A stretch of DNA of 64,000 nucleotides from a virus. The DNA is taken from IMG/VR virus record IMGVR_UViG_3300015374_000001, positions 30,197-94,196 of that record; one strand, written 5' to 3'. Of this stretch, positions 1-64,000 are shown piece by piece. Both the position numbers and the translations under genes were made by a program. The notes beneath the pieces were generated by a model, which was not told where the DNA came from, did not search any database, and saw only the letters and a program-made list of their open reading frames with translations. Within the stretch, counting starts at the first letter, position 1; each line of letters opens with the position of its first letter.

Positions 1-25
1 TAAAGCTGGCTCGTGTAGTTTTTCT

Positions 26-1660
26 GTGCCGGTTGATCATGAAGACTGGATAGGCATAGAAGAAGGTAAGCACGCGATAATTTGTTATCGCAAGGGTGTA
101 CCGATTTGGTCAGGCATCATCTGGAATATGAAAGAAGGTCTGCCTGAGAATCAAATGTCGGTCAGTGCAGTTGGTTGGTACGACACACTTAATAACCGCC
201 AATTGCGTCGTGACTTAGTGATCGGCTCAGAGGCTTCTAAAGTCATTCCTGGCGAAATAGTATTGAGGATTCTGGATGAGGTTAATTTAAAGCAGCGGCG
301 GCATTGGTCAGCGACAAACAGCAGACCAGGCTCTAATCCAGTTTTTTCTGTAGCTCTTCAACAAGAAGCTGGTTCTGTTGCTCAGGGAGTTACAGATATC
401 ACTAATGCTCCCGGCAATACTGCTGGCGGAACCCCGAATAGCTTATTTGGCATTCCAGATGGAATGGCTCTTCATGCCTTTTTCACATTGCCTAGCTTTA
501 CGGTTGGCTTAGAGGGCAACATCATTAGTGCATTAGGAATCAAGAATGATTCTGCGCCGCCTTCTGGTGCCAATGTTTATGCACAGAGAAACTTTTATGT
601 AACTGTTCAATACGTAAAAGCTATCCCGCCCGCTATACCTAATGACGCAACTCAAATAACTTTTTGGGCTAATTATACTCCTGGCTCGACACCTAGCGGA
701 GCAGCAGCACCCGCTGGAAATGTCCAAGGCACCACAGGAGTAATAACAGGTGTTTTCCCGGCTTATGTTCGTATCCTTAGGCAGGGAACTAATTTAATAG
801 GCCAATGGTCTAAGGACAATATTGACTGGACGACCATCGCTACCTTTGCTGCGCCGTGGGATATGCTCGATGGCGTGTCGGCTGGTGGCCAGCTTTTCAC
901 TAGGGCTTGGGGTAGCCTTTACAACCCGCCGACCAATAACAATCGTCAATTCTTCAATATTAACTTTATTAGGATTGGCGAACCTGAGCCGCTGCAACCG
1001 AGCTACGTATCACGCGGAACCCAAGGTGATAACTCCGCTACTCGTTGGACTAAATATTCTAAAGATGATGTTATTCAGAACTTGATTAATAACGCTGTGG
1101 ATATCGAAAATGGTATTGATTTTACTATCGATCCCATAACGCGGCAGATGAACACTAAGCCAGGTTCTTTGCAAACAGTAGATTCGCGTAAGAAGCCCGG
1201 AGTGGTATTTGGTTACAACTGGGGGCCACGTAATATTCAAAAGTTTGACCGCGAGAATGACTTCTCTGTGGTCAGGAATAGATTTACTGCTAAGGGCAAG
1301 TATGGAACGGGGCTCCAAGAAAGCGCGGCATCAGAAGATGCGTACAACATCGTGATGGAAGAGACTGCTCAGCTTTCTGAAGTCGTTGACAATAATGTGT
1401 TAGTCACTTTCGCGGCGGGAGAAGTGGCGCTTCGAGATACGCCACGTAAAATTTATTCATTCATACCATTCGCGTGGACACAGGATAGTTCTGTTCCTGA
1501 ACCATTTGTTGATTACACAGTCGGCGATCAGATCAGTCTCTTTGCCAAGCATGGCGAGCGCATCAAAATAGAAGGACTGCCGGTGAGGATCTTCGGCATC
1601 AATATCGATATCAGTGATGACGGGACTGAGCGTGTGAGTTCACTACAGGTGTCGCCATGA
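26..1660 (+). CDS. Siphovirus minor tail protein (ReqiPepy6 Gp37-like tail hub family); 5' end probably outside the window
   Basis: N-terminal 'IWSGIIW...SVSAVGWYDTLNNR' and C-terminal 'DYTVGDQISL...RIFGINIDISDDGTERVSSL' typical of actinophage minor tail proteins; central lectin-like insert. Confidence 0.7.
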   Translation: MPVDHEDWIGIEEGKHAIICYRKGVPIWSGIIWNMKEGLPENQMSVSAVGWYDTLNNRQLRRDLVIGSEASKVIPGEIVLRILDEVNLKQRRHWSATNSRPGSNPVFSVALQQEAGSVAQGVTDITNAPGNTAGGTPNSLFGIPDGMALHAFFTLPSFTVGLEGNIISALGIKNDSAPPSGANVYAQRNFYVTVQYVKAIPPAIPNDATQITFWANYTPGSTPSGAAAPAGNVQGTTGVITGVFPAYVRILRQGTNLIGQWSKDNIDWTTIATFAAPWDMLDGVSAGGQLFTRAWGSLYNPPTNNNRQFFNINFIRIGEPEPLQPSYVSRGTQGDNSATRWTKYSKDDVIQNLINNAVDIENGIDFTIDPITRQMNTKPGSLQTVDSRKKPGVVFGYNWGPRNIQKFDRENDFSVVRNRFTAKGKYGTGLQESAASEDAYNIVMEETAQLSEVVDNNVLVTFAAGEVALRDTPRKIYSFIPFAWTQDSSVPEPFVDYTVGDQISLFAKHGERIKIEGLPVRIFGINIDISDDGTERVSSLQVSP

Positions 1661-2364
1661 GTACAGTAATTCTCACAGACACGCTCGAACGCATGCTGCG
1701 TGAAATGCAGAAGGAAATCGATGAGCTTAAACGTGGTGCTGCCATACCTGTTGGCGCAGAGATGCGTTGGCCGCGTTTAATCGATCAAAGCGGAAACATA
1801 AATGAAAACACAGCTAATCGTCCGCCTGATGGATGGTTAGAGAGAAATGGCGACACCCTCTCACGCACCACCTTTAATAGCTTATTTGCTGAGATTGGGA
1901 CAAGCCATGGCGCGGGTGATGGATCTACTACATTTGCTTTGCCTGGCGGGTGGAAAGATCTAACGCTAGGCACTAACTGGCGCAGGTTAAGTAATGATCC
2001 TATTTATCAGCCTCAATGCCTGAAGCTAGCTGACGGTTTAGTTTTATTGCGTGGGATTGTCGAGCGCACAAATTCTGTTTATACGCTGCCATCGACAATT
2101 TATACTTTACCAGCCGGATATCTGCCAGAGAAAAACTTCTTTATCTGGCGTGGTCACCAAGATACTGGCGCTAACTTTGCTCAGCTTCGTATGTTTATAA
2201 ATGCGACTACAGGGGTGGCGGTTATTGATCAAGAGCAAGGAACGAATAACAAGCAGTTCTTAGGATCAGGAGGTGCCGCAAATGGTTGCTTCTATTACTT
2301 GGATGGAACCATTTTCAAGGCATCAAATGCAGGGGCTCCTGAGACTACAATAATTAAAACCTAA
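1657..2364 (+). CDS. Tail fibre protein with tail-collar domain
   Basis: 'IPVGAEM.W...PPDGWLERNG..LSRT.F..LFA.IGT.HGAGDGSTTF.LP' is the phage tail collar signature. Confidence 0.85.
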   Translation: MSTVILTDTLERMLREMQKEIDELKRGAAIPVGAEMRWPRLIDQSGNINENTANRPPDGWLERNGDTLSRTTFNSLFAEIGTSHGAGDGSTTFALPGGWKDLTLGTNWRRLSNDPIYQPQCLKLADGLVLLRGIVERTNSVYTLPSTIYTLPAGYLPEKNFFIWRGHQDTGANFAQLRMFINATTGVAVIDQEQGTNNKQFLGSGGAANGCFYYLDGTIFKASNAGAPETTIIKT

Positions 2365-2639
2365 TGCCCGATCAGCCTTCGAGAAGAAGAAGCAAGAGCG
2401 CGCGGCGAAGTGATGCTGTTGTTGGATTTATTATCCCATTCTTCTTTATCACCATCGCTAGCTATCAGCAGGTGACTCAAGGCAAGATCGATAAATACGT
2501 ATTAGGCGCGCTGCTCGTGTTCGGATTAGGCGCATTGGGTTGGCGAATAGATGTTCTGTTTGAAAAATATCTAGAGGCGAAGGCTGCTTCTGTTCGGCCG
2601 CTTGAGAGGCGGGACGAGGAAGTGGAAGATGGAGCTTAG
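2364..2639 (+). CDS. Membrane protein, putative holin (2 TM)
   Basis: Two hydrophobic segments, charged termini, immediately after tail genes. Confidence 0.5.
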   Translation: MPDQPSRRRSKSARRSDAVVGFIIPFFFITIASYQQVTQGKIDKYVLGALLVFGLGALGWRIDVLFEKYLEAKAASVRPLERRDEEVEDGA

Positions 2640-2651
2640 GCGAACATATCC

Positions 2652-3056
2652 ATGGCTAATAAATTGGCTAAAAGATCATCCTTTCACGTGGGCCGGGTGG
2701 ATGCTGGGACTCCTGATCTACCTGTTGGTGATTCTGCCATGAAAAGTAGTTGGATAGACAAAGGAGCAGAGTGGTGGGACAAACTGGGCAATATTCTTAA
2801 TAGGCGCCCAATTCAATTTATTCTGACTACTGTTGGAGTGATCGCAGTAGTCATTGCATTCACTATTTTGTTTACCAGAAGTATCGAGAACACAGCAACC
2901 CTGCATGAGATTCGTGAACAATTTTGTGCTGGCCCCAGGCCGATGACTGATATAGAAAATGAGAAGCGTTGTAATGAATTGTTTGACAAGCTTCTTGAAA
3001 CTCCGACCCATTCACAGCGGCAAAAGTTGAAGGAGCTAATAAAGTCAGGAGAATAA
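2652..3056 (+). CDS. Single-TM membrane protein with Cys pair
   Basis: TM 'IQFILTTVGVIAVVIAFTILF' followed by C...C; true start may be internal. Confidence 0.5.
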   Translation: MANKLAKRSSFHVGRVDAGTPDLPVGDSAMKSSWIDKGAEWWDKLGNILNRRPIQFILTTVGVIAVVIAFTILFTRSIENTATLHEIREQFCAGPRPMTDIENEKRCNELFDKLLETPTHSQRQKLKELIKSGE

Positions 3057-3458
3057 ATGATTTGGCCGTTAAAGCGTAGACACCGAGAAGACGATGTAAT
3101 AGATGATGTTGAATACGCGCTGCAAGAGGCGTGGTTATCTCGGCACGGTCTAACGCGCTTTGTCAGATTCATCCTGACGATATTGATTGCCTTTGTTTCG
3201 GTTACAGGATTTATTCAGACCAAAGAGCGCGACCGGTGTGAGCAGAGCAAAGCGTTCGTCGGTCTTTATGCCCAATTCCTTGAGCAGCAAGTCGAGTTCA
3301 GGAAGGAAGCCAATAAGAAGCTAGGGCCAAATGATCCTTTGCGTCCGACTGCTGAGGCTGCATTAAAGAATTACCAGACGCAACTTAAATTGCTTCATGA
3401 TTCTGGTGATATCAATTGTAATGATGAGTACCCGATTCTGCCGCTCATAGGTATTTAA
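3057..3458 (+). CDS. Single-TM membrane protein with Cys pair
   Basis: AGGAG RBS, TM segment, helical ectodomain bracketed by two Cys. Confidence 0.55.
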   Translation: MIWPLKRRHREDDVIDDVEYALQEAWLSRHGLTRFVRFILTILIAFVSVTGFIQTKERDRCEQSKAFVGLYAQFLEQQVEFRKEANKKLGPNDPLRPTAEAALKNYQTQLKLLHDSGDINCNDEYPILPLIGI

Positions 3459-3820
3459 TGACTATTTCTACTCAACGCTTCATCTGGTGGGCCTCCGCAG
3501 TAATTCTGTCTGTGGTGATTGCTCTGATCATAGGTTCAGAAACGAACCGTGACAATCTAATCAACGGTTGTAAACGCAATGGTGATTTCAAAGCAACAGA
3601 AGCTCGCGCCTGGGAAGAGGCTGCGCGGGCTCGTACTAGGGAAGGTGAACTAGGCACAGCAGCAACTTATACGGCTACAGCTAGGCAAATTAGGTTAACA
3701 ATTCCAATGCCAAGTGACTGGACCGAAGAGAAAGACGGAAGGAGAGGTGAAGATCTAAATGTGGTAGACGAAGGGTGTCATGAAGCATTCCCTTCTGTTC
3801 TGCCTGGGATTTTAGATTAA
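3458..3820 (+). CDS. Single-TM membrane protein with Cys pair
   Basis: TAATG coupling; N-terminal TM; GC...GC. Confidence 0.55.
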   Translation: MTISTQRFIWWASAVILSVVIALIIGSETNRDNLINGCKRNGDFKATEARAWEEAARARTREGELGTAATYTATARQIRLTIPMPSDWTEEKDGRRGEDLNVVDEGCHEAFPSVLPGILD

Positions 3821-3823
3821 ATA

Positions 3824-4528
3824 ATGATGGATCGGGCCTCACATTTTTGGGTAACCGTTAAGGATCGCCCACTGGCCCTAATTGGCGCAATAATAGGACT
3901 TGCGATTTTCGTATTTGCAGTTGTAAATGTGGTGCAAATCAGAACCAAAGTGATCAAGGTAGAGCAATCATCGCCATGTCTCGGGCTAACCACCCGGCAA
4001 TGCGCGTTTAAGTTATTGGCTGCTCTGCCAGTCAAGGAGCGCCACCAGATAGAGCGCCAGTATCAGCAGGATATAAATAAAGAACTAGCTAAGCGACTGG
4101 TAGAGGATCGTCGTCAGCAATTAGCTAATCAGGATGGAGGCACCGGAGGGACAGGAGGAACCGGTGGTGGAACCGGAGGATCAGGCGGGCAAATTAATCC
4201 GCGAGGCGGTGATGGAGGGGGAGGAAACCTCACGCCGGGAACGCCGGGACAACCAAATCAACAAACGCCTAGCAATCCTAGTAACCCTACTGTTCCTCCT
4301 AACAGCAGGAACCCTAGTAATCCTAATAATCCTCCTAGCGTAGACGTTCCACCGGTAGACGTTCCTCCAATTAATTTACCACCGGTAGATGTTCCTCCGA
4401 TTCATGTTCCTCCAATCCAAGTGCCACGGCTAGTCCCACAAGTCCCCGACCAGAATTTACTCCCAAAAGTAGAAACTCCAAAGGTGTGCGTTGATATTGA
4501 TTTAGTTCAGCCAGGTCTACAATGTTAA
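3824..4528 (+). CDS. Membrane-anchored Gly/Pro-rich protein
   Basis: TM, Cys pair, GGTGG and PP(V/I)x(V/L) repeats, terminal Cys pair. Confidence 0.6.
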   Translation: MMDRASHFWVTVKDRPLALIGAIIGLAIFVFAVVNVVQIRTKVIKVEQSSPCLGLTTRQCAFKLLAALPVKERHQIERQYQQDINKELAKRLVEDRRQQLANQDGGTGGTGGTGGGTGGSGGQINPRGGDGGGGNLTPGTPGQPNQQTPSNPSNPTVPPNSRNPSNPNNPPSVDVPPVDVPPINLPPVDVPPIHVPPIQVPRLVPQVPDQNLLPKVETPKVCVDIDLVQPGLQC

Positions 4529-4530
4529 GT

Positions 4531-4640
4531 CTTGTTCCGGTGGTCCGCGCATCGGGACAGGTGCCGCTCCCCCGGAGGTTGCTCCCCATGGTTTCTTCGC
4601 CGCGCCGTGGGTCGATGCGCCTCCGGGGTTGAGCGCAAAA
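4531..4640 (+). ncRNA. Structured leader or ncRNA (two hairpins) upstream of the small gene at 4649
   Basis: CTTGTTCCGGTG/CATCGGGACAGG hairpin, then CGCTC-CCCCGGAGG...CCTCCGGGG-TT-GAGCG with inner CCCATGG/CCGTGGG; TACAAT just upstream. Confidence 0.45.
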
Positions 4641-4648
4641 GGAGAGAG

Positions 4649-4870
4649 ATGACACTTATTCCCACAAAAATTACGCCAAGCCGAGAGGCCAGGCATCTAT
4701 TTATGTCCATGGTAAATTATTCTGATGGTGGCTTAATTAACTTAACGAATACCTTGGCGTTAGCCACTGCCAGAAAATGCGCGGGCATGGACGATCACGA
4801 GGCCGTAGAAGAGCTATGCAGAGCCGGTTGGATAGAAGCTGGCGAAGACGGCGGCTGGCTGCTACACTGA
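4649..4870 (+). CDS. Small winged-helix-like protein
   Basis: AAGGAG RBS before ATG 4649 (track start 4532 lies in the hairpins); C-terminus 'VEELCRAGWIE...GGWLLH' resembles the wHTH end of actinophage replication-initiator N-domains. Confidence 0.45.
   Translation: MTLIPTKITPSREARHLFMSMVNYSDGGLINLTNTLALATARKCAGMDDHEAVEELCRAGWIEAGEDGGWLLH
4860..4868 (+). promoter_or_regulatory. Extended -10 promoter TGCTACACT
   Basis: Matches TGnTAnnnT; identical 9-mer at 8154. Confidence 0.55.
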
Positions 4871-4874
4871 CGCT

Positions 4875-5020
4875 GCGCTCAAGGTTCAAGCGATCAAACT
4901 ACCGGGGCGGTAGCGAGTCAAAGGGGATCTGAGCGCGTTCACATATCCGGCAGCTAATGACCATGACGCTGTTCGGAGGGTGACAAGGGGCGGTCCCAAA
5001 AAGGGCCGTCCTTTGTCTTG
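4875..5020 (+). ncRNA. Candidate ~145-nt structured ncRNA with its own promoter and 3' hairpin
   Basis: GCGCTCA/TGAGCGC stem enclosing CTACC/GGTAG; second stem; final GACAAGGGGCGGTCCC/GGGCCGTCCTTTGTC hairpin. Confidence 0.5.
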
Positions 5021-5038
5021 GTGGACTAGTCACTGCCT

Positions 5039-6544
5039 ATGAGCTATGATAGCGGCGTGAAGCGTGCGCGTGTGGTCGTGGACAGTCATCTTCGCTTGGG
5101 CGAAGACTTTTCTGTGCCATTTCATGAATTGTGCATGGAAGTGATGACGCTTGACAACGAGAAGCACTACAAAGCACGAGCGGCGAACCGCTGGGATTGG
5201 CAGAATATCCCTAAGACCATTTCTCTCTACAGTATTGAGGATGATCATTTAGTTATTCCTCGGGGCTTTGCGCTAAAGCTAAAGCAATGGCTGCGCGAGG
5301 ATTGGGATACACGGGTGCGCTGGATAGATCGCACAGTATGGGAAGAGGGTCCGCACTTTGGCGCAGAAGAGTTTGAATTCCGTAATCACCAGTTGGATGC
5401 TGCTGAAGCGTTTTGGAAGCACCGCCAGGGAATTTACAAATCACCTACTGGAAGCGGCAAGAGCGGTGCTGTTGCTGGATTCCTTTGGCTTCATCATCCT
5501 AAGCGTGCGATTGTTATGGTTGACCGTATTAATCTCGTAGATCAGTGGATTGCGGACTTTAAAAAATTATGTGGAGACAAACTAAACATTGGGGCAATTG
5601 GTTCCGGGCAGTGGTCCGAAGGCCAGGTGACTATAGCTACCGTGCAAACGCTGCACAAGCGGCGCGAGCACTTAAAGAAGGAAGGCTGGTTCAATCAATT
5701 CAGCGCGATGTTCTTGGACGAGAGCCATCACGCAACAGCACAGATGTATCGAGAGCTAGTGAGTCTGTTCCCGGCGAGGATCAGAATCGGCATGAGCGCC
5801 ACTCCTGACCAAACAGGGGATTTCGCCATAGCCCTAAACGTCCTTGGGCCGGTCTTCCATGAAGATACATACGACGAAATTAGAGAGGCCGGATTTATTC
5901 TCACCCCTAAGGTGAAAGTGATCCATACTCCATACCGCTTTAATTATTGGGGCGATCACACTGTTAAGGCAAATGAGGAATGTGATATCCCCAACTGCCC
6001 AAAGATCGGCACGCCTCACTCACACAAGAATAATTACGGGAAGCTTCGGGCAGATATCGTCCAAGATCTTGAGCGTAATAGGCTGATTGCCAGCACGATC
6101 ATGGAATGGCATGGCAAGCATCAACTTGTGGTCAGTTCAGAAACCAAGCATTTAGATGAAATGATTTCTGCGACGGTTGACCAGGGGCTTGCGATGGAAG
6201 ATTGCTTCAAGCTCACTGGCAATGATGCGCGCGGACGTAGAGCAGAGATTCGCAAAATGTTTGTGGAAGCGCCACAAGGCGTGTTGTTTTCTACGGTAGC
6301 TGGCGAGGCATTAAATATTCCTGAGATTGATTGTGCTCATCTGGCCTTCCCAACCAAGAATGCCAAGGCGACAGAGCAGAAATTAGGGCGTGCTGTGCGT
6401 ATTCATGAGGGTAAGCCTGGTGCAACTATCATCGATTATGCGGATACTCTTGTTCGAGTTTTAGCAAAACAGTTCAAATCGCGGAGGTGGAAATGTTATG
6501 AGCCACTAGGGTTAGAAGTAGAGATACTTGATTTCAGTAATTGA
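5039..6544 (+). CDS. Superfamily 2 DEAD/DEAH helicase (UvsW/YejH-like)
   Basis: Motif I 'SPTGSGKS', motif II 'DESHH', motif III 'SATP', motif VI 'QKLGRAVR'. Confidence 0.92.
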   Translation: MSYDSGVKRARVVVDSHLRLGEDFSVPFHELCMEVMTLDNEKHYKARAANRWDWQNIPKTISLYSIEDDHLVIPRGFALKLKQWLREDWDTRVRWIDRTVWEEGPHFGAEEFEFRNHQLDAAEAFWKHRQGIYKSPTGSGKSGAVAGFLWLHHPKRAIVMVDRINLVDQWIADFKKLCGDKLNIGAIGSGQWSEGQVTIATVQTLHKRREHLKKEGWFNQFSAMFLDESHHATAQMYRELVSLFPARIRIGMSATPDQTGDFAIALNVLGPVFHEDTYDEIREAGFILTPKVKVIHTPYRFNYWGDHTVKANEECDIPNCPKIGTPHSHKNNYGKLRADIVQDLERNRLIASTIMEWHGKHQLVVSSETKHLDEMISATVDQGLAMEDCFKLTGNDARGRRAEIRKMFVEAPQGVLFSTVAGEALNIPEIDCAHLAFPTKNAKATEQKLGRAVRIHEGKPGATIIDYADTLVRVLAKQFKSRRWKCYEPLGLEVEILDFSN

Positions 6545-6657
6545 GTCACAGTGGCGAAATACGCGGAAGTGTGTTAGGCTGCCCTCAGCGGTGCTCAGAC
6601 CCGCTGGACTCGCAGCCTCGGGCAAAGGGCTTGAGGTGCAAAAGTACGGAGGTAGTT

Positions 6658-7233
6658 TTGTTTCAACGAAGGATTCTTTGGATAGTCGGACTTGCCTTAG
6701 TGGCAGCCGCTATCGCTGTGCCTGCCGGTGCGGCTAATTTAATCACCGGCAAGTCGGTCAAGAATAGTTCTCTGACCGGCAAGGACATTAAGAATAAATC
6801 CCTCACGAAGAAAGATTTCAAGGGATCTATTACTGGTCCGCGTGGTCCGCAGGGACCGGCTGGCCCGCAGGGTGTGCCTGGCAGCAAGGGTGAACTCGGT
6901 AATACTGGCCCTCAGGGTCCGGGTACCGATCAGCCCGCACTGCCTGGTTTAACTTATCATGTGGGTGAGTCTGAGGAAGTTGGAGTTAACGGAGCTAACG
7001 GCTCGAATATCGTTCAGGTGTCGGCATCTTGCGATCCTGGCGAAATTGCTGTTGGTGGCTGGACTTCATTCGAGCAGGCCGGGGATAACGAGCCCAACTC
7101 TTTCGTCGTGTTTGCGACGTTAGTGCTTGACTCGCCCGACGCTCAGTCGTATTTCGCAATCGTCTTTAATCCAGACGGTTTCGATGAAGATGTGGCTACC
7201 CCGCATATCGCGTGCGTGCCGCAGACTGCCTAA
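6658..7233 (+). CDS. Secreted collagen-like protein
   Basis: GGAGG RBS then TTG 6658; signal peptide ending 'AGA-A'; 'ITGKSVKNSSLTGKDIKN' repeat; GPx triplets; C-terminal Cys domain. Confidence 0.7.
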   Translation: MFQRRILWIVGLALVAAAIAVPAGAANLITGKSVKNSSLTGKDIKNKSLTKKDFKGSITGPRGPQGPAGPQGVPGSKGELGNTGPQGPGTDQPALPGLTYHVGESEEVGVNGANGSNIVQVSASCDPGEIAVGGWTSFEQAGDNEPNSFVVFATLVLDSPDAQSYFAIVFNPDGFDEDVATPHIACVPQTA

Positions 7234-7247
7234 TTAGGTAGACTAAT

Positions 7248-7324
7248 AGAGCCGGGGTTGTATCTGTGGCTGGGATTCTTCACCTAGCCTTAGAAGAGCA
7301 GATACAGCCTCGGCTCTTCTTTTG
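7248..7324 (+). terminator. Long branched hairpin ending in a T-tract (terminator or ncRNA)
   Basis: GAGCCGGGGTTGTATCTG/CAGATACAGCCTCGGCTC stem with inner GGCTGGG/CCTAGCC, followed by TTCTTTT. Confidence 0.55.
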
Positions 7325-7331
7325 ATACAAT
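7323..7331 (+). promoter_or_regulatory. Extended -10 promoter TGATACAAT
   Basis: TGnTAnnnT consensus directly before two hairpins. Confidence 0.55.
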
Positions 7332-7333
7332 CG

Positions 7334-7474
7334 TAAGGCCCTAACAATACCCAACAAAATAGGGTGTTCAGGGTCTTATCAGGTGACCAGGGGGAATCGC
7401 GTCGGAGGGCGGGTTAAATTCATGTGCAGCCTAACCCTCGTTACTAGATACGGTCGCGCCCCCTGGTTCACCCA
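7334..7474 (+). ncRNA. Candidate structured ncRNA/leader (two stem-loops)
   Basis: TAAGGCCCT/AGGGTCTTA hairpin; GGTGA-CCAGGGGG/CCCCCTGG-T-TCACC stem with inner GGGTTA/TAACCC. Confidence 0.5.
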
Positions 7475-7548
7475 TGTTTATTTTCTTTATTTCCCTGCTA
7501 GCCTTCGCACTATTGATAGTGGTCATAGTGCTTAAACAATTCATCTAA
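7474..7548 (+). CDS. 24-aa hydrophobic peptide (MFIFFISLLAFALLIVVIVLKQFI), not in ORF track
   Basis: ATG 7474 to TAA 7548, overlapping the RNase H start (TAATG); no SD. Confidence 0.45.
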   Translation: MFIFFISLLAFALLIVVIVLKQFI

Positions 7549-8036
7549 TGCGCGGAAAACTGTTTTTTGATGGCGGCTGCCGACCTTCTAACCCCGGTCC
7601 TGCGGGATTTGCATGCGTCATTCAAATGGAGAATGGCGACGAGTACACCCTAGCTCGACACATCGGTTTCAAAACCAATAACGAAGCCGAATATTATGGC
7701 CTCATTGTAGGAGTTAAATATGCTGCTGAGTGTGGAGCTACAGAACTTGAGATTTTTACTGATTCAAAACTGGTTGAAGGGCAAATCAATCAGGGTTGGA
7801 AGAGAAAAGATTTCAAGATGAAATGTCTTGCAGCAGAAGCAGAAGATGTTTTACGTAAACATTTCGAAGATAGCTGGGAATTAAACTGGCACAGAAGAGA
7901 GAATAATTCTCTGGCAGATGAACTCTGTACCAAAGCTATCTTAGCTGGGCAGCTAGCGAATCCATTTGTTAGAAAAACTGCGGTCACAGCCGCAGATATT
8001 AGGTCTATGGACCCCTTTAGCCGCCCTTCAACTTAA
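7548..8036 (+). CDS. rnhA: Ribonuclease HI
   Basis: 'FFDGGCRPSNPGPAG', 'TNNEAEY', 'TDSKLV', 'RRENNSLADEL' catalytic DEDD. Confidence 0.93.
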   Translation: MRGKLFFDGGCRPSNPGPAGFACVIQMENGDEYTLARHIGFKTNNEAEYYGLIVGVKYAAECGATELEIFTDSKLVEGQINQGWKRKDFKMKCLAAEAEDVLRKHFEDSWELNWHRRENNSLADELCTKAILAGQLANPFVRKTAVTAADIRSMDPFSRPST

Positions 8037-8132
8037 TAATTAGTTGAACCCATGCCCATCGTGTTTCACCACGGGCTAATATCCCCTCTAACGGGATAAG
8101 CGACGAGTCCTTGGCGACAAATTCGGTCAACC

Positions 8133-8162
8133 TTGAGGTATCGCCCGCGAGAGTGCTACACT
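8133..8162 (+). promoter_or_regulatory. Sigma70-type promoter TTGAGG-18-TACACT (extended -10)
   Basis: Both hexamers plus TG. Confidence 0.55.
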
Positions 8163-8167
8163 GCGGC

Positions 8168-8280
8168 AGTCGCTCTCGACACAGGCGACACCCTAGCACA
8201 CCCCCGTTACCCCTCACTGCCTTTGTACCCTCACTCCGAAGGCAGACCCCTGAAGCGCGGTAGCGGGGGTGTGCTGCTTC
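8168..8280 (+). ncRNA. Candidate ~110-nt sRNA
   Basis: GTCGC/GCGAC hairpin, then AGCACACCCCCGTTACC/GGTAGCGGGGGTGTGCT stem with inner CTGCCTT/AAGGCAG. Confidence 0.5.
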
Positions 8281-8281
8281 A

Positions 8282-8290
8282 TGCTATGAT
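8282..8290 (+). promoter_or_regulatory. Extended -10 TGCTATGAT, probably leaderless transcript
   Basis: 8 nt before ATG 8299, no SD; same 9-mer at 12891 and 22342. Confidence 0.65.
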
Positions 8291-8298
8291 CCCGCGTC

Positions 8299-8901
8299 AT
8301 GGCGTCACGGCAATGGACCCCTCCCAAAGAGGATGGATTTATTTATATAGACGAGCTATGCGAAATAATCCATCGCAGAAACTCGACTGTCCGTAAATGG
8401 GAACGCGAAGGTCGGCTACCTAAACGGCTAATGCCTCAGCGTCGAATCAGGAATTGGCGAGCTTGGACACACAAGCAAGTCCATGGCAAGAACGGAATTG
8501 TTGAATGGATGAAGAAAAACAATCTTCATCCCGGTTCTGCTTTATCTCGATACCAACCTGATGAGGATGATATTAAAAAGCATGTAAGCCACATGCGTAA
8601 GCCTCGTTATTTGCAGCCTGTTCATATGGACATGGCAAGACAATGGGCAAATCGTGGCTGGTATATCGAGCAGATTGCAGAAGAGCTTTTACCGATCACT
8701 CGCTATCAGTCGATTGAAGGTTTGATTCGCGCTCTTACCCAAGCATTTAAGTTAGAGGGATTTGAGATTCCGCCAAGTGCTTTAAGAGAAGAGCGACAGA
8801 AGCAGAAGAAAAAGAATTATTCTCAGACTTCTGGTGCTAAGGCACAGCGTCGTTTGCGGGCGCAACGTAAAGCAGAAGCCGCTAAACAAAACGCGGCATA
8901 G
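8299..8901 (+). CDS. MerR-type HTH DNA-binding protein
   Basis: 'IYIDELCEIIHRRNSTVRKWEREGRLP...R.RNWRAWT' MerR HTH pattern; possible second HTH; basic tail. Confidence 0.7.
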   Translation: MASRQWTPPKEDGFIYIDELCEIIHRRNSTVRKWEREGRLPKRLMPQRRIRNWRAWTHKQVHGKNGIVEWMKKNNLHPGSALSRYQPDEDDIKKHVSHMRKPRYLQPVHMDMARQWANRGWYIEQIAEELLPITRYQSIEGLIRALTQAFKLEGFEIPPSALREERQKQKKKNYSQTSGAKAQRRLRAQRKAEAAKQNAA

Positions 8902-8914
8902 AGAAAGGATCGTT

Positions 8915-9376
8915 TTGGCGCAAACAGTTAAGCGCAGGCGTCGTACTGCTCCGGCTAAAGGAAAGGCCAAGGTCAGCAGGACGAAGCCACGAGTAGAAGA
9001 CACGGAATCTAGCCGGAATAAAGTTGTTAAATCAGTGGAGCATCGCGGCGTTAAAATAGAAGAGGGCCATGTTATCGGCGAGAACGGTCTTCCGGCGATT
9101 AAAATTACCAATCAGGGCTCGGAGCTTGTCCCTGTTGCACAGTACGCGAATGTTACGATTGGGCCTGTTGCTGTCACCCGTTGGGTTGAAGATCCTGGTC
9201 TTCATAAAATTACCGGTGTCGATCCTGACGACTTTGATGATGAGCAGGAATCGATTGCCGCTGCCCACAAAAACAACATCGCGGTCGGGCAAGCTCTACT
9301 TGAGGAAGTAATCGCGGAAGATCGGGAAGCTGTCGAGGAATCTGTGCGGAAGCAGAACCAGAAGGATAAGAAGTAA
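8915..9376 (+). CDS. Hypothetical protein with basic N-terminal tail
   Basis: GAAAGGA RBS, TTG 8915 (MAQTVKRRRR...); core 'ELVPVAQYANVTIGPV'. Confidence 0.6.
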   Translation: MAQTVKRRRRTAPAKGKAKVSRTKPRVEDTESSRNKVVKSVEHRGVKIEEGHVIGENGLPAIKITNQGSELVPVAQYANVTIGPVAVTRWVEDPGLHKITGVDPDDFDDEQESIAAAHKNNIAVGQALLEEVIAEDREAVEESVRKQNQKDKK

Positions 9377-9377
9377 A

Positions 9378-10781
9378 TTGGATGCTGAGCGGGGGCTAAT
9401 CAGCAAAATAATTCAATCTGGCGATCTTGATACAGCGATTGCACGAGGAATTGAGTTAGATCATTTCGCTGATGAGGAATGCGAAGAGATATATGATTTC
9501 CTGCTAGACCATTGGCGGAAGTACAAATCTACCGCAACAGCCAAGGTTGTCCGCAAAGAATTCCCTGATTTCAAGGTAGCGGTAGATCGCAACACCCTCC
9601 CCTATTTCATTGATCAATTCGTAACGACTGTCAAGGAGCGCGAGGCAATTGATCTTGTCCGCGACTTCCACGAAGCTCTAGAAGATCCAGAGCAGATTAA
9701 TGAAATAGAGCTAGTTGCGCTTGAGATGGCTCGCAAGCTGGTAGATGTAGTGCCAGCACCCCGCGTCAAGAAATTTTCTGAGGGGCTTGAGCGGATAAAG
9801 GAATACGATAAGCGTAAGAAGGAAGGGATGCCGCCAGGTGTGATGATGGGTATTCCCTCTTTTGACCGGGAAACGCTTGGAGCACAGCCGCATGAATTGG
9901 TTACTGTAGTCGCCTATCTAGGCGTGGGAAAATCAAAGCTTCTACAGCATGTCGCGTATTCAGCTTATTTGCAGAAAAAGACGGCTGTATATATCTCCCT
10001 TGAGATGGAAGCCGAAGCAATCCTACGTTCGCTTGACACTATGGCCACTAATTTTAAATACCATTCGCTCAAAGCCCTCGAACTTGATATTGGGGATCGT
10101 GAGCAATGGGAAAAGCTGGCCGAACAGGCTCACGAGGATCGACACGAGCGCGATATCTACATCATTGACGATATCCGAAACTGCACTGTCGATAATGTGG
10201 CAGCAAAACTCTTGCGGTACAAGCCAGATGTAGTAATTACGGACTACATGGAATTAATGCGGACGCCGAAAGGAATTGGGGGAGCGCATTGGGAACAGGT
10301 CCAATACACGACGCAGGGTCTTAAGCAAAATGCGAGACTCTTTCGCGTCCCTCATATCTCGGCTGCTCAGCTTAACCGCGAGGGCGGCAAGGGTGAGGCT
10401 AGCCTTGCGAACGTTTCCTATCAATCTGTTGGCAAGGACTCCGATTTACTTATTGGACTCAATCAGGACGAGGAAGACGAAGCGCAGCAGGAAATGAAGG
10501 CTATGCTGCTCAAGAACAGGGACGGTCGCAAGACCAGTACGAAACTGCGCTGGCAGTTAGAGCGCCATGTCATCCAAGAAAAAGGCGTGGCCGAACGCTT
10601 CCCTGAAAGAAATGATGATGGTAAGCTGAAGAATCCCAAGTTCAAGGGACGTAAGACTAGGCGAGAGCAAGATAAATTGCAGGTCGCGGATGAACTCAAA
10701 GGCGAAGATAATCCATGGAAGCCAAGAAAGCGTATGCGGGGATCGGCTCGCGCAAAACCCCGCAGTCGATCCTTAACTTAA
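9378..10781 (+). CDS. dnaB: Replicative DnaB-like helicase
   Basis: Walker A 'AYLGVGKS', 'ISLEM', 'DYMELM', 'AAQLNRE', 'KNRDG'. Confidence 0.9.
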   Translation: MDAERGLISKIIQSGDLDTAIARGIELDHFADEECEEIYDFLLDHWRKYKSTATAKVVRKEFPDFKVAVDRNTLPYFIDQFVTTVKEREAIDLVRDFHEALEDPEQINEIELVALEMARKLVDVVPAPRVKKFSEGLERIKEYDKRKKEGMPPGVMMGIPSFDRETLGAQPHELVTVVAYLGVGKSKLLQHVAYSAYLQKKTAVYISLEMEAEAILRSLDTMATNFKYHSLKALELDIGDREQWEKLAEQAHEDRHERDIYIIDDIRNCTVDNVAAKLLRYKPDVVITDYMELMRTPKGIGGAHWEQVQYTTQGLKQNARLFRVPHISAAQLNREGGKGEASLANVSYQSVGKDSDLLIGLNQDEEDEAQQEMKAMLLKNRDGRKTSTKLRWQLERHVIQEKGVAERFPERNDDGKLKNPKFKGRKTRREQDKLQVADELKGEDNPWKPRKRMRGSARAKPRSRSLT

Positions 10782-11302
10782 TGTGTCTACTCGGCAAGTC
10801 ATTTGCCGATCATGACTGGATACTCAGAACAGGCGGTGCTGATGGCGCTGATCATGCATTTGCCATGGGCTGTGAGTCTGATTTAATTGATTACTCCGGT
10901 CGCGGCGGTGTGTTGGAGCTATACCTGCCGTGGGATGGATTTAATGGATTGCACTCCAAGTGGTGTCCGCCCAAGCGCGAGGCATATGAGCTTGCCGCAG
11001 AAATCCATCCGGCTTGGCTAAAGTGCAGTGAGGCAGCGCAAAAGCTACATGCCCGCAACATGCATCAGGTACTCGGATGGGATTTAGACGATCCGGTGAA
11101 GATGGTTATTTGCTGGACGCCTGATGGAGCTACAGACGAAACTGGCACTAGTACAGGCGGCACAGGTCAAGCGATTCGGCTGGCCAATATGTACGAGATA
11201 CCAGTCTTTAATTTATATTGGGTGCAACATAAAATGCGTGCTATGCGGCAGATCATCAATGAAGACGATGATCCTTGGGGCGTGGTGGCGAATAATCTAT
11301 GA
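10715..11302 (+). CDS. SLOG-superfamily (DprA/Smf-like) phage protein
   Basis: 'YAGIGSRKTP', 'LRTGGADGAD.AF', 'HARN', 'GGTGQAIRLA....IPVFNL'. Confidence 0.8.
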   Translation: MEAKKAYAGIGSRKTPQSILNLMCLLGKSFADHDWILRTGGADGADHAFAMGCESDLIDYSGRGGVLELYLPWDGFNGLHSKWCPPKREAYELAAEIHPAWLKCSEAAQKLHARNMHQVLGWDLDDPVKMVICWTPDGATDETGTSTGGTGQAIRLANMYEIPVFNLYWVQHKMRAMRQIINEDDDPWGVVANNL

Positions 11303-11781
11303 AAGCCTATGATCCCCCGCCAGAAGACGCTAAAGAGATTAATGAATTCACCTGGCGCGATGGACAACGCTGGATACATGGCGTTCCTAGCAACTTTTAT
11401 ATTGAGCCTGATGGTACGTCTGTTGAGATGGAGTTTCAGGCTGCTAAGACAAAGAACCCATTTGAAAAGAAATACATTTTTTCTTCGCCTACGCCGGGAG
11501 TCGCCAAGCAGCGCGGCAAAGAAGTCACGTTACTGAAGAATTGGGATGGTATTAAAGTAAAGGTGATGGAGGGCCTGGTCCGTCAGAAGTTCAATGACCA
11601 TCCTGAGCTTGCCGCCTGGCTACTGGCTACCGGCGAGGCGATTCTACGGGAAGACAATACGTGGCACGATCAGTATTGGGGCAACTGCACGTGCTACGAG
11701 CGTAAGCATTTCTATAGGATCGGCGAGAATCATTTGGGCAAGATCCTGATGAAGATCCGCAAAGAATTAAATGCCGCGTAG
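11299..11781 (+). CDS. NADAR family protein (YbiA-like)
   Basis: 'SNFY', 'E..FQAAK', 'AK..G', 'WD..K..VM....QKF', 'LLATG', 'D.YWG', 'G.NHLGKILM..R'. Confidence 0.9.
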   Translation: MKAYDPPPEDAKEINEFTWRDGQRWIHGVPSNFYIEPDGTSVEMEFQAAKTKNPFEKKYIFSSPTPGVAKQRGKEVTLLKNWDGIKVKVMEGLVRQKFNDHPELAAWLLATGEAILREDNTWHDQYWGNCTCYERKHFYRIGENHLGKILMKIRKELNAA

Positions 11782-12898
11782 ACGTAGACTCAAAGCAAGC
11801 GAATGGCTGCACAAGGTCGATGTGCAGGACTTCCTTGAAACGCTTGACATAATGAATATATCTCAGGCGCGTACCGATGAGCTTAAATTCTCTTGCCCCT
11901 TCTCAGGCCATTCGCACGGCGACGAGAACCCATCGGCCTACATGAACACGGGTGTAGTCGAGCCAGAGCGAGCTACTAAATGGAAGTGCCACGGCTGCAA
12001 TCGCTCAGGCAATGCCATCTCGTTCCTCTCAGAGCACGAGGATATAAGTAAATTTGAAGCTGCTACCTGGCTGCGGCGAGAGTATGCCAGCGATTTCCGT
12101 TCTCCAAAGGGCGGCACTATCTCGGCAGAGTTTGAACAGCGGCGTAGGAAGTTCGAGGAAATGCGACAGCGCTCCTACGAAGCTGATCCATACCTAGACG
12201 AAGCTTGTCTATATCCTTTTGCGGTGAATTGGGATAAGGTACAGCAGGATGATTCTGATGCCGCTCAGTATTTAATTGGTCGTGGATTCGAGATAGATAC
12301 TCTCAAGGAATGGGAAATCGGCTATGACGCAACCTCCGAAAGATGGGTTATCCCCGTGCGGGATAAGGATGGATTACTTGTGGGGTTCAAGGCACGTGCC
12401 TGGCGAGAAGGTCATAAACCTAAGTACCTCGTCCTGGGCGGACGTAGCTATGATTTTTCAACTTTTGACAAGTCTCACCATGTCTTCGGGCTCCACAGAG
12501 CAGCAGGAAGCTTTTCAGCGATTATTTGCGAAGGAGAATTAAATGTCATAGCAATGAATCAGATGGGTTTACATAACGCCATTTCGATCAGCGGTTCTAG
12601 CATGAGCGATAGGCAAGCTAAACTGATCCGCGATCATTTTACTTTGGCGTATTTATTTCTGGATCACGACAATGCAGGACACGCCGCGACCTGGGGATGG
12701 ACAAGCAAGGACGGCACAGAGCATCGTGGAATTGTGGACCTTTTAGAACCGTTCATGAAGGTCTATATCGTCGGTCCGCATGAAGGCGATCCGGCAGATA
12801 TGATGCGGGATGGCAAGGACGATGAAGCTCAGCAGCTAATCGATAATGCCGAGGCCAGTACAAACTACGTTGCAATCCCCGATAGTCCCGTGCTATGA
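11771..12898 (+). CDS. dnaG: DNA primase (CHC2 Zn finger + TOPRIM)
   Basis: 'CPF..H...NPS', 'CHGC', 'PKYL', 'CEGE', 'DHDNAG', 'DPAD'. Confidence 0.9.
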   Translation: MPRRRRLKASEWLHKVDVQDFLETLDIMNISQARTDELKFSCPFSGHSHGDENPSAYMNTGVVEPERATKWKCHGCNRSGNAISFLSEHEDISKFEAATWLRREYASDFRSPKGGTISAEFEQRRRKFEEMRQRSYEADPYLDEACLYPFAVNWDKVQQDDSDAAQYLIGRGFEIDTLKEWEIGYDATSERWVIPVRDKDGLLVGFKARAWREGHKPKYLVLGGRSYDFSTFDKSHHVFGLHRAAGSFSAIICEGELNVIAMNQMGLHNAISISGSSMSDRQAKLIRDHFTLAYLFLDHDNAGHAATWGWTSKDGTEHRGIVDLLEPFMKVYIVGPHEGDPADMMRDGKDDEAQQLIDNAEASTNYVAIPDSPVL

Positions 12899-12899
12899 T
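12870..12899 (+). promoter_or_regulatory. Promoter TTGCAA-18-TATGAT (extended -10)
   Basis: Both hexamers, upstream of the ssb/AT-hook operon. Confidence 0.65.
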
Positions 12900-12954
12900 C
12901 CCGTCAAGTACGAAACGTCTTCGGACAGCTTATTAAAGCTTAGGAGTAAATAAA

Positions 12955-13773
12955 TTGGCAAGAACAAGATCCCGCACAGAAAAGCCAGGCCGCACTTTAG
13001 GAAAAGTTGCACGTGCCAAAAAGCGCGTCGATAGCAAAATGAGCGGCGGCAAGAAATTTTTGACGATTGAAGACGGCGAAACTGTTGTCATGCGTTTTCT
13101 TGAAGAGGGCGAAGACTTCAAGGATGCATATGTGCATAACACGCCTTTCGAGCGCGACGATGGAAGTACGTATTATCTCGACGTTCCCTGTCTCGATCAG
13201 GATGAAAAAGGTGTGCCTTGCCCTGGCTGCCGCGACGAGCTAGATATTAGATATAAATTCTATGTCTGCGCTATCGTCCGTGATTATCCTGAAGTCGATG
13301 ACAACGGCAAGGTTCTTGATGAAAAAGATCAGGTTGTTGTCTGGACTGGTGGCGTCAAGGTTGGAGATAAATTAGCTAAGAAGCATTCTCGATATGGTCT
13401 TATGTCGCGGGATTGGGAAATCACCCGTGATGGCGTTAAGCTCAAGACCGAATATGAAATTGAGCCTGCCGGTGATGGCGCTGAGCCAATGTCGAAGGAA
13501 GACAAGCAACTGGCAGAAACAAAGCCTGATTTAACCTTCTATGTGAAGCCGCCAGAGTTCGAAGAGTTTTATGTCTCTCCGAAGGATCGCGGAGATGCCA
13601 AAGCAGTAGAGGAAGGCAAGAAAGCAAATCCATGGGGAGAGCGTAAAAAGTCTGGTGGGAAGACAAAAGCAAAATTCCGTAGTAGCCGTAGTAGCGGCGA
13701 GGATGGAGAAACAAAGGTGCGCTCCGGGCGAAAGCGCTCTAAAGGCACCACTAAAGTTCGTCGCCGCCGGTAG
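12955..13773 (+). CDS. gp32-like single-stranded DNA-binding protein
   Basis: 'FL.I.DGE..VMRFL', H...C...CPGC Zn site, 'RDWEITR.G..L.TEY'; located after primase. Confidence 0.75.
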   Translation: MARTRSRTEKPGRTLGKVARAKKRVDSKMSGGKKFLTIEDGETVVMRFLEEGEDFKDAYVHNTPFERDDGSTYYLDVPCLDQDEKGVPCPGCRDELDIRYKFYVCAIVRDYPEVDDNGKVLDEKDQVVVWTGGVKVGDKLAKKHSRYGLMSRDWEITRDGVKLKTEYEIEPAGDGAEPMSKEDKQLAETKPDLTFYVKPPEFEEFYVSPKDRGDAKAVEEGKKANPWGERKKSGGKTKAKFRSSRSSGEDGETKVRSGRKRSKGTTKVRRRR

Positions 13774-13808
13774 GCGACAGGGCATTTAACCAGCAAAGGA
13801 GGTACATA

Positions 13809-14318
13809 ATGCCTATTTATAAAATCTATGTCGCCGATGACGACGAAAACCTTGAGTCTTTAGGTGAGGTTGACGCGGCGGATAGCGCTGAGGCCCTTGA
13901 AGGGTTTCTTGATGCAGCGACAGAGCAAGGTGTGGAAGTTGACTACGAAGCTGGATTTGAAGTAATTGAGGAATCCAGCATCGAGCATGTTGATGTTGAG
14001 GAAGAGCCACAGCCGCCCAAGCTGATTGTTAGCGTGGGTAGCGCGGCTGCTAAGCCGAAGCGTGGCCGTCCGAAGGGTTCTGGCCGTAAGCCTGGTCGGC
14101 CTAAGAAGGAAACGGCTGAGGAAGCTCCGAAGCGGCGTGGTCGCCCACCGGGTAGCGGTAAGAAGCGCGGTCCCGGTCGCCCCAAGGGTTCGACTAATAA
14201 AAAGACCACCACAAAGTCAGCGCCTAAAAAGAGCGGGCGTGGGCCGGGTCGCCCGAAGGGGAGCAAGAACAAAACCCGTAAGTCTCCGTTCAAGGGCGGC
14301 GGCTCGGACGACGAGTAA
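13809..14318 (+). CDS. AT-hook / HMGA-like nucleoid protein with acidic N-domain
   Basis: Five GRP[K/P] AT-hook motifs (KRGRPKG, PGRPKK, RRGRPPG, 2x PGRPKG); strong AAGGAGG RBS. Confidence 0.8.
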   Translation: MPIYKIYVADDDENLESLGEVDAADSAEALEGFLDAATEQGVEVDYEAGFEVIEESSIEHVDVEEEPQPPKLIVSVGSAAAKPKRGRPKGSGRKPGRPKKETAEEAPKRRGRPPGSGKKRGPGRPKGSTNKKTTTKSAPKKSGRGPGRPKGSKNKTRKSPFKGGGSDDE

Positions 14319-14340
14319 TAAATAAACTCGTGCCCGAGGA

Positions 14341-14379
14341 AGGATGGGGATCGGTTTCGGCCGGTCCCCGTTCTACTTT
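14341..14379 (+). terminator. Intrinsic terminator
   Basis: AGGATGGGGATCGGT-TTCG-GCCGGTCCCCGTTCT then ACTTT. Confidence 0.7.
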
Positions 14380-14393
14380 CAAAGGAGGTTTTT

Positions 14394-14780
14394 ATGGATC
14401 GTAACGAGTTTGAAGATTTTGTTGAAGGCCACTATCAGGATATTATGGGCCTGAATAAAACTAAAGGCCATGAATATGCCGGTGATGAAGACGCTCTTGC
14501 TAACTTCAAAGAAGTGGCTAAGGAACATGGTATTACCCCCGAACAGGCTTGGGGCGTTTATACATCAAAACACTGGAAGGCGATCCAGAGTTTTATCCGT
14601 GAAGGCCAGGTTCACAGTGAGCCGATTGAGGGACGAATCCAAGATGTGATTCTTTATTGTTTCCTTCTGCTTGGTTTAATTGAAGATGGCACCATTGAAG
14701 TTGAAGAAGAACGCATCACAGGAGCAGAAGAGGTGACCCGCGAGTTTACTCCATTGACACCACTCTCTGAGAACAACTAA
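14394..14780 (+). CDS. All-alpha NTP-pyrophosphohydrolase-like / nucleotide-modification-associated domain protein
   Basis: 'K..EYA...D.LANF...', 'KH', 'SEPIEGRI.D...Y..LL' pattern. Confidence 0.6.
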   Translation: MDRNEFEDFVEGHYQDIMGLNKTKGHEYAGDEDALANFKEVAKEHGITPEQAWGVYTSKHWKAIQSFIREGQVHSEPIEGRIQDVILYCFLLLGLIEDGTIEVEEERITGAEEVTREFTPLTPLSENN

Positions 14781-15052
14781 TGCCCAAGCAAGAAGAATTA
14801 GTTAGCAATGCGCCTTTGCGCGAGGCATTCGAGAACAGCGGTATGAGAGCTTATGATTTAGCTATTGCGATTGACTGGCGCAAAGGACCAAAGAGGAAGC
14901 CAGATACTCAGCGCGTACAGAGAGTTCTAGGCTTAGCTCCGTATTACAATTCCTACAACAGCAGGAAGGCATTTGCTAAATCACTTACGATTGACAATGC
15001 CATTAAAATAGGGTCTGTTCTGAATCTCGATCCAGTGGATATCGGAGTATGA
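14780..15052 (+). CDS. Small HTH-like protein
   Basis: Coupled ORF; 'LREAFENSGM.AYDLA' and 'IG.VL.LDPVD.G' XRE-like ends. Confidence 0.5.
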   Translation: MPKQEELVSNAPLREAFENSGMRAYDLAIAIDWRKGPKRKPDTQRVQRVLGLAPYYNSYNSRKAFAKSLTIDNAIKIGSVLNLDPVDIGV

Positions 15053-15270
15053 GCGACGAGAAAGCATATGAAGAAAAATTGCCGACGCCTGGTACCTGGC
15101 CAGAGTGCGAGGTAGGTCAGTGGTACAGGGTTCTCCATGAATGGGATAAAGGAAAAGTAGGTAATTGCATCAGCACTAGCGAGACACTCTTTGGCCATCG
15201 CCATGCTCGCTTGAGGTTCAAGGATGGCCACGAGCGAGGTTTCCGCACACATGATTTGCAGTTAGTTTAA
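15049..15270 (+). CDS. Small SH3-like hypothetical protein
   Basis: Coupled to both neighbours; beta-rich 'VGQ.YRV...GKVG...LRF.DG...F...DL'. Confidence 0.5.
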   Translation: MSDEKAYEEKLPTPGTWPECEVGQWYRVLHEWDKGKVGNCISTSETLFGHRHARLRFKDGHERGFRTHDLQLV

Positions 15271-18200
15271 TGGGTCTAGCTCACCTTCATAAACACTCGG
15301 AATTTTCATCCATTGATGGGACCGGCAACGCTAATCAATATACCAAGCAAGGCTATAAATTCGAGCAAGAATTTATGGCTATTACCGACCATGGTAGATT
15401 GGGCGGCGTATTGGATCATGTCTACGTTTGTCAGAATCCTGATAAGTTTGACGATCCAGACGACCCGACTAAGAAGCGCGGTAAAGACGAAAAGTTAATA
15501 CCGCTGCTCGGGATGGAAGCGTACTGGCGCGATAACCGCTTTCAGGAACAGAAGAGTTACAGCAGTGCAAATCATTTAACTCTGATCGCTGGCAGTCTCC
15601 GTGGTTGGCGGACATTGATGCGTCTATCGAGCAAGGCGTGGATTCCTATCGACCGCAAGGGCGGCTTCAAGGGCAAACCCTGCATCGATTGGGAAATGCT
15701 AGAGGCAGACCACGAGGATTTAATTGTTTGTTCTGGCTGTTTCGCTAGTCCACTTTCTCAATTAATCCTGGCCGGTGATCAATCAGGCGCAGATGAGTAT
15801 TGCTCACGCATGCAGAACCTTCTAGGTGATCGCTTTTGGGGCGAGATAATGCCTCACGATCTAGATGAGCAGCGTTCAATCAATGAAGGCGTAATAAACT
15901 TATCTCAGGAGCATGGCTTTGGCGTCGTCGCAACAGGTGATGTGCATATTCCGTATCAAGAGTGGGAAGATACGGCGCTTGTGCTCAAGATGGTCAGCAC
16001 AAAACAGACGCTCTCCAAGCGCGCCAAAAAGCAAGAGGCTGGCGAAGACGTATACGGAGAGCGGATCGACACCATTTACTTAAGCCCGGAAGACGAGTTC
16101 CGCGAGCAGTTTGCTGAGTACCACGAGGATATCGATGAGGATATTGTCGATGAGGCGATAGCAAATACTGAAGTGTTGGCTCGCTCAGTCAAGCATTTTG
16201 TTATCAGTAATGCCACTAAGCTGCCCAAGGTAGCTAAGACTTCACTAGATGCAGAGCGTATCGTCAAGCGTTGGTGCAAAGAGAGTCAATACCCAACGGG
16301 CAAGCCAAAGAATTGGCAGGAATATCGTGACCGATACAACTATGAATTCAAAGTGCTCCGAGACAAAGGTGTGTTGGACTATTTCATCTTGGTCGGAGAT
16401 ATGGTCCGCTGGGCAAAGAGCAGAGATGCGTTACCCGGTTCTGACAAGCGTAAGCGGCCTATCCGGGTGGGTCTTGGAAGAGGTTCTGCGGCAGGGTGTC
16501 TTATCTCGTATCTCATCGGCATCACCGCAATTGATCCAATTGCCTGGGGTCTGTTGTTTGAGAGGTTTCTGAATCCTGATCGTGTCGGGATGCCGGATAT
16601 TGATCTTGACTTCGAGACTGACTTAAATGATTTCGAAACTCTCGACGGCAAAATGGTGGACGGCCGCGAGATGGTCAAGGAATATCTCAAGGCCAAGTAT
16701 GGTGACGATCACGTAGCGGATATCATTGCCTATCAGACCTTCGCTCCGCGCGTGACAATCAAAGAGGTTGCAGCTACACAGGATCTTCCTTATGGATTCA
16801 TCAAAAAAGTCACAGATTCAATCGGAGATACAGAGCGCGATCTTGAAAAGATTGCAGCAGAAAATGGATTGGTTCGTAAACTCAAGACAGAACACCCCTA
16901 CGTATGGGAACAGTGCTTACGGCTCGAAGATCAAATACTCCGAGATACCCGACATGCAGGCGGCGTGCTCATTACCCCCCGGCCAACAAATGAGTATATG
17001 CCTACTCAGATCGGAAATGATGAGATTACAACAGTCACAGCATGGGCGGATCGTGCCGATTTCCAAATTATCAGTGATTACGGATTTGTAAAGATTGACG
17101 TACTCGGTGTCAAGGGATTAGCGAAGCAGCAACTATGCGTAGATTTAATTGCTGATCACTATGGCGACATAGTTGAACCGAATGATCTACCGGCTCTGCG
17201 CGATCCATACAACGCAGATCAAAAAGCGCTAGACGCATTTACTCAAGGATTGACTCTAGGTGTCTTCCAGTTCTCCGGGCGAGGGATCACAAATCTCCTG
17301 CGCCACATCAAACCAGACAGCACCATCGACATTGCCGTTGCTAATGCCCTTTATCGGCCTGGCCCTATTAAAATTGCATTTGAATATGGGGATCGAAAGA
17401 ACGGGAAGATACCCGAGGCCGATTGGTATTGGCACGATGCCGTCGAGCCCATCTTAAAAGAAACCTGTGGCCTGATTGCCTTCCAAGAGCAGGTTATGGA
17501 AATTACTAAGGTCATCGGTAATTTCACGGGTGGGCAAGCAGACTCAATGCGTAAGGCAATCTCGAAGCTCTACCGGCTCCCTGGTGACCAGGCACGAGCA
17601 TTCATGCAGGGCTTCAAGGATCAATGGTTAGAGGGGTGTGAATCAAATGGCTTGGACGAAACCGCTGCCGGGGTTATCTGGGATGCCATCCTTGAATTCG
17701 CCGGATACGGATTCAACAAATCCCACAGCGCCAGCTACGCCTTGCAGGCATATCAGGATATGTGGCTCAAAGTTAATTATCCCCTTGCGTTTTATGCGGC
17801 CACTCTTACCATCGAACGAAAAGCAAAAGCCGAAGAGGATGCCGAATGGAAGCGAGGGATCTTCCGCGAAGCAGAATTATTCGACGTAAAGATTGATCCG
17901 CCCGATGTAAATGCCAGCGAGCGCGGATTCATTATCGATGGCGACCGGCTGCGTTATGGACTAGTCAGCGTCAAGGGCTTAGGAGGATTGACAGTTGATC
18001 AAGTCAAAGAGGTACGTCCAGTCTCTTCATTTGATGATTTTGCTAGGCGTACCCCAAGCAACTTCGGAGCCGATAATGCCGCCGCACTTGTTAAAGCTGG
18101 CGCATTCGATTCCCTTGGAGAAGATCGGGAAGCGTTACTAGCCAAGACTCGGCGCTGGGCAAAGAACAAATACAACGTGGTGATGGCGTGCGGGTGTAAG

Positions 18201-18893
18201 AAGATGCGGACGGGCGAGCCAGAGGAATGGAAGAAACCTGCCATTTGTGAGAAGCACGATTCGACTGAGATTAAGGAAATGATTGAAGTCGATCCGTACT
18301 ACACCTATGCGGAGCACATTAAGTTCCACTACATGAAGGACAAGGAACCGCCTGAGCAGGAATTGATCGAGCCTTCTCAGAACGAAATCCTTGAGATGGA
18401 AAAAGAAGTGCTCGGTAATGTTGTGTCGCGTGAGACTGTGGTGCATCGCTATCAGGAATTCATTGAAGATCGTATTTTCTCTACAGCAGAGATAGAGGAT
18501 CTGCCGCACAAGCCTGAGGATCACAAACCCTGGTGCGACTGTGATGAATGCGAGGCAGCAAATATCGTGGTGGGCGGCGAGATATTGGCGGTCAAGCCTA
18601 TTGTCACTAAGAAGCAAAAGAAGGAAATGGCTTTTGTTGATCTTGCCTTCGGAGCAGATCAATATGCGATCACGATATTCCCGAAGGCATGGGCCGAGAA
18701 CAAGCACAAGATTAAAGACGCATCAGTGATCTTGGTGGCAGGCTTTAAGGACAATCGCAATCAGATTGTAGCTCAGCACATAGATGATGTTGAGACAATT
18801 GCAGTGGGCGAACAGCGGCGGAAGACGAAGGCAAGTCTTAAGAAAACAACGCGGAAGAAGGCGGGGACTAACCCATGGCTGAAGGCAGCTTAG
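15270..18893 (+). CDS. dnaE: DNA polymerase III alpha subunit
   Basis: PHP 'HLHKHSEFS..DG','AITDHG'; 'GRGSAAG'; 'FERFLNPDR..MPDIDLD'; 'YGFNKSHS'; C-terminal OB fold; no intein seen. Confidence 0.97.
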   Translation: MGLAHLHKHSEFSSIDGTGNANQYTKQGYKFEQEFMAITDHGRLGGVLDHVYVCQNPDKFDDPDDPTKKRGKDEKLIPLLGMEAYWRDNRFQEQKSYSSANHLTLIAGSLRGWRTLMRLSSKAWIPIDRKGGFKGKPCIDWEMLEADHEDLIVCSGCFASPLSQLILAGDQSGADEYCSRMQNLLGDRFWGEIMPHDLDEQRSINEGVINLSQEHGFGVVATGDVHIPYQEWEDTALVLKMVSTKQTLSKRAKKQEAGEDVYGERIDTIYLSPEDEFREQFAEYHEDIDEDIVDEAIANTEVLARSVKHFVISNATKLPKVAKTSLDAERIVKRWCKESQYPTGKPKNWQEYRDRYNYEFKVLRDKGVLDYFILVGDMVRWAKSRDALPGSDKRKRPIRVGLGRGSAAGCLISYLIGITAIDPIAWGLLFERFLNPDRVGMPDIDLDFETDLNDFETLDGKMVDGREMVKEYLKAKYGDDHVADIIAYQTFAPRVTIKEVAATQDLPYGFIKKVTDSIGDTERDLEKIAAENGLVRKLKTEHPYVWEQCLRLEDQILRDTRHAGGVLITPRPTNEYMPTQIGNDEITTVTAWADRADFQIISDYGFVKIDVLGVKGLAKQQLCVDLIADHYGDIVEPNDLPALRDPYNADQKALDAFTQGLTLGVFQFSGRGITNLLRHIKPDSTIDIAVANALYRPGPIKIAFEYGDRKNGKIPEADWYWHDAVEPILKETCGLIAFQEQVMEITKVIGNFTGGQADSMRKAISKLYRLPGDQARAFMQGFKDQWLEGCESNGLDETAAGVIWDAILEFAGYGFNKSHSASYALQAYQDMWLKVNYPLAFYAATLTIERKAKAEEDAEWKRGIFREAELFDVKIDPPDVNASERGFIIDGDRLRYGLVSVKGLGGLTVDQVKEVRPVSSFDDFARRTPSNFGADNAAALVKAGAFDSLGEDREALLAKTRRWAKNKYNVVMACGCKKMRTGEPEEWKKPAICEKHDSTEIKEMIEVDPYYTYAEHIKFHYMKDKEPPEQELIEPSQNEILEMEKEVLGNVVSRETVVHRYQEFIEDRIFSTAEIEDLPHKPEDHKPWCDCDECEAANIVVGGEILAVKPIVTKKQKKEMAFVDLAFGADQYAITIFPKAWAENKHKIKDASVILVAGFKDNRNQIVAQHIDDVETIAVGEQRRKTKASLKKTTRKKAGTNPWLKAA

Positions 18894-19588
18894 AAACTAT
18901 GCACGCGCGCCGTAAAGTTAAACAGGCGCTAGGTAATTTCTTTAGAGAGATGGAGCTTGAAGTTGAGCCGCTAGCTAAGAATGCGACCAAGCAGGATATA
19001 CGTCATCGCATCAAGAAAGCTCATTTTTATTTAGGTGATATCGAGAAGGATCAGACTGGCGATTTCGATAGTCATTTCCTACGCCGACTAGATCATCCTA
19101 ATGCGGCTCATCTAAATACTCGTGGGCAATTGATCCGTGGCAGAGTCAGGCGTAGGCGGCGACGCAACAATACGGCTCGTGGTATAGCGATGAAGTTATT
19201 CCGTGTCTGTAGCAAAATTTCTGATGCGCGGCCACGTTATGTATACGGCGGTGGACATGGGCCACTGCTTAGATTAATGCGGTCCAATGCCAATATGGAT
19301 TGCTCATCATCTACCTCACTCGCGCTCAAGCGTGCAGGCATGTTCAGTTTTCCTATCGCTTGGGTATCCGGCATGTTCGGTGGCTGGGGCCAAGAGGGCA
19401 AGGGTGATTGGTTCACTGTTTGTTGGCACAGCGGGCATGTATTTATTGAATTCTATAACTTGCCTAACAAGGGCGACTATTATCGCTTTGACACATCGCC
19501 GTGGGGTGATGGCGAAAGTGGTGCTCGTTTGAGAGATGGTGAGCGCGGATACGCACAATTTAAGTTCCGCCATCTCCCTGGACTTTAG
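18875..19588 (+). CDS. NlpC/P60-like peptidoglycan peptidase
   Basis: 'YVYGGGHG...DCSS' catalytic Cys, 'GHVF' His, 'RFDTS', 'RHLPGL'. Confidence 0.7.
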   Translation: MAEGSLETMHARRKVKQALGNFFREMELEVEPLAKNATKQDIRHRIKKAHFYLGDIEKDQTGDFDSHFLRRLDHPNAAHLNTRGQLIRGRVRRRRRRNNTARGIAMKLFRVCSKISDARPRYVYGGGHGPLLRLMRSNANMDCSSSTSLALKRAGMFSFPIAWVSGMFGGWGQEGKGDWFTVCWHSGHVFIEFYNLPNKGDYYRFDTSPWGDGESGARLRDGERGYAQFKFRHLPGL

Positions 19589-19599
19589 AAAGGAATAAG

Positions 19600-20817
19600 T
19601 TGCCGGTAGATCCTAGCCGCAAGGATGATTTCCTTGCCAAAATGCAAAGGTCGCTTGGGCCAGAGAGCGTCATCCGTGGCGCTGAATTAATTGCTCTGCC
19701 GCCGATCAAGCTGCCGTTTATGTCCCCGATGCTCACTTGGGCGACTACAGGAGGAATCCCGTGGGGGCATGTCTGCCGCTGGTATGGGCCAGAGCACTCA
19801 GGCAAGAGCCTCACAAACCTTGGATTAATTTGGGTAGCTCAGCATTACCACGAGGTACTTGAAGAGCAGTACGAATATCAGATCAAAGCAGTTGAAGGAA
19901 ATAATAAGTTCAAGGCGAAGAATAAGAAGGCCGAACTTAAGAAGCTGCTCGATAGATACCCCGAACAGCTTTCAGTAATGATGTGGGATACCGAGGGCAG
20001 ATTCGATCCCCATTTTGCTGAAGCGATCGGTATCGATGCTAAGCAGATCGAGCTATCGAATCACACGATCATTGAGGAAATTTGTGCGGGCATTCACGAT
20101 GGCTGGAATTCATTCCATATCCAGATAGTCGATAGTGCCTCAGCTACGCAAGCGGTGATGGAAGCTGGCATCAAACCTGGCGAATATACTCAAGGCGCTG
20201 GCCCACAAGCTTGGACTAAATGGCTCAAGCAGGCGCTCAAGGACCGCGACCGTAACGAGAACGTATTAATTATGGTAGATCAGCTTCGGAGCCAGCTTGG
20301 TCAAGCTCGAAACAAGGGACCGGCGACAGCGCCTCCGGGCATCCGCGCTCTGCGCCATCAGGCGTCCGTAGCAATTGAGTATGAAGCTGCCAAGCGCCTG
20401 TATCGGGATAAGAACGGAAACCTCACAGACGATTGGGAAAAAGCCGATCCTGATATCCGCTCATTAGGTACCGACGGCAAAGAGCCACACGGAGTACAGA
20501 TGAGTTGCAAGATCGTAAAAAATTCAACCGGGCGACCGTGGCGCAATGCCAAGATGCGTTTCGCATTTCCAGTGATGGATCACAGGACCGGTGAGGTTAG
20601 ATTCCCAATTGGTTTTGATCATGTCTGGGAATTACTTGAAATAGGTCTTCACTTTGACATAATCGAGAAGGGCGGTGGTGGAATGCATTACGTCCTTGAT
20701 GAAGATTTTGATCAGACCGGCGAGAAGTACAAAGGCGAATCAGCTATGCGTGTAGCACTGGCAGAAGATGAAGATTTGCAGGATCGAATCCTCACGCGCA
20801 TGTATCGAGATATGTGA
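19600..20817 (+). CDS. recA: RecA/UvsX recombinase
   Basis: 'GGIP.G', Walker A 'GPEHSGKS', 'DTEG.FD', 'IVDS', 'QLR', 'KN'. Confidence 0.88.
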   Translation: MPVDPSRKDDFLAKMQRSLGPESVIRGAELIALPPIKLPFMSPMLTWATTGGIPWGHVCRWYGPEHSGKSLTNLGLIWVAQHYHEVLEEQYEYQIKAVEGNNKFKAKNKKAELKKLLDRYPEQLSVMMWDTEGRFDPHFAEAIGIDAKQIELSNHTIIEEICAGIHDGWNSFHIQIVDSASATQAVMEAGIKPGEYTQGAGPQAWTKWLKQALKDRDRNENVLIMVDQLRSQLGQARNKGPATAPPGIRALRHQASVAIEYEAAKRLYRDKNGNLTDDWEKADPDIRSLGTDGKEPHGVQMSCKIVKNSTGRPWRNAKMRFAFPVMDHRTGEVRFPIGFDHVWELLEIGLHFDIIEKGGGGMHYVLDEDFDQTGEKYKGESAMRVALAEDEDLQDRILTRMYRDM

Positions 20818-21038
20818 TGCTTAGATTGCTAGTCCCAATAGTAGGTTTATTAGCTGTTCTAGTTATTCTTACAGCTACTAATTTACCGTTGAAGAATTTT
20901 GATGGCAATCTCTTTGAACCCGGTTGTGATTGGGGCAACCCTCATTGTGAGCGCGAAGACTATAGGGATATGTGTACTAAACATATTTCAATTACAGACG
21001 GTGAATATGTACGTTGGTGCAAAGGTAGGCATTGGTGA
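20814..21038 (+). CDS. Small secreted/membrane Cys-rich protein
   Basis: Hydrophobic N-terminus, 4 Cys. Confidence 0.45.
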   Translation: MMLRLLVPIVGLLAVLVILTATNLPLKNFDGNLFEPGCDWGNPHCEREDYRDMCTKHISITDGEYVRWCKGRHW

Positions 21039-21241
21039 CCAATCCATTCCTTGAGAAAGCCAACAACCCCTTCTTTAAGAAAAAGAAGCGCGTGCGAGTT
21101 ACATGGCAGCACTCCTATGGCGAGAGCGAGCACGTAGGCAAGGTCGTATTTGAAGACAAGAAACACCTGCACGTGCGTAATGCTCAAGGCGTGATGCTTT
21201 ATTTCTTCAAGAAGATCCCTCACAAGTTAGAAGTTCTGTAA
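21035..21241 (+). CDS. Small basic protein with two NPF motifs and an Sm/SH3-like core
   Basis: 'TNPFLEKANNPFFKKKK' then a beta-rich core; coupled to the next gene. Confidence 0.55.
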   Translation: MTNPFLEKANNPFFKKKKRVRVTWQHSYGESEHVGKVVFEDKKHLHVRNAQGVMLYFFKKIPHKLEVL

Positions 21242-22335
21242 TGGGAATCACGAGAAGCGAAATGTTTGCACGCTTTGGCGTGATGCAGCAGGTAGATGAG
21301 GTAACCGAAGCTGCCTATAAAATGCTTGAGCAGCAGTTATGGGAAGCTGGCGGCGATGATCCTCACGGCGAGCCTTGGCATGTGTCCTTTCATGCGTCGA
21401 GCTTCCCTGGTGGCGAGAATACCGCTTGTGGCCGCGCAGCTATTTATTCATTGATGGACGTTCCTAAACAATTCCAGTTCAGCCGTCGCTCACGGCAATT
21501 CATGGACATGGGCAAAGACATGGAGGATCAAATTGTTCGCCGCTGGCATCGGGCTGGCTTTCTACTCACACCTCCCCCTGAAGCGCCAACGCAATATCGT
21601 TTCGAAGACTCCGACTCCTGGCTTACCGGTTCGCCGGATGGAGTCATCATCAAACCGCGAGAAACCTCGCCGCACGTAGTAGATGTTAAATGTGTCCGCG
21701 ATAATACAGTTGATGAAATGCGGAATCTGATTCGTCAAGCCACTCCACGGCATGTAGCTCAGTTAAAAGTTTATATTGCTTTTGCCCATGAAGAGCATCC
21801 TTGGCGGAAGGTCAAGCGTTGCTTCAATAGCAGGCGACTCATCTTTGAATTGATAAATGGTGATGAGCGGATTGAAGTTTGCCCGCAGCATGGACAGAAT
21901 CCAGAATGCGTGGTCGAGGAAGAGCTAGAGCGTCCCTATTCTGGCTCGCTGTACTACGTCAGTTTCGATGATCCCAAGAAAACCTTTGAGTGGTACTACG
22001 AATATGACGAGGCTTTTATTCAAGAGGGGCGGGAAATCCTTCAAGGCTGGAAGGAACACTTCCTCAACAGCACCCTTCCGCAGACCAATTTCCAAAAGAA
22101 ACGCTGGTCCCACCCATTTAATTGGCAGTGGTCTAAGCCGGAATTCCCTTGCCAGTATTGCGACATGAAAAAGGTCTGCCAAGAAGACCATAACGATGCT
22201 CTAGAAAGCGGTAAATTAATTAATCTAGAGGATAGTCACGCAATTTTTCACGGTCAAAAGGTTCGAAAGGACTACAGCTACGAACAGGCCCGCGAGCGCG
22301 TTCTACGGCGCTGGGGGCTACTAGACGCGGCCTGA
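21241..22335 (+). CDS. Cas4-like PD-(D/E)XK exonuclease
   Basis: N-terminal 'C.R', 'G...E', 'GSPDG', 'DVK', 'QL..Y', C-terminal 'C.YC.....C'. Confidence 0.8.
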   Translation: MGITRSEMFARFGVMQQVDEVTEAAYKMLEQQLWEAGGDDPHGEPWHVSFHASSFPGGENTACGRAAIYSLMDVPKQFQFSRRSRQFMDMGKDMEDQIVRRWHRAGFLLTPPPEAPTQYRFEDSDSWLTGSPDGVIIKPRETSPHVVDVKCVRDNTVDEMRNLIRQATPRHVAQLKVYIAFAHEEHPWRKVKRCFNSRRLIFELINGDERIEVCPQHGQNPECVVEEELERPYSGSLYYVSFDDPKKTFEWYYEYDEAFIQEGREILQGWKEHFLNSTLPQTNFQKKRWSHPFNWQWSKPEFPCQYCDMKKVCQEDHNDALESGKLINLEDSHAIFHGQKVRKDYSYEQARERVLRRWGLLDAA

Positions 22336-22350
22336 GAACCGTGCTATGAT
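22322..22350 (+). promoter_or_regulatory. Promoter TAGACG-17-TATGAT (extended -10)
   Basis: TGCTATGAT repeated at 8282 and 12891. Confidence 0.6.
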
Positions 22351-22388
22351 CGCGCTCAGGCTAAACCCGGTACGAATGGAGGTACCTC

Positions 22389-23879
22389 TTGCTTGACAGT
22401 CTCAAGATTTCCGATGTAAATGCCCAGGCAATTCTGGCACTCGGAATCGCATTTGATGTATTTGATGATGACATTCCTGAGTCTCCGAAGGATCGGATGG
22501 AAGAGGCTCATAAATTAGTCGCCTTTGGAATTGAGGGTTTGCAAGGCGGCACAGATGATGAGGAAGTCGTTGAACAAATTAATGCCATCCTCGCGGCTGG
22601 TGGCGTTGAAGTAGACGGCGACGACGCGGAATTAGTTACTTTCGGCGAAGCTCCTGATCAGGATGAGCTTGAAGAACTTCTCTCGGAGCATGAAGTTGAG
22701 TTCGAATTTGAAGAAAGTGACGAGGAAGAAGAGGGCGACGAGGAAGAGGAAGTCGCCTTTGATGTTGACGACATAATTGAAGATTGGTCGTCAATGAAGT
22801 TGAAGGATGCCAAGGAAACTCTGACTGAGCTTCTGGCAGAGGAAGACGAAGAAGAGCAGCTTTCGTTTGAGGAAATTACCGCGCTGCTCGAATATGAGAA
22901 CGAGCAGGACAAGCCTCGCAAGTCCATCGTCACTCTGCTTGAGGGAGCCCTTGAGGAATTCGAGGGTGAGGAAGAGGAAGAACCTGAAGGCGAGGAAGAG
23001 GGCGAAGAGTCTGAAGAGGAAGGCGAAGAGGAAGAGCCCGAAGGCGAATTTGATGAAGAGCCGTATGAGGGCTACGACGAAGCCAAGGTTGGGGATCTGA
23101 AGGAAGTCATTGATGACGAAGATCGCACGGCCGAAGAGCTTGAGTACATCGCCGGATACGAAGAGGCTCACAAAAATCGCTCTACCATTCTCAAGCGTGT
23201 CAATGACCGCATTGAGGAATTAAGTGAAGAGCCAGAGGCCGAGGGCGAGGAAGAGCCTGAGGAAGAGCCGGAAGAGAAGCCCGCTAAGAAGCGTGGCGGT
23301 AAGAAGGCTAAGAAGGTTGATGCAGAGGAAATTGATGGCGACGAGCTTGAGGAAAATCTCCCGCCGCACTTCGCTGAATTAATCTCCGAGGATCACGCTA
23401 TCGGCGTGGCCGAGGAACTTGGCCTGAAGCCTGCTGATGACGAATATGAGCAGGAAGAGCTTCCGGCTATGCCTGACGATATCGCCGCAGAGGATCGCGG
23501 GGAATTGTCTAATCTCATGGCTCAGTACACAGCAGCGCATGGAACGGCTGCTTGGCTTGGGGCTCAGCAGTACACGCTTTCGAGCGGGTATGAGGAAGTG
23601 GCAGACTATTATGAAAATGCCGCATTCCTTGAGGCCGATGGTAGCGAGGCCACTAAGAAGGCGTCGGCCAAGACTGACGGCCGGGTGGTCTACTTCCGCA
23701 GCCAGCAGAAAAAGGCATACAACCAGTACGTTGTCATGCGCGATGTGAAGGACACGCTCAAGCGGCGTATAGAGACAATTAGCCGTGTGGGCGGATTCAA
23801 GGTCGATGCGGATGACGCTGAGGCTCAGTCGGCACCGGCAAAGCCCAAGGGACGCAGGACTCGCAGCCGTTCTAAGTAA
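22389..23879 (+). CDS. Hyper-acidic multidomain protein with two helical repeats and a coiled-coil C-domain
   Basis: Long E/D tracts; repeats 'YENEQDKPRKSIV' and 'YEEAHKNRSTIL'; basic C-terminal tail. Confidence 0.7.
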   Translation: MLDSLKISDVNAQAILALGIAFDVFDDDIPESPKDRMEEAHKLVAFGIEGLQGGTDDEEVVEQINAILAAGGVEVDGDDAELVTFGEAPDQDELEELLSEHEVEFEFEESDEEEEGDEEEEVAFDVDDIIEDWSSMKLKDAKETLTELLAEEDEEEQLSFEEITALLEYENEQDKPRKSIVTLLEGALEEFEGEEEEEPEGEEEGEESEEEGEEEEPEGEFDEEPYEGYDEAKVGDLKEVIDDEDRTAEELEYIAGYEEAHKNRSTILKRVNDRIEELSEEPEAEGEEEPEEEPEEKPAKKRGGKKAKKVDAEEIDGDELEENLPPHFAELISEDHAIGVAEELGLKPADDEYEQEELPAMPDDIAAEDRGELSNLMAQYTAAHGTAAWLGAQQYTLSSGYEEVADYYENAAFLEADGSEATKKASAKTDGRVVYFRSQQKKAYNQYVVMRDVKDTLKRRIETISRVGGFKVDADDAEAQSAPAKPKGRRTRSRSK

Positions 23880-24092
23880 ATGAACGGCACACCGAAGAAA
23901 GACGAGATGGAGAGGGAGGCGGGCACTTCGCTCGCCTCCCGCATTGTGGGCACGACCATCACGGTATTTGTTTTAATGCTGTTCGCATTGGTCGTGTTCA
24001 CGCTCGCCGCATTCGTCTACGGCATGGGCGAGGAAATACTGCCAGCGGTCAGACAGGCTGGCACTGACACAATTGAATGGGTTTTCTCATGA
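23880..24092 (+). CDS. Small membrane protein
   Basis: One long TM segment. Confidence 0.5.
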   Translation: MNGTPKKDEMEREAGTSLASRIVGTTITVFVLMLFALVVFTLAAFVYGMGEEILPAVRQAGTDTIEWVFS

Positions 24093-24211
24093 ATTGGTTC
24101 AGGAGTTTGATCTTGAACTATTGGACTAAATGTCCATTGCACGGATGGGTATTTGTAGGTCGCCATGACTACTGCCCACTGTGTAAGGCCTATGGGTATT
24201 GGGATGGATGA
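24089..24211 (+). CDS. 40-aa Zn-ribbon mini-protein (MNWFRSLILNYWTKCPLHGWVFVGRHDYCPLCKAYGYWDG), not in track
   Basis: ATGA coupling; CPxH...CPxC. Confidence 0.5.
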   Translation: MNWFRSLILNYWTKCPLHGWVFVGRHDYCPLCKAYGYWDG

Positions 24212-24385
24212 AGAGCCAGACACAGTTAGCCCAATTCCTCCTGACCGCCTGGTGATGATCCACTGCCAAGACATTGGTGATTTAGTACGGCATTACTGCG
24301 GAGTCGGCTCAAGCAATGTTCGAGCTTGCGATTTGCCTCATGGTTGCCCGAAGGTTGTATATATCCGTGAAGGCGAGAAGGCGTA

Positions 24386-24739
24386 ATGGCTCTCTATGAG
24401 TTGCGTATACGCGCAGGCCAATTTAGTTTATCGATAGACGATAAGCCTTTTGTAGTAGACCCCACGATTGATCATACATTTAAATTTTATATGTCTGATG
24501 ATCCTGCGAAGAGGTTGAGAGAAGCCGCCAGTGAACTTTTACGGCTTAAGGATGGGCCACGCGACGATGCTTACCAGACGGCTAAGGAACCGGCATGGCA
24601 GGCGCTTCGTGAGGCTTTGGCTTCTTCTCCTATGCCTGTGAAGCCAGAGGACAAGCCACCGTTCCCTTGCCTGGAACGCGACAAGCCAACGCGGCACGGT
24701 CCGTATGGCCCTGAGGGGGAAGAGAGAAAAGGAGAGTGA
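24386..24739 (+). CDS. Hypothetical protein
   Basis: Coupled ORF in the + strand gene run. Confidence 0.5.
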   Translation: MALYELRIRAGQFSLSIDDKPFVVDPTIDHTFKFYMSDDPAKRLREAASELLRLKDGPRDDAYQTAKEPAWQALREALASSPMPVKPEDKPPFPCLERDKPTRHGPYGPEGEERKGE

Positions 24740-24887
24740 GGCTTTTAGTAATAACATTAATGGTCTTTTCTAGTGGTGGCCATATAAATAATCATCATCC
24801 AAAAGCGTGTGCGGCGCTTTCACCTAATGCGTTGCAACGTTTACACCCCAATACTAGATGTGCAAGAAAAGCGCGGAGGAATGTGTC

Positions 24888-25568
24888 ATGGAAGATTCGA
24901 GCAGTCAGTTTTCCGCTAGTCAATGGTGGCAGCGAATTCCTGTTTTTGCGAAGGTAGTAATTGTTTTAATCGTCGCGTTCCTGTTATTTTGGATCGGTTC
25001 CTTTTTCATCGGAACTAACGCGAATGCAGCAGGGCCGACGCAGCAACAAATAGATCAGGTAAATTATTGTATGGCAGTGCCCGGAGGCTGCCCTTCTTTA
25101 GGGATTGTCACTTGGCCTGAGGAAAACACACCATCGGCCGGAGCGATTGCCTCGGGACCGAACGCAGGTGCAGCCTGTAAGTACGGCCTTAAGAATAAGT
25201 GGAGTTTGACTGCTTATTTTAAAACGATGGCTGTGGGTCAGAGTGTTCATGATTGGTGCTTTAAGAATGGCCGAATTGTCAAGCGAAATTCAACTAAATC
25301 AGTGAGCGTAAATGACTGGGGCCATTTCCTGCTCCGGTTCGTCGCTGTAGATCAGTGGGGGCACAATTATTGTGTCTACGCTCATCCAAGTGACACTTAT
25401 CCGACTAGCTGCGTGTATCGAGCACTTGGGATAATTGGTTGTTGTGCTGGAAAAGCATGGATTCAATCAACTAGCAGGTGTGCGGCGACAAGGATTTGTG
25501 CTTATGTTTGCGGGCCGAAGGGTGCCTATCACTCTCGGCAAATCGTCATGGGCAATTGCCCTAGTTAG
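24888..25568 (+). CDS. Secreted/membrane-anchored Cys-rich protein
   Basis: GGAGG RBS at ATG 24888; TM/signal ending 'ANA'; many Cys. Confidence 0.6.
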   Translation: MEDSSSQFSASQWWQRIPVFAKVVIVLIVAFLLFWIGSFFIGTNANAAGPTQQQIDQVNYCMAVPGGCPSLGIVTWPEENTPSAGAIASGPNAGAACKYGLKNKWSLTAYFKTMAVGQSVHDWCFKNGRIVKRNSTKSVSVNDWGHFLLRFVAVDQWGHNYCVYAHPSDTYPTSCVYRALGIIGCCAGKAWIQSTSRCAATRICAYVCGPKGAYHSRQIVMGNCPS

Positions 25569-25591
25569 TTAATAGGCTAGAGGCTAAACCA

Positions 25592-26071
25592 ATGCGGGTG
25601 TTAGGTATTGATCCATCTAGCTCTTGCGTTGGTTTAGCCCTAGTCGTAGATGGGGAATTGGCTTATACACGGATCTGGAAACCAAGCAAGCCCAAGGATA
25701 CTCACGCAAACAAATTAAAAGAGTACGAGGGCTGGCTAAAATTTCAGGTCAAGTTAGCTAATCCAGATATTGCAGCAGTAGAGCAATTAAATTATGCAAC
25801 ACGCAGGATAGATGTAGTACGAGTAATTTCGTATTATGAGGGCGTCAGTCTCCTTGTTTGTGCAAAACGAGTAGCAATCGTAAAGTCAATCATGGTTTCG
25901 ACTGCACGCGCTCATACGCTTGGCAAGGGCAATCTATCAAAGGAAGATTCGTTCAAGCAGGTCAAGCGTCTATTTCCGAAGCATAAATTTAGACACTTTG
26001 ACCAAGGGGGAGGGGACGAATCAGATGCCGCGATCCTCGCAATCGCAGCGCCTTCTGTCGCTGAGCAATAA
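25592..26071 (+). CDS. ruvC: Holliday junction resolvase RuvC-like
   Basis: 'VLGIDPS', 'AVE', 'G.G..SK', 'DESDA...A'. Confidence 0.88.
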   Translation: MRVLGIDPSSSCVGLALVVDGELAYTRIWKPSKPKDTHANKLKEYEGWLKFQVKLANPDIAAVEQLNYATRRIDVVRVISYYEGVSLLVCAKRVAIVKSIMVSTARAHTLGKGNLSKEDSFKQVKRLFPKHKFRHFDQGGGDESDAAILAIAAPSVAEQ

Positions 26072-26271
26072 TGAATATGCCTTTGGCTTCACTTTATACA
26101 ATTTGCATAAAAACTTAGGCGCAATTTGTAGAGAAAGTGAAGCTTCTGAGGCTAGAGTTACCCTTCATACTGGCGACGGAAGCCCGTATGATGTAATATT
26201 TAGGGAAGGCTCTATATTTGTTGAATCAGATAGGGGCTTCTCTGAGATGAATAACGCAATTCAGCCTTTTA

Positions 26272-26299
26272 TTGACCAGTTTGGTTAAGCTGCTATACT
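26272..26299 (+). promoter_or_regulatory. Promoter TTGACC-16-TATACT for the packaging operon, likely leaderless
   Basis: Extended -10; ATG 26309 lies 9 nt downstream with no SD. Confidence 0.6.
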
Positions 26300-26308
26300 G
26301 CCGCGCAA

Positions 26309-27016
26309 ATGGCTACAGAGCAGGCATTAGAGCCAATTGGGGGCGAGGATGATCTGGACGTTGGAATAACTGTCCAGCAGGTTCAGGCTCTCGACAAATT
26401 GGCTGAGCTAGGAGCCGAACCATATGGGGGCAAAGGCCCATACCACTCGGACCCTAAGATACGCGCGCTACAGCTTGTAGCTGAAGGTCGGCTTGGAGGA
26501 AATCAACGCGCCGGTCGCACGGGAGTTAGGAAAAAGCGCGCTTCACAAATTGTCTCGGATTGGGCAAGAGACAAGAAGATTGAGCAAATCAAGGCCGCTT
26601 ATAACCAAGCGCTTGACAGTGACAATGAACGCACTGCCATGGATGCAGCTAATCGCCTGCTCGATCTAGAGACAAAGAATGTCGAGATTGAACTTAAGGA
26701 GCATCAGTCTGATATCGACCAGATGGATAGAGAGGATTTGATAGTTGCCTTCCTTGAAGTCCTCAACCGAGAAGACACCCAAGAAACAATTAAAGACTTC
26801 ATCCCCGGCACCGCGCAAGAAATTAAAACGGAAGCGCTCACAACCGGAAACGGAAACCCCTCAGCCGAAGCAAATGGAGATTCCTCCGATGCTGGCAGCA
26901 ATGGGGTACACAATGGAGCGGCTTCAGCAGATGCCGGTGGAGGATCTGAGGGAGTTAGTAAAGCGCGCCCGAAGTCTCTCAAAAAAGTTAAAAGACGACG
27001 GCCCGCAAAACGATGA
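26309..27016 (+). CDS. Putative terminase small subunit
   Basis: Directly upstream of and overlapping TerL; helical. Confidence 0.55.
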   Translation: MATEQALEPIGGEDDLDVGITVQQVQALDKLAELGAEPYGGKGPYHSDPKIRALQLVAEGRLGGNQRAGRTGVRKKRASQIVSDWARDKKIEQIKAAYNQALDSDNERTAMDAANRLLDLETKNVEIELKEHQSDIDQMDREDLIVAFLEVLNREDTQETIKDFIPGTAQEIKTEALTTGNGNPSAEANGDSSDAGSNGVHNGAASADAGGGSEGVSKARPKSLKKVKRRRPAKR

Positions 27017-28832
27017 AGAGCTACATACTTGGTTAAAGAAAAACCTGCGGCTGGATATCCCACGGCACTCTGTCTGTGAGGATCACCAGTCGCCTTTTGA
27101 TTTCTTTGCAGACCTGTATTTCGAGCGCCTGCATGTAGAAATTGATGGGGAAACCTATCCTGTTAACGGTGCGCTCGCGCTGGCGAATCGCGGCGGTTTC
27201 AAGACAACTTCTGTAGCGGCTCTCCATTTTACTAATTGTACCTTCAAGCCAGGTTGCGGCTGCCTGAGCTTCGGCGCTACCCAACCACAGGGTATGCGTA
27301 CTTACACAAATGTAGAAGAGTGGGGCTACGAGCATGACCCGGACACCGGACGGCGAACCGATAAAGTTCAGGATTTCCTTAGGGACGCTCCGAAGAAGTC
27401 ACATACAGAATGGAAGACTGGTTCGGAAATTGAGGTTGTGTCTGGTACTGAAGAATCAGTCTCCGGTCCTCACCCGCAGAAAGCCCACGCGGATGAAATT
27501 GATCAAATGACTCATGGCCAGTGGAACCAGTCGCGCGGCATGGCGGTATCTCGTGCAGCGACAGGTCCACTACCCGCCTTTATGGAGCATATGCATGGCG
27601 TCATTCCTCCGCAGAACATCGCCACCTCCACGCGCAACAGCCTCAAGGGCTTGATGCAGGAGCTATTAGATGAAATAGATGAAGATATTGCGTCTGGCAA
27701 TATCCCTCGATACATCGTCTACATCTGGTGCATTTGGGAAACCATCGCTGAAGTGCCTAATTGTCGGCAGGCACCAGCTAAGGAACGTGAAGCTCGCCTT
27801 AAAGAACTTGGCCGTGACCCCAAAGAGCTTTGCATGTGCAATAAAGTTAATAAGGGGCGCATCAAGGTTAAGGGTGAAGATGGTGATGAGACTTTTGTAA
27901 CGCGCACTCTTGAAGGTGTTTGTGAAGGCAAAGCATTTAGGGCTCGCGGCGTTAAGCCCTATCAGGATTTAGTCACAGCATTTAAGGAAAACCCACCTGG
28001 CAACTGGGTTCTACAGCATGAATGTAGAGAAGGCCGAGATGAAAATGTTTACATTGATGAGTGGGACCTAAGTACGTATGGAATCAGAAATTACGAGCCT
28101 CGTCCAGAGTACGGACCGATCTACATGGGGATCGACTGGGGCGGTACCAACCCTTATGCTGTTTTGTGGATTCAATATCTCAGAGTTGATGTGCCAGCGT
28201 GGGACTTTAATTATGACCCCATTTGGATCAGTAAAGATACCTATGTTGGATTTAGAGAAATTTATGCTGCCTCCACAATGGACACAGGCTTACTCGCTTC
28301 ACAGGTAGTCCGTATCGAGAACGCCTATCGTGAAGAATTTCCTGGCTTTAATGTAAAGAACCGCTTCGCTGATATGCAGGGTCGAGGCGACAGGCTTTTA
28401 TTCCAGCGCAAGGGGCTCAAGACAACCTGGCCGATCAAGACTCGCCAAAAGGATCGATTCATCAGTGCAGTACAAAATCTTGTTATTGATGATCGATGGG
28501 TTGTCGATGCCAGTTGCGAGATGTTTTGTGAAGAGATAGAAGTTTGGCAGCAGAACCCCAACACAAAACTTGAAGTCGATCAGATGAACCACCTCATGTC
28601 AGCCTGGCGGTATGCCATCGCCAATGCTGAATTACTAGAAAATCCAGAGCGCGATAAGGAAGTCAAGGAACGCAAGGCTCGTGAGGCTGAGATGCGCCGT
28701 GTGAGTGGTGTAAAGCGCCTCACACCGGCCGAGATGGACGAGAAGAACATGCCGGTCACAGAGCGTGTAGGAGCGGTTACAATAGACCGCCATATGACTG
28801 ATTGGGAGCGCCAAAATGGGAGCCTTAGGTAA
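26874..28832 (+). CDS. terL: Terminase large subunit (start uncertain, 26745-26913)
   Basis: 'ANRGGFKT' Walker A, 'HADEID' Walker B, 'ATST' motif C, nuclease 'GIDWG..NP', C-terminal 'NH...A.RY'. Confidence 0.85.
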   Translation: MEIPPMLAAMGYTMERLQQMPVEDLRELVKRARSLSKKLKDDGPQNDEELHTWLKKNLRLDIPRHSVCEDHQSPFDFFADLYFERLHVEIDGETYPVNGALALANRGGFKTTSVAALHFTNCTFKPGCGCLSFGATQPQGMRTYTNVEEWGYEHDPDTGRRTDKVQDFLRDAPKKSHTEWKTGSEIEVVSGTEESVSGPHPQKAHADEIDQMTHGQWNQSRGMAVSRAATGPLPAFMEHMHGVIPPQNIATSTRNSLKGLMQELLDEIDEDIASGNIPRYIVYIWCIWETIAEVPNCRQAPAKEREARLKELGRDPKELCMCNKVNKGRIKVKGEDGDETFVTRTLEGVCEGKAFRARGVKPYQDLVTAFKENPPGNWVLQHECREGRDENVYIDEWDLSTYGIRNYEPRPEYGPIYMGIDWGGTNPYAVLWIQYLRVDVPAWDFNYDPIWISKDTYVGFREIYAASTMDTGLLASQVVRIENAYREEFPGFNVKNRFADMQGRGDRLLFQRKGLKTTWPIKTRQKDRFISAVQNLVIDDRWVVDASCEMFCEEIEVWQQNPNTKLEVDQMNHLMSAWRYAIANAELLENPERDKEVKERKAREAEMRRVSGVKRLTPAEMDEKNMPVTERVGAVTIDRHMTDWERQNGSLR

Positions 28833-31510
28833 TGCCTGACGAACAGATTAAGTCTTCCCTAGAGAGCGGGGAAATTGGGCCTGAAGAGAAGGCCACAATT
28901 GAGAAGTCTATTAAGCAAAAAGAGCAAGCGCCTCGGATGGAGGAACAGTCCGAGAGCATTGTCGATTGGCGCAGGGTAAGGGATCAACTTGGTGACCCGT
29001 TCAACCGAGAACGCATCCCTTTTACTAAATTAAGGCAGATGCGGATCGATACCATGATTGCCTTTGCGCTTCACTACATCATGGTCCCGCTCATTCGAGC
29101 GCCGTATCACTTCGAAGCTTTCAATAATCAAGGCCCTAATGCTCAGGTCGCCGCGTTCATGCACGAGGCGTACAAAATGATTCACGGGCCTTATATGGAT
29201 CAGCGTCAGGGCGCACTTGAGTTCGGCTTTCAGGCAATGTCGAAGCGCTTCCAGCATAAAAACCCTGGCGGTCTTTTCGTAGATACTGCTGAAGAAAATG
29301 ATGAAAATAAAATCAAGCCCACGTGGAGTGAAGGAACGATTGAGCCGATTATCTGGAAGCCGTTCATCGGATTAATTCCAGAGAAGGTTGATCCGGTATG
29401 GGATAAGGACGGCAACTTTGATGGGATGCTTTATGAATTACCCCAAAGGTCTGCTCAAGCTGGACAGGGTTTCCAGGGCGCTAGCTCTCGCGGCGGGGGC
29501 AAGACTAAGCAGACTCTTGAAATTGATGTTTATCACTCGCTCTGGATTACCAACGAGAAACATAAATTCTGGGGTTCCATCTACGGGTTTCCTCGAATTT
29601 CCTACTCATATCCCTACTGGTGGAGCTACTGGTTCCGTTGGGCGATGGCAGATCGTGCCTTCGAGCGAATGGCCATCCCGCCCATGGTTGCGTATCATCC
29701 CGTCGGCTCATACAGCGATCCCGAAGAGCCTGGATCTGAATCAATTCCAAACTGGACCATCGCACTGGAAGCTGCACGTGCCTTGCGTTCTAATTCAATC
29801 GCCGCAGTACCATCCACACTGGCCTCCACTGGTTTAGACGAGCGTGGTACTCAGCTTCGTGAGTGGGAATTTTCTTTTATTGAGCCATCTGGTCGTAACT
29901 TCGAACTATTAGATAAATCGTTCGGGTATCTCGACAAGATGAAGTTGATCAGCATGTTCATCCCTGAGCAAGCACTGATGGAGGGTGAAGGTGGAACTTC
30001 ATCTAGAAATGTCGCTGAGCAATTCGCCGACATATTCATTCAATCTGAAGGAACACTTCAGCAACAGGTTGATCAAGAACAGAATCAATACGTATTTCCA
30101 CAGATCGCCGCAGTCAACTTCCCTGAATTTATGGCTGATGGAGGCATCGTTAGGAAGGTGTCTCATGGTATGTCTGCCGCCGATCAGGAATTCGTCAAGC
30201 AGTTAATTCAATTAATAGGCCAGAATGATCCTGAGAAGCTTGGCGTAGATATCAAGGCAATTCTGGAAGAACTACGCACGCCGGTCTTAGATCCTGTCGC
30301 ACAACAGCAGGAACGTTTACGGGCAATTGCTGATGCTGCCGCAGCACAACCTCCGACCGGCCCGACCGCTGTTCCTGGTCTGTCGATTGCTCAAGCGGGA
30401 ACCAATAACGTGCCGCTTCCCTCTACCGGTGCATCAAATGGCGGCAGCGTGCCTAACGCTACGAATGGCGCAGGCAACCTTGGCTTCAGTGAGCCGCCTA
30501 ATTTATATATTCAGCACGAGCCGCCAATATTCTTGGATGACAACAGTGACTTTATCTCAGGTCTTCCGCCGACCAAGCATTACGCCGATGAAGCAATTAA
30601 GGCGCTGGCTATACAAATGCGCCTTGCTTGGAAGAATCATCTGGCTAGTCTTTACACATCGTTCGCAACTTATATGGCTACTCAGCCAGATTTGGAGTTT
30701 GCTGATAAAACAAAGATCGGTATCTCGCTTACGCGCGCAAAAGATATCGCAACAGAACTTCTCAAGCATTGGGAATTCGCAACAAGTAAACTTGAATCTA
30801 TCACCACAGCCAGTCGAAACGCTCTGGATCGAATTGTTAAACGCCAGGTACGACAGGAAGCGCTAAGACTGAATACCGAAGTCGAGCTTCCTGAGGATGC
30901 ATTTAATAATTGGATTGAGTCTCAGACTGGAAGGCTCATTAAGTCAGTTCATGGCACTGTTCGTGATCAGCTTCACGATTACCTCGTTGGTGCTATTCGT
31001 GATGGTAAAACGATGGGCGAGATGAGCCAGGGGATACGCGAGCATTTTGATGAATTTCCTGACTGGAAGACAACGCAGATAGCTCGTTCGGAAACTCGGG
31101 ATGCAGTAAATGCTGCCACGCTGCTGACGGCGCAAGCTGTTGGGGCTCGTTATGTAGCCGCGCGTGATGCTCAGCTTCCTGGGCCGACCGATAAGGAATG
31201 CGAGGATCGGGACGGCAAGCTCTACACCGTGCGCGAGGCATGGGCACAGATCGGCCCGAAGCATACGCATCCGAATGACACGCTCGAATTAGAAATTGTG
31301 CCGCGTGCCAATCTGGTCTTCGAAGATGTTGAGATAATGCCAGAGGATGCACCCGAGGGAGCACTGGCTTTCTTCGATTCAGATAATAGTCGGATCGTAT
31401 TCCTCAGCGATGGGGTTGACGATGATCAGCGAGCACAGTACGCCATTGAAGTGGTCCGCCAATTAATTGCTACGGAATCCATGGAGCGCGTCAATGGCCA
31501 TGCCGGTTGA
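28832..31510 (+). CDS. Portal protein fused to a MuF-like head morphogenesis domain
   Basis: Follows TerL; Mu gp29/DUF935-like 'G...I...Y..WW', 'ER.A.P'; C-terminal 'IARSE', 'C..RDGK', 'HPN'. Confidence 0.75.
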   Translation: MPDEQIKSSLESGEIGPEEKATIEKSIKQKEQAPRMEEQSESIVDWRRVRDQLGDPFNRERIPFTKLRQMRIDTMIAFALHYIMVPLIRAPYHFEAFNNQGPNAQVAAFMHEAYKMIHGPYMDQRQGALEFGFQAMSKRFQHKNPGGLFVDTAEENDENKIKPTWSEGTIEPIIWKPFIGLIPEKVDPVWDKDGNFDGMLYELPQRSAQAGQGFQGASSRGGGKTKQTLEIDVYHSLWITNEKHKFWGSIYGFPRISYSYPYWWSYWFRWAMADRAFERMAIPPMVAYHPVGSYSDPEEPGSESIPNWTIALEAARALRSNSIAAVPSTLASTGLDERGTQLREWEFSFIEPSGRNFELLDKSFGYLDKMKLISMFIPEQALMEGEGGTSSRNVAEQFADIFIQSEGTLQQQVDQEQNQYVFPQIAAVNFPEFMADGGIVRKVSHGMSAADQEFVKQLIQLIGQNDPEKLGVDIKAILEELRTPVLDPVAQQQERLRAIADAAAAQPPTGPTAVPGLSIAQAGTNNVPLPSTGASNGGSVPNATNGAGNLGFSEPPNLYIQHEPPIFLDDNSDFISGLPPTKHYADEAIKALAIQMRLAWKNHLASLYTSFATYMATQPDLEFADKTKIGISLTRAKDIATELLKHWEFATSKLESITTASRNALDRIVKRQVRQEALRLNTEVELPEDAFNNWIESQTGRLIKSVHGTVRDQLHDYLVGAIRDGKTMGEMSQGIREHFDEFPDWKTTQIARSETRDAVNAATLLTAQAVGARYVAARDAQLPGPTDKECEDRDGKLYTVREAWAQIGPKHTHPNDTLELEIVPRANLVFEDVEIMPEDAPEGALAFFDSDNSRIVFLSDGVDDDQRAQYAIEVVRQLIATESMERVNGHAG

Positions 31511-32606
31511 TAAAAACGGCTTTCCGATTCTGCTGGCCCAAGCTCCGGGCCAGGTAGCCGATCAAGGTGTGCCGTCTGGTGCATCAGTACAGCGCGACAC
31601 TCAGCACGGTAACCCTTGGTTCGATCCTAAGACAGGGCGCTTCAGCAACGGGCCTGCCAATATGAAAATAGTTGCGGGTGGTCAGTTATTTGAGAAGCTG
31701 ATCAATGTTTCTCGTCAACTAATTCAGCGCAATATCGAGATGACCAAGGCTGATCAGATCGCGCTCTATCAAGTCGGCAACAGCATCAAGGTTGTATTGC
31801 TTGTGAACGGCTCGCCACGAGCTTCCTTCCAAGTACCGTCAGAAGATACGCCGGAAGATGAATTTAATGTCGCGGAACTAGAAGGGCAGGCTGGCCTCGG
31901 TGATCCTACTGGACCTAAGAATAGATCTGACTTACCCGATGGAATTGATGAACTCCAATGGGAACGCCGCCTTGACGCAGTTAGAGACTTGGCCCGAACC
32001 TCCGACACCCTGGAACCAGAAGATGTTAAACAATGGCTTGAAGATCGAGCCAAGGAAATCAGTAGTATCGATATTGATCAATTTATTCGAGATGTAAGAG
32101 CCCATCGGCTTGACGATCTAGCTGATGCGATAAACACGAACCAGATGACTGCGCAAGAGAAGCGTGGACAAGTCCGTGTAGCTGCTCCGCAGAAATGGAT
32201 CAATGACAACATGCAGGGGCTAGAGGATCATGAAATCCTCAAGCTTGCCAATCGTCTTCAGGCTCGTGGATGGTCTGACGAGGATCTTAAATCAAAGGTA
32301 TTGGCGAAGATCAAGGATGAGTCGCGGCGGACTGATCTTGAACAAAAGCTTGGCGAAGAGCCGCAGATACCAGAGCCAGCGCCAGTGCAGCTTGAGGATC
32401 TTCAGATAGCTGAGACTACTGAAGAAAGCCAATGGCAAAAAGACGTACAACAATTCTTTATGGATGCAATGAAGAGTATGCCACCGCCTCAGGTGAATGT
32501 AGAAGTGCCCGTGACTGTTGAGCGTGGCACGACCAATCGTAAAGTCATCCGTGATGAGCGCGGATATATTTCAGAAATAGTGGAGTCAAATGACAGTAGC
32601 GATTGA
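31488..32606 (+). CDS. Putative virion protein
   Basis: 'NPW.D.KTGRF' motif seen in head-associated proteins; C-terminal 'V.RDERGYI'; start uncertain. Confidence 0.45.
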   Translation, partial: ASMAMPVDKNGFPILLAQAPGQVADQGVPSGASVQRDTQHGNPWFDPKTGRFSNGPANMKIVAGGQLFEKLINVSRQLIQRNIEMTKADQIALYQVGNSIKVVLLVNGSPRASFQVPSEDTPEDEFNVAELEGQAGLGDPTGPKNRSDLPDGIDELQWERRLDAVRDLARTSDTLEPEDVKQWLEDRAKEISSIDIDQFIRDVRAHRLDDLADAINTNQMTAQEKRGQVRVAAPQKWINDNMQGLEDHEILKLANRLQARGWSDEDLKSKVLAKIKDESRRTDLEQKLGEEPQIPEPAPVQLEDLQIAETTEESQWQKDVQQFFMDAMKSMPPPQVNVEVPVTVERGTTNRKVIRDERGYISEIVESNDSSD

Positions 32607-32952
32607 ATTCGAGCCAGTCGATAGCGATACGCTCAATCTGTCTGAAGAGCTAGAGACAGGCGAAGCCGGTACAGGTCAACTCAAGCAGCTTGAGATAACT
32701 AATACTGGCGATGAACAAATAGCTGAGATAACCGTGGGCCTTGGTGGCCCTGGTGCTGGCTTTGTGCAGCTTGCAGTTGATAAAAAGAATCAGCCAGGTG
32801 TATTTGCAGCACGCGGCGAAGAGATAGTAATGAAAAACTTGAATCTCCGCAAAGGATCTAAGGTCCGTTTTTGGAGTCGAGCGGCATTCTCTGAAGATGA
32901 CGCGCATTTGAATCTGCCATTTGATTACGGCTTTGAGGTGAAGACTCCCTAA
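32590..32952 (+). CDS. Ig-like virion protein
   Basis: Beta-rich 'L.ITNTG'. Confidence 0.45.
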   Translation: MTVAIEFEPVDSDTLNLSEELETGEAGTGQLKQLEITNTGDEQIAEITVGLGGPGAGFVQLAVDKKNQPGVFAARGEEIVMKNLNLRKGSKVRFWSRAAFSEDDAHLNLPFDYGFEVKTP

Positions 32953-34127
32953 TGGCCGACGCACTTGCTAATTTCGCTGATTCATTAGTAGCTACTGCGC
33001 CGTCCCCGGCTAGTTCGGGAACTTCGCTTGTAATGTCTACGGGCGATGGGGCTAATTTCCCCACGCCTCCATTTAATGCAGTTGTATGTCCAGCGAATGT
33101 AGCTCGCCCCAGCTTAGCTAATTCAGAAATCATTCGCTGTACGGCGAAAAGCAGCGATACGCTGAGCACAATCGTAAGAGCACAAGAGGGAACATCGGCT
33201 AGATCAATTGCTGTAGGGGATCGTATCTATATCCCATTCAGCAAAAAGTATTATGACGATATAAATACTTCAATAGCAGCAAAGCAAGATGCTGATTCTG
33301 ATCTAACAGACTTTGCTGCTTTGAGCGGCAATAACAAAATGATCTACCGCGATGGGTCAGGTATTTATCAGGTATCCGACCTAACCGCAGCCGGTAGAGC
33401 AATTTTAGATGACGCTGATGCTACGGCTCAACGCGCGACGTTGGACGTATATTCGACATCGCAGATTACTTTTATTACTTCGACTTATGTGGATCGTACA
33501 ATTGCTACTGGAAAGGGTGACATTTTTGCGGCTAGCGCGAATGATAGCCCCGCCATTTTGGCAGCAGGTGCTAATGAATTAGTACCTATTTACGATTCCA
33601 CTCAGACGCCTGGATTAAAAACTGGAATACCATTAGCAGCAGTCCGTCATAAAACTCTTGTCGCTAACACTGTAGGTCTGATTCCAGCGAGCACGGCAGC
33701 AGGTAACTACGGATTCAATATGAGCGGTGCCGCTGGTACCACTGTTGGTTCAAACGCCAACGGAGTTTTTATCGTAGATGCAGCAAATGACTGGACTCTT
33801 TCTGGTAGAACGCCCAAATTTGTAACTAGATTGCTGGTAGGAACAAACGGCACAGCGCCAGCTATTACATTTACTGCTGGATTATCTTCTTTGAACTCGG
33901 CTTCTGGTGGCGCTAACGCATTCACTTATGGATGGGCGTCACAAACAGCAGGAACTACAGCCGCCGTTGCATCTCCATCGGCTAATAGTTGGACTCAAAA
34001 TACTTCTTCGCCTTTCTCTCTTCCTTCTGACGGTCCATATATTTTAACTGTTCTTACTTCAGGAGCAATGGCAGCGACCAACCCTAAAGCTGTTGTTCAT
34101 GCCTATGTCTATGCGGTTTACACCTGA
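32952..34127 (+). CDS. Fibre-like virion protein
   Basis: 'EII..TA...DT..IVRAQEGT.A' N-domain; 'LT.AGRAILDDADA..QRATL' fibre repeat; 'KGD' motif. Confidence 0.7.
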   Translation: MADALANFADSLVATAPSPASSGTSLVMSTGDGANFPTPPFNAVVCPANVARPSLANSEIIRCTAKSSDTLSTIVRAQEGTSARSIAVGDRIYIPFSKKYYDDINTSIAAKQDADSDLTDFAALSGNNKMIYRDGSGIYQVSDLTAAGRAILDDADATAQRATLDVYSTSQITFITSTYVDRTIATGKGDIFAASANDSPAILAAGANELVPIYDSTQTPGLKTGIPLAAVRHKTLVANTVGLIPASTAAGNYGFNMSGAAGTTVGSNANGVFIVDAANDWTLSGRTPKFVTRLLVGTNGTAPAITFTAGLSSLNSASGGANAFTYGWASQTAGTTAAVASPSANSWTQNTSSPFSLPSDGPYILTVLTSGAMAATNPKAVVHAYVYAVYT

Positions 34128-34495
34128 TGGTTTCTGGCGTTTACATAGGACAAGCTGCTGTAGCTCAACAGATCAGCTTTGATATAACCCCACCAGGGGT
34201 TACTGTAGATGTTAGTTCAACGCCAGGTAAAATCAGTGCGCAGACCGGCAAAGACTCAGCCGACTTTTATTTAACTTCAGATGAAGACTTCCAGGCGTAT
34301 CAAATACGCAAAGTCCCGGCTGATGACAGCACGGTGACAGAAGGAACATTGATTGAATCAGGCGGCGGTGGAACCGCTAGTAGCCCGATCCCTCTCAACG
34401 TTACGGCCGCAGAGCTTGCAGCCGCTAGCCTGGGCGAAGGGCAGCATAGAATAAAAGTATTCGTCCAAGACATAGCTGGCAATTGGAGTGTATAA
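34127..34495 (+). CDS. Ig-like virion protein
   Basis: Paralogous to the C-domain of 34496 (KVFVQD.AGNWS). Confidence 0.6.
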   Translation: MVSGVYIGQAAVAQQISFDITPPGVTVDVSSTPGKISAQTGKDSADFYLTSDEDFQAYQIRKVPADDSTVTEGTLIESGGGGTASSPIPLNVTAAELAAASLGEGQHRIKVFVQDIAGNWSV

Positions 34496-35188
34496 ATGGC
34501 AAGCTCATTTCTCTTAGAGCTAGATACCACTGCCCCTGGTAGTCCCGCTGTATCAATTAACAGCGGTGCTACCTTCACAATTGATGACGACGTAACTTTA
34601 GGAATATCGACTAGCGACGGTGATACCACCGGCTATTCGATGAAGATCTACGGTGACGTTGATGATTCATTTGCTACTTCTGAGTATCGAGCGTCCGAAG
34701 CGAATGCGCCTTGGATTACATTTAACGGCACCAAGTCTGTCCGGCTTTCGGCTACAGACGGTTCGAAAACAGTTCGCGTCAAGATCCGTGATGATGTTAA
34801 TAACGTATCTTCTGAAGCGACAGATTCGATCACGCTCGATACGACTGCGCCTCAAGTTACGGTCACTTCCGGCCCGACGCCCAACACTATTTCTAAGCAG
34901 ACTGGTAAACGTACATCGACATTTGATTGGCAGGCTGATGCAGCGTTCGAAGCTTACAAAATCAAAGTCGTCACGAATGCCTCGGATGCTCATACTGCCG
35001 GAACCCAAATACCCACTACTGCTGGATCTACAAATATGTCGGGCTCGGCTGGCGGCTATCCGGCAACAACACCGATCACATCTACAATAGATGGTGCGGA
35101 CCTAGAAACTGCATCAGCCGGTGACGGCAATAAACGAGTTAAAGTATTCGTGCAGGATGCAGCAGGCAACTGGTCAATTAATTCCTAG
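34496..35188 (+). CDS. Two-domain Ig-like virion protein
   Basis: 'LDTTAP' x2, 'SINSGA.FT', 'DGSKTV.V'. Confidence 0.7.
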   Translation: MASSFLLELDTTAPGSPAVSINSGATFTIDDDVTLGISTSDGDTTGYSMKIYGDVDDSFATSEYRASEANAPWITFNGTKSVRLSATDGSKTVRVKIRDDVNNVSSEATDSITLDTTAPQVTVTSGPTPNTISKQTGKRTSTFDWQADAAFEAYKIKVVTNASDAHTAGTQIPTTAGSTNMSGSAGGYPATTPITSTIDGADLETASAGDGNKRVKVFVQDAAGNWSINS

Positions 35189-35823
35189 TGTCTAGCTCAT
35201 TTATCATCCGGTATGGGGAGTTTCCGAACTCCTTTACGATCAACCTTGATACTCATGCGCCTACGCTTGAGTGGTTGTCTACGCCGGATGCAGCACCAGG
35301 GCTCTATACGGCTCAAGTTAAGTTAATTGATCCACACGAGCCTCAGATAGTTGAAGCATTCTTAGTCCTGTCGGATGACGATGAGGTTGAACTTCTCGCC
35401 AGTCCGTTGGGCGATGATACGTACTCGCTTGGTGCGTCGGTGCCGAACGTCACCATCAATGATGCATTTATTGAAATAACAGTCATTGATTCGGTTGGCA
35501 ATGAGGCGACGTACACACGCGATCTTGGTGAACCGCCTCCGGTCGTGCATCTCCCTCCCTATGCGGCCCGGATACCGGCACCAAGGAAGCGTCGGCGCAC
35601 TAAGCGATTTACTTTCAAGGCGCGGGTCAAGCTCACTCGCACACTCCATGTCAGATATCCGGCATGGGTCGAGCTTAAGCGAGTGCAGCACGTGGAAATT
35701 CCTTCGCGTATTAGATTGCGCAGGGATGGTCAGTTCGTATTCTCAGCGGAACGTGAGCCTGCTAGTTGGCTCGTTCAATTAATGCAAGAAGACGAAGAAC
35801 TTCTGCTTCTGTTGGAGGATTGA
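35188..35823 (+). CDS. Ig-like protein with basic C-terminus
   Basis: 'MSSSF', 'LDT.AP', 'D.VGN' similar to 34496; ends 'EDEELLLLL'. Confidence 0.55.
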   Translation: MSSSFIIRYGEFPNSFTINLDTHAPTLEWLSTPDAAPGLYTAQVKLIDPHEPQIVEAFLVLSDDDEVELLASPLGDDTYSLGASVPNVTINDAFIEITVIDSVGNEATYTRDLGEPPPVVHLPPYAARIPAPRKRRRTKRFTFKARVKLTRTLHVRYPAWVELKRVQHVEIPSRIRLRRDGQFVFSAEREPASWLVQLMQEDEELLLLLED

Positions 35824-36590
35824 TGAGCCAAGAAGATATTCACAATCTTGAGGCGCAGCTAGGTAATTACATCGATGCTCGCCGGATCGTCGCACTACGC
35901 GATGATATGGAAGCTCTCTGGCCGGAAATGCCAGTTATTGCTGAGCTTACGGCCTACTCCAATGGCCGATTGCCTGGGGGAGCGCTTACAGCAATTCCTT
36001 ACGGTCGGCTCGAACATGGAGCCGCAGCCGCATGGAATGACATGCGGGAATTTATTGGCCGTAGGCATGGCGTTTGGATCAGACCACTTGGACCGAACTC
36101 TTCTTATCGCACCTACTCGGCGCAGCAGTATTTTTGGAATTTATATAAGTCAGGTCGCGGAAACCTGGCGGCGTATCCGGGCTCAAGTAATCACGGGTGG
36201 GGTAAAGCTGTCGATGTTCAAACGCCCACGATGGTTTACTACATTCGTAAATACGGCGCTCGCTTCGGTTGGCGCAAGGTTGAGGCATTTAACGAGTGGT
36301 GGCATTACAACTACGTGGGCGGGTACAAGCCGAAGCCACGTATTAAATTGCCTAAGGTTCTCAGCGACAACGAAACCAAGTGGGCCAAGCTTCTCATTTT
36401 CCATCGGCATGAAAGGGAGGAAGAAGGACGCTCAGGTAAAGGGCCTAAATGGCGTGCCCATAATCATTGGGCCAAGCATTATGATGAAGTCCTGCGCCGT
36501 CAAGCCGCGAAGCTAAGCGGGAAGCGTGAACATCGCCGGAAGCGCAGGCATGTTCTGATTGATGTAATTGCAGGTAAATACAATATCTAG
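35823..36590 (+). CDS. Endolysin, peptidase M15 (VanY-like)
   Basis: 'SYR.Y..Q', 'PG.SNHG.G.A.D', 'E.WH'; GGAGG RBS at ATG 35823. Confidence 0.88.
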   Translation: MSQEDIHNLEAQLGNYIDARRIVALRDDMEALWPEMPVIAELTAYSNGRLPGGALTAIPYGRLEHGAAAAWNDMREFIGRRHGVWIRPLGPNSSYRTYSAQQYFWNLYKSGRGNLAAYPGSSNHGWGKAVDVQTPTMVYYIRKYGARFGWRKVEAFNEWWHYNYVGGYKPKPRIKLPKVLSDNETKWAKLLIFHRHEREEEGRSGKGPKWRAHNHWAKHYDEVLRRQAAKLSGKREHRRKRRHVLIDVIAGKYNI

Positions 36591-36593
36591 GAG

Positions 36594-37124
36594 GTGAGTA
36601 TGTCGCCGATCAAAAGCTTTCTCAATCAAGGGCCAGCCGCAACTGTTTTAATTGTGCTGCTTGTTCTTGCAGCCGGTGTGGTTTCGCTGGTTGACCCGGA
36701 TGAGATTGACTTCAAGCAGTGGTGGACTATTTCTACCGCTGTCGGCGCTGCCCTCGCGGTCGGTCGTGGTTTTGCCGCGAAGGGTGATGTTTCTACTAGC
36801 ACCAATGGGTTTGAGGATCTTTTCAATAAAGTTCCTTGGGCTACGGTCATCGTTTATACCCAAGCGATCTTCGGATTTGTTGTGGTCGTTACGACTGACT
36901 CGCTTACGTATGACGAGTATTTCATGCTGATCCTTCCTGCGGGTGCAGTCACGGCGCTTGGCCGTGGCATCGGTACCTACAAGATTGATCGTGATCCTGT
37001 CCTGCGTGGCAACAATGACCCGAATTTCCAAAATGCTATTGCTGCCGAACAGGGTGCAATCGCTGCTGGGCTCGGGGATGAGCCACCAGAAGGCGCTGTT
37101 GAAGGTAAGCCCGGTCTACAGTAA
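36594..37124 (+). CDS. Holin-like 4-TM membrane protein with internal duplication
   Basis: After endolysin; two repeats 'P.ATV...A.GRG'. Confidence 0.65.
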   Translation: MSMSPIKSFLNQGPAATVLIVLLVLAAGVVSLVDPDEIDFKQWWTISTAVGAALAVGRGFAAKGDVSTSTNGFEDLFNKVPWATVIVYTQAIFGFVVVVTTDSLTYDEYFMLILPAGAVTALGRGIGTYKIDRDPVLRGNNDPNFQNAIAAEQGAIAAGLGDEPPEGAVEGKPGLQ

Positions 37125-37134
37125 GGGATAAATT

Positions 37135-38001
37135 GTGAGTTGGACACGGCCACCCCGCGCTACCGAACCCTATATAGCCAGACCTGAAGTCTTAAAGGAA
37201 TTAGAAGCCGTCACGCTGCCTGATAAGCAACCTTATTCGGTCAGCGATGTAATCAACGTTTGGGCGATCCAGAAAATACTAAATCAAGTCGCCAAAACTG
37301 AATTGGTTCTAGATGGCATCTTCGGAGAAAAGACTGAGAGTCAGGTAAAGAATTACCAGAAGAATAGGAACCTCGGTGCCGATGGGGTGGCCGGTCCAAA
37401 GACGCAGCAGAGAATGATCGACGGTTGGCTCAATCAGGTTCATGGGCTGCCGTTGAATCTATTAGATGGCCAGGTGCTCGGTGAGTCGGGAGGTATGTTC
37501 ACCGCAGTCAATTGGTCTAAGCCGCCTGGATGCGATTGCTTCGTAATTCAGCAGCGGCTCTATCCGATTGAAGGCACCAACGTATTTGGTACTCAGCAAT
37601 TGATGACAGCAGCTAGCGTCAGGGAACAGCTAGTTAATTCATCGATTAATCTACGTAATCGGTACGAGATTTATCTTCGTAGGGATGGAACCCAAAATAG
37701 CAATGTATTAGATTACATACCAACCGCTGAAGAGCGCGCGTGGCGGCTGGCAATGCTTTTCCATAACTACCAGACGGGGGCGGATAATTATTCCAAGGAG
37801 CGCGATCATCATTCAAGTTACTGGACTACTCCACAGGATTGGGTAACCGAAGTCAATAATGGAAAAGGTTACAAGTTTAGTGATGGCGCTCCGGTGAGAA
37901 CACCGTTTGAATGGTGCCAGAACTATGCACTCGGAAGTCCAGAGCATAATCATAAAGGAAATGTCTGTGCTTTAGTTGAAGATTGGAAGCCGCGCGCATG
38001 A
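37135..38001 (+). CDS. Peptidoglycan-binding domain protein with possible lysozyme-like C-domain
   Basis: 'LDGIFG.KT...VK.YQ...L.ADGVAGP.T' PG_binding_1; 'ESGG' and 'HNY'. Confidence 0.75.
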   Translation: MSWTRPPRATEPYIARPEVLKELEAVTLPDKQPYSVSDVINVWAIQKILNQVAKTELVLDGIFGEKTESQVKNYQKNRNLGADGVAGPKTQQRMIDGWLNQVHGLPLNLLDGQVLGESGGMFTAVNWSKPPGCDCFVIQQRLYPIEGTNVFGTQQLMTAASVREQLVNSSINLRNRYEIYLRRDGTQNSNVLDYIPTAEERAWRLAMLFHNYQTGADNYSKERDHHSSYWTTPQDWVTEVNNGKGYKFSDGAPVRTPFEWCQNYALGSPEHNHKGNVCALVEDWKPRA

Positions 38002-39174
38002 ATGGGAATGGAAGGCGTGATTTGAGAACTTATCCAGTCGTCGGGCCAGATGGAAAACCTGAAGAGGTTTACATCGACAAAGGCACGCCAGGGCATCCTG
38101 ATATCAAAAAGGTGCGGCTTGTCTTTGATGGACGTTTTTTCAAAGGCGAATTGATCGAACAAAAAGACGAGCACTTTGTTCCTGATCAACTTCAACAAGA
38201 GCAAAACCAAGATGCTGCTCGTGCCCATCGCGCTAGAATGGCAGCGATGGTAGATCAAGCGTAAGGAATTTAATGACCGACGGAGTTTTTGTTATCGAGA
38301 ACAGCGGCATCAAGTGCAAAGGCTGTGGTGGCATTCATAAATTCATCACGGGCCTGTCTGACAAAGGTTGCACTGTCCCGTTAGGATTTTCGCAGGAGAA
38401 GGCACAGGAAGTAGCGAAGGGCTACGGTTTACCTGAAAGCAATGTCGTCCTTTCTCCTGACACCCTGGTAATGCTGGATGATTCAGCACGTAAATTGCCA
38501 CGGCCCTCAGGCGTACAGAGGATCACCTTGGCTCAGGAGGTGGTACGCTCCGCTTGAATGGACTAGTCCCCGGCTTGGTGGTATGATGACAGTTACAGTC
38601 AGACCGTACATGCCAGAGCATATTGATAAATACGTCAAGATGCTAGAAAAGCGACTCGGTGTCGAGCTAGAGAATAAGGTGACCAACAAAGGCACCATTG
38701 TTATGGCTCGTTTACCAGATAAAGTAAAATGAAATACTGTTTCAATTGTAAAGAGGCGAATAGCTGGCCCGGTGGATTTATGACTTTTCCTGTTGGTCCA
38801 TGCGAGGCACCGGGGCATGTCGGCGATAGAAACGTGCCTTGTTATGACTATGATTCTCGGCTGCTGCCGGGGATGCCACAGGAAATGAATGCAATCGCGG
38901 ATCGTGAAGAGGAAGGTGTCTGATGCCGAAGAAAAAGCAAGCTGAGGTTGAGGTTATAGTGTCGGCTCATGCGGCTATGATTAATGAATTAGCGGATGCG
39001 GCGATTGAAGTTCCAGAAGCTTTATCCATTGATCGTAGTGCTCGCCATCCTGATGAGATGTTCTCGTTAAATATCATCAGGCTTTTGGTTATGGCTCGCA
39101 AGCAGAGGGTCAACATAGGTGACCAATTAGTGAAGTCGCTTCAGGATCTTCGTTCTGAAGCTGGGCTGGACTGA
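37998..39174 (+). other. Run of about five small hypothetical genes (37998-38264, 38273-38557, ~38583-38732, 38729-38923, 38923-39174)
   Basis: Translationally coupled ORFs, two with CxxC. Confidence 0.5.
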
Positions 39175-39485
39175 TGGTTGATCACGTTCATGAAATAGTT
39201 ACACAGCGCTCTGATCGCAAAGCGCCTCCTGGCCTACCTAACATAACTAGTCATTATTTTACTTGCACTTGTGGATATAACGGCCCACCGCGCAGGTTAC
39301 ATAGATACGCTATTGATGATAGGGAAGCTCATTTAAAAGCTATTAAGGAGGCTGGTGGTGGAAGCGTCGCAGCATCGGATTCACTTAACTCCGACGGAAT
39401 TGGGCCGGGAAACCGGCCTGCATCGGAGGGAAGTAATAGCCAAGTGCTTGGAGTACAGGGTGCCGATCTTTCAAGGTCGCATTGA
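39174..39485 (+). CDS. Small Zn-binding hypothetical protein
   Basis: 'H...C.CG...H' pattern; 3' part overlaps 39355. Confidence 0.45.
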   Translation: MVDHVHEIVTQRSDRKAPPGLPNITSHYFTCTCGYNGPPRRLHRYAIDDREAHLKAIKEAGGGSVAASDSLNSDGIGPGNRPASEGSNSQVLGVQGADLSRSH

Positions 39486-39546
39486 CCGCGATTTATTTGC
39501 GGAAGCGGTAAAGCTCCATGAAAAAGCTGCTCCTGACTCTGGTTGA
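39355..39546 (+). CDS. Small HTH protein resembling a conserved Thermoleophilia protein
   Basis: AAGGAGG RBS; 'HLTPTELGRETGLHRREVIAKCLEYRVPIFQGRIDRDLF' (recognised from memory, unverified). Confidence 0.65.
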   Translation: MVEASQHRIHLTPTELGRETGLHRREVIAKCLEYRVPIFQGRIDRDLFAEAVKLHEKAAPDSG

Positions 39547-40135
39547 CGGCGAAGAGCATGAGAAATTACACCTGCTCAGCGGACCTACCCACAAACATTT
39601 TGCTGACCGGCAGGGTTACGACTATACGGTTGGTCGTGTCGATCCCACGGTAGACAGGCCAGCTTCCTGGCATAAAATCAAACTGATGCGGAGCGCGCTC
39701 GGTATCTACGACCGCGTTTTCTTCATCGATAATGATGCGTTGTTTCTTCGGTTCGATATAGATCCGATGGATTTATTAGATCAAACCACAGCTTTCTGCA
39801 TGCTGGCCGAGGAAGACAAGGAAGTGGTCAATTGTGGAATCTGGTGGATCAAGAACACAGGACGGGCTCTCAGATTTCTAGATGAAGTGTGGGAGCAGGA
39901 GGATTTAATAAACCATATGATTTGGGAGCAGGCAGCAGTACATCGTATGCTCGGGTCAGATGGGAATCCTCGCTTTGAGTACATGCGCTTCATGGTTTTC
40001 TGTACGCAATTCTTTAATGATTGTTACGGCCGTGAAGATCATCCTGTTGTGAGACATTACTGCGGAATCAAGAACAGGATCAGAGCTATAGCTATGGAAC
40101 AAGATTTACGAAATTACTTAGGTTGGCAAGTGTGA
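39518..40135 (+). CDS. GT-A glycosyltransferase (GT34/MNN10-like)
   Basis: 'HF.D..GY', 'W.K', DxD 'FIDND', 'NCG', 'WEQ.A', 'HY.G'. Confidence 0.8.
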   Translation: MKKLLLTLVDGEEHEKLHLLSGPTHKHFADRQGYDYTVGRVDPTVDRPASWHKIKLMRSALGIYDRVFFIDNDALFLRFDIDPMDLLDQTTAFCMLAEEDKEVVNCGIWWIKNTGRALRFLDEVWEQEDLINHMIWEQAAVHRMLGSDGNPRFEYMRFMVFCTQFFNDCYGREDHPVVRHYCGIKNRIRAIAMEQDLRNYLGWQV

Positions 40136-40524
40136 GGCGAACACCAAAGGAAATCGGAGATGCGTTCGAAGCAGAAATTGCCCAGGAGTTCGATGGCGAA
40201 CAGGTACCCGGATCGGGTTCAGGAAAATTTCTCAAGCTTGATGTTAAAGGCGGTCGCGTATTCATTATCTCGTGCAAAGCAACTGATAATGACACGATAA
40301 CTATTAAGCGCACGTGGTTTCAGGAAGTAAAACGAGTAGCAAAAAGCGTGATGGCTGGCGGCGGAAATGTCGAGCCTGCATTGGCTCTTGACATTCACGG
40401 AGAAAAAGGTATATGGTTTCCGCTCGATGTTGCCAAGCAGCTTTTGACAACTGATGAGCTTAATTATATAGAGCCTGACAAAGCTTCTAAGCGAATAGCC
40501 AGATCAAGGGAGTCTTTACTTTAA
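40123..40524 (+). CDS. PD-(D/E)XK Holliday-junction-resolvase-like nuclease
   Basis: 'G..FE..IA....G..VPGSG.G...K.DV....I.CK'. Confidence 0.7.
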   Translation: MASVRRTPKEIGDAFEAEIAQEFDGEQVPGSGSGKFLKLDVKGGRVFIISCKATDNDTITIKRTWFQEVKRVAKSVMAGGGNVEPALALDIHGEKGIWFPLDVAKQLLTTDELNYIEPDKASKRIARSRESLL

Positions 40525-40832
40525 TGAGCCCTACTCTTGTGACAGACTATTACCGTCATAATACTACAAATGAGCAATGGGAATCAGCACAGCACCTACT
40601 GGCTGAACCAATTAAGCAAGTAAGCTGGCCCACAGAGATAGGTATGCCCTTAAGTATCTCTATTCGTGGCCAGCAATGGGTTATCGACGCCGATGGAGGT
40701 ATTACCAAGATGACGTAAAAGCTGTGATATGCTTCCGCCCGTCATGATTATGATCCATGGCGGGGGAACTTAAATGGCTTGGGGGAAGCCAGGTACTCCT
40801 GTGCCCTGTCTGCGGTTGAGGTTCCGCCGCTG

Positions 40833-40952
40833 ATGCCGGGGCGCGGTCGCTCTAAACGATGGTGGCGCATCTATCACGCGCTGAGGAATCGTCGGCATAT
40901 GTCGAAATCGAGCGCTGCCAGAATAGCGAGCACCAAGAGTAAAAGGAATTAA
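40833..40952 (+). CDS. 39-aa basic peptide (MPGRGRSKRWWRIYHALRNRRHMSKSSAARIASTKSKRN), not in track
   Basis: Coupled ORF; 'Y.ALR...MSK..AARIA' recurrent small-protein motif. Confidence 0.6.
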   Translation: MPGRGRSKRWWRIYHALRNRRHMSKSSAARIASTKSKRN

Positions 40953-40953
40953 T

Positions 40954-42264
40954 TTGCTTCAATCAATTGCTCAGCCTGCGCTTTCGCTACGGCCTAGAAC
41001 TGCAACACAAAATCGTATCCAACCTTCCGGGGCTAATGGGGCTCCACTTACGTTGCGTGCGTTTACTGGATCATCGGCCGATATTTTTAGGGTTGAAGAT
41101 CCAAATGGCGTATCTATATTTAGAGTAAATAAGCTTGGAATCCTTGAGCATAGAACGATTGCAGCGGGTCAGCCTGCGATCCGTTTTTTCATAGATTCTG
41201 ATGATACTCAGCCATCGATCCTCATTGATTCAAGTGTTCCTGAGATTCGCTTAGGCCCAGGTGGTGCCACCGCACCTCCATTACGCTGGTATCGAGATAC
41301 ATCTGGTCGTATGCATTGGGCTCCGTCCAGTGCTGGTTCTATTTTAGACATTAATACGGCAACTGCTCGTGCAGATCATTTATTCCAAGTATGGTCTACT
41401 GATCGTGCTAATCCAGGTGGTAGCCGTAATACGATGGCTGTCACTAAGGTTGAGAATCAAATAAATGCTAGTGCTGGCACCTTTCTCGGCCATGCTCTTG
41501 GAGTAACTAGCATTGTTGGTTCAGATGGAACGAATGTAGTAGGAACTGGCCATGGATTTACTTCACTTCAGCAAATATACACTGTAGGAAATTCAGCTAA
41601 TGAATTTACTCCGCAAGCTAATTACCAAGCCGATTTCACTACAGTAAATTCACCGCGCATCTGGTTAACAGACTGGATTCAAGTTGGGCCAGCCGTACAG
41701 CCTAACTTGATGACCGGTTTTACTATTTGCATGAATAACCACTACAACGGCCGTCCAAGCTCAGCAGGTATTTTTGCGGCGGTTGAGGTAACTACGCAGA
41801 CATGGGCACCATCATGGGCTAATCCAAATCAGGATGGCTCAGATGACGGTCGTCCAACTTATCCAATTGATGCAGGCGTCCATATCACCGGCAACTCGGG
41901 CAACGGTCTTGCCGACAACCTCCGCGACGGATTTTCTGTAGCTCTGCGGATCGGTGGACAAGGCCACGCTTGGCCCAATACCGGCCAGCGCTTCGGTAAG
42001 GGCATCGAGATATCAGCCTGGCGCACGCACGGAATTCATATATCGGGTAGGTTCTCTGGATCGACAGGACCGGCGATCCAAGTGGCCTCGGGCATAGGAG
42101 AAATTCTTTCGCCCAACGGGATCAGCACTAGGACCAAGGCAGGTACTATTTCTGATTCTGATTTCAATAATCCGGCGACCGGTCTGATGGCGATAGACGA
42201 AACCAACGGGCGGCTTTATTGCCGGTACTCGAACGGGCAATGGCATTTCGCCACCCTGACTTAG
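40954..42264 (+). CDS. Fibre/spike-like virion protein, paralog A
   Basis: Gly/Asn/Thr-rich; shares many motifs with 53158. Confidence 0.65.
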   Translation: MLQSIAQPALSLRPRTATQNRIQPSGANGAPLTLRAFTGSSADIFRVEDPNGVSIFRVNKLGILEHRTIAAGQPAIRFFIDSDDTQPSILIDSSVPEIRLGPGGATAPPLRWYRDTSGRMHWAPSSAGSILDINTATARADHLFQVWSTDRANPGGSRNTMAVTKVENQINASAGTFLGHALGVTSIVGSDGTNVVGTGHGFTSLQQIYTVGNSANEFTPQANYQADFTTVNSPRIWLTDWIQVGPAVQPNLMTGFTICMNNHYNGRPSSAGIFAAVEVTTQTWAPSWANPNQDGSDDGRPTYPIDAGVHITGNSGNGLADNLRDGFSVALRIGGQGHAWPNTGQRFGKGIEISAWRTHGIHISGRFSGSTGPAIQVASGIGEILSPNGISTRTKAGTISDSDFNNPATGLMAIDETNGRLYCRYSNGQWHFATLT

Positions 42265-42271
42265 GAGAAAC

Positions 42272-42514
42272 ATGCAGGGAATTAGTCCAGAAGAAGCAGT
42301 GGCGATTCTTAAGCTTCAGGCGACTTTGTATAGCGAGCTTTCTACTGTCTCTGAAATTAATCAATCTCTAACTGCGAGGCTCCAAGAATATGAGCCACAG
42401 GAAGACCAAGGCCCACAAACAACTCCAACCAAGGAGGGCTTAAATGGCTCGGGGAGCCAAAGCAGCCATCAAGCAAAACCAGAGGAAGTCCAAGGGCGTC
42501 CCGAAGGGGAGTAA
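42272..42514 (+). CDS. Small coiled-coil protein (possible fibre chaperone)
   Basis: AGGAG RBS; resembles 54627-54809. Confidence 0.5.
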   Translation: MQGISPEEAVAILKLQATLYSELSTVSEINQSLTARLQEYEPQEDQGPQTTPTKEGLNGSGSQSSHQAKPEEVQGRPEGE

Positions 42515-42593
42515 AAAGATTCGCTATCAGCGGGTCAGCAATGAAACCGTCCCGACTGCACGCTGGAACGGACCTAACGTCCATCGGACATGA
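42444..42593 (+). CDS. 49-aa basic peptide (MARGAKAAIKQNQRKSK...), not in track
   Basis: AAGGAGG RBS; ATGA coupling to the next gene. Confidence 0.55.
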   Translation: MARGAKAAIKQNQRKSKGVPKGSKKIRYQRVSNETVPTARWNGPNVHRT

Positions 42594-42988
42594 ATGATCA
42601 ACTCAGATTCGAGGTTCGTCCTTCCAAGGATGGCCAATTTTATTTTGTTCAACTAGCCAAGAACAACAGGGTTCTCTCTACGTCTGAGACTTATAAGCGT
42701 AAGAAGACTGCTGTTGATGCAGCTTGGTCGGCAGGAGCTACAGAGGTATTTGAAGTGGTTGATGGAGAGAAGGAATATTTCGAAATGGATGATCAGGAAG
42801 CTAAGCCTTCTGAAGAAGAAAAAGAAGCAATTAAGCCACAGACCGAACCTGCTAATGCGGGTGTAGTTGAAAATAAACGTGGCACAGGTGACATGCCCCC
42901 TGAGGGCGATGAAGTTGCCCCTGAGCACCCTGATCAGCCTGGGGAAACCCCCATCGGCTCTCATGGTGGAACGCCTTCGGGCAATTAA
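42590..42988 (+). CDS. YegP/DUF1508 domain protein
   Basis: 'FEV..SKDGQFYF...A.N..VL..SE.Y.RK..A'. Confidence 0.8.
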   Translation: MNDQLRFEVRPSKDGQFYFVQLAKNNRVLSTSETYKRKKTAVDAAWSAGATEVFEVVDGEKEYFEMDDQEAKPSEEEKEAIKPQTEPANAGVVENKRGTGDMPPEGDEVAPEHPDQPGETPIGSHGGTPSGN

Positions 42989-43006
42989 TTAAAGAAAGGA
43001 TAAACC

Positions 43007-43432
43007 ATGGCGGCTGACGCCAGTGAAAAGGGAAGGATCATCCACAGGGTAATTCGCCTGAAAGAAGGTGGGCTGTCTAACCTGACTCTTCATGATATTG
43101 AGGCTACTGCTGGTTCTCTTGCCCCTCAGGCTGAGATTGCAGAAGCTATGCCTCAATTAATTGGAGGCCAAGATGCTCATCCGCTTACGGGTGTGATTCG
43201 TACCCTTTCTCAAGTGGAAGATAAAAGTGCGCTCAAGCGATACCTTCAGATGGATGAAGAACAATTGCTTGAGGAATGGCGCGAGGTAACCGCTGAGCAT
43301 AATCGAGAAGTGAATAAAACAGGATTCACTAAAGCCGTCAAATCGCAGAACAAGGATTTGGCTGCTTACAACGATGCCGCTGCCGCCAGAGAAGAAGAAG
43401 GCGAGTGGGTCAGGAGTGGCCTGAATGTCTAA
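43007..43432 (+). CDS. Hypothetical protein
   Basis: GAAAGGA RBS. Confidence 0.5.
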   Translation: MAADASEKGRIIHRVIRLKEGGLSNLTLHDIEATAGSLAPQAEIAEAMPQLIGGQDAHPLTGVIRTLSQVEDKSALKRYLQMDEEQLLEEWREVTAEHNREVNKTGFTKAVKSQNKDLAAYNDAAAAREEEGEWVRSGLNV

Positions 43433-43850
43433 TCAATTATTCAACCCAGGGCGGGAAGGATTTCTCGCCGGGGAAATTGATGCGGACACGGCTGTAATTA
43501 AAGTCGTGGGCGTTGACACAGGCGCTTACACTTTCTCTGCCGCGCACAAATTCCTCTCATCCATCCCAGGCGCAGCACGTATTTTCACGAGTGCTGCTTT
43601 ATCGAGCAAGACAGTCACAGACGGTGTATTTGATGCCGCCGACCCGACGATGACCAATGTGTCTGGCGCGTCGGTTGAAGCTCTGTGTATTTATCAATCG
43701 TCGGCCGTCACTGGTGGCGCTGATGTTGCTGATACTTTGCAGAGATTAATTGCATGGATCGATACCAGTACGGGTCTGCCTATGACGCCCAACGGGGGAG
43801 ATATTTCGATCCAGTGGGATAACACTGCAAACCGAATCTTCAAGCTCTGA
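43425..43850 (+). CDS. Conserved phage virion protein
   Basis: 'GRE.FL.G.ID....IK', 'GVFDAAD', 'LIAWID...GLP.TPNGGDI...WD....IFKL' family motif. Confidence 0.7.
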   Translation: MSNQLFNPGREGFLAGEIDADTAVIKVVGVDTGAYTFSAAHKFLSSIPGAARIFTSAALSSKTVTDGVFDAADPTMTNVSGASVEALCIYQSSAVTGGADVADTLQRLIAWIDTSTGLPMTPNGGDISIQWDNTANRIFKL

Positions 43851-43856
43851 TTCGCT

Positions 43857-45746
43857 ATGCCAGATTTTCCCGCATTCCCTGACACAATATTCCGTAATGA
43901 AACCGATGCTGGTCTACGGACTGAATTAAGCAAGCAGAAGCTTGAGTCATGGGCTGCCAACATAAAAAGCTACATCGATTCTGCTGTAGCTGCTGTTGGT
44001 GGAGGTGGCGGCGGGGGATTCTGGTTACCTGCCTCGGTACTAGGAGTCTCTGCCGCTGCCGATTCACTCACTAACCGCAACTCCTTACAAAATGCGGTTA
44101 ACGTTCTGCCTCCTAAGGGCGGGACCATCGTTCTGGAAGCTGCTGATTTTGAATTTGATATCAGCCAGCCAATCCAGATCGGTGCCAAGCACGTAAAAAT
44201 TATCGGTGCCGGATTTGATGCAACTAATCTAATAACCGATAACGAGAATAGCTCGGCCAGCAATAAGTTCTTCCAGTTATCAAGTACGGGCTCGCTTGAG
44301 CTTCATGCTTTGACCATAACTGGACCATCGATCATCGCAGCGGGTGGTCGATTTGATGCAGTTCATGCTGATGGCTCAAGCGGGTACATGAAGGCATTTC
44401 AGTGTGGTTTTGATAATTTCACTTCTGCTCTTCGTGTATCGTCCAACGTAAATTGGCTTGGCAGCGTCGAAGCTTATCAATGCTGGTTTGATGGTTATGG
44501 AGGAAGTGGAGTAAATGCATCAACTCCAATTCTGACCAACTCACAAGGCTCTGGCTCGCGTGGCAGGTTTGTTCGTGTATCTCACTGTGATTTTTATAAT
44601 TTCGGTGATGCTGCCAGTGGCTTACATCATGGCCTTTACATCTCGTCGGACTTTGATGTTGAGGTTCTTTTCTGTAAATTCGATACTGCTGTTGGCACCG
44701 GCTATTGCTTACAGATGTTTGATGGCAATGTGGCTGATGCTAATGCGAGCTACGACCAGAAATTCATCGGCAACCACATTAGTTGGGGCTTGCCTTGCCG
44801 TGGTGTTGTTTCCGGCGCACGTTCTCGTATATTAATTGCTGATAACTTCTTCGGTAATAACCATAACTGGATCGTGCTTGGTGGTGGCCAGGCTGATATC
44901 GAGCGTAATAAATTTGCTGGTGGGATTACCGGCAATACTCAATTTGGTATCACTACTTCTATTGATCAGCCGCTTGGCCCGATCAACTTCTCTAGGAATA
45001 AGTTCACAGGCATCTGCTCGCGTTACGTAGATATCTCTACGATTGGGGAATACAATTTCTCCAACAACTATTGGGCTGCGCCTACAAATGCGATGGCCTA
45101 CGATGTTTCTGTTCAGACTTCATCGAATTCAATAGTCAGGTTTGATGGAGATATATTCCGAGGCAATGCAGGGCTTGGACATATCCGTGCCACTAATGGA
45201 ATAATCACTGTTTTCGGATGCTACTTCCGTAGTTTAAGTGGTGCTTGCATTGTTTCTGATGGAACGAGCCTTACTTATAGAATTGTTGCTACTGAGTTTT
45301 CTCAGGTAAGTGGTAGCTCGTTCCAACAGAACTCTATTCCGTCGCTTGAGGCAAGAGCTAATTACGGAATTTCTCCTATTTCTGATAATCCGCCTGTCGG
45401 GGGTGGAGGAAGTTCTGCCCCGACGCTGGTGGACCTTGGAACAATTACTGCCAATCAAGCTGTCACGATGGCTGATAAGCAAGATGCTTTTGTGATAGTC
45501 ACTCTTGGAGCTAATGGGCTCAAGGTCAGTTTTACCAATTGGTCGGCTGGCAAATCAGCAACGCTCATGGTTCGGCAAGATGCAACAGGAGGCAGGACTG
45601 GATATAGCTTGTCGCCAGCTAAATGGCCACGAGCTTCAGGTATACCGACGCTTCCAACTACGCCCAACGCAGAAAGCATCATTGGGTATATAGCTAAGAG
45701 CGCCACTGATATCTATGGCTTCGAGGGCGGATTGGACTTCGTGTAA
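43857..45746 (+). CDS. Right-handed beta-helix (pectate-lyase-fold) tailspike/depolymerase
   Basis: 'LQNA.N.....GGTI', Asn/Phe stacks; C-terminal 'V.QDATGGR' domain. Confidence 0.75.
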   Translation: MPDFPAFPDTIFRNETDAGLRTELSKQKLESWAANIKSYIDSAVAAVGGGGGGGFWLPASVLGVSAAADSLTNRNSLQNAVNVLPPKGGTIVLEAADFEFDISQPIQIGAKHVKIIGAGFDATNLITDNENSSASNKFFQLSSTGSLELHALTITGPSIIAAGGRFDAVHADGSSGYMKAFQCGFDNFTSALRVSSNVNWLGSVEAYQCWFDGYGGSGVNASTPILTNSQGSGSRGRFVRVSHCDFYNFGDAASGLHHGLYISSDFDVEVLFCKFDTAVGTGYCLQMFDGNVADANASYDQKFIGNHISWGLPCRGVVSGARSRILIADNFFGNNHNWIVLGGGQADIERNKFAGGITGNTQFGITTSIDQPLGPINFSRNKFTGICSRYVDISTIGEYNFSNNYWAAPTNAMAYDVSVQTSSNSIVRFDGDIFRGNAGLGHIRATNGIITVFGCYFRSLSGACIVSDGTSLTYRIVATEFSQVSGSSFQQNSIPSLEARANYGISPISDNPPVGGGGSSAPTLVDLGTITANQAVTMADKQDAFVIVTLGANGLKVSFTNWSAGKSATLMVRQDATGGRTGYSLSPAKWPRASGIPTLPTTPNAESIIGYIAKSATDIYGFEGGLDFV

Positions 45747-46120
45747 TGAATATCGAATATGTTAAAAATGGTTTAGCTGTTGATGGCATGGAAGTCTCTG
45801 TGCAGGCTTGGGAGCAAGAAGGATTAGTGATCCATTGGTTTCGTGATGAAACAGAAATCGCAATGGCTACCATTTTACAAAATGGTGAGGATTGGGAATG
45901 GACTCGCTTTCAAGTTAACGAAGAGGGCCAAGGCATTTTCACAGCAGCACAGAGATTTGCTATTCAAGCTCTTTCAAATGGCTACTCGCTAACCATTAAG
46001 AGCGATGTGTTTCAGAATCAGTTTTATAAAGAGGTTGGCTACGAGGATCGTGGCGACGGCTATCTTGAATTCAAAAATGTAAAAGTTGCTGAAGACTGGA
46101 TCAAGAAACACGGTAGGTAA
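45746..46120 (+). CDS. GNAT-like small protein
   Basis: 'V..EGQGI', 'FY...GY' degenerate GNAT motifs. Confidence 0.4.
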   Translation: MNIEYVKNGLAVDGMEVSVQAWEQEGLVIHWFRDETEIAMATILQNGEDWEWTRFQVNEEGQGIFTAAQRFAIQALSNGYSLTIKSDVFQNQFYKEVGYEDRGDGYLEFKNVKVAEDWIKKHGR

Positions 46121-49100
46121 ATGCTCGCTGCTCAGACCATCCGTAGGCGCAAAACCAGGCCGGGGGTTATTGGCCCTGGTGGTCTTGCTATGCCTCGTGG
46201 GCCAACTGGCTCGCGCCACGGATTAGATGCACTTGGATCTGATGGCGGTATCCCCGCCATGGTCACGCCTACGTATGGATCGACGGCAGCGACTAGTTTT
46301 ACTCCCTGCGCAGAAGCAGCAGATTTCCTAGATTCTTTAGGAATTAATGTCCATCCTACGTACACGGGTCTGTCTTCAGAAACACAGCAGCAGACCGCGA
46401 TTGACAGAATCAAAGAGCTTGGATTCCGTCACGTTAGAGGATTAGGTTTATTTAATCCATCTTGGAAGGCTGATGAATTTGAGCACCAGTGGTCGCAATT
46501 TTGGTTGATCAATTGCATCAATGCCACTAAGACAAGACAGAAATTTACTGGTGGCCCTGCCGGTGTAGGCGAACAACCAATCTTCAATCTCATCGGGTTG
46601 GACGAGCGTGAGTATTTCACTAATGCAAATGCTTGGGCTGCACCTCAAGCAGCGTATGAAATATTCGATGCTGATGGTGGTGAGCCCTTCTACCGCGCAC
46701 TCGATGGCCCGCCTGCTCGGGTAGCATCCTCGGGAACCAACTACACTGGAAACTTCTATTCAATAAATAAAGGGGTTGTACCGACCGATCCTCCGATTGG
46801 TTGGAGCGGGGTTAGTTCTCTATCTGGTCCAAATGAACCAGAAGGAAGAAATACTCGTTTAGGGGCAGGGGCGCTTAGCTCGGGCGATGTTTTCTATGGC
46901 GATACGCTTGAGAGTCTTACGCCTTCTACAGATAGAAAAACTGGTGGTCGAGGGATTCGTTGGCTGCATCGCCAGCATCAATTAAAGCGTCAGTCTCAAG
47001 CTGACACGGTTATATTAAATGGCGAAGAGTACATAGACTTCAACACAGGCCGCATCAATCGTGAGCCCGCTACGATGCGCCAGCTTCCAATTCAGCCATT
47101 TGGTCATTTTGTTGGTGGCGGTCCTCCAAACAGCGGTTGGCAAAAAGGTGGCGACTACACCGATGCCGATTATGTTTCGTTCCATACCTATTGGTCGGGT
47201 ACCTGCCCGATGTGGGATTTCAATTGGGGCAATCCTACTGATCAGCAATGGCCCAACCCAAGTGCATCGGCCAGCTTTGGTTGGATGCACAATGCCGATG
47301 TGATCAATGGAATAAATCGTGGTGATACGATTAGATTTAAATTCCATTCGACACCGATATGGCAGACCGAAGCAGGTTGGTATCAATATCCATCTGCACC
47401 CGCGATCAGTGCAGGCCAGTATTGCCCACCGCATATCTCAGGCGAATACCTGATTCAGAATGTGGTGATGAATTACTTGCAGGGTTGCAAGCGCACCTTC
47501 GTCTATAAATTAACTGACGAAGGTGGTGACAATGCAGCCGGTAGCGGCCCGCCTGCCATGGGGCTCTGTCGCACAGACTTCACGAAAAAAGAATCCTTCC
47601 ATGCGATGAAGAACCTCGCGGGTATCGTGCGCTGGCGACAGGGAGGCCAGGACGGCGATCCTCCGCAATTCATACAGATCCCTCACAACTTCACGCCTGG
47701 TCAGGCCGAATTCGCTGATGACTTAACCAATGGAAATCAGACGCCTGACATTTGCTACAAGCTGGTGCTGCGTACAGGCACCAACCAGTATTTAATTATT
47801 ATATGTCGGCCACGGCAGCTTTGGTCGCGCCAGAAGTGGCAGCAGAGCAAGCAAGCCGGTAATACTGATGCGGTTGCAGAAGCAGCGGGCGCTCGTGTTC
47901 CTAATAAAACCGGCGATGTAACTAATGTAACGCTGACTCTACCTGCACCGCCCACGGGATATCACTGGGAAACCGGCGTATGCGAGCCAGCCAAGAATCC
48001 GATCCGCGATCCTAGCGATGGCCAGTTTTATGCAAATGCTAACAATGGCCAAGCATTCGCACCGCCAGGCGTAACCAATAACGGATTTACTCAAAGCAAC
48101 AATATCCTGACGCTGCGTGTATGCGGACTGACGCGCGCTGTTTCTGCTCAGCTTGTTCCTGATGCGCCGACCGGCGTTACTTCTGGCATAACGGCGACTA
48201 CGGATCGCACCAAGACTTCACAAGCCGCTCAATCAATTGGCGCGGACTTGGTGAGAATCAATTATGACATTGCCACGGTGCCGACTACGATGGATGCAGA
48301 TTTCCTTGCATACACGCCGCTCGGTGTTCGTGTTTTGCCGGTGGCCACATTCACCGGTCGTACTCCGACCACGACTGAAGCTCAGAACCTTGCCAATTGG
48401 GTAAATAGATTCGGGCCAGGTGGATCATTTTGGGCTGCGCATCCTGAGCTTCAGGCATCGTTCGCAATTAAACATATTGAGTTTGGTGATGACACCTCTT
48501 ACAACTACCAATATGGAGATGTTGAAGCTACCCCAGGTGCGGGTGACTGGTGGAACTCCACCACCTATCAGACGAGGGCAGCTAATTACGCTACCCGCTT
48601 CCGTGAAGCTCACATTGCCGTTCAAGCTACCGGCCGTGCAGTCGGATTACTTTGCATAGGTGAGGATGGCGGTTCCGCTGATCCTATGTGGGTTAATAAA
48701 TTATTTGATACGGTCACCGATATAGCTAGTCGTGTTGCTGGTTGGTCTACCAAGGGATTTAGCCCACAGTGGGAAGGCAAGATCGACCGCCTCGTTACTT
48801 TTACCGGCAACCGTGGAGCGGCGGCGACTATTCCAATTGATATTACGTCACTCGGGCAAGCCACAGACAACGGCAACGTGCTCAATGACAATATTTCTTG
48901 GCCACCGGATCAGACCTACGCTCAAGCAGCTTCGGCAATTGATGGGACAATTAGCACAGCGCTGGCTAAGCCTAACCTAGCCTCGCGTCTTCGTTACTTC
49001 ATAATTCGTCAAGCTCATGACCTGACAGCACCGGGCGCGAACAATGTACGCGATAACTACTTCGGCGTATTAACTAACACTCTTGGGGAGAAGGCCGAAT

Positions 49101-51205
49101 ACTCAGCTAGAATTCGTGAGCAATTCGGTGGAACTCCCCCACCACCTCCGCCGCCCCCGCCGCCAACGACTTTGCCAATTGTGGTGCCGTCGTCTGGCTC
49201 GACTGCTGCGGCGCTACGTACTGGCTCGACTACCGGGCCACGCTTGCACCTCAGGGGAGTAAATGTTTGGGGAACGCAAGACTCGATCACCACGAGCTTC
49301 GGTGCTGCTCAGTATCAGAACCGGACCAACATTTGTGCAACTATTAAATCGTGGGGCGCAAACTGTGTTCGCTTCAGGTTTCTTGCTTCCGATTGGAATA
49401 AAGCACCGATACCTGCTACTGGCCAATTAACTAAAGCGCAGATCATCGCTCAGATCAAGGACTGGCGCGATGCAGTAACAGCGCGGGGTATGTATTTCAT
49501 CCCGTGCTCGTGGGATGCACTCGATGGTGATTTTGATGATGTGGATTGGCCAGGCAATGCCTTCCGCTATCACCAGATGTTCACGGATATCAAGAATGCC
49601 CTCGGAAATGATCCGATGGTTATGTACGAGCCGACCAACGAGCCTAACCTAGTCGGTTATCTCGGTGGCAACGGCCATGATGCAAATGCATGGAATGCCT
49701 GGGACACGAATATGCGGTCCACCATCCTGCATTTCCGTGAGACATTAAATTACAAGGGCGTTCTGATCATCGATCCGCTGTGGTGGGCCAACTCTGGTGG
49801 CGGCGGTGAAGGTTACGATGATGCTCGCTACACAGCGCTTGAGAATTATGATGCTGCTCGCGCTGGTATGAATGGCATTCATCAATTAGTATTTGCCAAA
49901 CACGACTATGCGAACGGTGCAACCAGTTTCAATCAGGCAGCTTGGATCGCTGGTGCCGGGGCAAACCAGATCAAGCATCTCATTTGGGAAAATGAATTCG
50001 GCAACTACAACGGCTCGCCTTCAACTGTCAATGCAACTTGGTCTGATCAAGCAGCCACCTTCTTTGGTGCGCGATTTAATACACAGCAGAACTTCTGCGG
50101 CGGTTGCGCGTTCTTGTGGGGACCGTGGTTCGATGCTAATGCACTCACGGCATCAAATAACGTCACGCCTACAAATCCATGGGGCGAGACTGTTAGAACA
50201 AAATTCTTTGGCGGCGCAGTTACTCCACCGTCTACAGGATTCAGGCCGGGTGTAGTCGGCAATGCAGCCGATGGAAACGATATACCGGCAGGCCAGAGCC
50301 TTAATGCTAAAGTAATTAGGCTTGAGTGGGGCATCGGTACTGCTGCTACATCAATAGATGGTTCAATAATTGCTGCTGCTCAGCGCGGGCTCAGAGTCCT
50401 GATGTTGGCTGGGTTCTCTGGATTTATTCCATCGGTTGCTCAAGCTCAGAACCTAGCTACGTGGGCTAGTCGCTTTGGTGCCGGTGGAGCTTTCTGGCAG
50501 GCGCATCCTGAATTAAATGCGAACCTCGCTGTCACTGATATCGAATTCGGTAATGAGACTTCATTTAGTTATCAGTATGGCAACCAAGCTCCTGATCCTG
50601 CCTATCGTCAGCGTGCCTCTGATTATGCCTCGCGTTGGAAGAGCGCTTACGATGCGATCCAGGCCACGGGTCGGCCGGTGAGATTACTTTGCCAGGCTGA
50701 TCATGGCGGCAGTGGCTTGCCTGATTGGGTTAATTTTATGTTCAATGCTGTTCCTAACCTCGGCCAATTAAGTCAAGGTTGGGTTGTTCATCCGTATGGA
50801 CCTAACTGGAAAAGCAAGACCGATCTTTTGGTTAGTCAAACAGCGGCTCGTGGAGCGCCGAACAATATCCCTATTGACATTACTGAATGGGGTATTGCAA
50901 GCGACAACGGTGGCAAGGTCTACCAGGGCGGGCGGGAAGATAACTATGGCTACGGAACCGCGCTCACCTACCAGCAGTGTGCTGATTTAATTTTGCCTGC
51001 TGTGAATGCGATGCGTAATGATCCCAACATAGGATTCAGGATCAGGCATTGGCTCTGGTATCGAGCACACGATACGCAGCCACCAGGGCGAAGCAATAAC
51101 CCCGGCGTGGATAGCCGAGAGATATACTTCGGAGCATTGAAGAGCGATAATACGGAAAAGGGCAATATCGGTGCTCGCATCCGTGATGTAATGGCAATGA
51201 CCTAA
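46121..51205 (+). CDS. 1694-aa multi-module clan GH-A glycoside hydrolase (four TIM-barrel modules)
   Basis: NEP/TEAG (module 1), degenerate module 2, NEP/NEFG (GH5-like module 3), GNET/TEWG (module 4); poly-Pro linker. Confidence 0.8.
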   Translation: MLAAQTIRRRKTRPGVIGPGGLAMPRGPTGSRHGLDALGSDGGIPAMVTPTYGSTAATSFTPCAEAADFLDSLGINVHPTYTGLSSETQQQTAIDRIKELGFRHVRGLGLFNPSWKADEFEHQWSQFWLINCINATKTRQKFTGGPAGVGEQPIFNLIGLDEREYFTNANAWAAPQAAYEIFDADGGEPFYRALDGPPARVASSGTNYTGNFYSINKGVVPTDPPIGWSGVSSLSGPNEPEGRNTRLGAGALSSGDVFYGDTLESLTPSTDRKTGGRGIRWLHRQHQLKRQSQADTVILNGEEYIDFNTGRINREPATMRQLPIQPFGHFVGGGPPNSGWQKGGDYTDADYVSFHTYWSGTCPMWDFNWGNPTDQQWPNPSASASFGWMHNADVINGINRGDTIRFKFHSTPIWQTEAGWYQYPSAPAISAGQYCPPHISGEYLIQNVVMNYLQGCKRTFVYKLTDEGGDNAAGSGPPAMGLCRTDFTKKESFHAMKNLAGIVRWRQGGQDGDPPQFIQIPHNFTPGQAEFADDLTNGNQTPDICYKLVLRTGTNQYLIIICRPRQLWSRQKWQQSKQAGNTDAVAEAAGARVPNKTGDVTNVTLTLPAPPTGYHWETGVCEPAKNPIRDPSDGQFYANANNGQAFAPPGVTNNGFTQSNNILTLRVCGLTRAVSAQLVPDAPTGVTSGITATTDRTKTSQAAQSIGADLVRINYDIATVPTTMDADFLAYTPLGVRVLPVATFTGRTPTTTEAQNLANWVNRFGPGGSFWAAHPELQASFAIKHIEFGDDTSYNYQYGDVEATPGAGDWWNSTTYQTRAANYATRFREAHIAVQATGRAVGLLCIGEDGGSADPMWVNKLFDTVTDIASRVAGWSTKGFSPQWEGKIDRLVTFTGNRGAAATIPIDITSLGQATDNGNVLNDNISWPPDQTYAQAASAIDGTISTALAKPNLASRLRYFIIRQAHDLTAPGANNVRDNYFGVLTNTLGEKAEYSARIREQFGGTPPPPPPPPPPTTLPIVVPSSGSTAAALRTGSTTGPRLHLRGVNVWGTQDSITTSFGAAQYQNRTNICATIKSWGANCVRFRFLASDWNKAPIPATGQLTKAQIIAQIKDWRDAVTARGMYFIPCSWDALDGDFDDVDWPGNAFRYHQMFTDIKNALGNDPMVMYEPTNEPNLVGYLGGNGHDANAWNAWDTNMRSTILHFRETLNYKGVLIIDPLWWANSGGGGEGYDDARYTALENYDAARAGMNGIHQLVFAKHDYANGATSFNQAAWIAGAGANQIKHLIWENEFGNYNGSPSTVNATWSDQAATFFGARFNTQQNFCGGCAFLWGPWFDANALTASNNVTPTNPWGETVRTKFFGGAVTPPSTGFRPGVVGNAADGNDIPAGQSLNAKVIRLEWGIGTAATSIDGSIIAAAQRGLRVLMLAGFSGFIPSVAQAQNLATWASRFGAGGAFWQAHPELNANLAVTDIEFGNETSFSYQYGNQAPDPAYRQRASDYASRWKSAYDAIQATGRPVRLLCQADHGGSGLPDWVNFMFNAVPNLGQLSQGWVVHPYGPNWKSKTDLLVSQTAARGAPNNIPIDITEWGIASDNGGKVYQGGREDNYGYGTALTYQQCADLILPAVNAMRNDPNIGFRIRHWLWYRAHDTQPPGRSNNPGVDSREIYFGALKSDNTEKGNIGARIRDVMAMT

Positions 51206-51215
51206 GGAAGGATGA

Positions 51216-51680
51216 ATGGCCGATACAACTCTTACAGGTGCTAATGGCGAGTTAATTAAAGCCTACACAAGCGGCGGATCTTCTCGTCACCAAAGCTCAG
51301 TGTTAGCAGTTAGTGGAGCAGATGGTGCGATTCGTGCTGATCTGCTTCGCGGTATCACTGTCGATGATGTAGCAACTCAGTGGACCGCTGGTGCTTCTGG
51401 GTTAATTCAGGTAATTGAAGACGATGCCACGCCGGAACGCCTGAACAACGGAACTTCGATTCCGTGTAAAGGTGTAGCGGTTGCTCACATTTTGGCCAAC
51501 ACAGGACGCCTTGCGTTTGGTAGCTCGAACGCTGTCCGCGCAGGCGACTCTTCATTAAATACTCCATTTTACATCGATGTTGGTGGACCGCCGATGTTGA
51601 TCCGTGTTGATGATGTAAATAAGGTTTGGGCTGCTGTTCAAACAGATGGCGATTCTGTCATTTGGGGCGTTCTTTTCTAA
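51216..51680 (+). CDS. Putative virion protein
   Basis: RBS; beta-rich; in the virion block. Confidence 0.5.
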   Translation: MADTTLTGANGELIKAYTSGGSSRHQSSVLAVSGADGAIRADLLRGITVDDVATQWTAGASGLIQVIEDDATPERLNNGTSIPCKGVAVAHILANTGRLAFGSSNAVRAGDSSLNTPFYIDVGGPPMLIRVDDVNKVWAAVQTDGDSVIWGVLF

Positions 51681-51686
51681 AAGCTC

Positions 51687-52514
51687 ATGGGTATTCCCGC
51701 ATTTCTCTGGTTCCTGCTCCAAGGAGCACCTGGCAATATATCCGGGGCGGGAAGCATCCCGTCTGCGGAGGCATTCGGCTCCCCAACTGTTGTAAGGAAT
51801 CCCCCTGCGCTTGGTCTGCTGCCCTCGCAGACTCTTTACCCTGACCCAAATCTTCAGCCACAGGGACCGGTAGCCCTTACAACTATTCAGGCTACCGCGA
51901 TTCCAAGTGCTGAGGCATTTGGTAATGCGACAATAATTGCTGGGCCGAAGCAGATCCTTGATGCTGGTGGTATTCCATCGGCCGAGGCATTCGGTACACC
52001 GTCTGTTGGCGGGACAATTACTGGCGCTGGTGGAATTGGTTCTTCTGAAGCATTTGGTACGCCGGTCGTTTTGCGGACAGCTACCGGTGTTGGTGGAATT
52101 CCATCTGCCGAAGCATTTGGTAATCCGATTGTTGGCCGTGGTGCATTCGTAACTATTGCCGGTGCAGGCGGGATCGCATCCGCAGAAGCATTTGGCAATG
52201 CCAAGATAAACTTAATAATCAGGGTAATCGGGATTGCTTCTGCGGAAGCGTTTGGTGCATCTACTGTCCGTGGCCTGATAAGTATCCGGCGCTCGGTCTA
52301 CCCGACGCAAGCTTATGAACTCTCTGCTCGGGCATCAGGCGCTATTGCAGATGAGATACTTAAGGGAGGGTTCGATGCCTTCCATGGCACAGGCGTAGAC
52401 GCAGATGAAATACTTAAAACTGGTCTTGTCGTCGAACACAATAAGGGCGGGATTGTTGATGAGCCTATGACCGACGGCGATGCTGACTACTTTACCGGGG
52501 CTGTAGAAGTCTAA
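51687..52514 (+). CDS. Repeat protein with seven I(P/A/G)S(A/S)EAFG repeats
   Basis: Repeats visible in the translation. Confidence 0.7.
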   Translation: MGIPAFLWFLLQGAPGNISGAGSIPSAEAFGSPTVVRNPPALGLLPSQTLYPDPNLQPQGPVALTTIQATAIPSAEAFGNATIIAGPKQILDAGGIPSAEAFGTPSVGGTITGAGGIGSSEAFGTPVVLRTATGVGGIPSAEAFGNPIVGRGAFVTIAGAGGIASAEAFGNAKINLIIRVIGIASAEAFGASTVRGLISIRRSVYPTQAYELSARASGAIADEILKGGFDAFHGTGVDADEILKTGLVVEHNKGGIVDEPMTDGDADYFTGAVEV

Positions 52515-52529
52515 GGAGGATTTAATCCA

Positions 52530-52877
52530 GTGGCATTTGTTATCAAACAGGGCGACACCAGGCCCACCTATGTAGCTCAGTTAAAGGAGAATGTCGGCCA
52601 GACGGATGAGCGGCCGATTGATTTAACTGGTGCTCAGTCGGTCAACTTCATCATGAAGAAGACCAATGCTTCGGCTACTGCGCCATTTGATGTAAAAGGC
52701 GTAATGACGATTGAGAATGCGACCGCAGGAATTGTGGAGTACACTTGGGGAGCAGCCGACACCGCAACCATTGCTGACTATGATGTAGAATTTGAAATAA
52801 CCTGGGCACCTGGCGCTGTCGAGACTGTGCCGAACAAGGGCTACCTGTCCGTCAGTGTTGTTGCCGACCTTGGCTAG
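52530..52877 (+). CDS. BppU N-terminal-domain-like baseplate protein
   Basis: 'IKQGDT.P', 'IDLTG', 'G.VEY.W...DT....Y..EFE.T......T.P'. Confidence 0.75.
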   Translation: MAFVIKQGDTRPTYVAQLKENVGQTDERPIDLTGAQSVNFIMKKTNASATAPFDVKGVMTIENATAGIVEYTWGAADTATIADYDVEFEITWAPGAVETVPNKGYLSVSVVADLG

Positions 52878-52885
52878 GAGGAAGA

Positions 52886-53155
52886 ATGGCATTAACTATT
52901 CGTGAACAAAAAGCTGGTAGCCGTCCTGGGAAGGGATATCCGACTTCCCATCCAACTCGCCCTGCTCGCCCGCTCAATGCGGCTAGCCAATTCGTAGGTG
53001 TGCGTGGAGCTACGCCGACTGAAGGCAGGACCGGACGAATGGCTACAGCAGGTAGGCGCATCTCGCGCAGGCCAGACAAGATTGAGAAATACCCCACCGC
53101 TAGCAGCCGAACGATCATTGCTAAGACCGGTGGCATTATGCAAGGATTCTTTTAA
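52886..53155 (+). CDS. Small basic protein
   Basis: AGGAGG RBS; Arg-rich. Confidence 0.55.
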   Translation: MALTIREQKAGSRPGKGYPTSHPTRPARPLNAASQFVGVRGATPTEGRTGRMATAGRRISRRPDKIEKYPTASSRTIIAKTGGIMQGFF

Positions 53156-53157
53156 AA

Positions 53158-54627
53158 ATGACGCTTGTTGCAGCAGTTGGTGGCGCGACGCTGAGCAAGC
53201 GTCCCAGGCTAACTAAAACAAATACCATATCGTCTTCTGCTGTCGGCGCTACGCCGCTGTCGGTAGAAGGTATGGCTGGCCAAACTGCCGACCTACTTAG
53301 AATAAATAAGGCACCGGGCGATGTAAATCTATGGCGAATGGCTCCGGGTGGATCTTTGATCCATGCAGCCGATAGCCAATTCACTGCTGGATATGATTTC
53401 TATATAGCTGGTGAAGGAAATCCACGAGCCAATTTGTCTTGGTCTGGATTTGGTACACAGCTACAATTTGGTAGTGGTGGTGCTGCGCTTGATACTTTTA
53501 TAAAACGCAGTGGCAATAAGGCAATACAAATTGGCCCTACGCTCAATATGAGCACCACTGATGATGGTACTTTGCCTGGCTCTACTCTTTCTATTACTAC
53601 GATTGCCACTGGCACAGGTGCCCAAGCTGGTCATTTAAATAATACCAATTTAATACAAAAAGAAGAAAAGCAGGTCGCATCTGCTGCTAATGTTAATCTT
53701 GGCCATACCCTATCTCTTGCAAGCTATTACGGTGGATTCTCAAGTCCAGTAGCAGCAGTAGGAACTTCTCATGTATTAACTATTTCTCAATTGATTGAGA
53801 AGAGTGGTAATAACTCTTCTGAATTCACCCCATTAGCTGTTTATATGGCTAATAATGTCGGGACTGCTACGGGTGGCGATGGTCTTAATCCCGGCCGAAT
53901 GTGGTTGACCGATTTCATTATGCATGGTCCTGTGGGGGTTCAACCGAACCTGCTATCAGGATTCAACCTGCTGATGAACAATTATTACAACGGTTCGCCT
54001 TCGGTAACTGGGCGTTCAGCAGCGATGGCCATAACGTCTTGGCCTGGAATTACTTCAGGAAATGGTACTGATGGCCAAGCCACCTCGCCAACCTATCCTG
54101 TCGATATCGGCATTTTGGTTACTGGTGGTGCCGGTGACAGCCAGGCGTCGATCACGCGCAACGGCTACAACACCGGCATTAAAATAGGTGGCGGTGGCTC
54201 GGCTTGGATTCCTTCGATGGAAGGCAGGATCGGCCGAGGAATTGATGTAGGCGCATGGATCACAGAGGGCATGGTGATCAATAACCGCCATAGCTCAGTT
54301 GCCGCAGACACAGGTGTAGGCTTAGAAATAACAAATACATCAGCTAGTCGCGCCAATAGAGCATTTAAAATAAGCGGCTCGGGTACTTGGTTACGCTACA
54401 TGGAAGTTCTCAACAGCGCCGGTACACCGGTCTGGTTACTTGAAACATTAAGCGGAACCACTAGACAGTATGTTTCTGGATTCCAAGAGTTTGAAGAAAT
54501 AACAGATCCAGCGGCAGGCAGCGCGAATCGTGCTCGTCTTTATATTAAGGACAACGGTTCAGGTAAATCACAGCTTTGCGTCCGGTTCCCAACCGGCGCA
54601 GTACAAGTTCTATCTACGGAGCCATAA
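53158..54627 (+). CDS. Fibre/spike-like virion protein, paralog B
   Basis: Shares EFTP, WLTD, QPNL, MNN.YNG, PTYP with 40954; C-terminal 'RLY.KDNGSGKSQLCVRF.TGAVQV..TEP'. Confidence 0.65.
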   Translation: MTLVAAVGGATLSKRPRLTKTNTISSSAVGATPLSVEGMAGQTADLLRINKAPGDVNLWRMAPGGSLIHAADSQFTAGYDFYIAGEGNPRANLSWSGFGTQLQFGSGGAALDTFIKRSGNKAIQIGPTLNMSTTDDGTLPGSTLSITTIATGTGAQAGHLNNTNLIQKEEKQVASAANVNLGHTLSLASYYGGFSSPVAAVGTSHVLTISQLIEKSGNNSSEFTPLAVYMANNVGTATGGDGLNPGRMWLTDFIMHGPVGVQPNLLSGFNLLMNNYYNGSPSVTGRSAAMAITSWPGITSGNGTDGQATSPTYPVDIGILVTGGAGDSQASITRNGYNTGIKIGGGGSAWIPSMEGRIGRGIDVGAWITEGMVINNRHSSVAADTGVGLEITNTSASRANRAFKISGSGTWLRYMEVLNSAGTPVWLLETLSGTTRQYVSGFQEFEEITDPAAGSANRARLYIKDNGSGKSQLCVRFPTGAVQVLSTEP

Positions 54628-54809
54628 TGATTCCTATCAATGCGGAAGTCACACTTGCATTAATTACGCAGCTTTACGGTGAAGCCCTTGGTGCATCTAA
54701 GCGTGTCGAAGAGCTTGAGCGTGAGATTAAAGAACTCAAGGCGCAATTAAATGGTCATAAGGATGAGCATCAGCCAGCACCCATGCCAGGGGTGACGCCA
54801 GTTAAATGA
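54627..54809 (+). CDS. Small coiled-coil protein
   Basis: TAATG coupling; 'I..E..LA....LY.E' similar to 42272. Confidence 0.5.
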   Translation: MIPINAEVTLALITQLYGEALGASKRVEELEREIKELKAQLNGHKDEHQPAPMPGVTPVK

Positions 54810-55285
54810 GCACCCGTGATCGCGCACAATTTCTTGGACCAACTGCGCTTGAGAAATTACCTGATGCATTTATAAAAATACAAAGGCGTAAATTCAAGCT
54901 CACTCTCTACAAACGCGCAGGTAGAGAATTTGATATACAGCCATGGGTATGCCGGATAGCGGTAGGCGCTATTAAATTTGACACACCGGCTAAGCCCTAT
55001 CTCGTGCTCGGCAAGGAATCCCCGCCGACCTACACAGCGCCGAATTCGCAATGGGCTCTCGACGCAGGATTCAAGCCTGGTGAGAAGTTGCCACACGATC
55101 ACCCCGCAAATCCATTAAGGGGAGCTTTCCTCTGGCTAGATGACCACGGGATAGGCATCCATGGAACTCCAAATTTGCTGAGCCTCGGCACACGAGCTAG
55201 CCACGGCTGCATCAGAGTCAGCGAAGAGGATGCAATCTATCTTTACAACAACGTCCCGCTAGGCACCAACGTTTTAGTTATTTAA
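54806..55285 (+). CDS. L,D-transpeptidase (YkuD domain)
   Basis: 'IAVG....TP', 'NPL', 'IGIHGT...LG.RASHGCIR' with catalytic His/Cys. Confidence 0.9.
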   Translation: MSTRDRAQFLGPTALEKLPDAFIKIQRRKFKLTLYKRAGREFDIQPWVCRIAVGAIKFDTPAKPYLVLGKESPPTYTAPNSQWALDAGFKPGEKLPHDHPANPLRGAFLWLDDHGIGIHGTPNLLSLGTRASHGCIRVSEEDAIYLYNNVPLGTNVLVI

Positions 55286-55286
55286 T

Positions 55287-57398
55287 ATGCTGGCAAGTAA
55301 GACTTTACAGCGGGTCAGAAAGAAACCTGCATCTACAGCTTTAGCTGTTCCTCCGCAGCCGGTTAACGGATTTACTCAAGCAGCGTATCTCTACGATTCG
55401 CTTGGAGTAAATGTCCATGTCACTGCAACCGGCACGAGCTATGACAATTGGACTAATGTTCAAGCAGCTTTGGCCGAGATGGGTATTCGCCATGTGCGCG
55501 ACGGAATGTATGGATCTTGGTATGACTTCCGTTGGCAATTTGCTAGGCCAAAAATAAGGGCAGTTAATAACCGTAATGTAAACCTGCCTGCCCCTAGTAC
55601 CAATGACCGTGGCCACCCTATATTTTTTAATGTTCTTATGCCCGGTTGGGCTCCGAACAATCAATTAAATCCTAATGCTAGGTGGTTCCACCAACAAACT
55701 ATTGATATCGTCGGGCGCACCGGTGGCACATTTGCGCTGAGGTTCCGTCAGCAAGGAACCAGCGCGACACAAACTACCGGCCAGCTTGCATTTAATGCGT
55801 CAGCCGCCACGATTCAAGCAGCACTTCGAGCCCTTACCTTCATCGGAAATAATGTAACTGTGTCAGGGCCGGATGGTGGGCCTTGGGTAGTTACTTATTC
55901 TGGCACATTATTAAATCAAGCTCAGAATAGGCTCGAATCAACCATTGAGATGGGCGATAATCTCACGGGTGGTAGTGATCCTGTTCATTCAGGTGTAAGG
56001 GTTTTGGGTCAGCCAAACGGTGATGCTACCTGGGATGCTTCTCTGCTTGTGCCTACAAATGATGGCGGTCACCAGCATTACGATGGAAATGCTGGACCCA
56101 CTGTTGCAATTAAAGGCGTCGGCAATCCTATTCCAAATGGATCTACAGTAAATCCAAATGGGGTTCCAGCTAATTGGAGTTTTGCCGATGCAGAAATGCC
56201 TTGGACAGTTATCGGCGGGTATTCCGGCCCTAATGAACCTTTAGGGAGGTATTACCACGAGGATATGCGGGGGTCTGTTAAGGCTGTTCGTGATATTCTA
56301 AAAACTAAAGAAAGCATTATTGCGAACGGGCTGCCTTACGTAACCGAAGACGGTATTCAAACTAACGTCAAGGCAAAACAATTGCCGATGTATGGCATTT
56401 GTGTTATGGATAACGGATTAATTCCTACTTATGGCAAGTGGGGCGTCGGTCAAGAGGTGGCAGATCTAGGCGACCGCCATCCTTATGACAATATGACTGA
56501 CCCGTGTAGGACTCGCTGCGATACAGCATTTGTAACACAGGCGACAATTTTTGATAATAATACTGGCCAGGCTGCTCCTGATCCGGCGACTTTATTGCCA
56601 TGGGCTGTAACCGAGATGGGTTACATATCGAGGGGCATCAGCAGTGCTCAGACCGTTACTCCAAATTTCCCGGCATCTGGCTACTGGCCTCACCCTGACG
56701 ATGTTATTGCTGAGTACCTTTGCCGTCTTTGGTTGTTGTATCATTTTGAATATAATGTCAGGCGTTTCTTCATCTATGAATTCATGGATGAACAGAATAA
56801 CTCGTTTGATGTTGAGTGGAACTTTGGCATAGTTAAATACGACTACACTCGCAAGGCCCAATTCTATTCTCTTCGCAATCTGCTTAGGATAATAGGTTTT
56901 GGTGAAGCCTCGTCTGGTGCTCGCCGCAAGCTGAACATTCTGACACCAACAGGATTTACTCCATACGGATCAGACGGCTCAGGCCAGAATAAACAAACAC
57001 AAGCATTCTCTGGTGGTAGTGTTCCTGTAGGTCAAGCTTGGCTTACGCATCCAGATTTGATGCGTTATTACCAGGCGCAACAGAATGACAATACTTGGCT
57101 TTATTTTATGGTGCGTGATGTATCGCTGTTTGATCGCTGCCCCGGAAATAGAAATCCAACCACGGGCCAGTTAGAATCGCTTGCAGGACTTGCGGCAGGG
57201 AGAAAGAATCCCCCTTCACAAAATCTTTTAGTAACACTGCCGGCCGAAATTACTTCATGCGAAATGTATACGCCGACCGCTGGCGGGACCACGACTCCTG
57301 ATGATGGCTTTGCCCCAACGGAGCTTTTGCCAGATGGAAATAACCGGGTAACAGTTCCTATTGCTGGCAACATGCGGATACTTAAATTAAGCAATTAG
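55287..57398 (+). CDS. Clan GH-A glycoside hydrolase with an inserted phage structural domain
   Basis: 'SLGVNVH','RHVRD','GPNEP','HPY','TEMG','YEFMDE'; paralog of module 1 of 46121. Confidence 0.78.
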   Translation: MLASKTLQRVRKKPASTALAVPPQPVNGFTQAAYLYDSLGVNVHVTATGTSYDNWTNVQAALAEMGIRHVRDGMYGSWYDFRWQFARPKIRAVNNRNVNLPAPSTNDRGHPIFFNVLMPGWAPNNQLNPNARWFHQQTIDIVGRTGGTFALRFRQQGTSATQTTGQLAFNASAATIQAALRALTFIGNNVTVSGPDGGPWVVTYSGTLLNQAQNRLESTIEMGDNLTGGSDPVHSGVRVLGQPNGDATWDASLLVPTNDGGHQHYDGNAGPTVAIKGVGNPIPNGSTVNPNGVPANWSFADAEMPWTVIGGYSGPNEPLGRYYHEDMRGSVKAVRDILKTKESIIANGLPYVTEDGIQTNVKAKQLPMYGICVMDNGLIPTYGKWGVGQEVADLGDRHPYDNMTDPCRTRCDTAFVTQATIFDNNTGQAAPDPATLLPWAVTEMGYISRGISSAQTVTPNFPASGYWPHPDDVIAEYLCRLWLLYHFEYNVRRFFIYEFMDEQNNSFDVEWNFGIVKYDYTRKAQFYSLRNLLRIIGFGEASSGARRKLNILTPTGFTPYGSDGSGQNKQTQAFSGGSVPVGQAWLTHPDLMRYYQAQQNDNTWLYFMVRDVSLFDRCPGNRNPTTGQLESLAGLAAGRKNPPSQNLLVTLPAEITSCEMYTPTAGGTTTPDDGFAPTELLPDGNNRVTVPIAGNMRILKLSN

Positions 57399-57435
57399 TA
57401 GGCTGCAACTGCTAGCTGTTCTAATGGACTAGAAT

Positions 57436-57810
57436 ATGAGAAAAACAGATTTAGCTTGGGCGGCAGGATTTATTGATGGTGAGGGCTGCTTGTCTTTTTG
57501 TCCTAATCCACAGCTTTCTGCTAGCCAGTTCAACTTAGAACCTTTAGAAGAATTGCAGCTTTTGTTTGGCGGCAACATCACGCCTCCCAAATCTAATGGT
57601 GTGTCGCAATGGTATGTCGGCGCACACAAAGCTGTAAACGTTGCTAGATTGATTCTTCCGTACCTAAAGGCGAAAGATAATCAAGCTCGTTTATTTATAG
57701 AATGGGAAGAGCTACAAAAATTGAAGACTAGTTATTGGGTCACTCCCGAACTTAAAGAAGCTAGAATTAAGTTGTCTAGCTCGATGCGTGAACTCAACTC
57801 ACGCCGGTAG
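57436..57810 (+). CDS. Single-motif LAGLIDADG homing endonuclease
   Basis: 'LAWAAGFIDGEG', 'L...FGG.I', 'ILPYL..K..QA'. Confidence 0.88.
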   Translation: MRKTDLAWAAGFIDGEGCLSFCPNPQLSASQFNLEPLEELQLLFGGNITPPKSNGVSQWYVGAHKAVNVARLILPYLKAKDNQARLFIEWEELQKLKTSYWVTPELKEARIKLSSSMRELNSRR

Positions 57811-57828
57811 ACTAGTCCACAGAAAGAG

Positions 57829-57861
57829 AAAGACCCCCGCCTCGGAGAACGGGGGCCTTTC
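57829..57861. terminator. Probable bidirectional terminator between convergent arms
   Basis: AAAGACCCCCG/CGGGGGCCTTT hairpin with an A-rich left flank. Confidence 0.6.
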
Positions 57862-57917
57862 CACTACACGGTACGACAGGTACGGGATACCCACTAACGG
57901 GTAGCGGGCTGACAAGC

Positions 57918-58491
57918 CTAGCGCACAGCGCGGCGACCTGTCAAGTAGTACAGGCCGAAGCCTATGCTAGCGAGTACCAAACCGGCAATTAGTAAAATAC
58001 CGGTAGGCGCTCCGGTGAAGGGAAGCGTACCCTGCTGCTCACCCGCAACCGGCGCGACTGGCTGGCCAACATCATGCGTCGGCCCATTGACTCCACCGCC
58101 ACCTTGCTCCTTACCAGCGACTTCGCTAGGAATATTAGGAGTTTCCTCGGGCGGAGTATCTTCAACCACAGGAATTTCTGGTGCCTGATAATCAGGTGCG
58201 GAGGGAGGGGTTTCAACCGGAGGTGTTACCGGTGGCGTCACGGGAGGGGTGACCGGAGGGGTTTCCTCACATTCGGTCGGCAGTCCTTCAGACTCCGACT
58301 TGGGCACTTCAACTAATTGCCCATTAATGCAGACCGTAACTTTTTCTTCAACCGGCGGAACACAATCAGGATGATCGTAGCCGTGTTGATTTTTATAGTC
58401 CACGCACTGCGGCGATCCTGGTACCCATGCCGAAGCGGTAGGAACAGCAATAAATAAACCCATCGCCGCTAGTCCAGCAGCGAGTAACATC
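57918..58491 (-). CDS. Sortase-anchored surface protein (LPFTG); start approximate
   Basis: Signal peptide ending 'ASA-W', PPVT repeats, 'LPFTG'-TM-basic tail. Confidence 0.85.
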
Positions 58492-58582
58492 TTCTTGATA
58501 ACGCATCCCTCCTTCAAAGGGATCGGGTCTAGTAAGACTAGTACAGGTCGCGCGAGAGCGCAAGACTGTACCGGATCTTGCA

Positions 58583-58996
58583 TCACTTAGGCCATTCAAT
58601 CAGTGGCAGATGCTTTGCAAGGGCTGAGCTAAGGCCGTCTACACTATATTCTAAATTACGTTTGAAGCTTTGGAAAAACATATGCTCTTCGCCGCCAGAC
58701 AGTACGTTTTCAAGGTCGCGCTCAGCCTGGTTTTGCAGTGCCGCTAGATGCAAATGAACTAATTCATGAACAATACAATGGCGAGTCATCGGTAGATCAT
58801 GCTCACGGATATCTTCGCATACGTAAAGATGAGCTACCTTGCGACCGTAGACAGGAAAGATCGCAGCAAAAGAATCTTCGCTCTTAGGCGGATCATGCTC
58901 TAGCTCGATAGTCCAGTCACGAAGCTCAACGACATCAGCTATCCACCTAATGTATTTGCCTAATTCTTTCCGGTCCTTCTTGGTCATCTTTCTCAA
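58583..58996 (-). CDS. HEXXH zinc metallopeptidase-like protein
   Basis: 'IVHELVHLH' plus downstream E. Confidence 0.65.
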   Translation of the reverse strand: MRKMTKKDRKELGKYIRWIADVVELRDWTIELEHDPPKSEDSFAAIFPVYGRKVAHLYVCEDIREHDLPMTRHCIVHELVHLHLAALQNQAERDLENVLSGGEEHMFFQSFKRNLEYSVDGLSSALAKHLPLIEWPK

Positions 58997-59100
58997 TTAT
59001 GTTTCCTTCCTCATCACGCTCCACGATTTGATTAGCAAACCACTTCAGCAGGGGCGAAACATCAAAGCGGTGGTAATTGGGATCATCTTTGTGGATGATT

Positions 59101-59382
59101 CTATCCTGACTCAATGTCTCGCCTTCCTCCCTCAATCGATTTTCCTTTTCTTAATTGTCCACCTTCGTTCATCGGGATATGCCGATCCATATAGTTGTAT
59201 ACCCCGGTGCGGGTCATTTCCATATCGCTGGCAATTATTTCCATATCCAGACCCTTGGCATGGCCAGCTTTGATTGCTTTGGCTAATTCTCTTTCCCTGC
59301 GCGCGAGCCTGATACGCAACTCGTTGCGCTGATTTATTAAGCCCTGGATCTTGGCTCTATGTAAATTAATGAGCGTGGCCAT
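59101..59382 (-). CDS. Small HTH protein
   Basis: 'G.....IA..M.MTR.GVY'. Confidence 0.55.
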   Translation of the reverse strand: MATLINLHRAKIQGLINQRNELRIRLARRERELAKAIKAGHAKGLDMEIIASDMEMTRTGVYNYMDRHIPMNEGGQLRKGKSIEGGRRDIESG

Positions 59383-59476
59383 TGCCGGTGATCGCCGAGA
59401 CTATGATGAATAAAATAATTAAACGACACATCCAAACTTCAATACTAGTTAGTGGACGATACTGGTATTTCTTCAT
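59366..59476 (-). CDS. 36-aa membrane peptide (MKKYQYRPLTSIEVWMCRLIILFIIVSAITGNGHAH), not in track
   Basis: GGAGG RBS; fills the gap between neighbours. Confidence 0.45.
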   Translation of the reverse strand: MKKYQYRPLTSIEVWMCRLIILFIIVSAITGNGHAH

Positions 59477-60549
59477 GATCCACCTCCCTGTAAAGCCGCC
59501 AGAAATGACGCCACTCTGGCCCATGTGTCTCGTCATCTAGACCGATGGAATAGCCAGGTAAAAAGCGAGCAACGGCATACAGCGCCGATGCAACTGTGAT
59601 CCAACCGGCGATGCCCGCGTTAGGGAACGACTCATTAAAGTAAGTGCATTCCATCACCGGCCCACTGATATCAATGTAGGCTAGATTTGAGTTAATATCC
59701 ATAGAGTTACCCATCCAGGCACCGTAGACGTACTCCACATCTTCGGTGTCGAGGCGGTAATAACCCTTGATGGACCCTCGTTGGTCCAGCGGATCAATCC
59801 ATACTGCATCAAAATAACCTTCTTCGGTTTCAGTGTATAGGATTTTGTGGAAAGGCTGATCCGACTTCTGGAATATTTTGTATCGGAGTGTTTGGAAGTG
59901 GGGCTTGCCCTTCACTATTAGTTCCAGACTTGGGCTGAGACTTCCCACGTGCTGCTTTGGCCTTGCGTCGAGAATTTGCATTACGCCGTCGCCTCCTTTC
60001 TTCTGGTGGGTCTAGGATATCCGCGATTCGTTTACTGTTTTCCGCGTGCTTACGTAGAGAGTCAGCGATTTGTGCTGAATTCTTCGCCATTTACTTCCTC
60101 GCATTCGAGCCGAGAGACTTATTACGATTCAGAGAACCAGGCCGCTTACGTCCGGTGTCGCTCTGGTGCTTATTATCGTAATCGTCTTGGCGTGCCTTCA
60201 GAGTTTTCTTCGCTCGCCTATGTGCTCGGGCGCTCAATTACTTACCTCCATCTGCTTTGCTGTTGCGAATAAGTTCAAGCAGACGCTTTTCGTGAGGCGT
60301 CTTCGCTGCGCCGATGCGCTCAAGCTTGGTCATGATCCAATACCGGTCATGCTCGCTCATCTTGATCGTGTACGTGCGCTCACGCTTTTCCAAAGTCTCT
60401 TCCTTGATCGCTTGGCGGGTGGTCTTAGCCTTCTCAGGATTGGCCTTCTTTTTTACGGTGCGCTTCTTCGCCTGGCTTGGACCGCGACCCTTACCGAACG
60501 TGCTCTTTTCTTTCGCCTTGCCATTCGTCTTAGTCTTCAATACAGCCAT
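59445..60549 (-). other. Cluster of hypothetical genes, several Lys/Arg-rich (59445-59981, 59830-60090, 60091-60237 not in track, 60238-60549)
   Basis: Abutting ORFs with RBSs. Confidence 0.5.
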
Positions 60550-60554
60550 CGCCG

Positions 60555-61175
60555 CTACCTCTTCTTTCTGTTAAATGGATTAACTGTCGCTTTCTTTTTC
60601 ACAGTCGCCTTACGCTGCCCGGTCTTAGGATCGGTGGGCTCAGGCTTCTTTGGATTTTTCTTCTTTTGTTGAGCCTTCTTAAGGTCGGCGTGAGGGAAAT
60701 GATCTATCCCGTGGTGGGGAGCAGATCGTCCTTGTCGCTTAAGCTCTGAATACCAACGCTCAATGATTAATTGCTTTAACCAGGGCTTAGGCTCAGTGTA
60801 AGAATCGCCCAGGTCAAGTAACCAACCATGGCGATTATCAAAGCGATACGTAACATCACCGTTGATAACTTCAATTGTCCAAAACCCATCATGCTCGCGC
60901 ACGTGACCAATGCGTACTCCGTTATTAGTTACGTCCTGCTTGTCTGAGGCTACGTGCTGCGCCTCGCGCTTCTTTAATTGCTTCGCCTTCCACGGATCTA
61001 CGTTCTCAGGCGGCGCAGGAAGCTCTACGCCGACAATGCCGCTCGCCGGTACGTCAGTTAGTACCTTCTTCTTGCTCGCGCTCGCGCGCTTCTCTTTCGA
61101 GAACGGATTGCTTTTTCCTGCCTTGGGGCTTGGCTTCGGCTTCTTCTTCTGAAACGGGTTCTTGGTAGCTGGCAT
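60555..61175 (-). CDS. Lys-rich protein with three NPF motifs
   Basis: KNPFQKKK, SNPFSKEK and C-terminal VNPFNRKKR around a small globular core. Confidence 0.65.
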   Translation of the reverse strand: MPATKNPFQKKKPKPSPKAGKSNPFSKEKRASASKKKVLTDVPASGIVGVELPAPPENVDPWKAKQLKKREAQHVASDKQDVTNNGVRIGHVREHDGFWTIEVINGDVTYRFDNRHGWLLDLGDSYTEPKPWLKQLIIERWYSELKRQGRSAPHHGIDHFPHADLKKAQQKKKNPKKPEPTDPKTGQRKATVKKKATVNPFNRKKR

Positions 61176-61378
61176 CTTCTGGTTCCTCAATGTAGTTGGC
61201 TACGATCTGATAATGCCCCTCTGTATTTTGGTTAATTCCTAATTGATCAAGTACATCGGCGAGAGCATCACCAAGCTCATCGGCCGGTGTATTAATTGGC
61301 TCGTTTGGGACGCCTGACTCTACAACCTGAATCTGATATGGCATCGTACCCTCCTTAGAAGTGTCACATCATACTACA

Positions 61379-61690
61379 CTACTTGCCGACGACGCGCAAC
61401 TTCGGCTTTGGTTCCTCGCCCTTCTCGGATGGCGAGTCTGTATGAAAGTCCCAAGTTCCTAATTTGATTAACTCCACGCCGAGAGCTTGAGCCAGCACGA
61501 TTGCTTGCCGGAAGGACAGACCACGCTCAGCAGTTTCGATGCGGCTGATGTGGGACGAGTCCATGTTGGCTTTGACAGCTAGATCAGCTTGGGATAGCTC
61601 TCTGTTGGTACGCAGGGCTTTGATGTTTTTGCCTACAAATAAGTTAAACTGAAGATCAGCTTTTTCATATGCGGGGTTCCTGGGTGGCAA
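61379..61690 (-). CDS. XRE-family HTH regulator
   Basis: 'G.NIK.LR....LSQ..LA......S.ISRIE..ER......LA.ALGV'. Confidence 0.88.
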   Translation of the reverse strand: MPPRNPAYEKADLQFNLFVGKNIKALRTNRELSQADLAVKANMDSSHISRIETAERGLSFRQAIVLAQALGVELIKLGTWDFHTDSPSEKGEEPKPKLRVVGK

Positions 61691-62553
61691 GTAATTCCTT
61701 CACCTTTCTAAATGCTTCAGTTGATCTATTAATTGCTTCTGTCATCTTAAGTTGGTAGGCATACACACGCTTTATGCCGCGCAGGTAGCTTTTAATGTAA
61801 AATTGGAGGATGAGATTAATATAGAAAGCTTCGGCCATCGCCGCTTGATGTTCCCAATCCTCATCCGAATTTAATTGATAGTCACCGGGACGGTGCCCCC
61901 ATGCGACTGTTCCTCTCGGTGATTGAATTTTCGAACTCCACCACCTTGGCGATGCCATCGCGCGTATTGCTGTAGAGCATGATCGCTTCAGTCGATAGCC
62001 GGTGTTCCACCAAAGCCGCCTCAATAATATCGTGGGCTTTGTTAAGCGCATTAATTTCCCTTGTCGTCAATCAAATCAGTCCTTAAAATTTCTGTTTCTC
62101 TAGGCGTCAAGCTCCAATAGTCCGCCGCATCAGAGATGACGTAAGCCGTATCAGGATTTTCTTGCAAAAGATCACGAGCAAAAGCCACCACCGCACGCCT
62201 ACGGTTACCGCCGTTCTCTAGCAAATACTGCTGAGTCAGTGTCAGTGCTTTACCCATGGATTCACCTCTTTGTACTCGCTGCTAACTATTCCTCCGCTGG
62301 ATACCTCACCGGCCCATAAGGCCCATCTAACTTCATGCATTTCTCTATTTGAATCAGGAAGCAGGATTTTATCCTTGTAAATGATGAAGGTGTATGGATG
62401 CTCGCCTTTGTTCTCGGTCCCATGAATTAGATTGGTTTCCCGATTCAAAACTATAGATTCGTGCTTAAGTAATTCATCTATATTCATATCCACGCCTCCA
62501 AATTTCCCACAGGCAAGGGGAATCTCATTGCTAAAAATTTACGATCCATTCAA

Positions 62554-62627
62554 TAGGGCGGACGGGGCTCGAACCCGCAATCTGCGGCTTGAAAGGCCAC
62601 CGAGATAACCAATTACTCCACCGCCCC
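62554..62627 (-). tRNA. tRNA-Glu(UUC)
   Basis: GGGGCGG/CCGCCCT acceptor, loop CTTTCAA, GGTTCGAGCC T-arm; no encoded CCA. Confidence 0.9.
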
Positions 62628-62846
62628 AAGCACTTAATCAATAGGGTCAGGAGCACCAGAGACAGGAGCCTCATCGCTCTTAAGTTCTGTCACGCTATCG
62701 ATTGACTCGATGATTGCGTCATTGACCATCGGTCGGCCTGCAAATTCTGCGTTGCTCAGTCGAGAGCGGGCATGCTCTTCATTATCACCCGCGATTATAT
62801 AAGTTAAATGGTGTGTTTCGGTTGTCTTGACTTCAAAGTGTGGCAT

Positions 62847-63128
62847 TTATTTCTCCTTCGTGTGTTTGATTCCCAATTCAGTGGGCCGGGAAGGGCTCGA
62901 ACCTTCGGCCGACAGATTATGAGTCTGCTGCTCTACCACTGAGCTACCGGCCCCATGTTCGGCCACCTTTAATTCAAGTCTTTTCCAAGCTTTGTCTAGA
63001 GCTAGGTGTGGATCGTGATCCTCTGCCTCTGCGGTTAATCCTGTCGGCCAATGCGTAAGCGTGTACTTGGTCGGGCCAGCCGGGATAATCTTTCGATAGC
63101 AGACCGAATCCACTTCACCAATTTCCAT
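62847..63128 (-). CDS. Small protein resembling a class I release factor (RF-1 domain) fragment
   Basis: 'LTHWPTGLTAEA...ALDKAWKRL' versus RF 'ITH.PTG..V.C......N...A...L'; no GGQ. Confidence 0.5.
   Translation of the reverse strand: MEIGEVDSVCYRKIIPAGPTKYTLTHWPTGLTAEAEDHDPHLALDKAWKRLELKVAEHGAGSSVVEQQTHNLSAEGSSPSRPTELGIKHTKEK
62882..62953 (-). tRNA. tRNA with CAU anticodon (probably Ile2/lysidine, otherwise elongator Met)
   Basis: GGGCCGG/CCGGCCC-A, TAGCTCAGTGGTAGAGC D-arm, CTCATAA loop; lacks initiator features. Confidence 0.88.
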
Positions 63129-63651
63129 TGTTCTCTTTCTACTGTGTTAGTCCAGAATATTTCAAGATCATAATCTCCCATAGGAAATTGATGAATTTCC
63201 TTAGGTAATGTGATATGCCCTTCGCTATTCAATTTAGCAGGACCAGACCAGATTAATTCATTTGTCCGCGCATTCTTGATGACTAGAGTGATTTCATCTT
63301 TAGTCTTCAGGTGACACCACCTTGAACTCAAACGGGATTGAATCGACGATATTACCGTCATGATGAATTTCTACAACCCCACCGACAAGACCCTCTCGCT
63401 TCCATAAAATACCGGGTAGCGTTACTTTGCTTGTCTCGACATTAAAATCAACTTGGTCGTCATAAATCTTTTCTATAACAGGAGGTGGCGACCAATGAGC
63501 AATTACCTTTACTTCTTGCACAGGCTTAAGATCTAAAGGCATGCCGCCTTGCTGATCAGCTACCGGAACAGGTAGATTGCTTTCACCTCGTCTAATAATA
63601 TAATTCATTTTATCTCCTTTCATGCCCCCGGAGGGAATCGCCTCACCTTAA

Positions 63652-63722
63652 TGGGCCTTGCCAGAGTCGAACTGGCATCCCTTGATTAAAAGTCAAGTCG
63701 TTTACCATTAACTTAAAGGCCC
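63652..63722 (-). tRNA. tRNA-Lys(UUU)
   Basis: GGGCCTT/AAGGCCC-A, CTTGA-CTTTTAA-TCAAG, GTTCGAC T-loop. Confidence 0.88.
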
Positions 63723-64000
63723 GCCTTGATGCGTCTAGCTTCGCCTGATTTCTTTCCTGCGAATCTACCTACACAAGAGCGCGAGCAGAATATCCCATGC
63801 CTATTATGTCTGAGTAGCCACTTAAGCCGAGACTCAAGCATTTTGATACCTTCGCCGCATTCTGTGCAGGGCGCGACCACGCGCTCAAGGAACGGGTTAT
63901 GCACGCGAGAATGGTCAGGCTTCTCAATTAATTTAAGGTTCTCGATTCTATCATCATGTTTGATCCCGTTCTTATGATGTACGTCCATGGTTTCAGGAAC
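63713..64000 (-). CDS. HNH homing endonuclease, 5'-truncated by the window edge
   Basis: 'VHHKNG.K.D.RIENL......H...H' then CxxC...CxxxC. Confidence 0.85.
   Translation of the reverse strand, partial: VPETMDVHHKNGIKHDDRIENLKLIEKPDHSRVHNPFLERVVAPCTECGEGIKMLESRLKWLLRHNRHGIFCSRSCVGRFAGKKSGEARRIKAGL

What the first reader, a model, noticed from the sequence alone, without database searches (positions are those of the whole stretch)
7959..62262. Recurrent NP[F/W] short linear motif in basic tails of many unrelated replication/early proteins: candidate phage tail-tag docking system
Seen: NP[F/W], usually beside Lys/Arg and outside the folded domain, in RNase HI (LANPFVRK, 7959; also MDPFSR), DnaB (DNPWKPRKR, 10710), SSB (KKANPWGERKK, 13627), the DnaE extreme C-terminus (GTNPWLKAA, 18870), ORF 21035 (two copies, 21041 and 21065), ORF 60555 (three copies, 60573, 61101, 61152) and the ORF 62242 C-terminus (VNPWVKH). 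Variants occur in the AT-hook protein (KSPFK) and SLOG protein (DDPW). The NPF copies use different synonymous codons (AAT/AAC, CCA/CCC/CCG, TTT/TTC), which points to selection at the protein level. Established: short aromatic-terminated tail motifs organise replisomes (SSB C-terminal DDDIPF, clamp-binding motifs), and NPF is the ligand of eukaryotic EH domains. Inference: a shared hub-binding or compartment-targeting tag, with the multi-NPF small proteins acting as adaptors or competitors. Caveat: three NPW copies (DnaB, DnaE, 62242) contain the ATG of the next gene (CC-ATG-G) and could be by-products of gene overlap.
Basis: partly seen in the sequence, partly recalled or inferred. Interest (0 to 1): 0.85.

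Follow-up and report, generated by a model that had tools for sequence, protein, structure and literature searches.

The report
Shared NPF/NPW docking tag, phage replisome
An uncultured 94-kb soil phage puts the same short peptide (Asn-Pro-Phe/Trp followed by Lys/Arg) on the floppy ends of its helicase, RNase H, polymerase, single-strand DNA-binding protein and several small proteins. In related phages this peptide is the conserved tail tip of the T4-type single-strand DNA-binding protein, so it is most likely an undescribed docking tag, though what reads it is still unknown.

Summary
NP[FW] occurs 15 times in the coding frame of this 94,196-bp phage, against 3.5-3.9 expected. There are none in the other two frames of the coding strand. 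Twelve copies are tag-like (near a terminus, followed by K/R) against 0.7 in local shuffles.

The motif is conserved in relatives:
- It is the C-terminal tip (NPF-[LM]-R-x-[RK]) of a large family of T4-gp32-type SSBs: 41 of 122 representatives carry NP[FW] and 90 of 122 carry [NS][PAVI][FW].
- It recurs on DnaB and RNase H tails, encoded by codons that contain no ATG, so it is not a by-product of gene overlap.
- It sits at the N-terminus (M-x-NPF-x-x-K) of all eight homologues of the three-copy protein ORF 60555.

Best reading: an SSB-tip docking tag copied onto other proteins. This resembles gp32's C-terminal docking domain, the bacterial SSB tip and the shared T7 helicase/SSB tails, but the tag is basic rather than acidic.

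The reader protein is not identified. A conserved hyper-acidic protein (22389-23879) is only a candidate, and one complex prediction gave no answer. Compartment targeting is untested. This scan found the same tag earlier on another phage genome (e1-5359320). I found no paper describing it.

The parts
12955..13773 (+). T4-gp32-type SSB gene. Core is residues ~35-210; the disordered basic tail from ~215 carries the tag.
   Evidence: PHROG SSB families. AF2 model has pLDDT >90 in the core and 50-60 in the tail. Foldseek matches T4 and RB69 gp32 at E 7.5e-7 to 1e-5, while the next hits are at E ~0.07. H61, C79, C89 and C92 are nearly invariant.
13627..13635 (+). NPW tag in the SSB tail (KKANPWGERKK)
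   Evidence: It aligns with the family's C-terminal NPFMR[NR]R tip. The aromatic column is at least 90% conserved in 65 SSBs.
10710..10718 (+). NPW tag in the DnaB C-terminal tail (EDNPWKPRKR)
   Evidence: DnaB_C domain covers residues 154-395; the tag is at residue 445 of 467. Relatives have KINPWTAKAGR, TNPWSVRHR and GNPFEKFMR at the DnaB C-end, encoded without an ATG.
7959..7967 (+). NPF tag just after the RNase H fold (LANPFVRK), followed by a second conserved motif, MDPFS
   Evidence: RVT_3/RNase_H domain covers residues 7-130; the tag is at 138 of 162. Orthologues have RNPWHRPQK...LDPFS and ANPWLKKKR...LDPFP.
18870..18878 (+). NPW at the extreme C-end of DnaE (GTNPWLKAA). It overlaps the ATG of ORF 18875-19588.
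   Evidence: It is kept only in the 85%-identical relative. More distant DnaE proteins end in basic ...K[IL]K[IR]KKVAA or in acidic tails.
21041..21073 (+). Two NPF tags at the N-terminus of a 68-aa protein (M-VTNPFLEKANNPFFKKKKR), encoded between the UvsX-like and nuclease genes
   Evidence: A similarly placed 83-aa protein in L179 starts MADVTRRNPFILKAKRR.
60555..61175 (-). 206-aa basic protein with three NPF tags (61152-61160 and 61101-61109 at the N-terminus, 60573-60581 at the C-terminus) flanking a conserved small domain
   Evidence: The N-terminal M-x-NPF-x-x-K is kept in all 8 homologues (35-72% identity). A C-terminal NPF is kept in 4 sequences, counting this one. Copy number varies from 1 to 3. 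The same domain in L175 carries two C-terminal NPF copies.
62254..62262 (-). NPW at the C-end of an 83-aa protein (EVNPWVKH). It contains the RBS-spaced ATG of the next gene (62257).
   Evidence: It could be an overlap by-product. No relatives were found.
63890..63898 (-). NPF just after an HNH domain (VHNPFLERV). Uncertain member.
   Evidence: HNH_3 covers residues 1-28 of the called ORF. The site lies between the HNH domain and a Cys-rich C-terminal part.
14283..14291 (+). SPF variant near the C-end of the AT-hook protein (TRKSPFKGGG)
   Evidence: SPF+basic is the second commonest SSB tip in the family.
11455..11463 (+). NPF inside the NADAR fold (KTKNPFEKK). Probably structural, not a tag.
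   Evidence: NADAR domain covers residues 41-157. The orthologue has HPW at the same column.
31611..31619 (+). NPW in a conserved GNPWFDPKTGRF block. Not a tag.
   Evidence: The same block is present in G2, and as GNPNFDPVTGKF in G1. There is no basic context.
22389..23879 (+). Hyper-acidic 496-aa protein (pI 4.05, net charge -109). It is conserved in the family's recombination module and never carries the tag. It is only a candidate reader.
   Evidence: The AF2 model of a relative shows three helical domains joined by acidic linkers. The resemblance to T4 UvsY is inconclusive.

Best explanation
NP[FW] followed by Lys/Arg is a short docking peptide. Its home is the C-terminal tip of the phage's T4-gp32-type SSB, which ends a disordered tail. 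In this phage the same peptide has been copied onto flexible ends of DnaB, RNase H, DnaE, two or three small proteins of unknown function and probably the AT-hook protein. I infer that these proteins therefore reach the same reader or readers as the SSB tail and gather at SSB-coated DNA in replication and recombination. Proteins with two or three copies would bind with higher avidity, acting as adaptors or as competitors of the SSB tail. The likeliest readers are conserved phage proteins that never carry the tag: primase, the UvsX-like recombinase, the PD-(D/E)XK nuclease and the hyper-acidic multi-domain protein. A host protein is also possible.

Shown: the motif, its non-random placement, its conservation, and the SSB fold. 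Inferred: that it binds a protein, and which one.
For: (1) Enrichment, frame specificity, basic context and terminal position in this genome.
(2) Fourteen related IMG/VR loci hold 29 copies against 6.2 expected (Poisson 3e-11). In eight of them the SSB ends in NPF[ML]R[NR]x.
(3) Among 122 full-length representatives of the SSB family, 41 have NP[FW] in the last 45 aa (1.1 in shuffled tails) and 90 have [NS][PAVI][FW] (9.5 in shuffled tails). Preferred following residues are +1 L/M, +2 R, +4 R/K.
(4) The aromatic column is at least 90% conserved in a 65-sequence SSB alignment.
(5) F and W swap between orthologues, and 11 different codon triplets encode 20 terminal tags in relatives. This points to selection on the peptide.
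(6) The tag is kept at the termini of the ORF 60555 family while the linkers and the copy number change.
(7) The SSB is gp32-type. In T4 the gp32 C-terminal domain is the docking site for UvsX, UvsY, Dda and gp59 (PMC3016280; PMC11551737).
(8) Primase (15 of 15 relatives) and the UvsX-like protein (12 of 12) never carry the tag. The acidic protein family showed no NP[FW] in the members examined.
Against: No reader has been identified, so binding is an inference from sequence patterns alone. Proteome-wide spread is strong only in this phage; relatives G1 and G2 are near expectation genome-wide. The NPW on DnaE is kept only in an 85%-identical relative. Two or three NPW copies coincide with downstream start codons, and NPW shows a CCA codon bias. 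The tails are basic, unlike every characterised SSB docking tail, so direct binding to nucleic acid or membrane cannot be excluded. In this phage's own SSB the tag lies 45 residues from the C-end, not at the tip.
Confidence: 0.6

Rival explanations
1. The tails are generic basic-aromatic nucleic-acid (or anionic membrane) binding tails. Lys/Arg provide electrostatic binding, Phe/Trp stacks or inserts, and no dedicated reader protein exists.
For: The context is strongly basic. All carriers act on DNA. Many proteins in this phage have K/R-rich tails.
Against: Asn-Pro is specifically required. DP[FW], SP[FW], KP[FW], NPY and NPL are not enriched. Many family SSB tips have NPF without basic residues, for example NPFLDN, NPFINN, NPFMQS and NPFL-end. 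The position of the aromatic residue is fixed in the SSB alignment.
Confidence: 0.15
2. The tag is a terminal degradation or remodelling signal, read by a host AAA+ protease or unfoldase such as ClpX or by an adaptor, that times the turnover of early and replication proteins.
For: It sits at the extreme N- or C-terminus in many carriers (M-x-NPF......NPFMRNR-end...NPWLKAA-end). From my own knowledge, untested here: ClpX signals are terminal and often basic (MuA RRKKAI, ssrA LAA), and DnaE tails of relatives end in KKVAA.
Against: It is conserved as the tip of an abundant structural SSB, where tails in all studied systems recruit partners. In this phage's SSB, DnaB and RNase H the tag is 20-45 residues from the end. 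There is no resemblance to a defined degron consensus.
Confidence: 0.08
3. The tag is an address label for a compartment or condensate (a replication factory, or packaging into the capsid), not a pairwise replisome contact.
For: There are multi-copy carriers, and a hyper-acidic multi-domain protein is encoded in the same module.
Against: No compartment shell or scaffold gene was recognised. The structural proteins of this phage do not carry the tag. Nothing was tested here.
Confidence: 0.1
4. The pattern is chance plus by-products of gene overlap (CC-ATG-G start codons).
For: Three NPW copies contain the next gene's ATG, and NPW has a CCA bias (6 of 7). The motif was picked post hoc from many possible tripeptides; NP[FW] ranks 33rd among xy[ab] patterns in the composition model, where the 15 top-ranked patterns listed are all EE- or GG-based.
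Against: With the three overlap copies removed, 12 against 3.5-3.9 remains, and 9 tag-like copies against 0.7. Relatives supply independent replication. The DnaB and RNase H tail NPW copies in relatives have no ATG.
Confidence: 0.03

Closest known systems
T4 gp32 C-terminal (A) domain, the docking site for UvsX, UvsY, Dda, gp59 and others (PMC3016280; gp32-Dda structure 8GME, PMC11551737)
   Same: It has the same SSB fold (Foldseek E 7.5e-7, Zn ligands H/C/C/C). A disordered C-terminal tail follows the core, and the neighbouring genes include UvsX-like and possibly UvsY-like proteins.
   Different: The gp32 tail is acidic. Here the tail is basic and built around a defined N-P-F/W core, and the same peptide also sits on other proteins.
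Bacterial SSB C-terminal tip (D-D-D-I/L-P-F), which recruits a dozen or more genome-maintenance proteins (own knowledge)
   Same: It is a short tip containing Pro-Phe at the end of a disordered linker and is conserved across a large SSB family. Tip mimicry by other proteins is known or suspected.
   Different: The SSB fold is different. The bacterial tip is acidic and needs the free C-terminal carboxylate of Phe. Here Phe is followed by 1-5, mostly basic, residues (or 45 residues in this phage) and is preceded by Asn.
T7 gp4 helicase-primase and gp2.5 SSB, which share acidic C-terminal tails ending in Phe that bind the polymerase (own knowledge)
   Same: The helicase and the SSB carry the same tail motif, which implies a common reader.
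   Different: In this phage the polymerase is itself a carrier.
Clamp-binding motifs (QL[SD]LF on beta clients, the PIP box, T4 gp45-binding tails)
   Same: They are short terminal aromatic peptides shared by many DNA enzymes and are often flanked by basic residues.
   Different: The consensus does not match. No clamp gene was recognised. In most relatives the polymerase lacks the tag.
Eukaryotic NPF ligands of EH domains
   Same: The N-P-F core is identical, and some carriers have several copies.
   Different: No EH or EF-hand domain was found in the proteins scanned. The biology is unrelated, and the resemblance is probably convergent, since NPF readily forms a turn.

Membership tests
T4 gp32-type SSB (for ORF 12955-13773) | gp32 core fold (OB fold with an inserted Zn-binding subdomain) | tested here: met
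   The AF2 core has pLDDT >90. Foldseek matches 8gme_A, 1gpc and 2a1k at E 7.5e-7 to 1e-5 with probability 1.0, well clear of the next hits. It also matches PHROG SSB families.
T4 gp32-type SSB | His + 3 Cys zinc ligands | tested here: met
   H61, C79, C89 and C92 are at least 90% conserved in 65 sequences. The spacing C-x9-C-x2-C is the same as in gp32 (own knowledge of gp32).
T4 gp32-type SSB | Acidic C-terminal A-domain | tested here: not met
   The tail (residues 215-272) is rich in K/R and carries NPW.
Bacterial SSB-Ct-type tip | Conserved Pro-Phe-containing peptide at the end of a disordered tail | tested here: met
   31 of 122 family representatives have NP[FW] within the last 12 residues, and 90 of 122 have [NS][PAVI][FW] in the last 45. 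In this phage it lies 45 residues from the end.
Bacterial SSB-Ct-type tip | Acidic residues before a C-terminal Phe carboxylate | tested here: not met
   Phe is followed by [LM]-R-x-[RK], and the preceding residues are mixed.
Bacterial SSB-Ct-type tip | Read by several partner proteins | not testable with these tools
   The one complex prediction gave no answer (see Tried and rejected).
EH-domain/NPF system | N-P-F core | tested here: met
EH-domain/NPF system | An EH (paired EF-hand) reader domain in the same system | tested here: inconclusive
   Pfam scans of about 36 phage proteins found no EF-hand or EH family. Not all 138 ORFs were scanned, and no host proteins were.
Beta-clamp or PIP clamp-binding motif | Consensus QL[SD]LF / Qxx[LIM]xx[FY][FY] | tested here: not met
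   The tag consensus is x-N-P-[FW]-[LM..]-[RK]. No Gln or Leu positions are conserved.
T4 UvsY mediator (for ORF 22389-23879 and its family) | UvsY fold or sequence | tested here: inconclusive
   UvsY chains are the Foldseek top hits (probability 1.0, TM-target 0.65-0.71, E 0.14). In VIA-align, however, their Z of 8.5-9.2 (rmsd 3.1-3.5 over 114-118 residues) ties with generic helical hairpins. A profile search of PDB sequences does not find UvsY.

The most novel reading that the evidence does not exclude
A charge-reversed SSB-tip code. A whole family of uncultured gp32-type phages would use N-P-F plus basic residues as a portable address, read by one dedicated phage hub. The best candidate for that hub is the conserved hyper-acidic, multi-domain, possibly UvsY-like protein. 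The hub would assemble helicase, RNase H, polymerase, SSB and small regulators into a replication-recombination factory. The multi-tag small proteins would tune valency or block the hub.
Probability: 0.15. Interest if true: 0.85.

Novelty: new variant of a known kind. Interest (0 to 1): 0.62.

Why it matters
SSB tails are the main organisers of genome-maintenance proteins, but only acidic tips (bacterial DDDIPF, T7, T4) have been characterised. This work defines a different tip that is easy to recognise. It is used by hundreds of gp32-type SSB clusters from uncultured phages (1,187 profile hits, 230 of them at E<=1e-10). One phage has spread the tip over at least eight other proteins. That gives a ready list of candidate clients, including small early proteins of unknown function.

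Tried and rejected
- Complex prediction: acidic protein of relative L184 (alignment A4) with the L184 SSB tail (A5, residues 190-241). Result: no answer, ipSAE 0.00 in two runs, controls not run. This is neither support nor evidence against binding.
The contexts of the closest DnaE and SSB homologues, including the 85%-identical P0002, could not be fetched.
- The near-identity DNA search of phage GenBank records and the single-protein scan of IMG/VR found nothing. The genome search draws no 'relatives' for a virus record.
- Sequencing runs: no RNA holder was listed. Contigs from four rhizosphere or soil runs were at least 99% identical, with five single-base differences and none in a tag codon, so microdiversity says nothing about selection.
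- The ESM Atlas gave no usable hit for the central domain of ORF 60555.
- Pfam and PHROGs gave nothing for ORFs 18875-19588, 21032-21241, 22389-23879, 60555-61175 and 62242-62493.
- Literature searches for an NPF motif in phage or SSB contexts found only eukaryotic EH-domain papers.
- Rejected: a DNA-level motif, because there are no off-frame copies on the coding strand and relatives use varied codons.
- Rejected: a broader [DNST]P[FW] helix-cap motif, because only N is enriched.
- Rejected: a 2A-like NPGP skipping site, because the sequence does not fit.
- Rejected: a beta-clamp motif, because the consensus does not fit and the polymerase usually lacks the tag.

Full report
Setting. The window is the last 64 kb of a single 94,196-bp virus contig. 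Genes run on the plus strand from about 6.6 to 88 kb of the contig. A block of small minus-strand genes spans the contig ends. The window holds a replication-recombination module:
- ResIII helicase, 5039-6544
- RNase H, 7548-8036
- DnaB, 9378-10781
- SLOG-like protein
- NADAR protein
- DnaG-type primase, 11771-12898
- SSB, 12955-13773
- AT-hook protein
- DnaE, 15270-18893
- UvsX-like recombinase, 19600-20817
- PD-(D/E)XK nuclease, 21241-22335
- a hyper-acidic 496-aa protein, 22389-23879
- RuvC-like resolvase

There is no close relative among deposited phages. Near-identical DNA occurs in several rhizosphere and soil metagenome runs.

Noticed in passing
window 18780-18893; proteins P0003-P0088: DnaE of dozens of metagenomic relatives ends in a basic tail with a near-constant ...K[IL]K[IR][KR]K-V-A-A (or KAA/AVA) C-terminus. 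Another subgroup ends in acidic tails. This looks like a second conserved terminal signal, reminiscent of ClpX-type C-terminal signals, though that comparison is from my own knowledge and untested.
   Followed up: partly
window 22389-23879; G1 (L084) about 41639 and 42547: The hyper-acidic 496-aa protein (net charge -109) belongs to a conserved three-domain family encoded after the nuclease gene. Its C-terminal helical hairpin gives T4 UvsY as the top Foldseek hit, but this is inconclusive. In relative G1 the homologue is split over two reading frames, which could be a frameshift or two genes.
   Followed up: partly
window 8834-9376 (+): An ORF overlapping the end of 8299-8901 and stopping just before DnaB is the orthologue of a conserved small protein (ELVPVAQYANVT motif). 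In relatives this protein is always encoded directly upstream of DnaB, so it may be a helicase loader. In four relatives it starts with the NPF tag. Here it carries no tag.
   Followed up: partly
window 31590-31650 (ORF 31467-32606): A conserved block, GNPWFDPKTGRF (GNPNFDPVTGKF in G1), lies near the N-terminus of the protein encoded after the 892-aa protein. It is a folded or functional motif unrelated to the basic tag.
   Followed up: no
window 8010-8030 (RNase H residues ~152-158): A second conserved aromatic motif, [ML]DPF[SP], lies about 15-20 residues after the NP[FW] tag in the RNase H tail of this phage, G1 and L173.
   Followed up: no
window 10715, 18875, 62257: Three genes start at an ATG embedded in AAY-CCA-TGG of the upstream gene's tail. 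AATCCATGG also occurs at 13627, 31476 and 50174 without starting a gene of any size. NPW copies use CCA in 6 of 7 cases, against 26% genome-wide.
   Followed up: partly
loci L178, L179, L184, L186 (nuclease, ~337 aa): The PD-(D/E)XK nuclease of relatives has an invariant SPHGNPWH[VT]S.H.SQFP block at residue ~64. The window's orthologue (21241-22335) lacks the NPW.
   Followed up: no
window 60750-60950 (ORF 60555-61175, residues ~85-150): A conserved small domain, HVREHDGFWT[IV][DE]V.NGD.TYRFDNR.G.W, matches no family (Pfam, PHROGs, ESM Atlas). In every homologue found with intact termini it is flanked by NPF tags.
   Followed up: partly
whole window: Near-identical DNA (at least 99%) is present in contigs of several rhizosphere and soil metagenome runs from different years. 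No RNA run was listed.
   Followed up: partly
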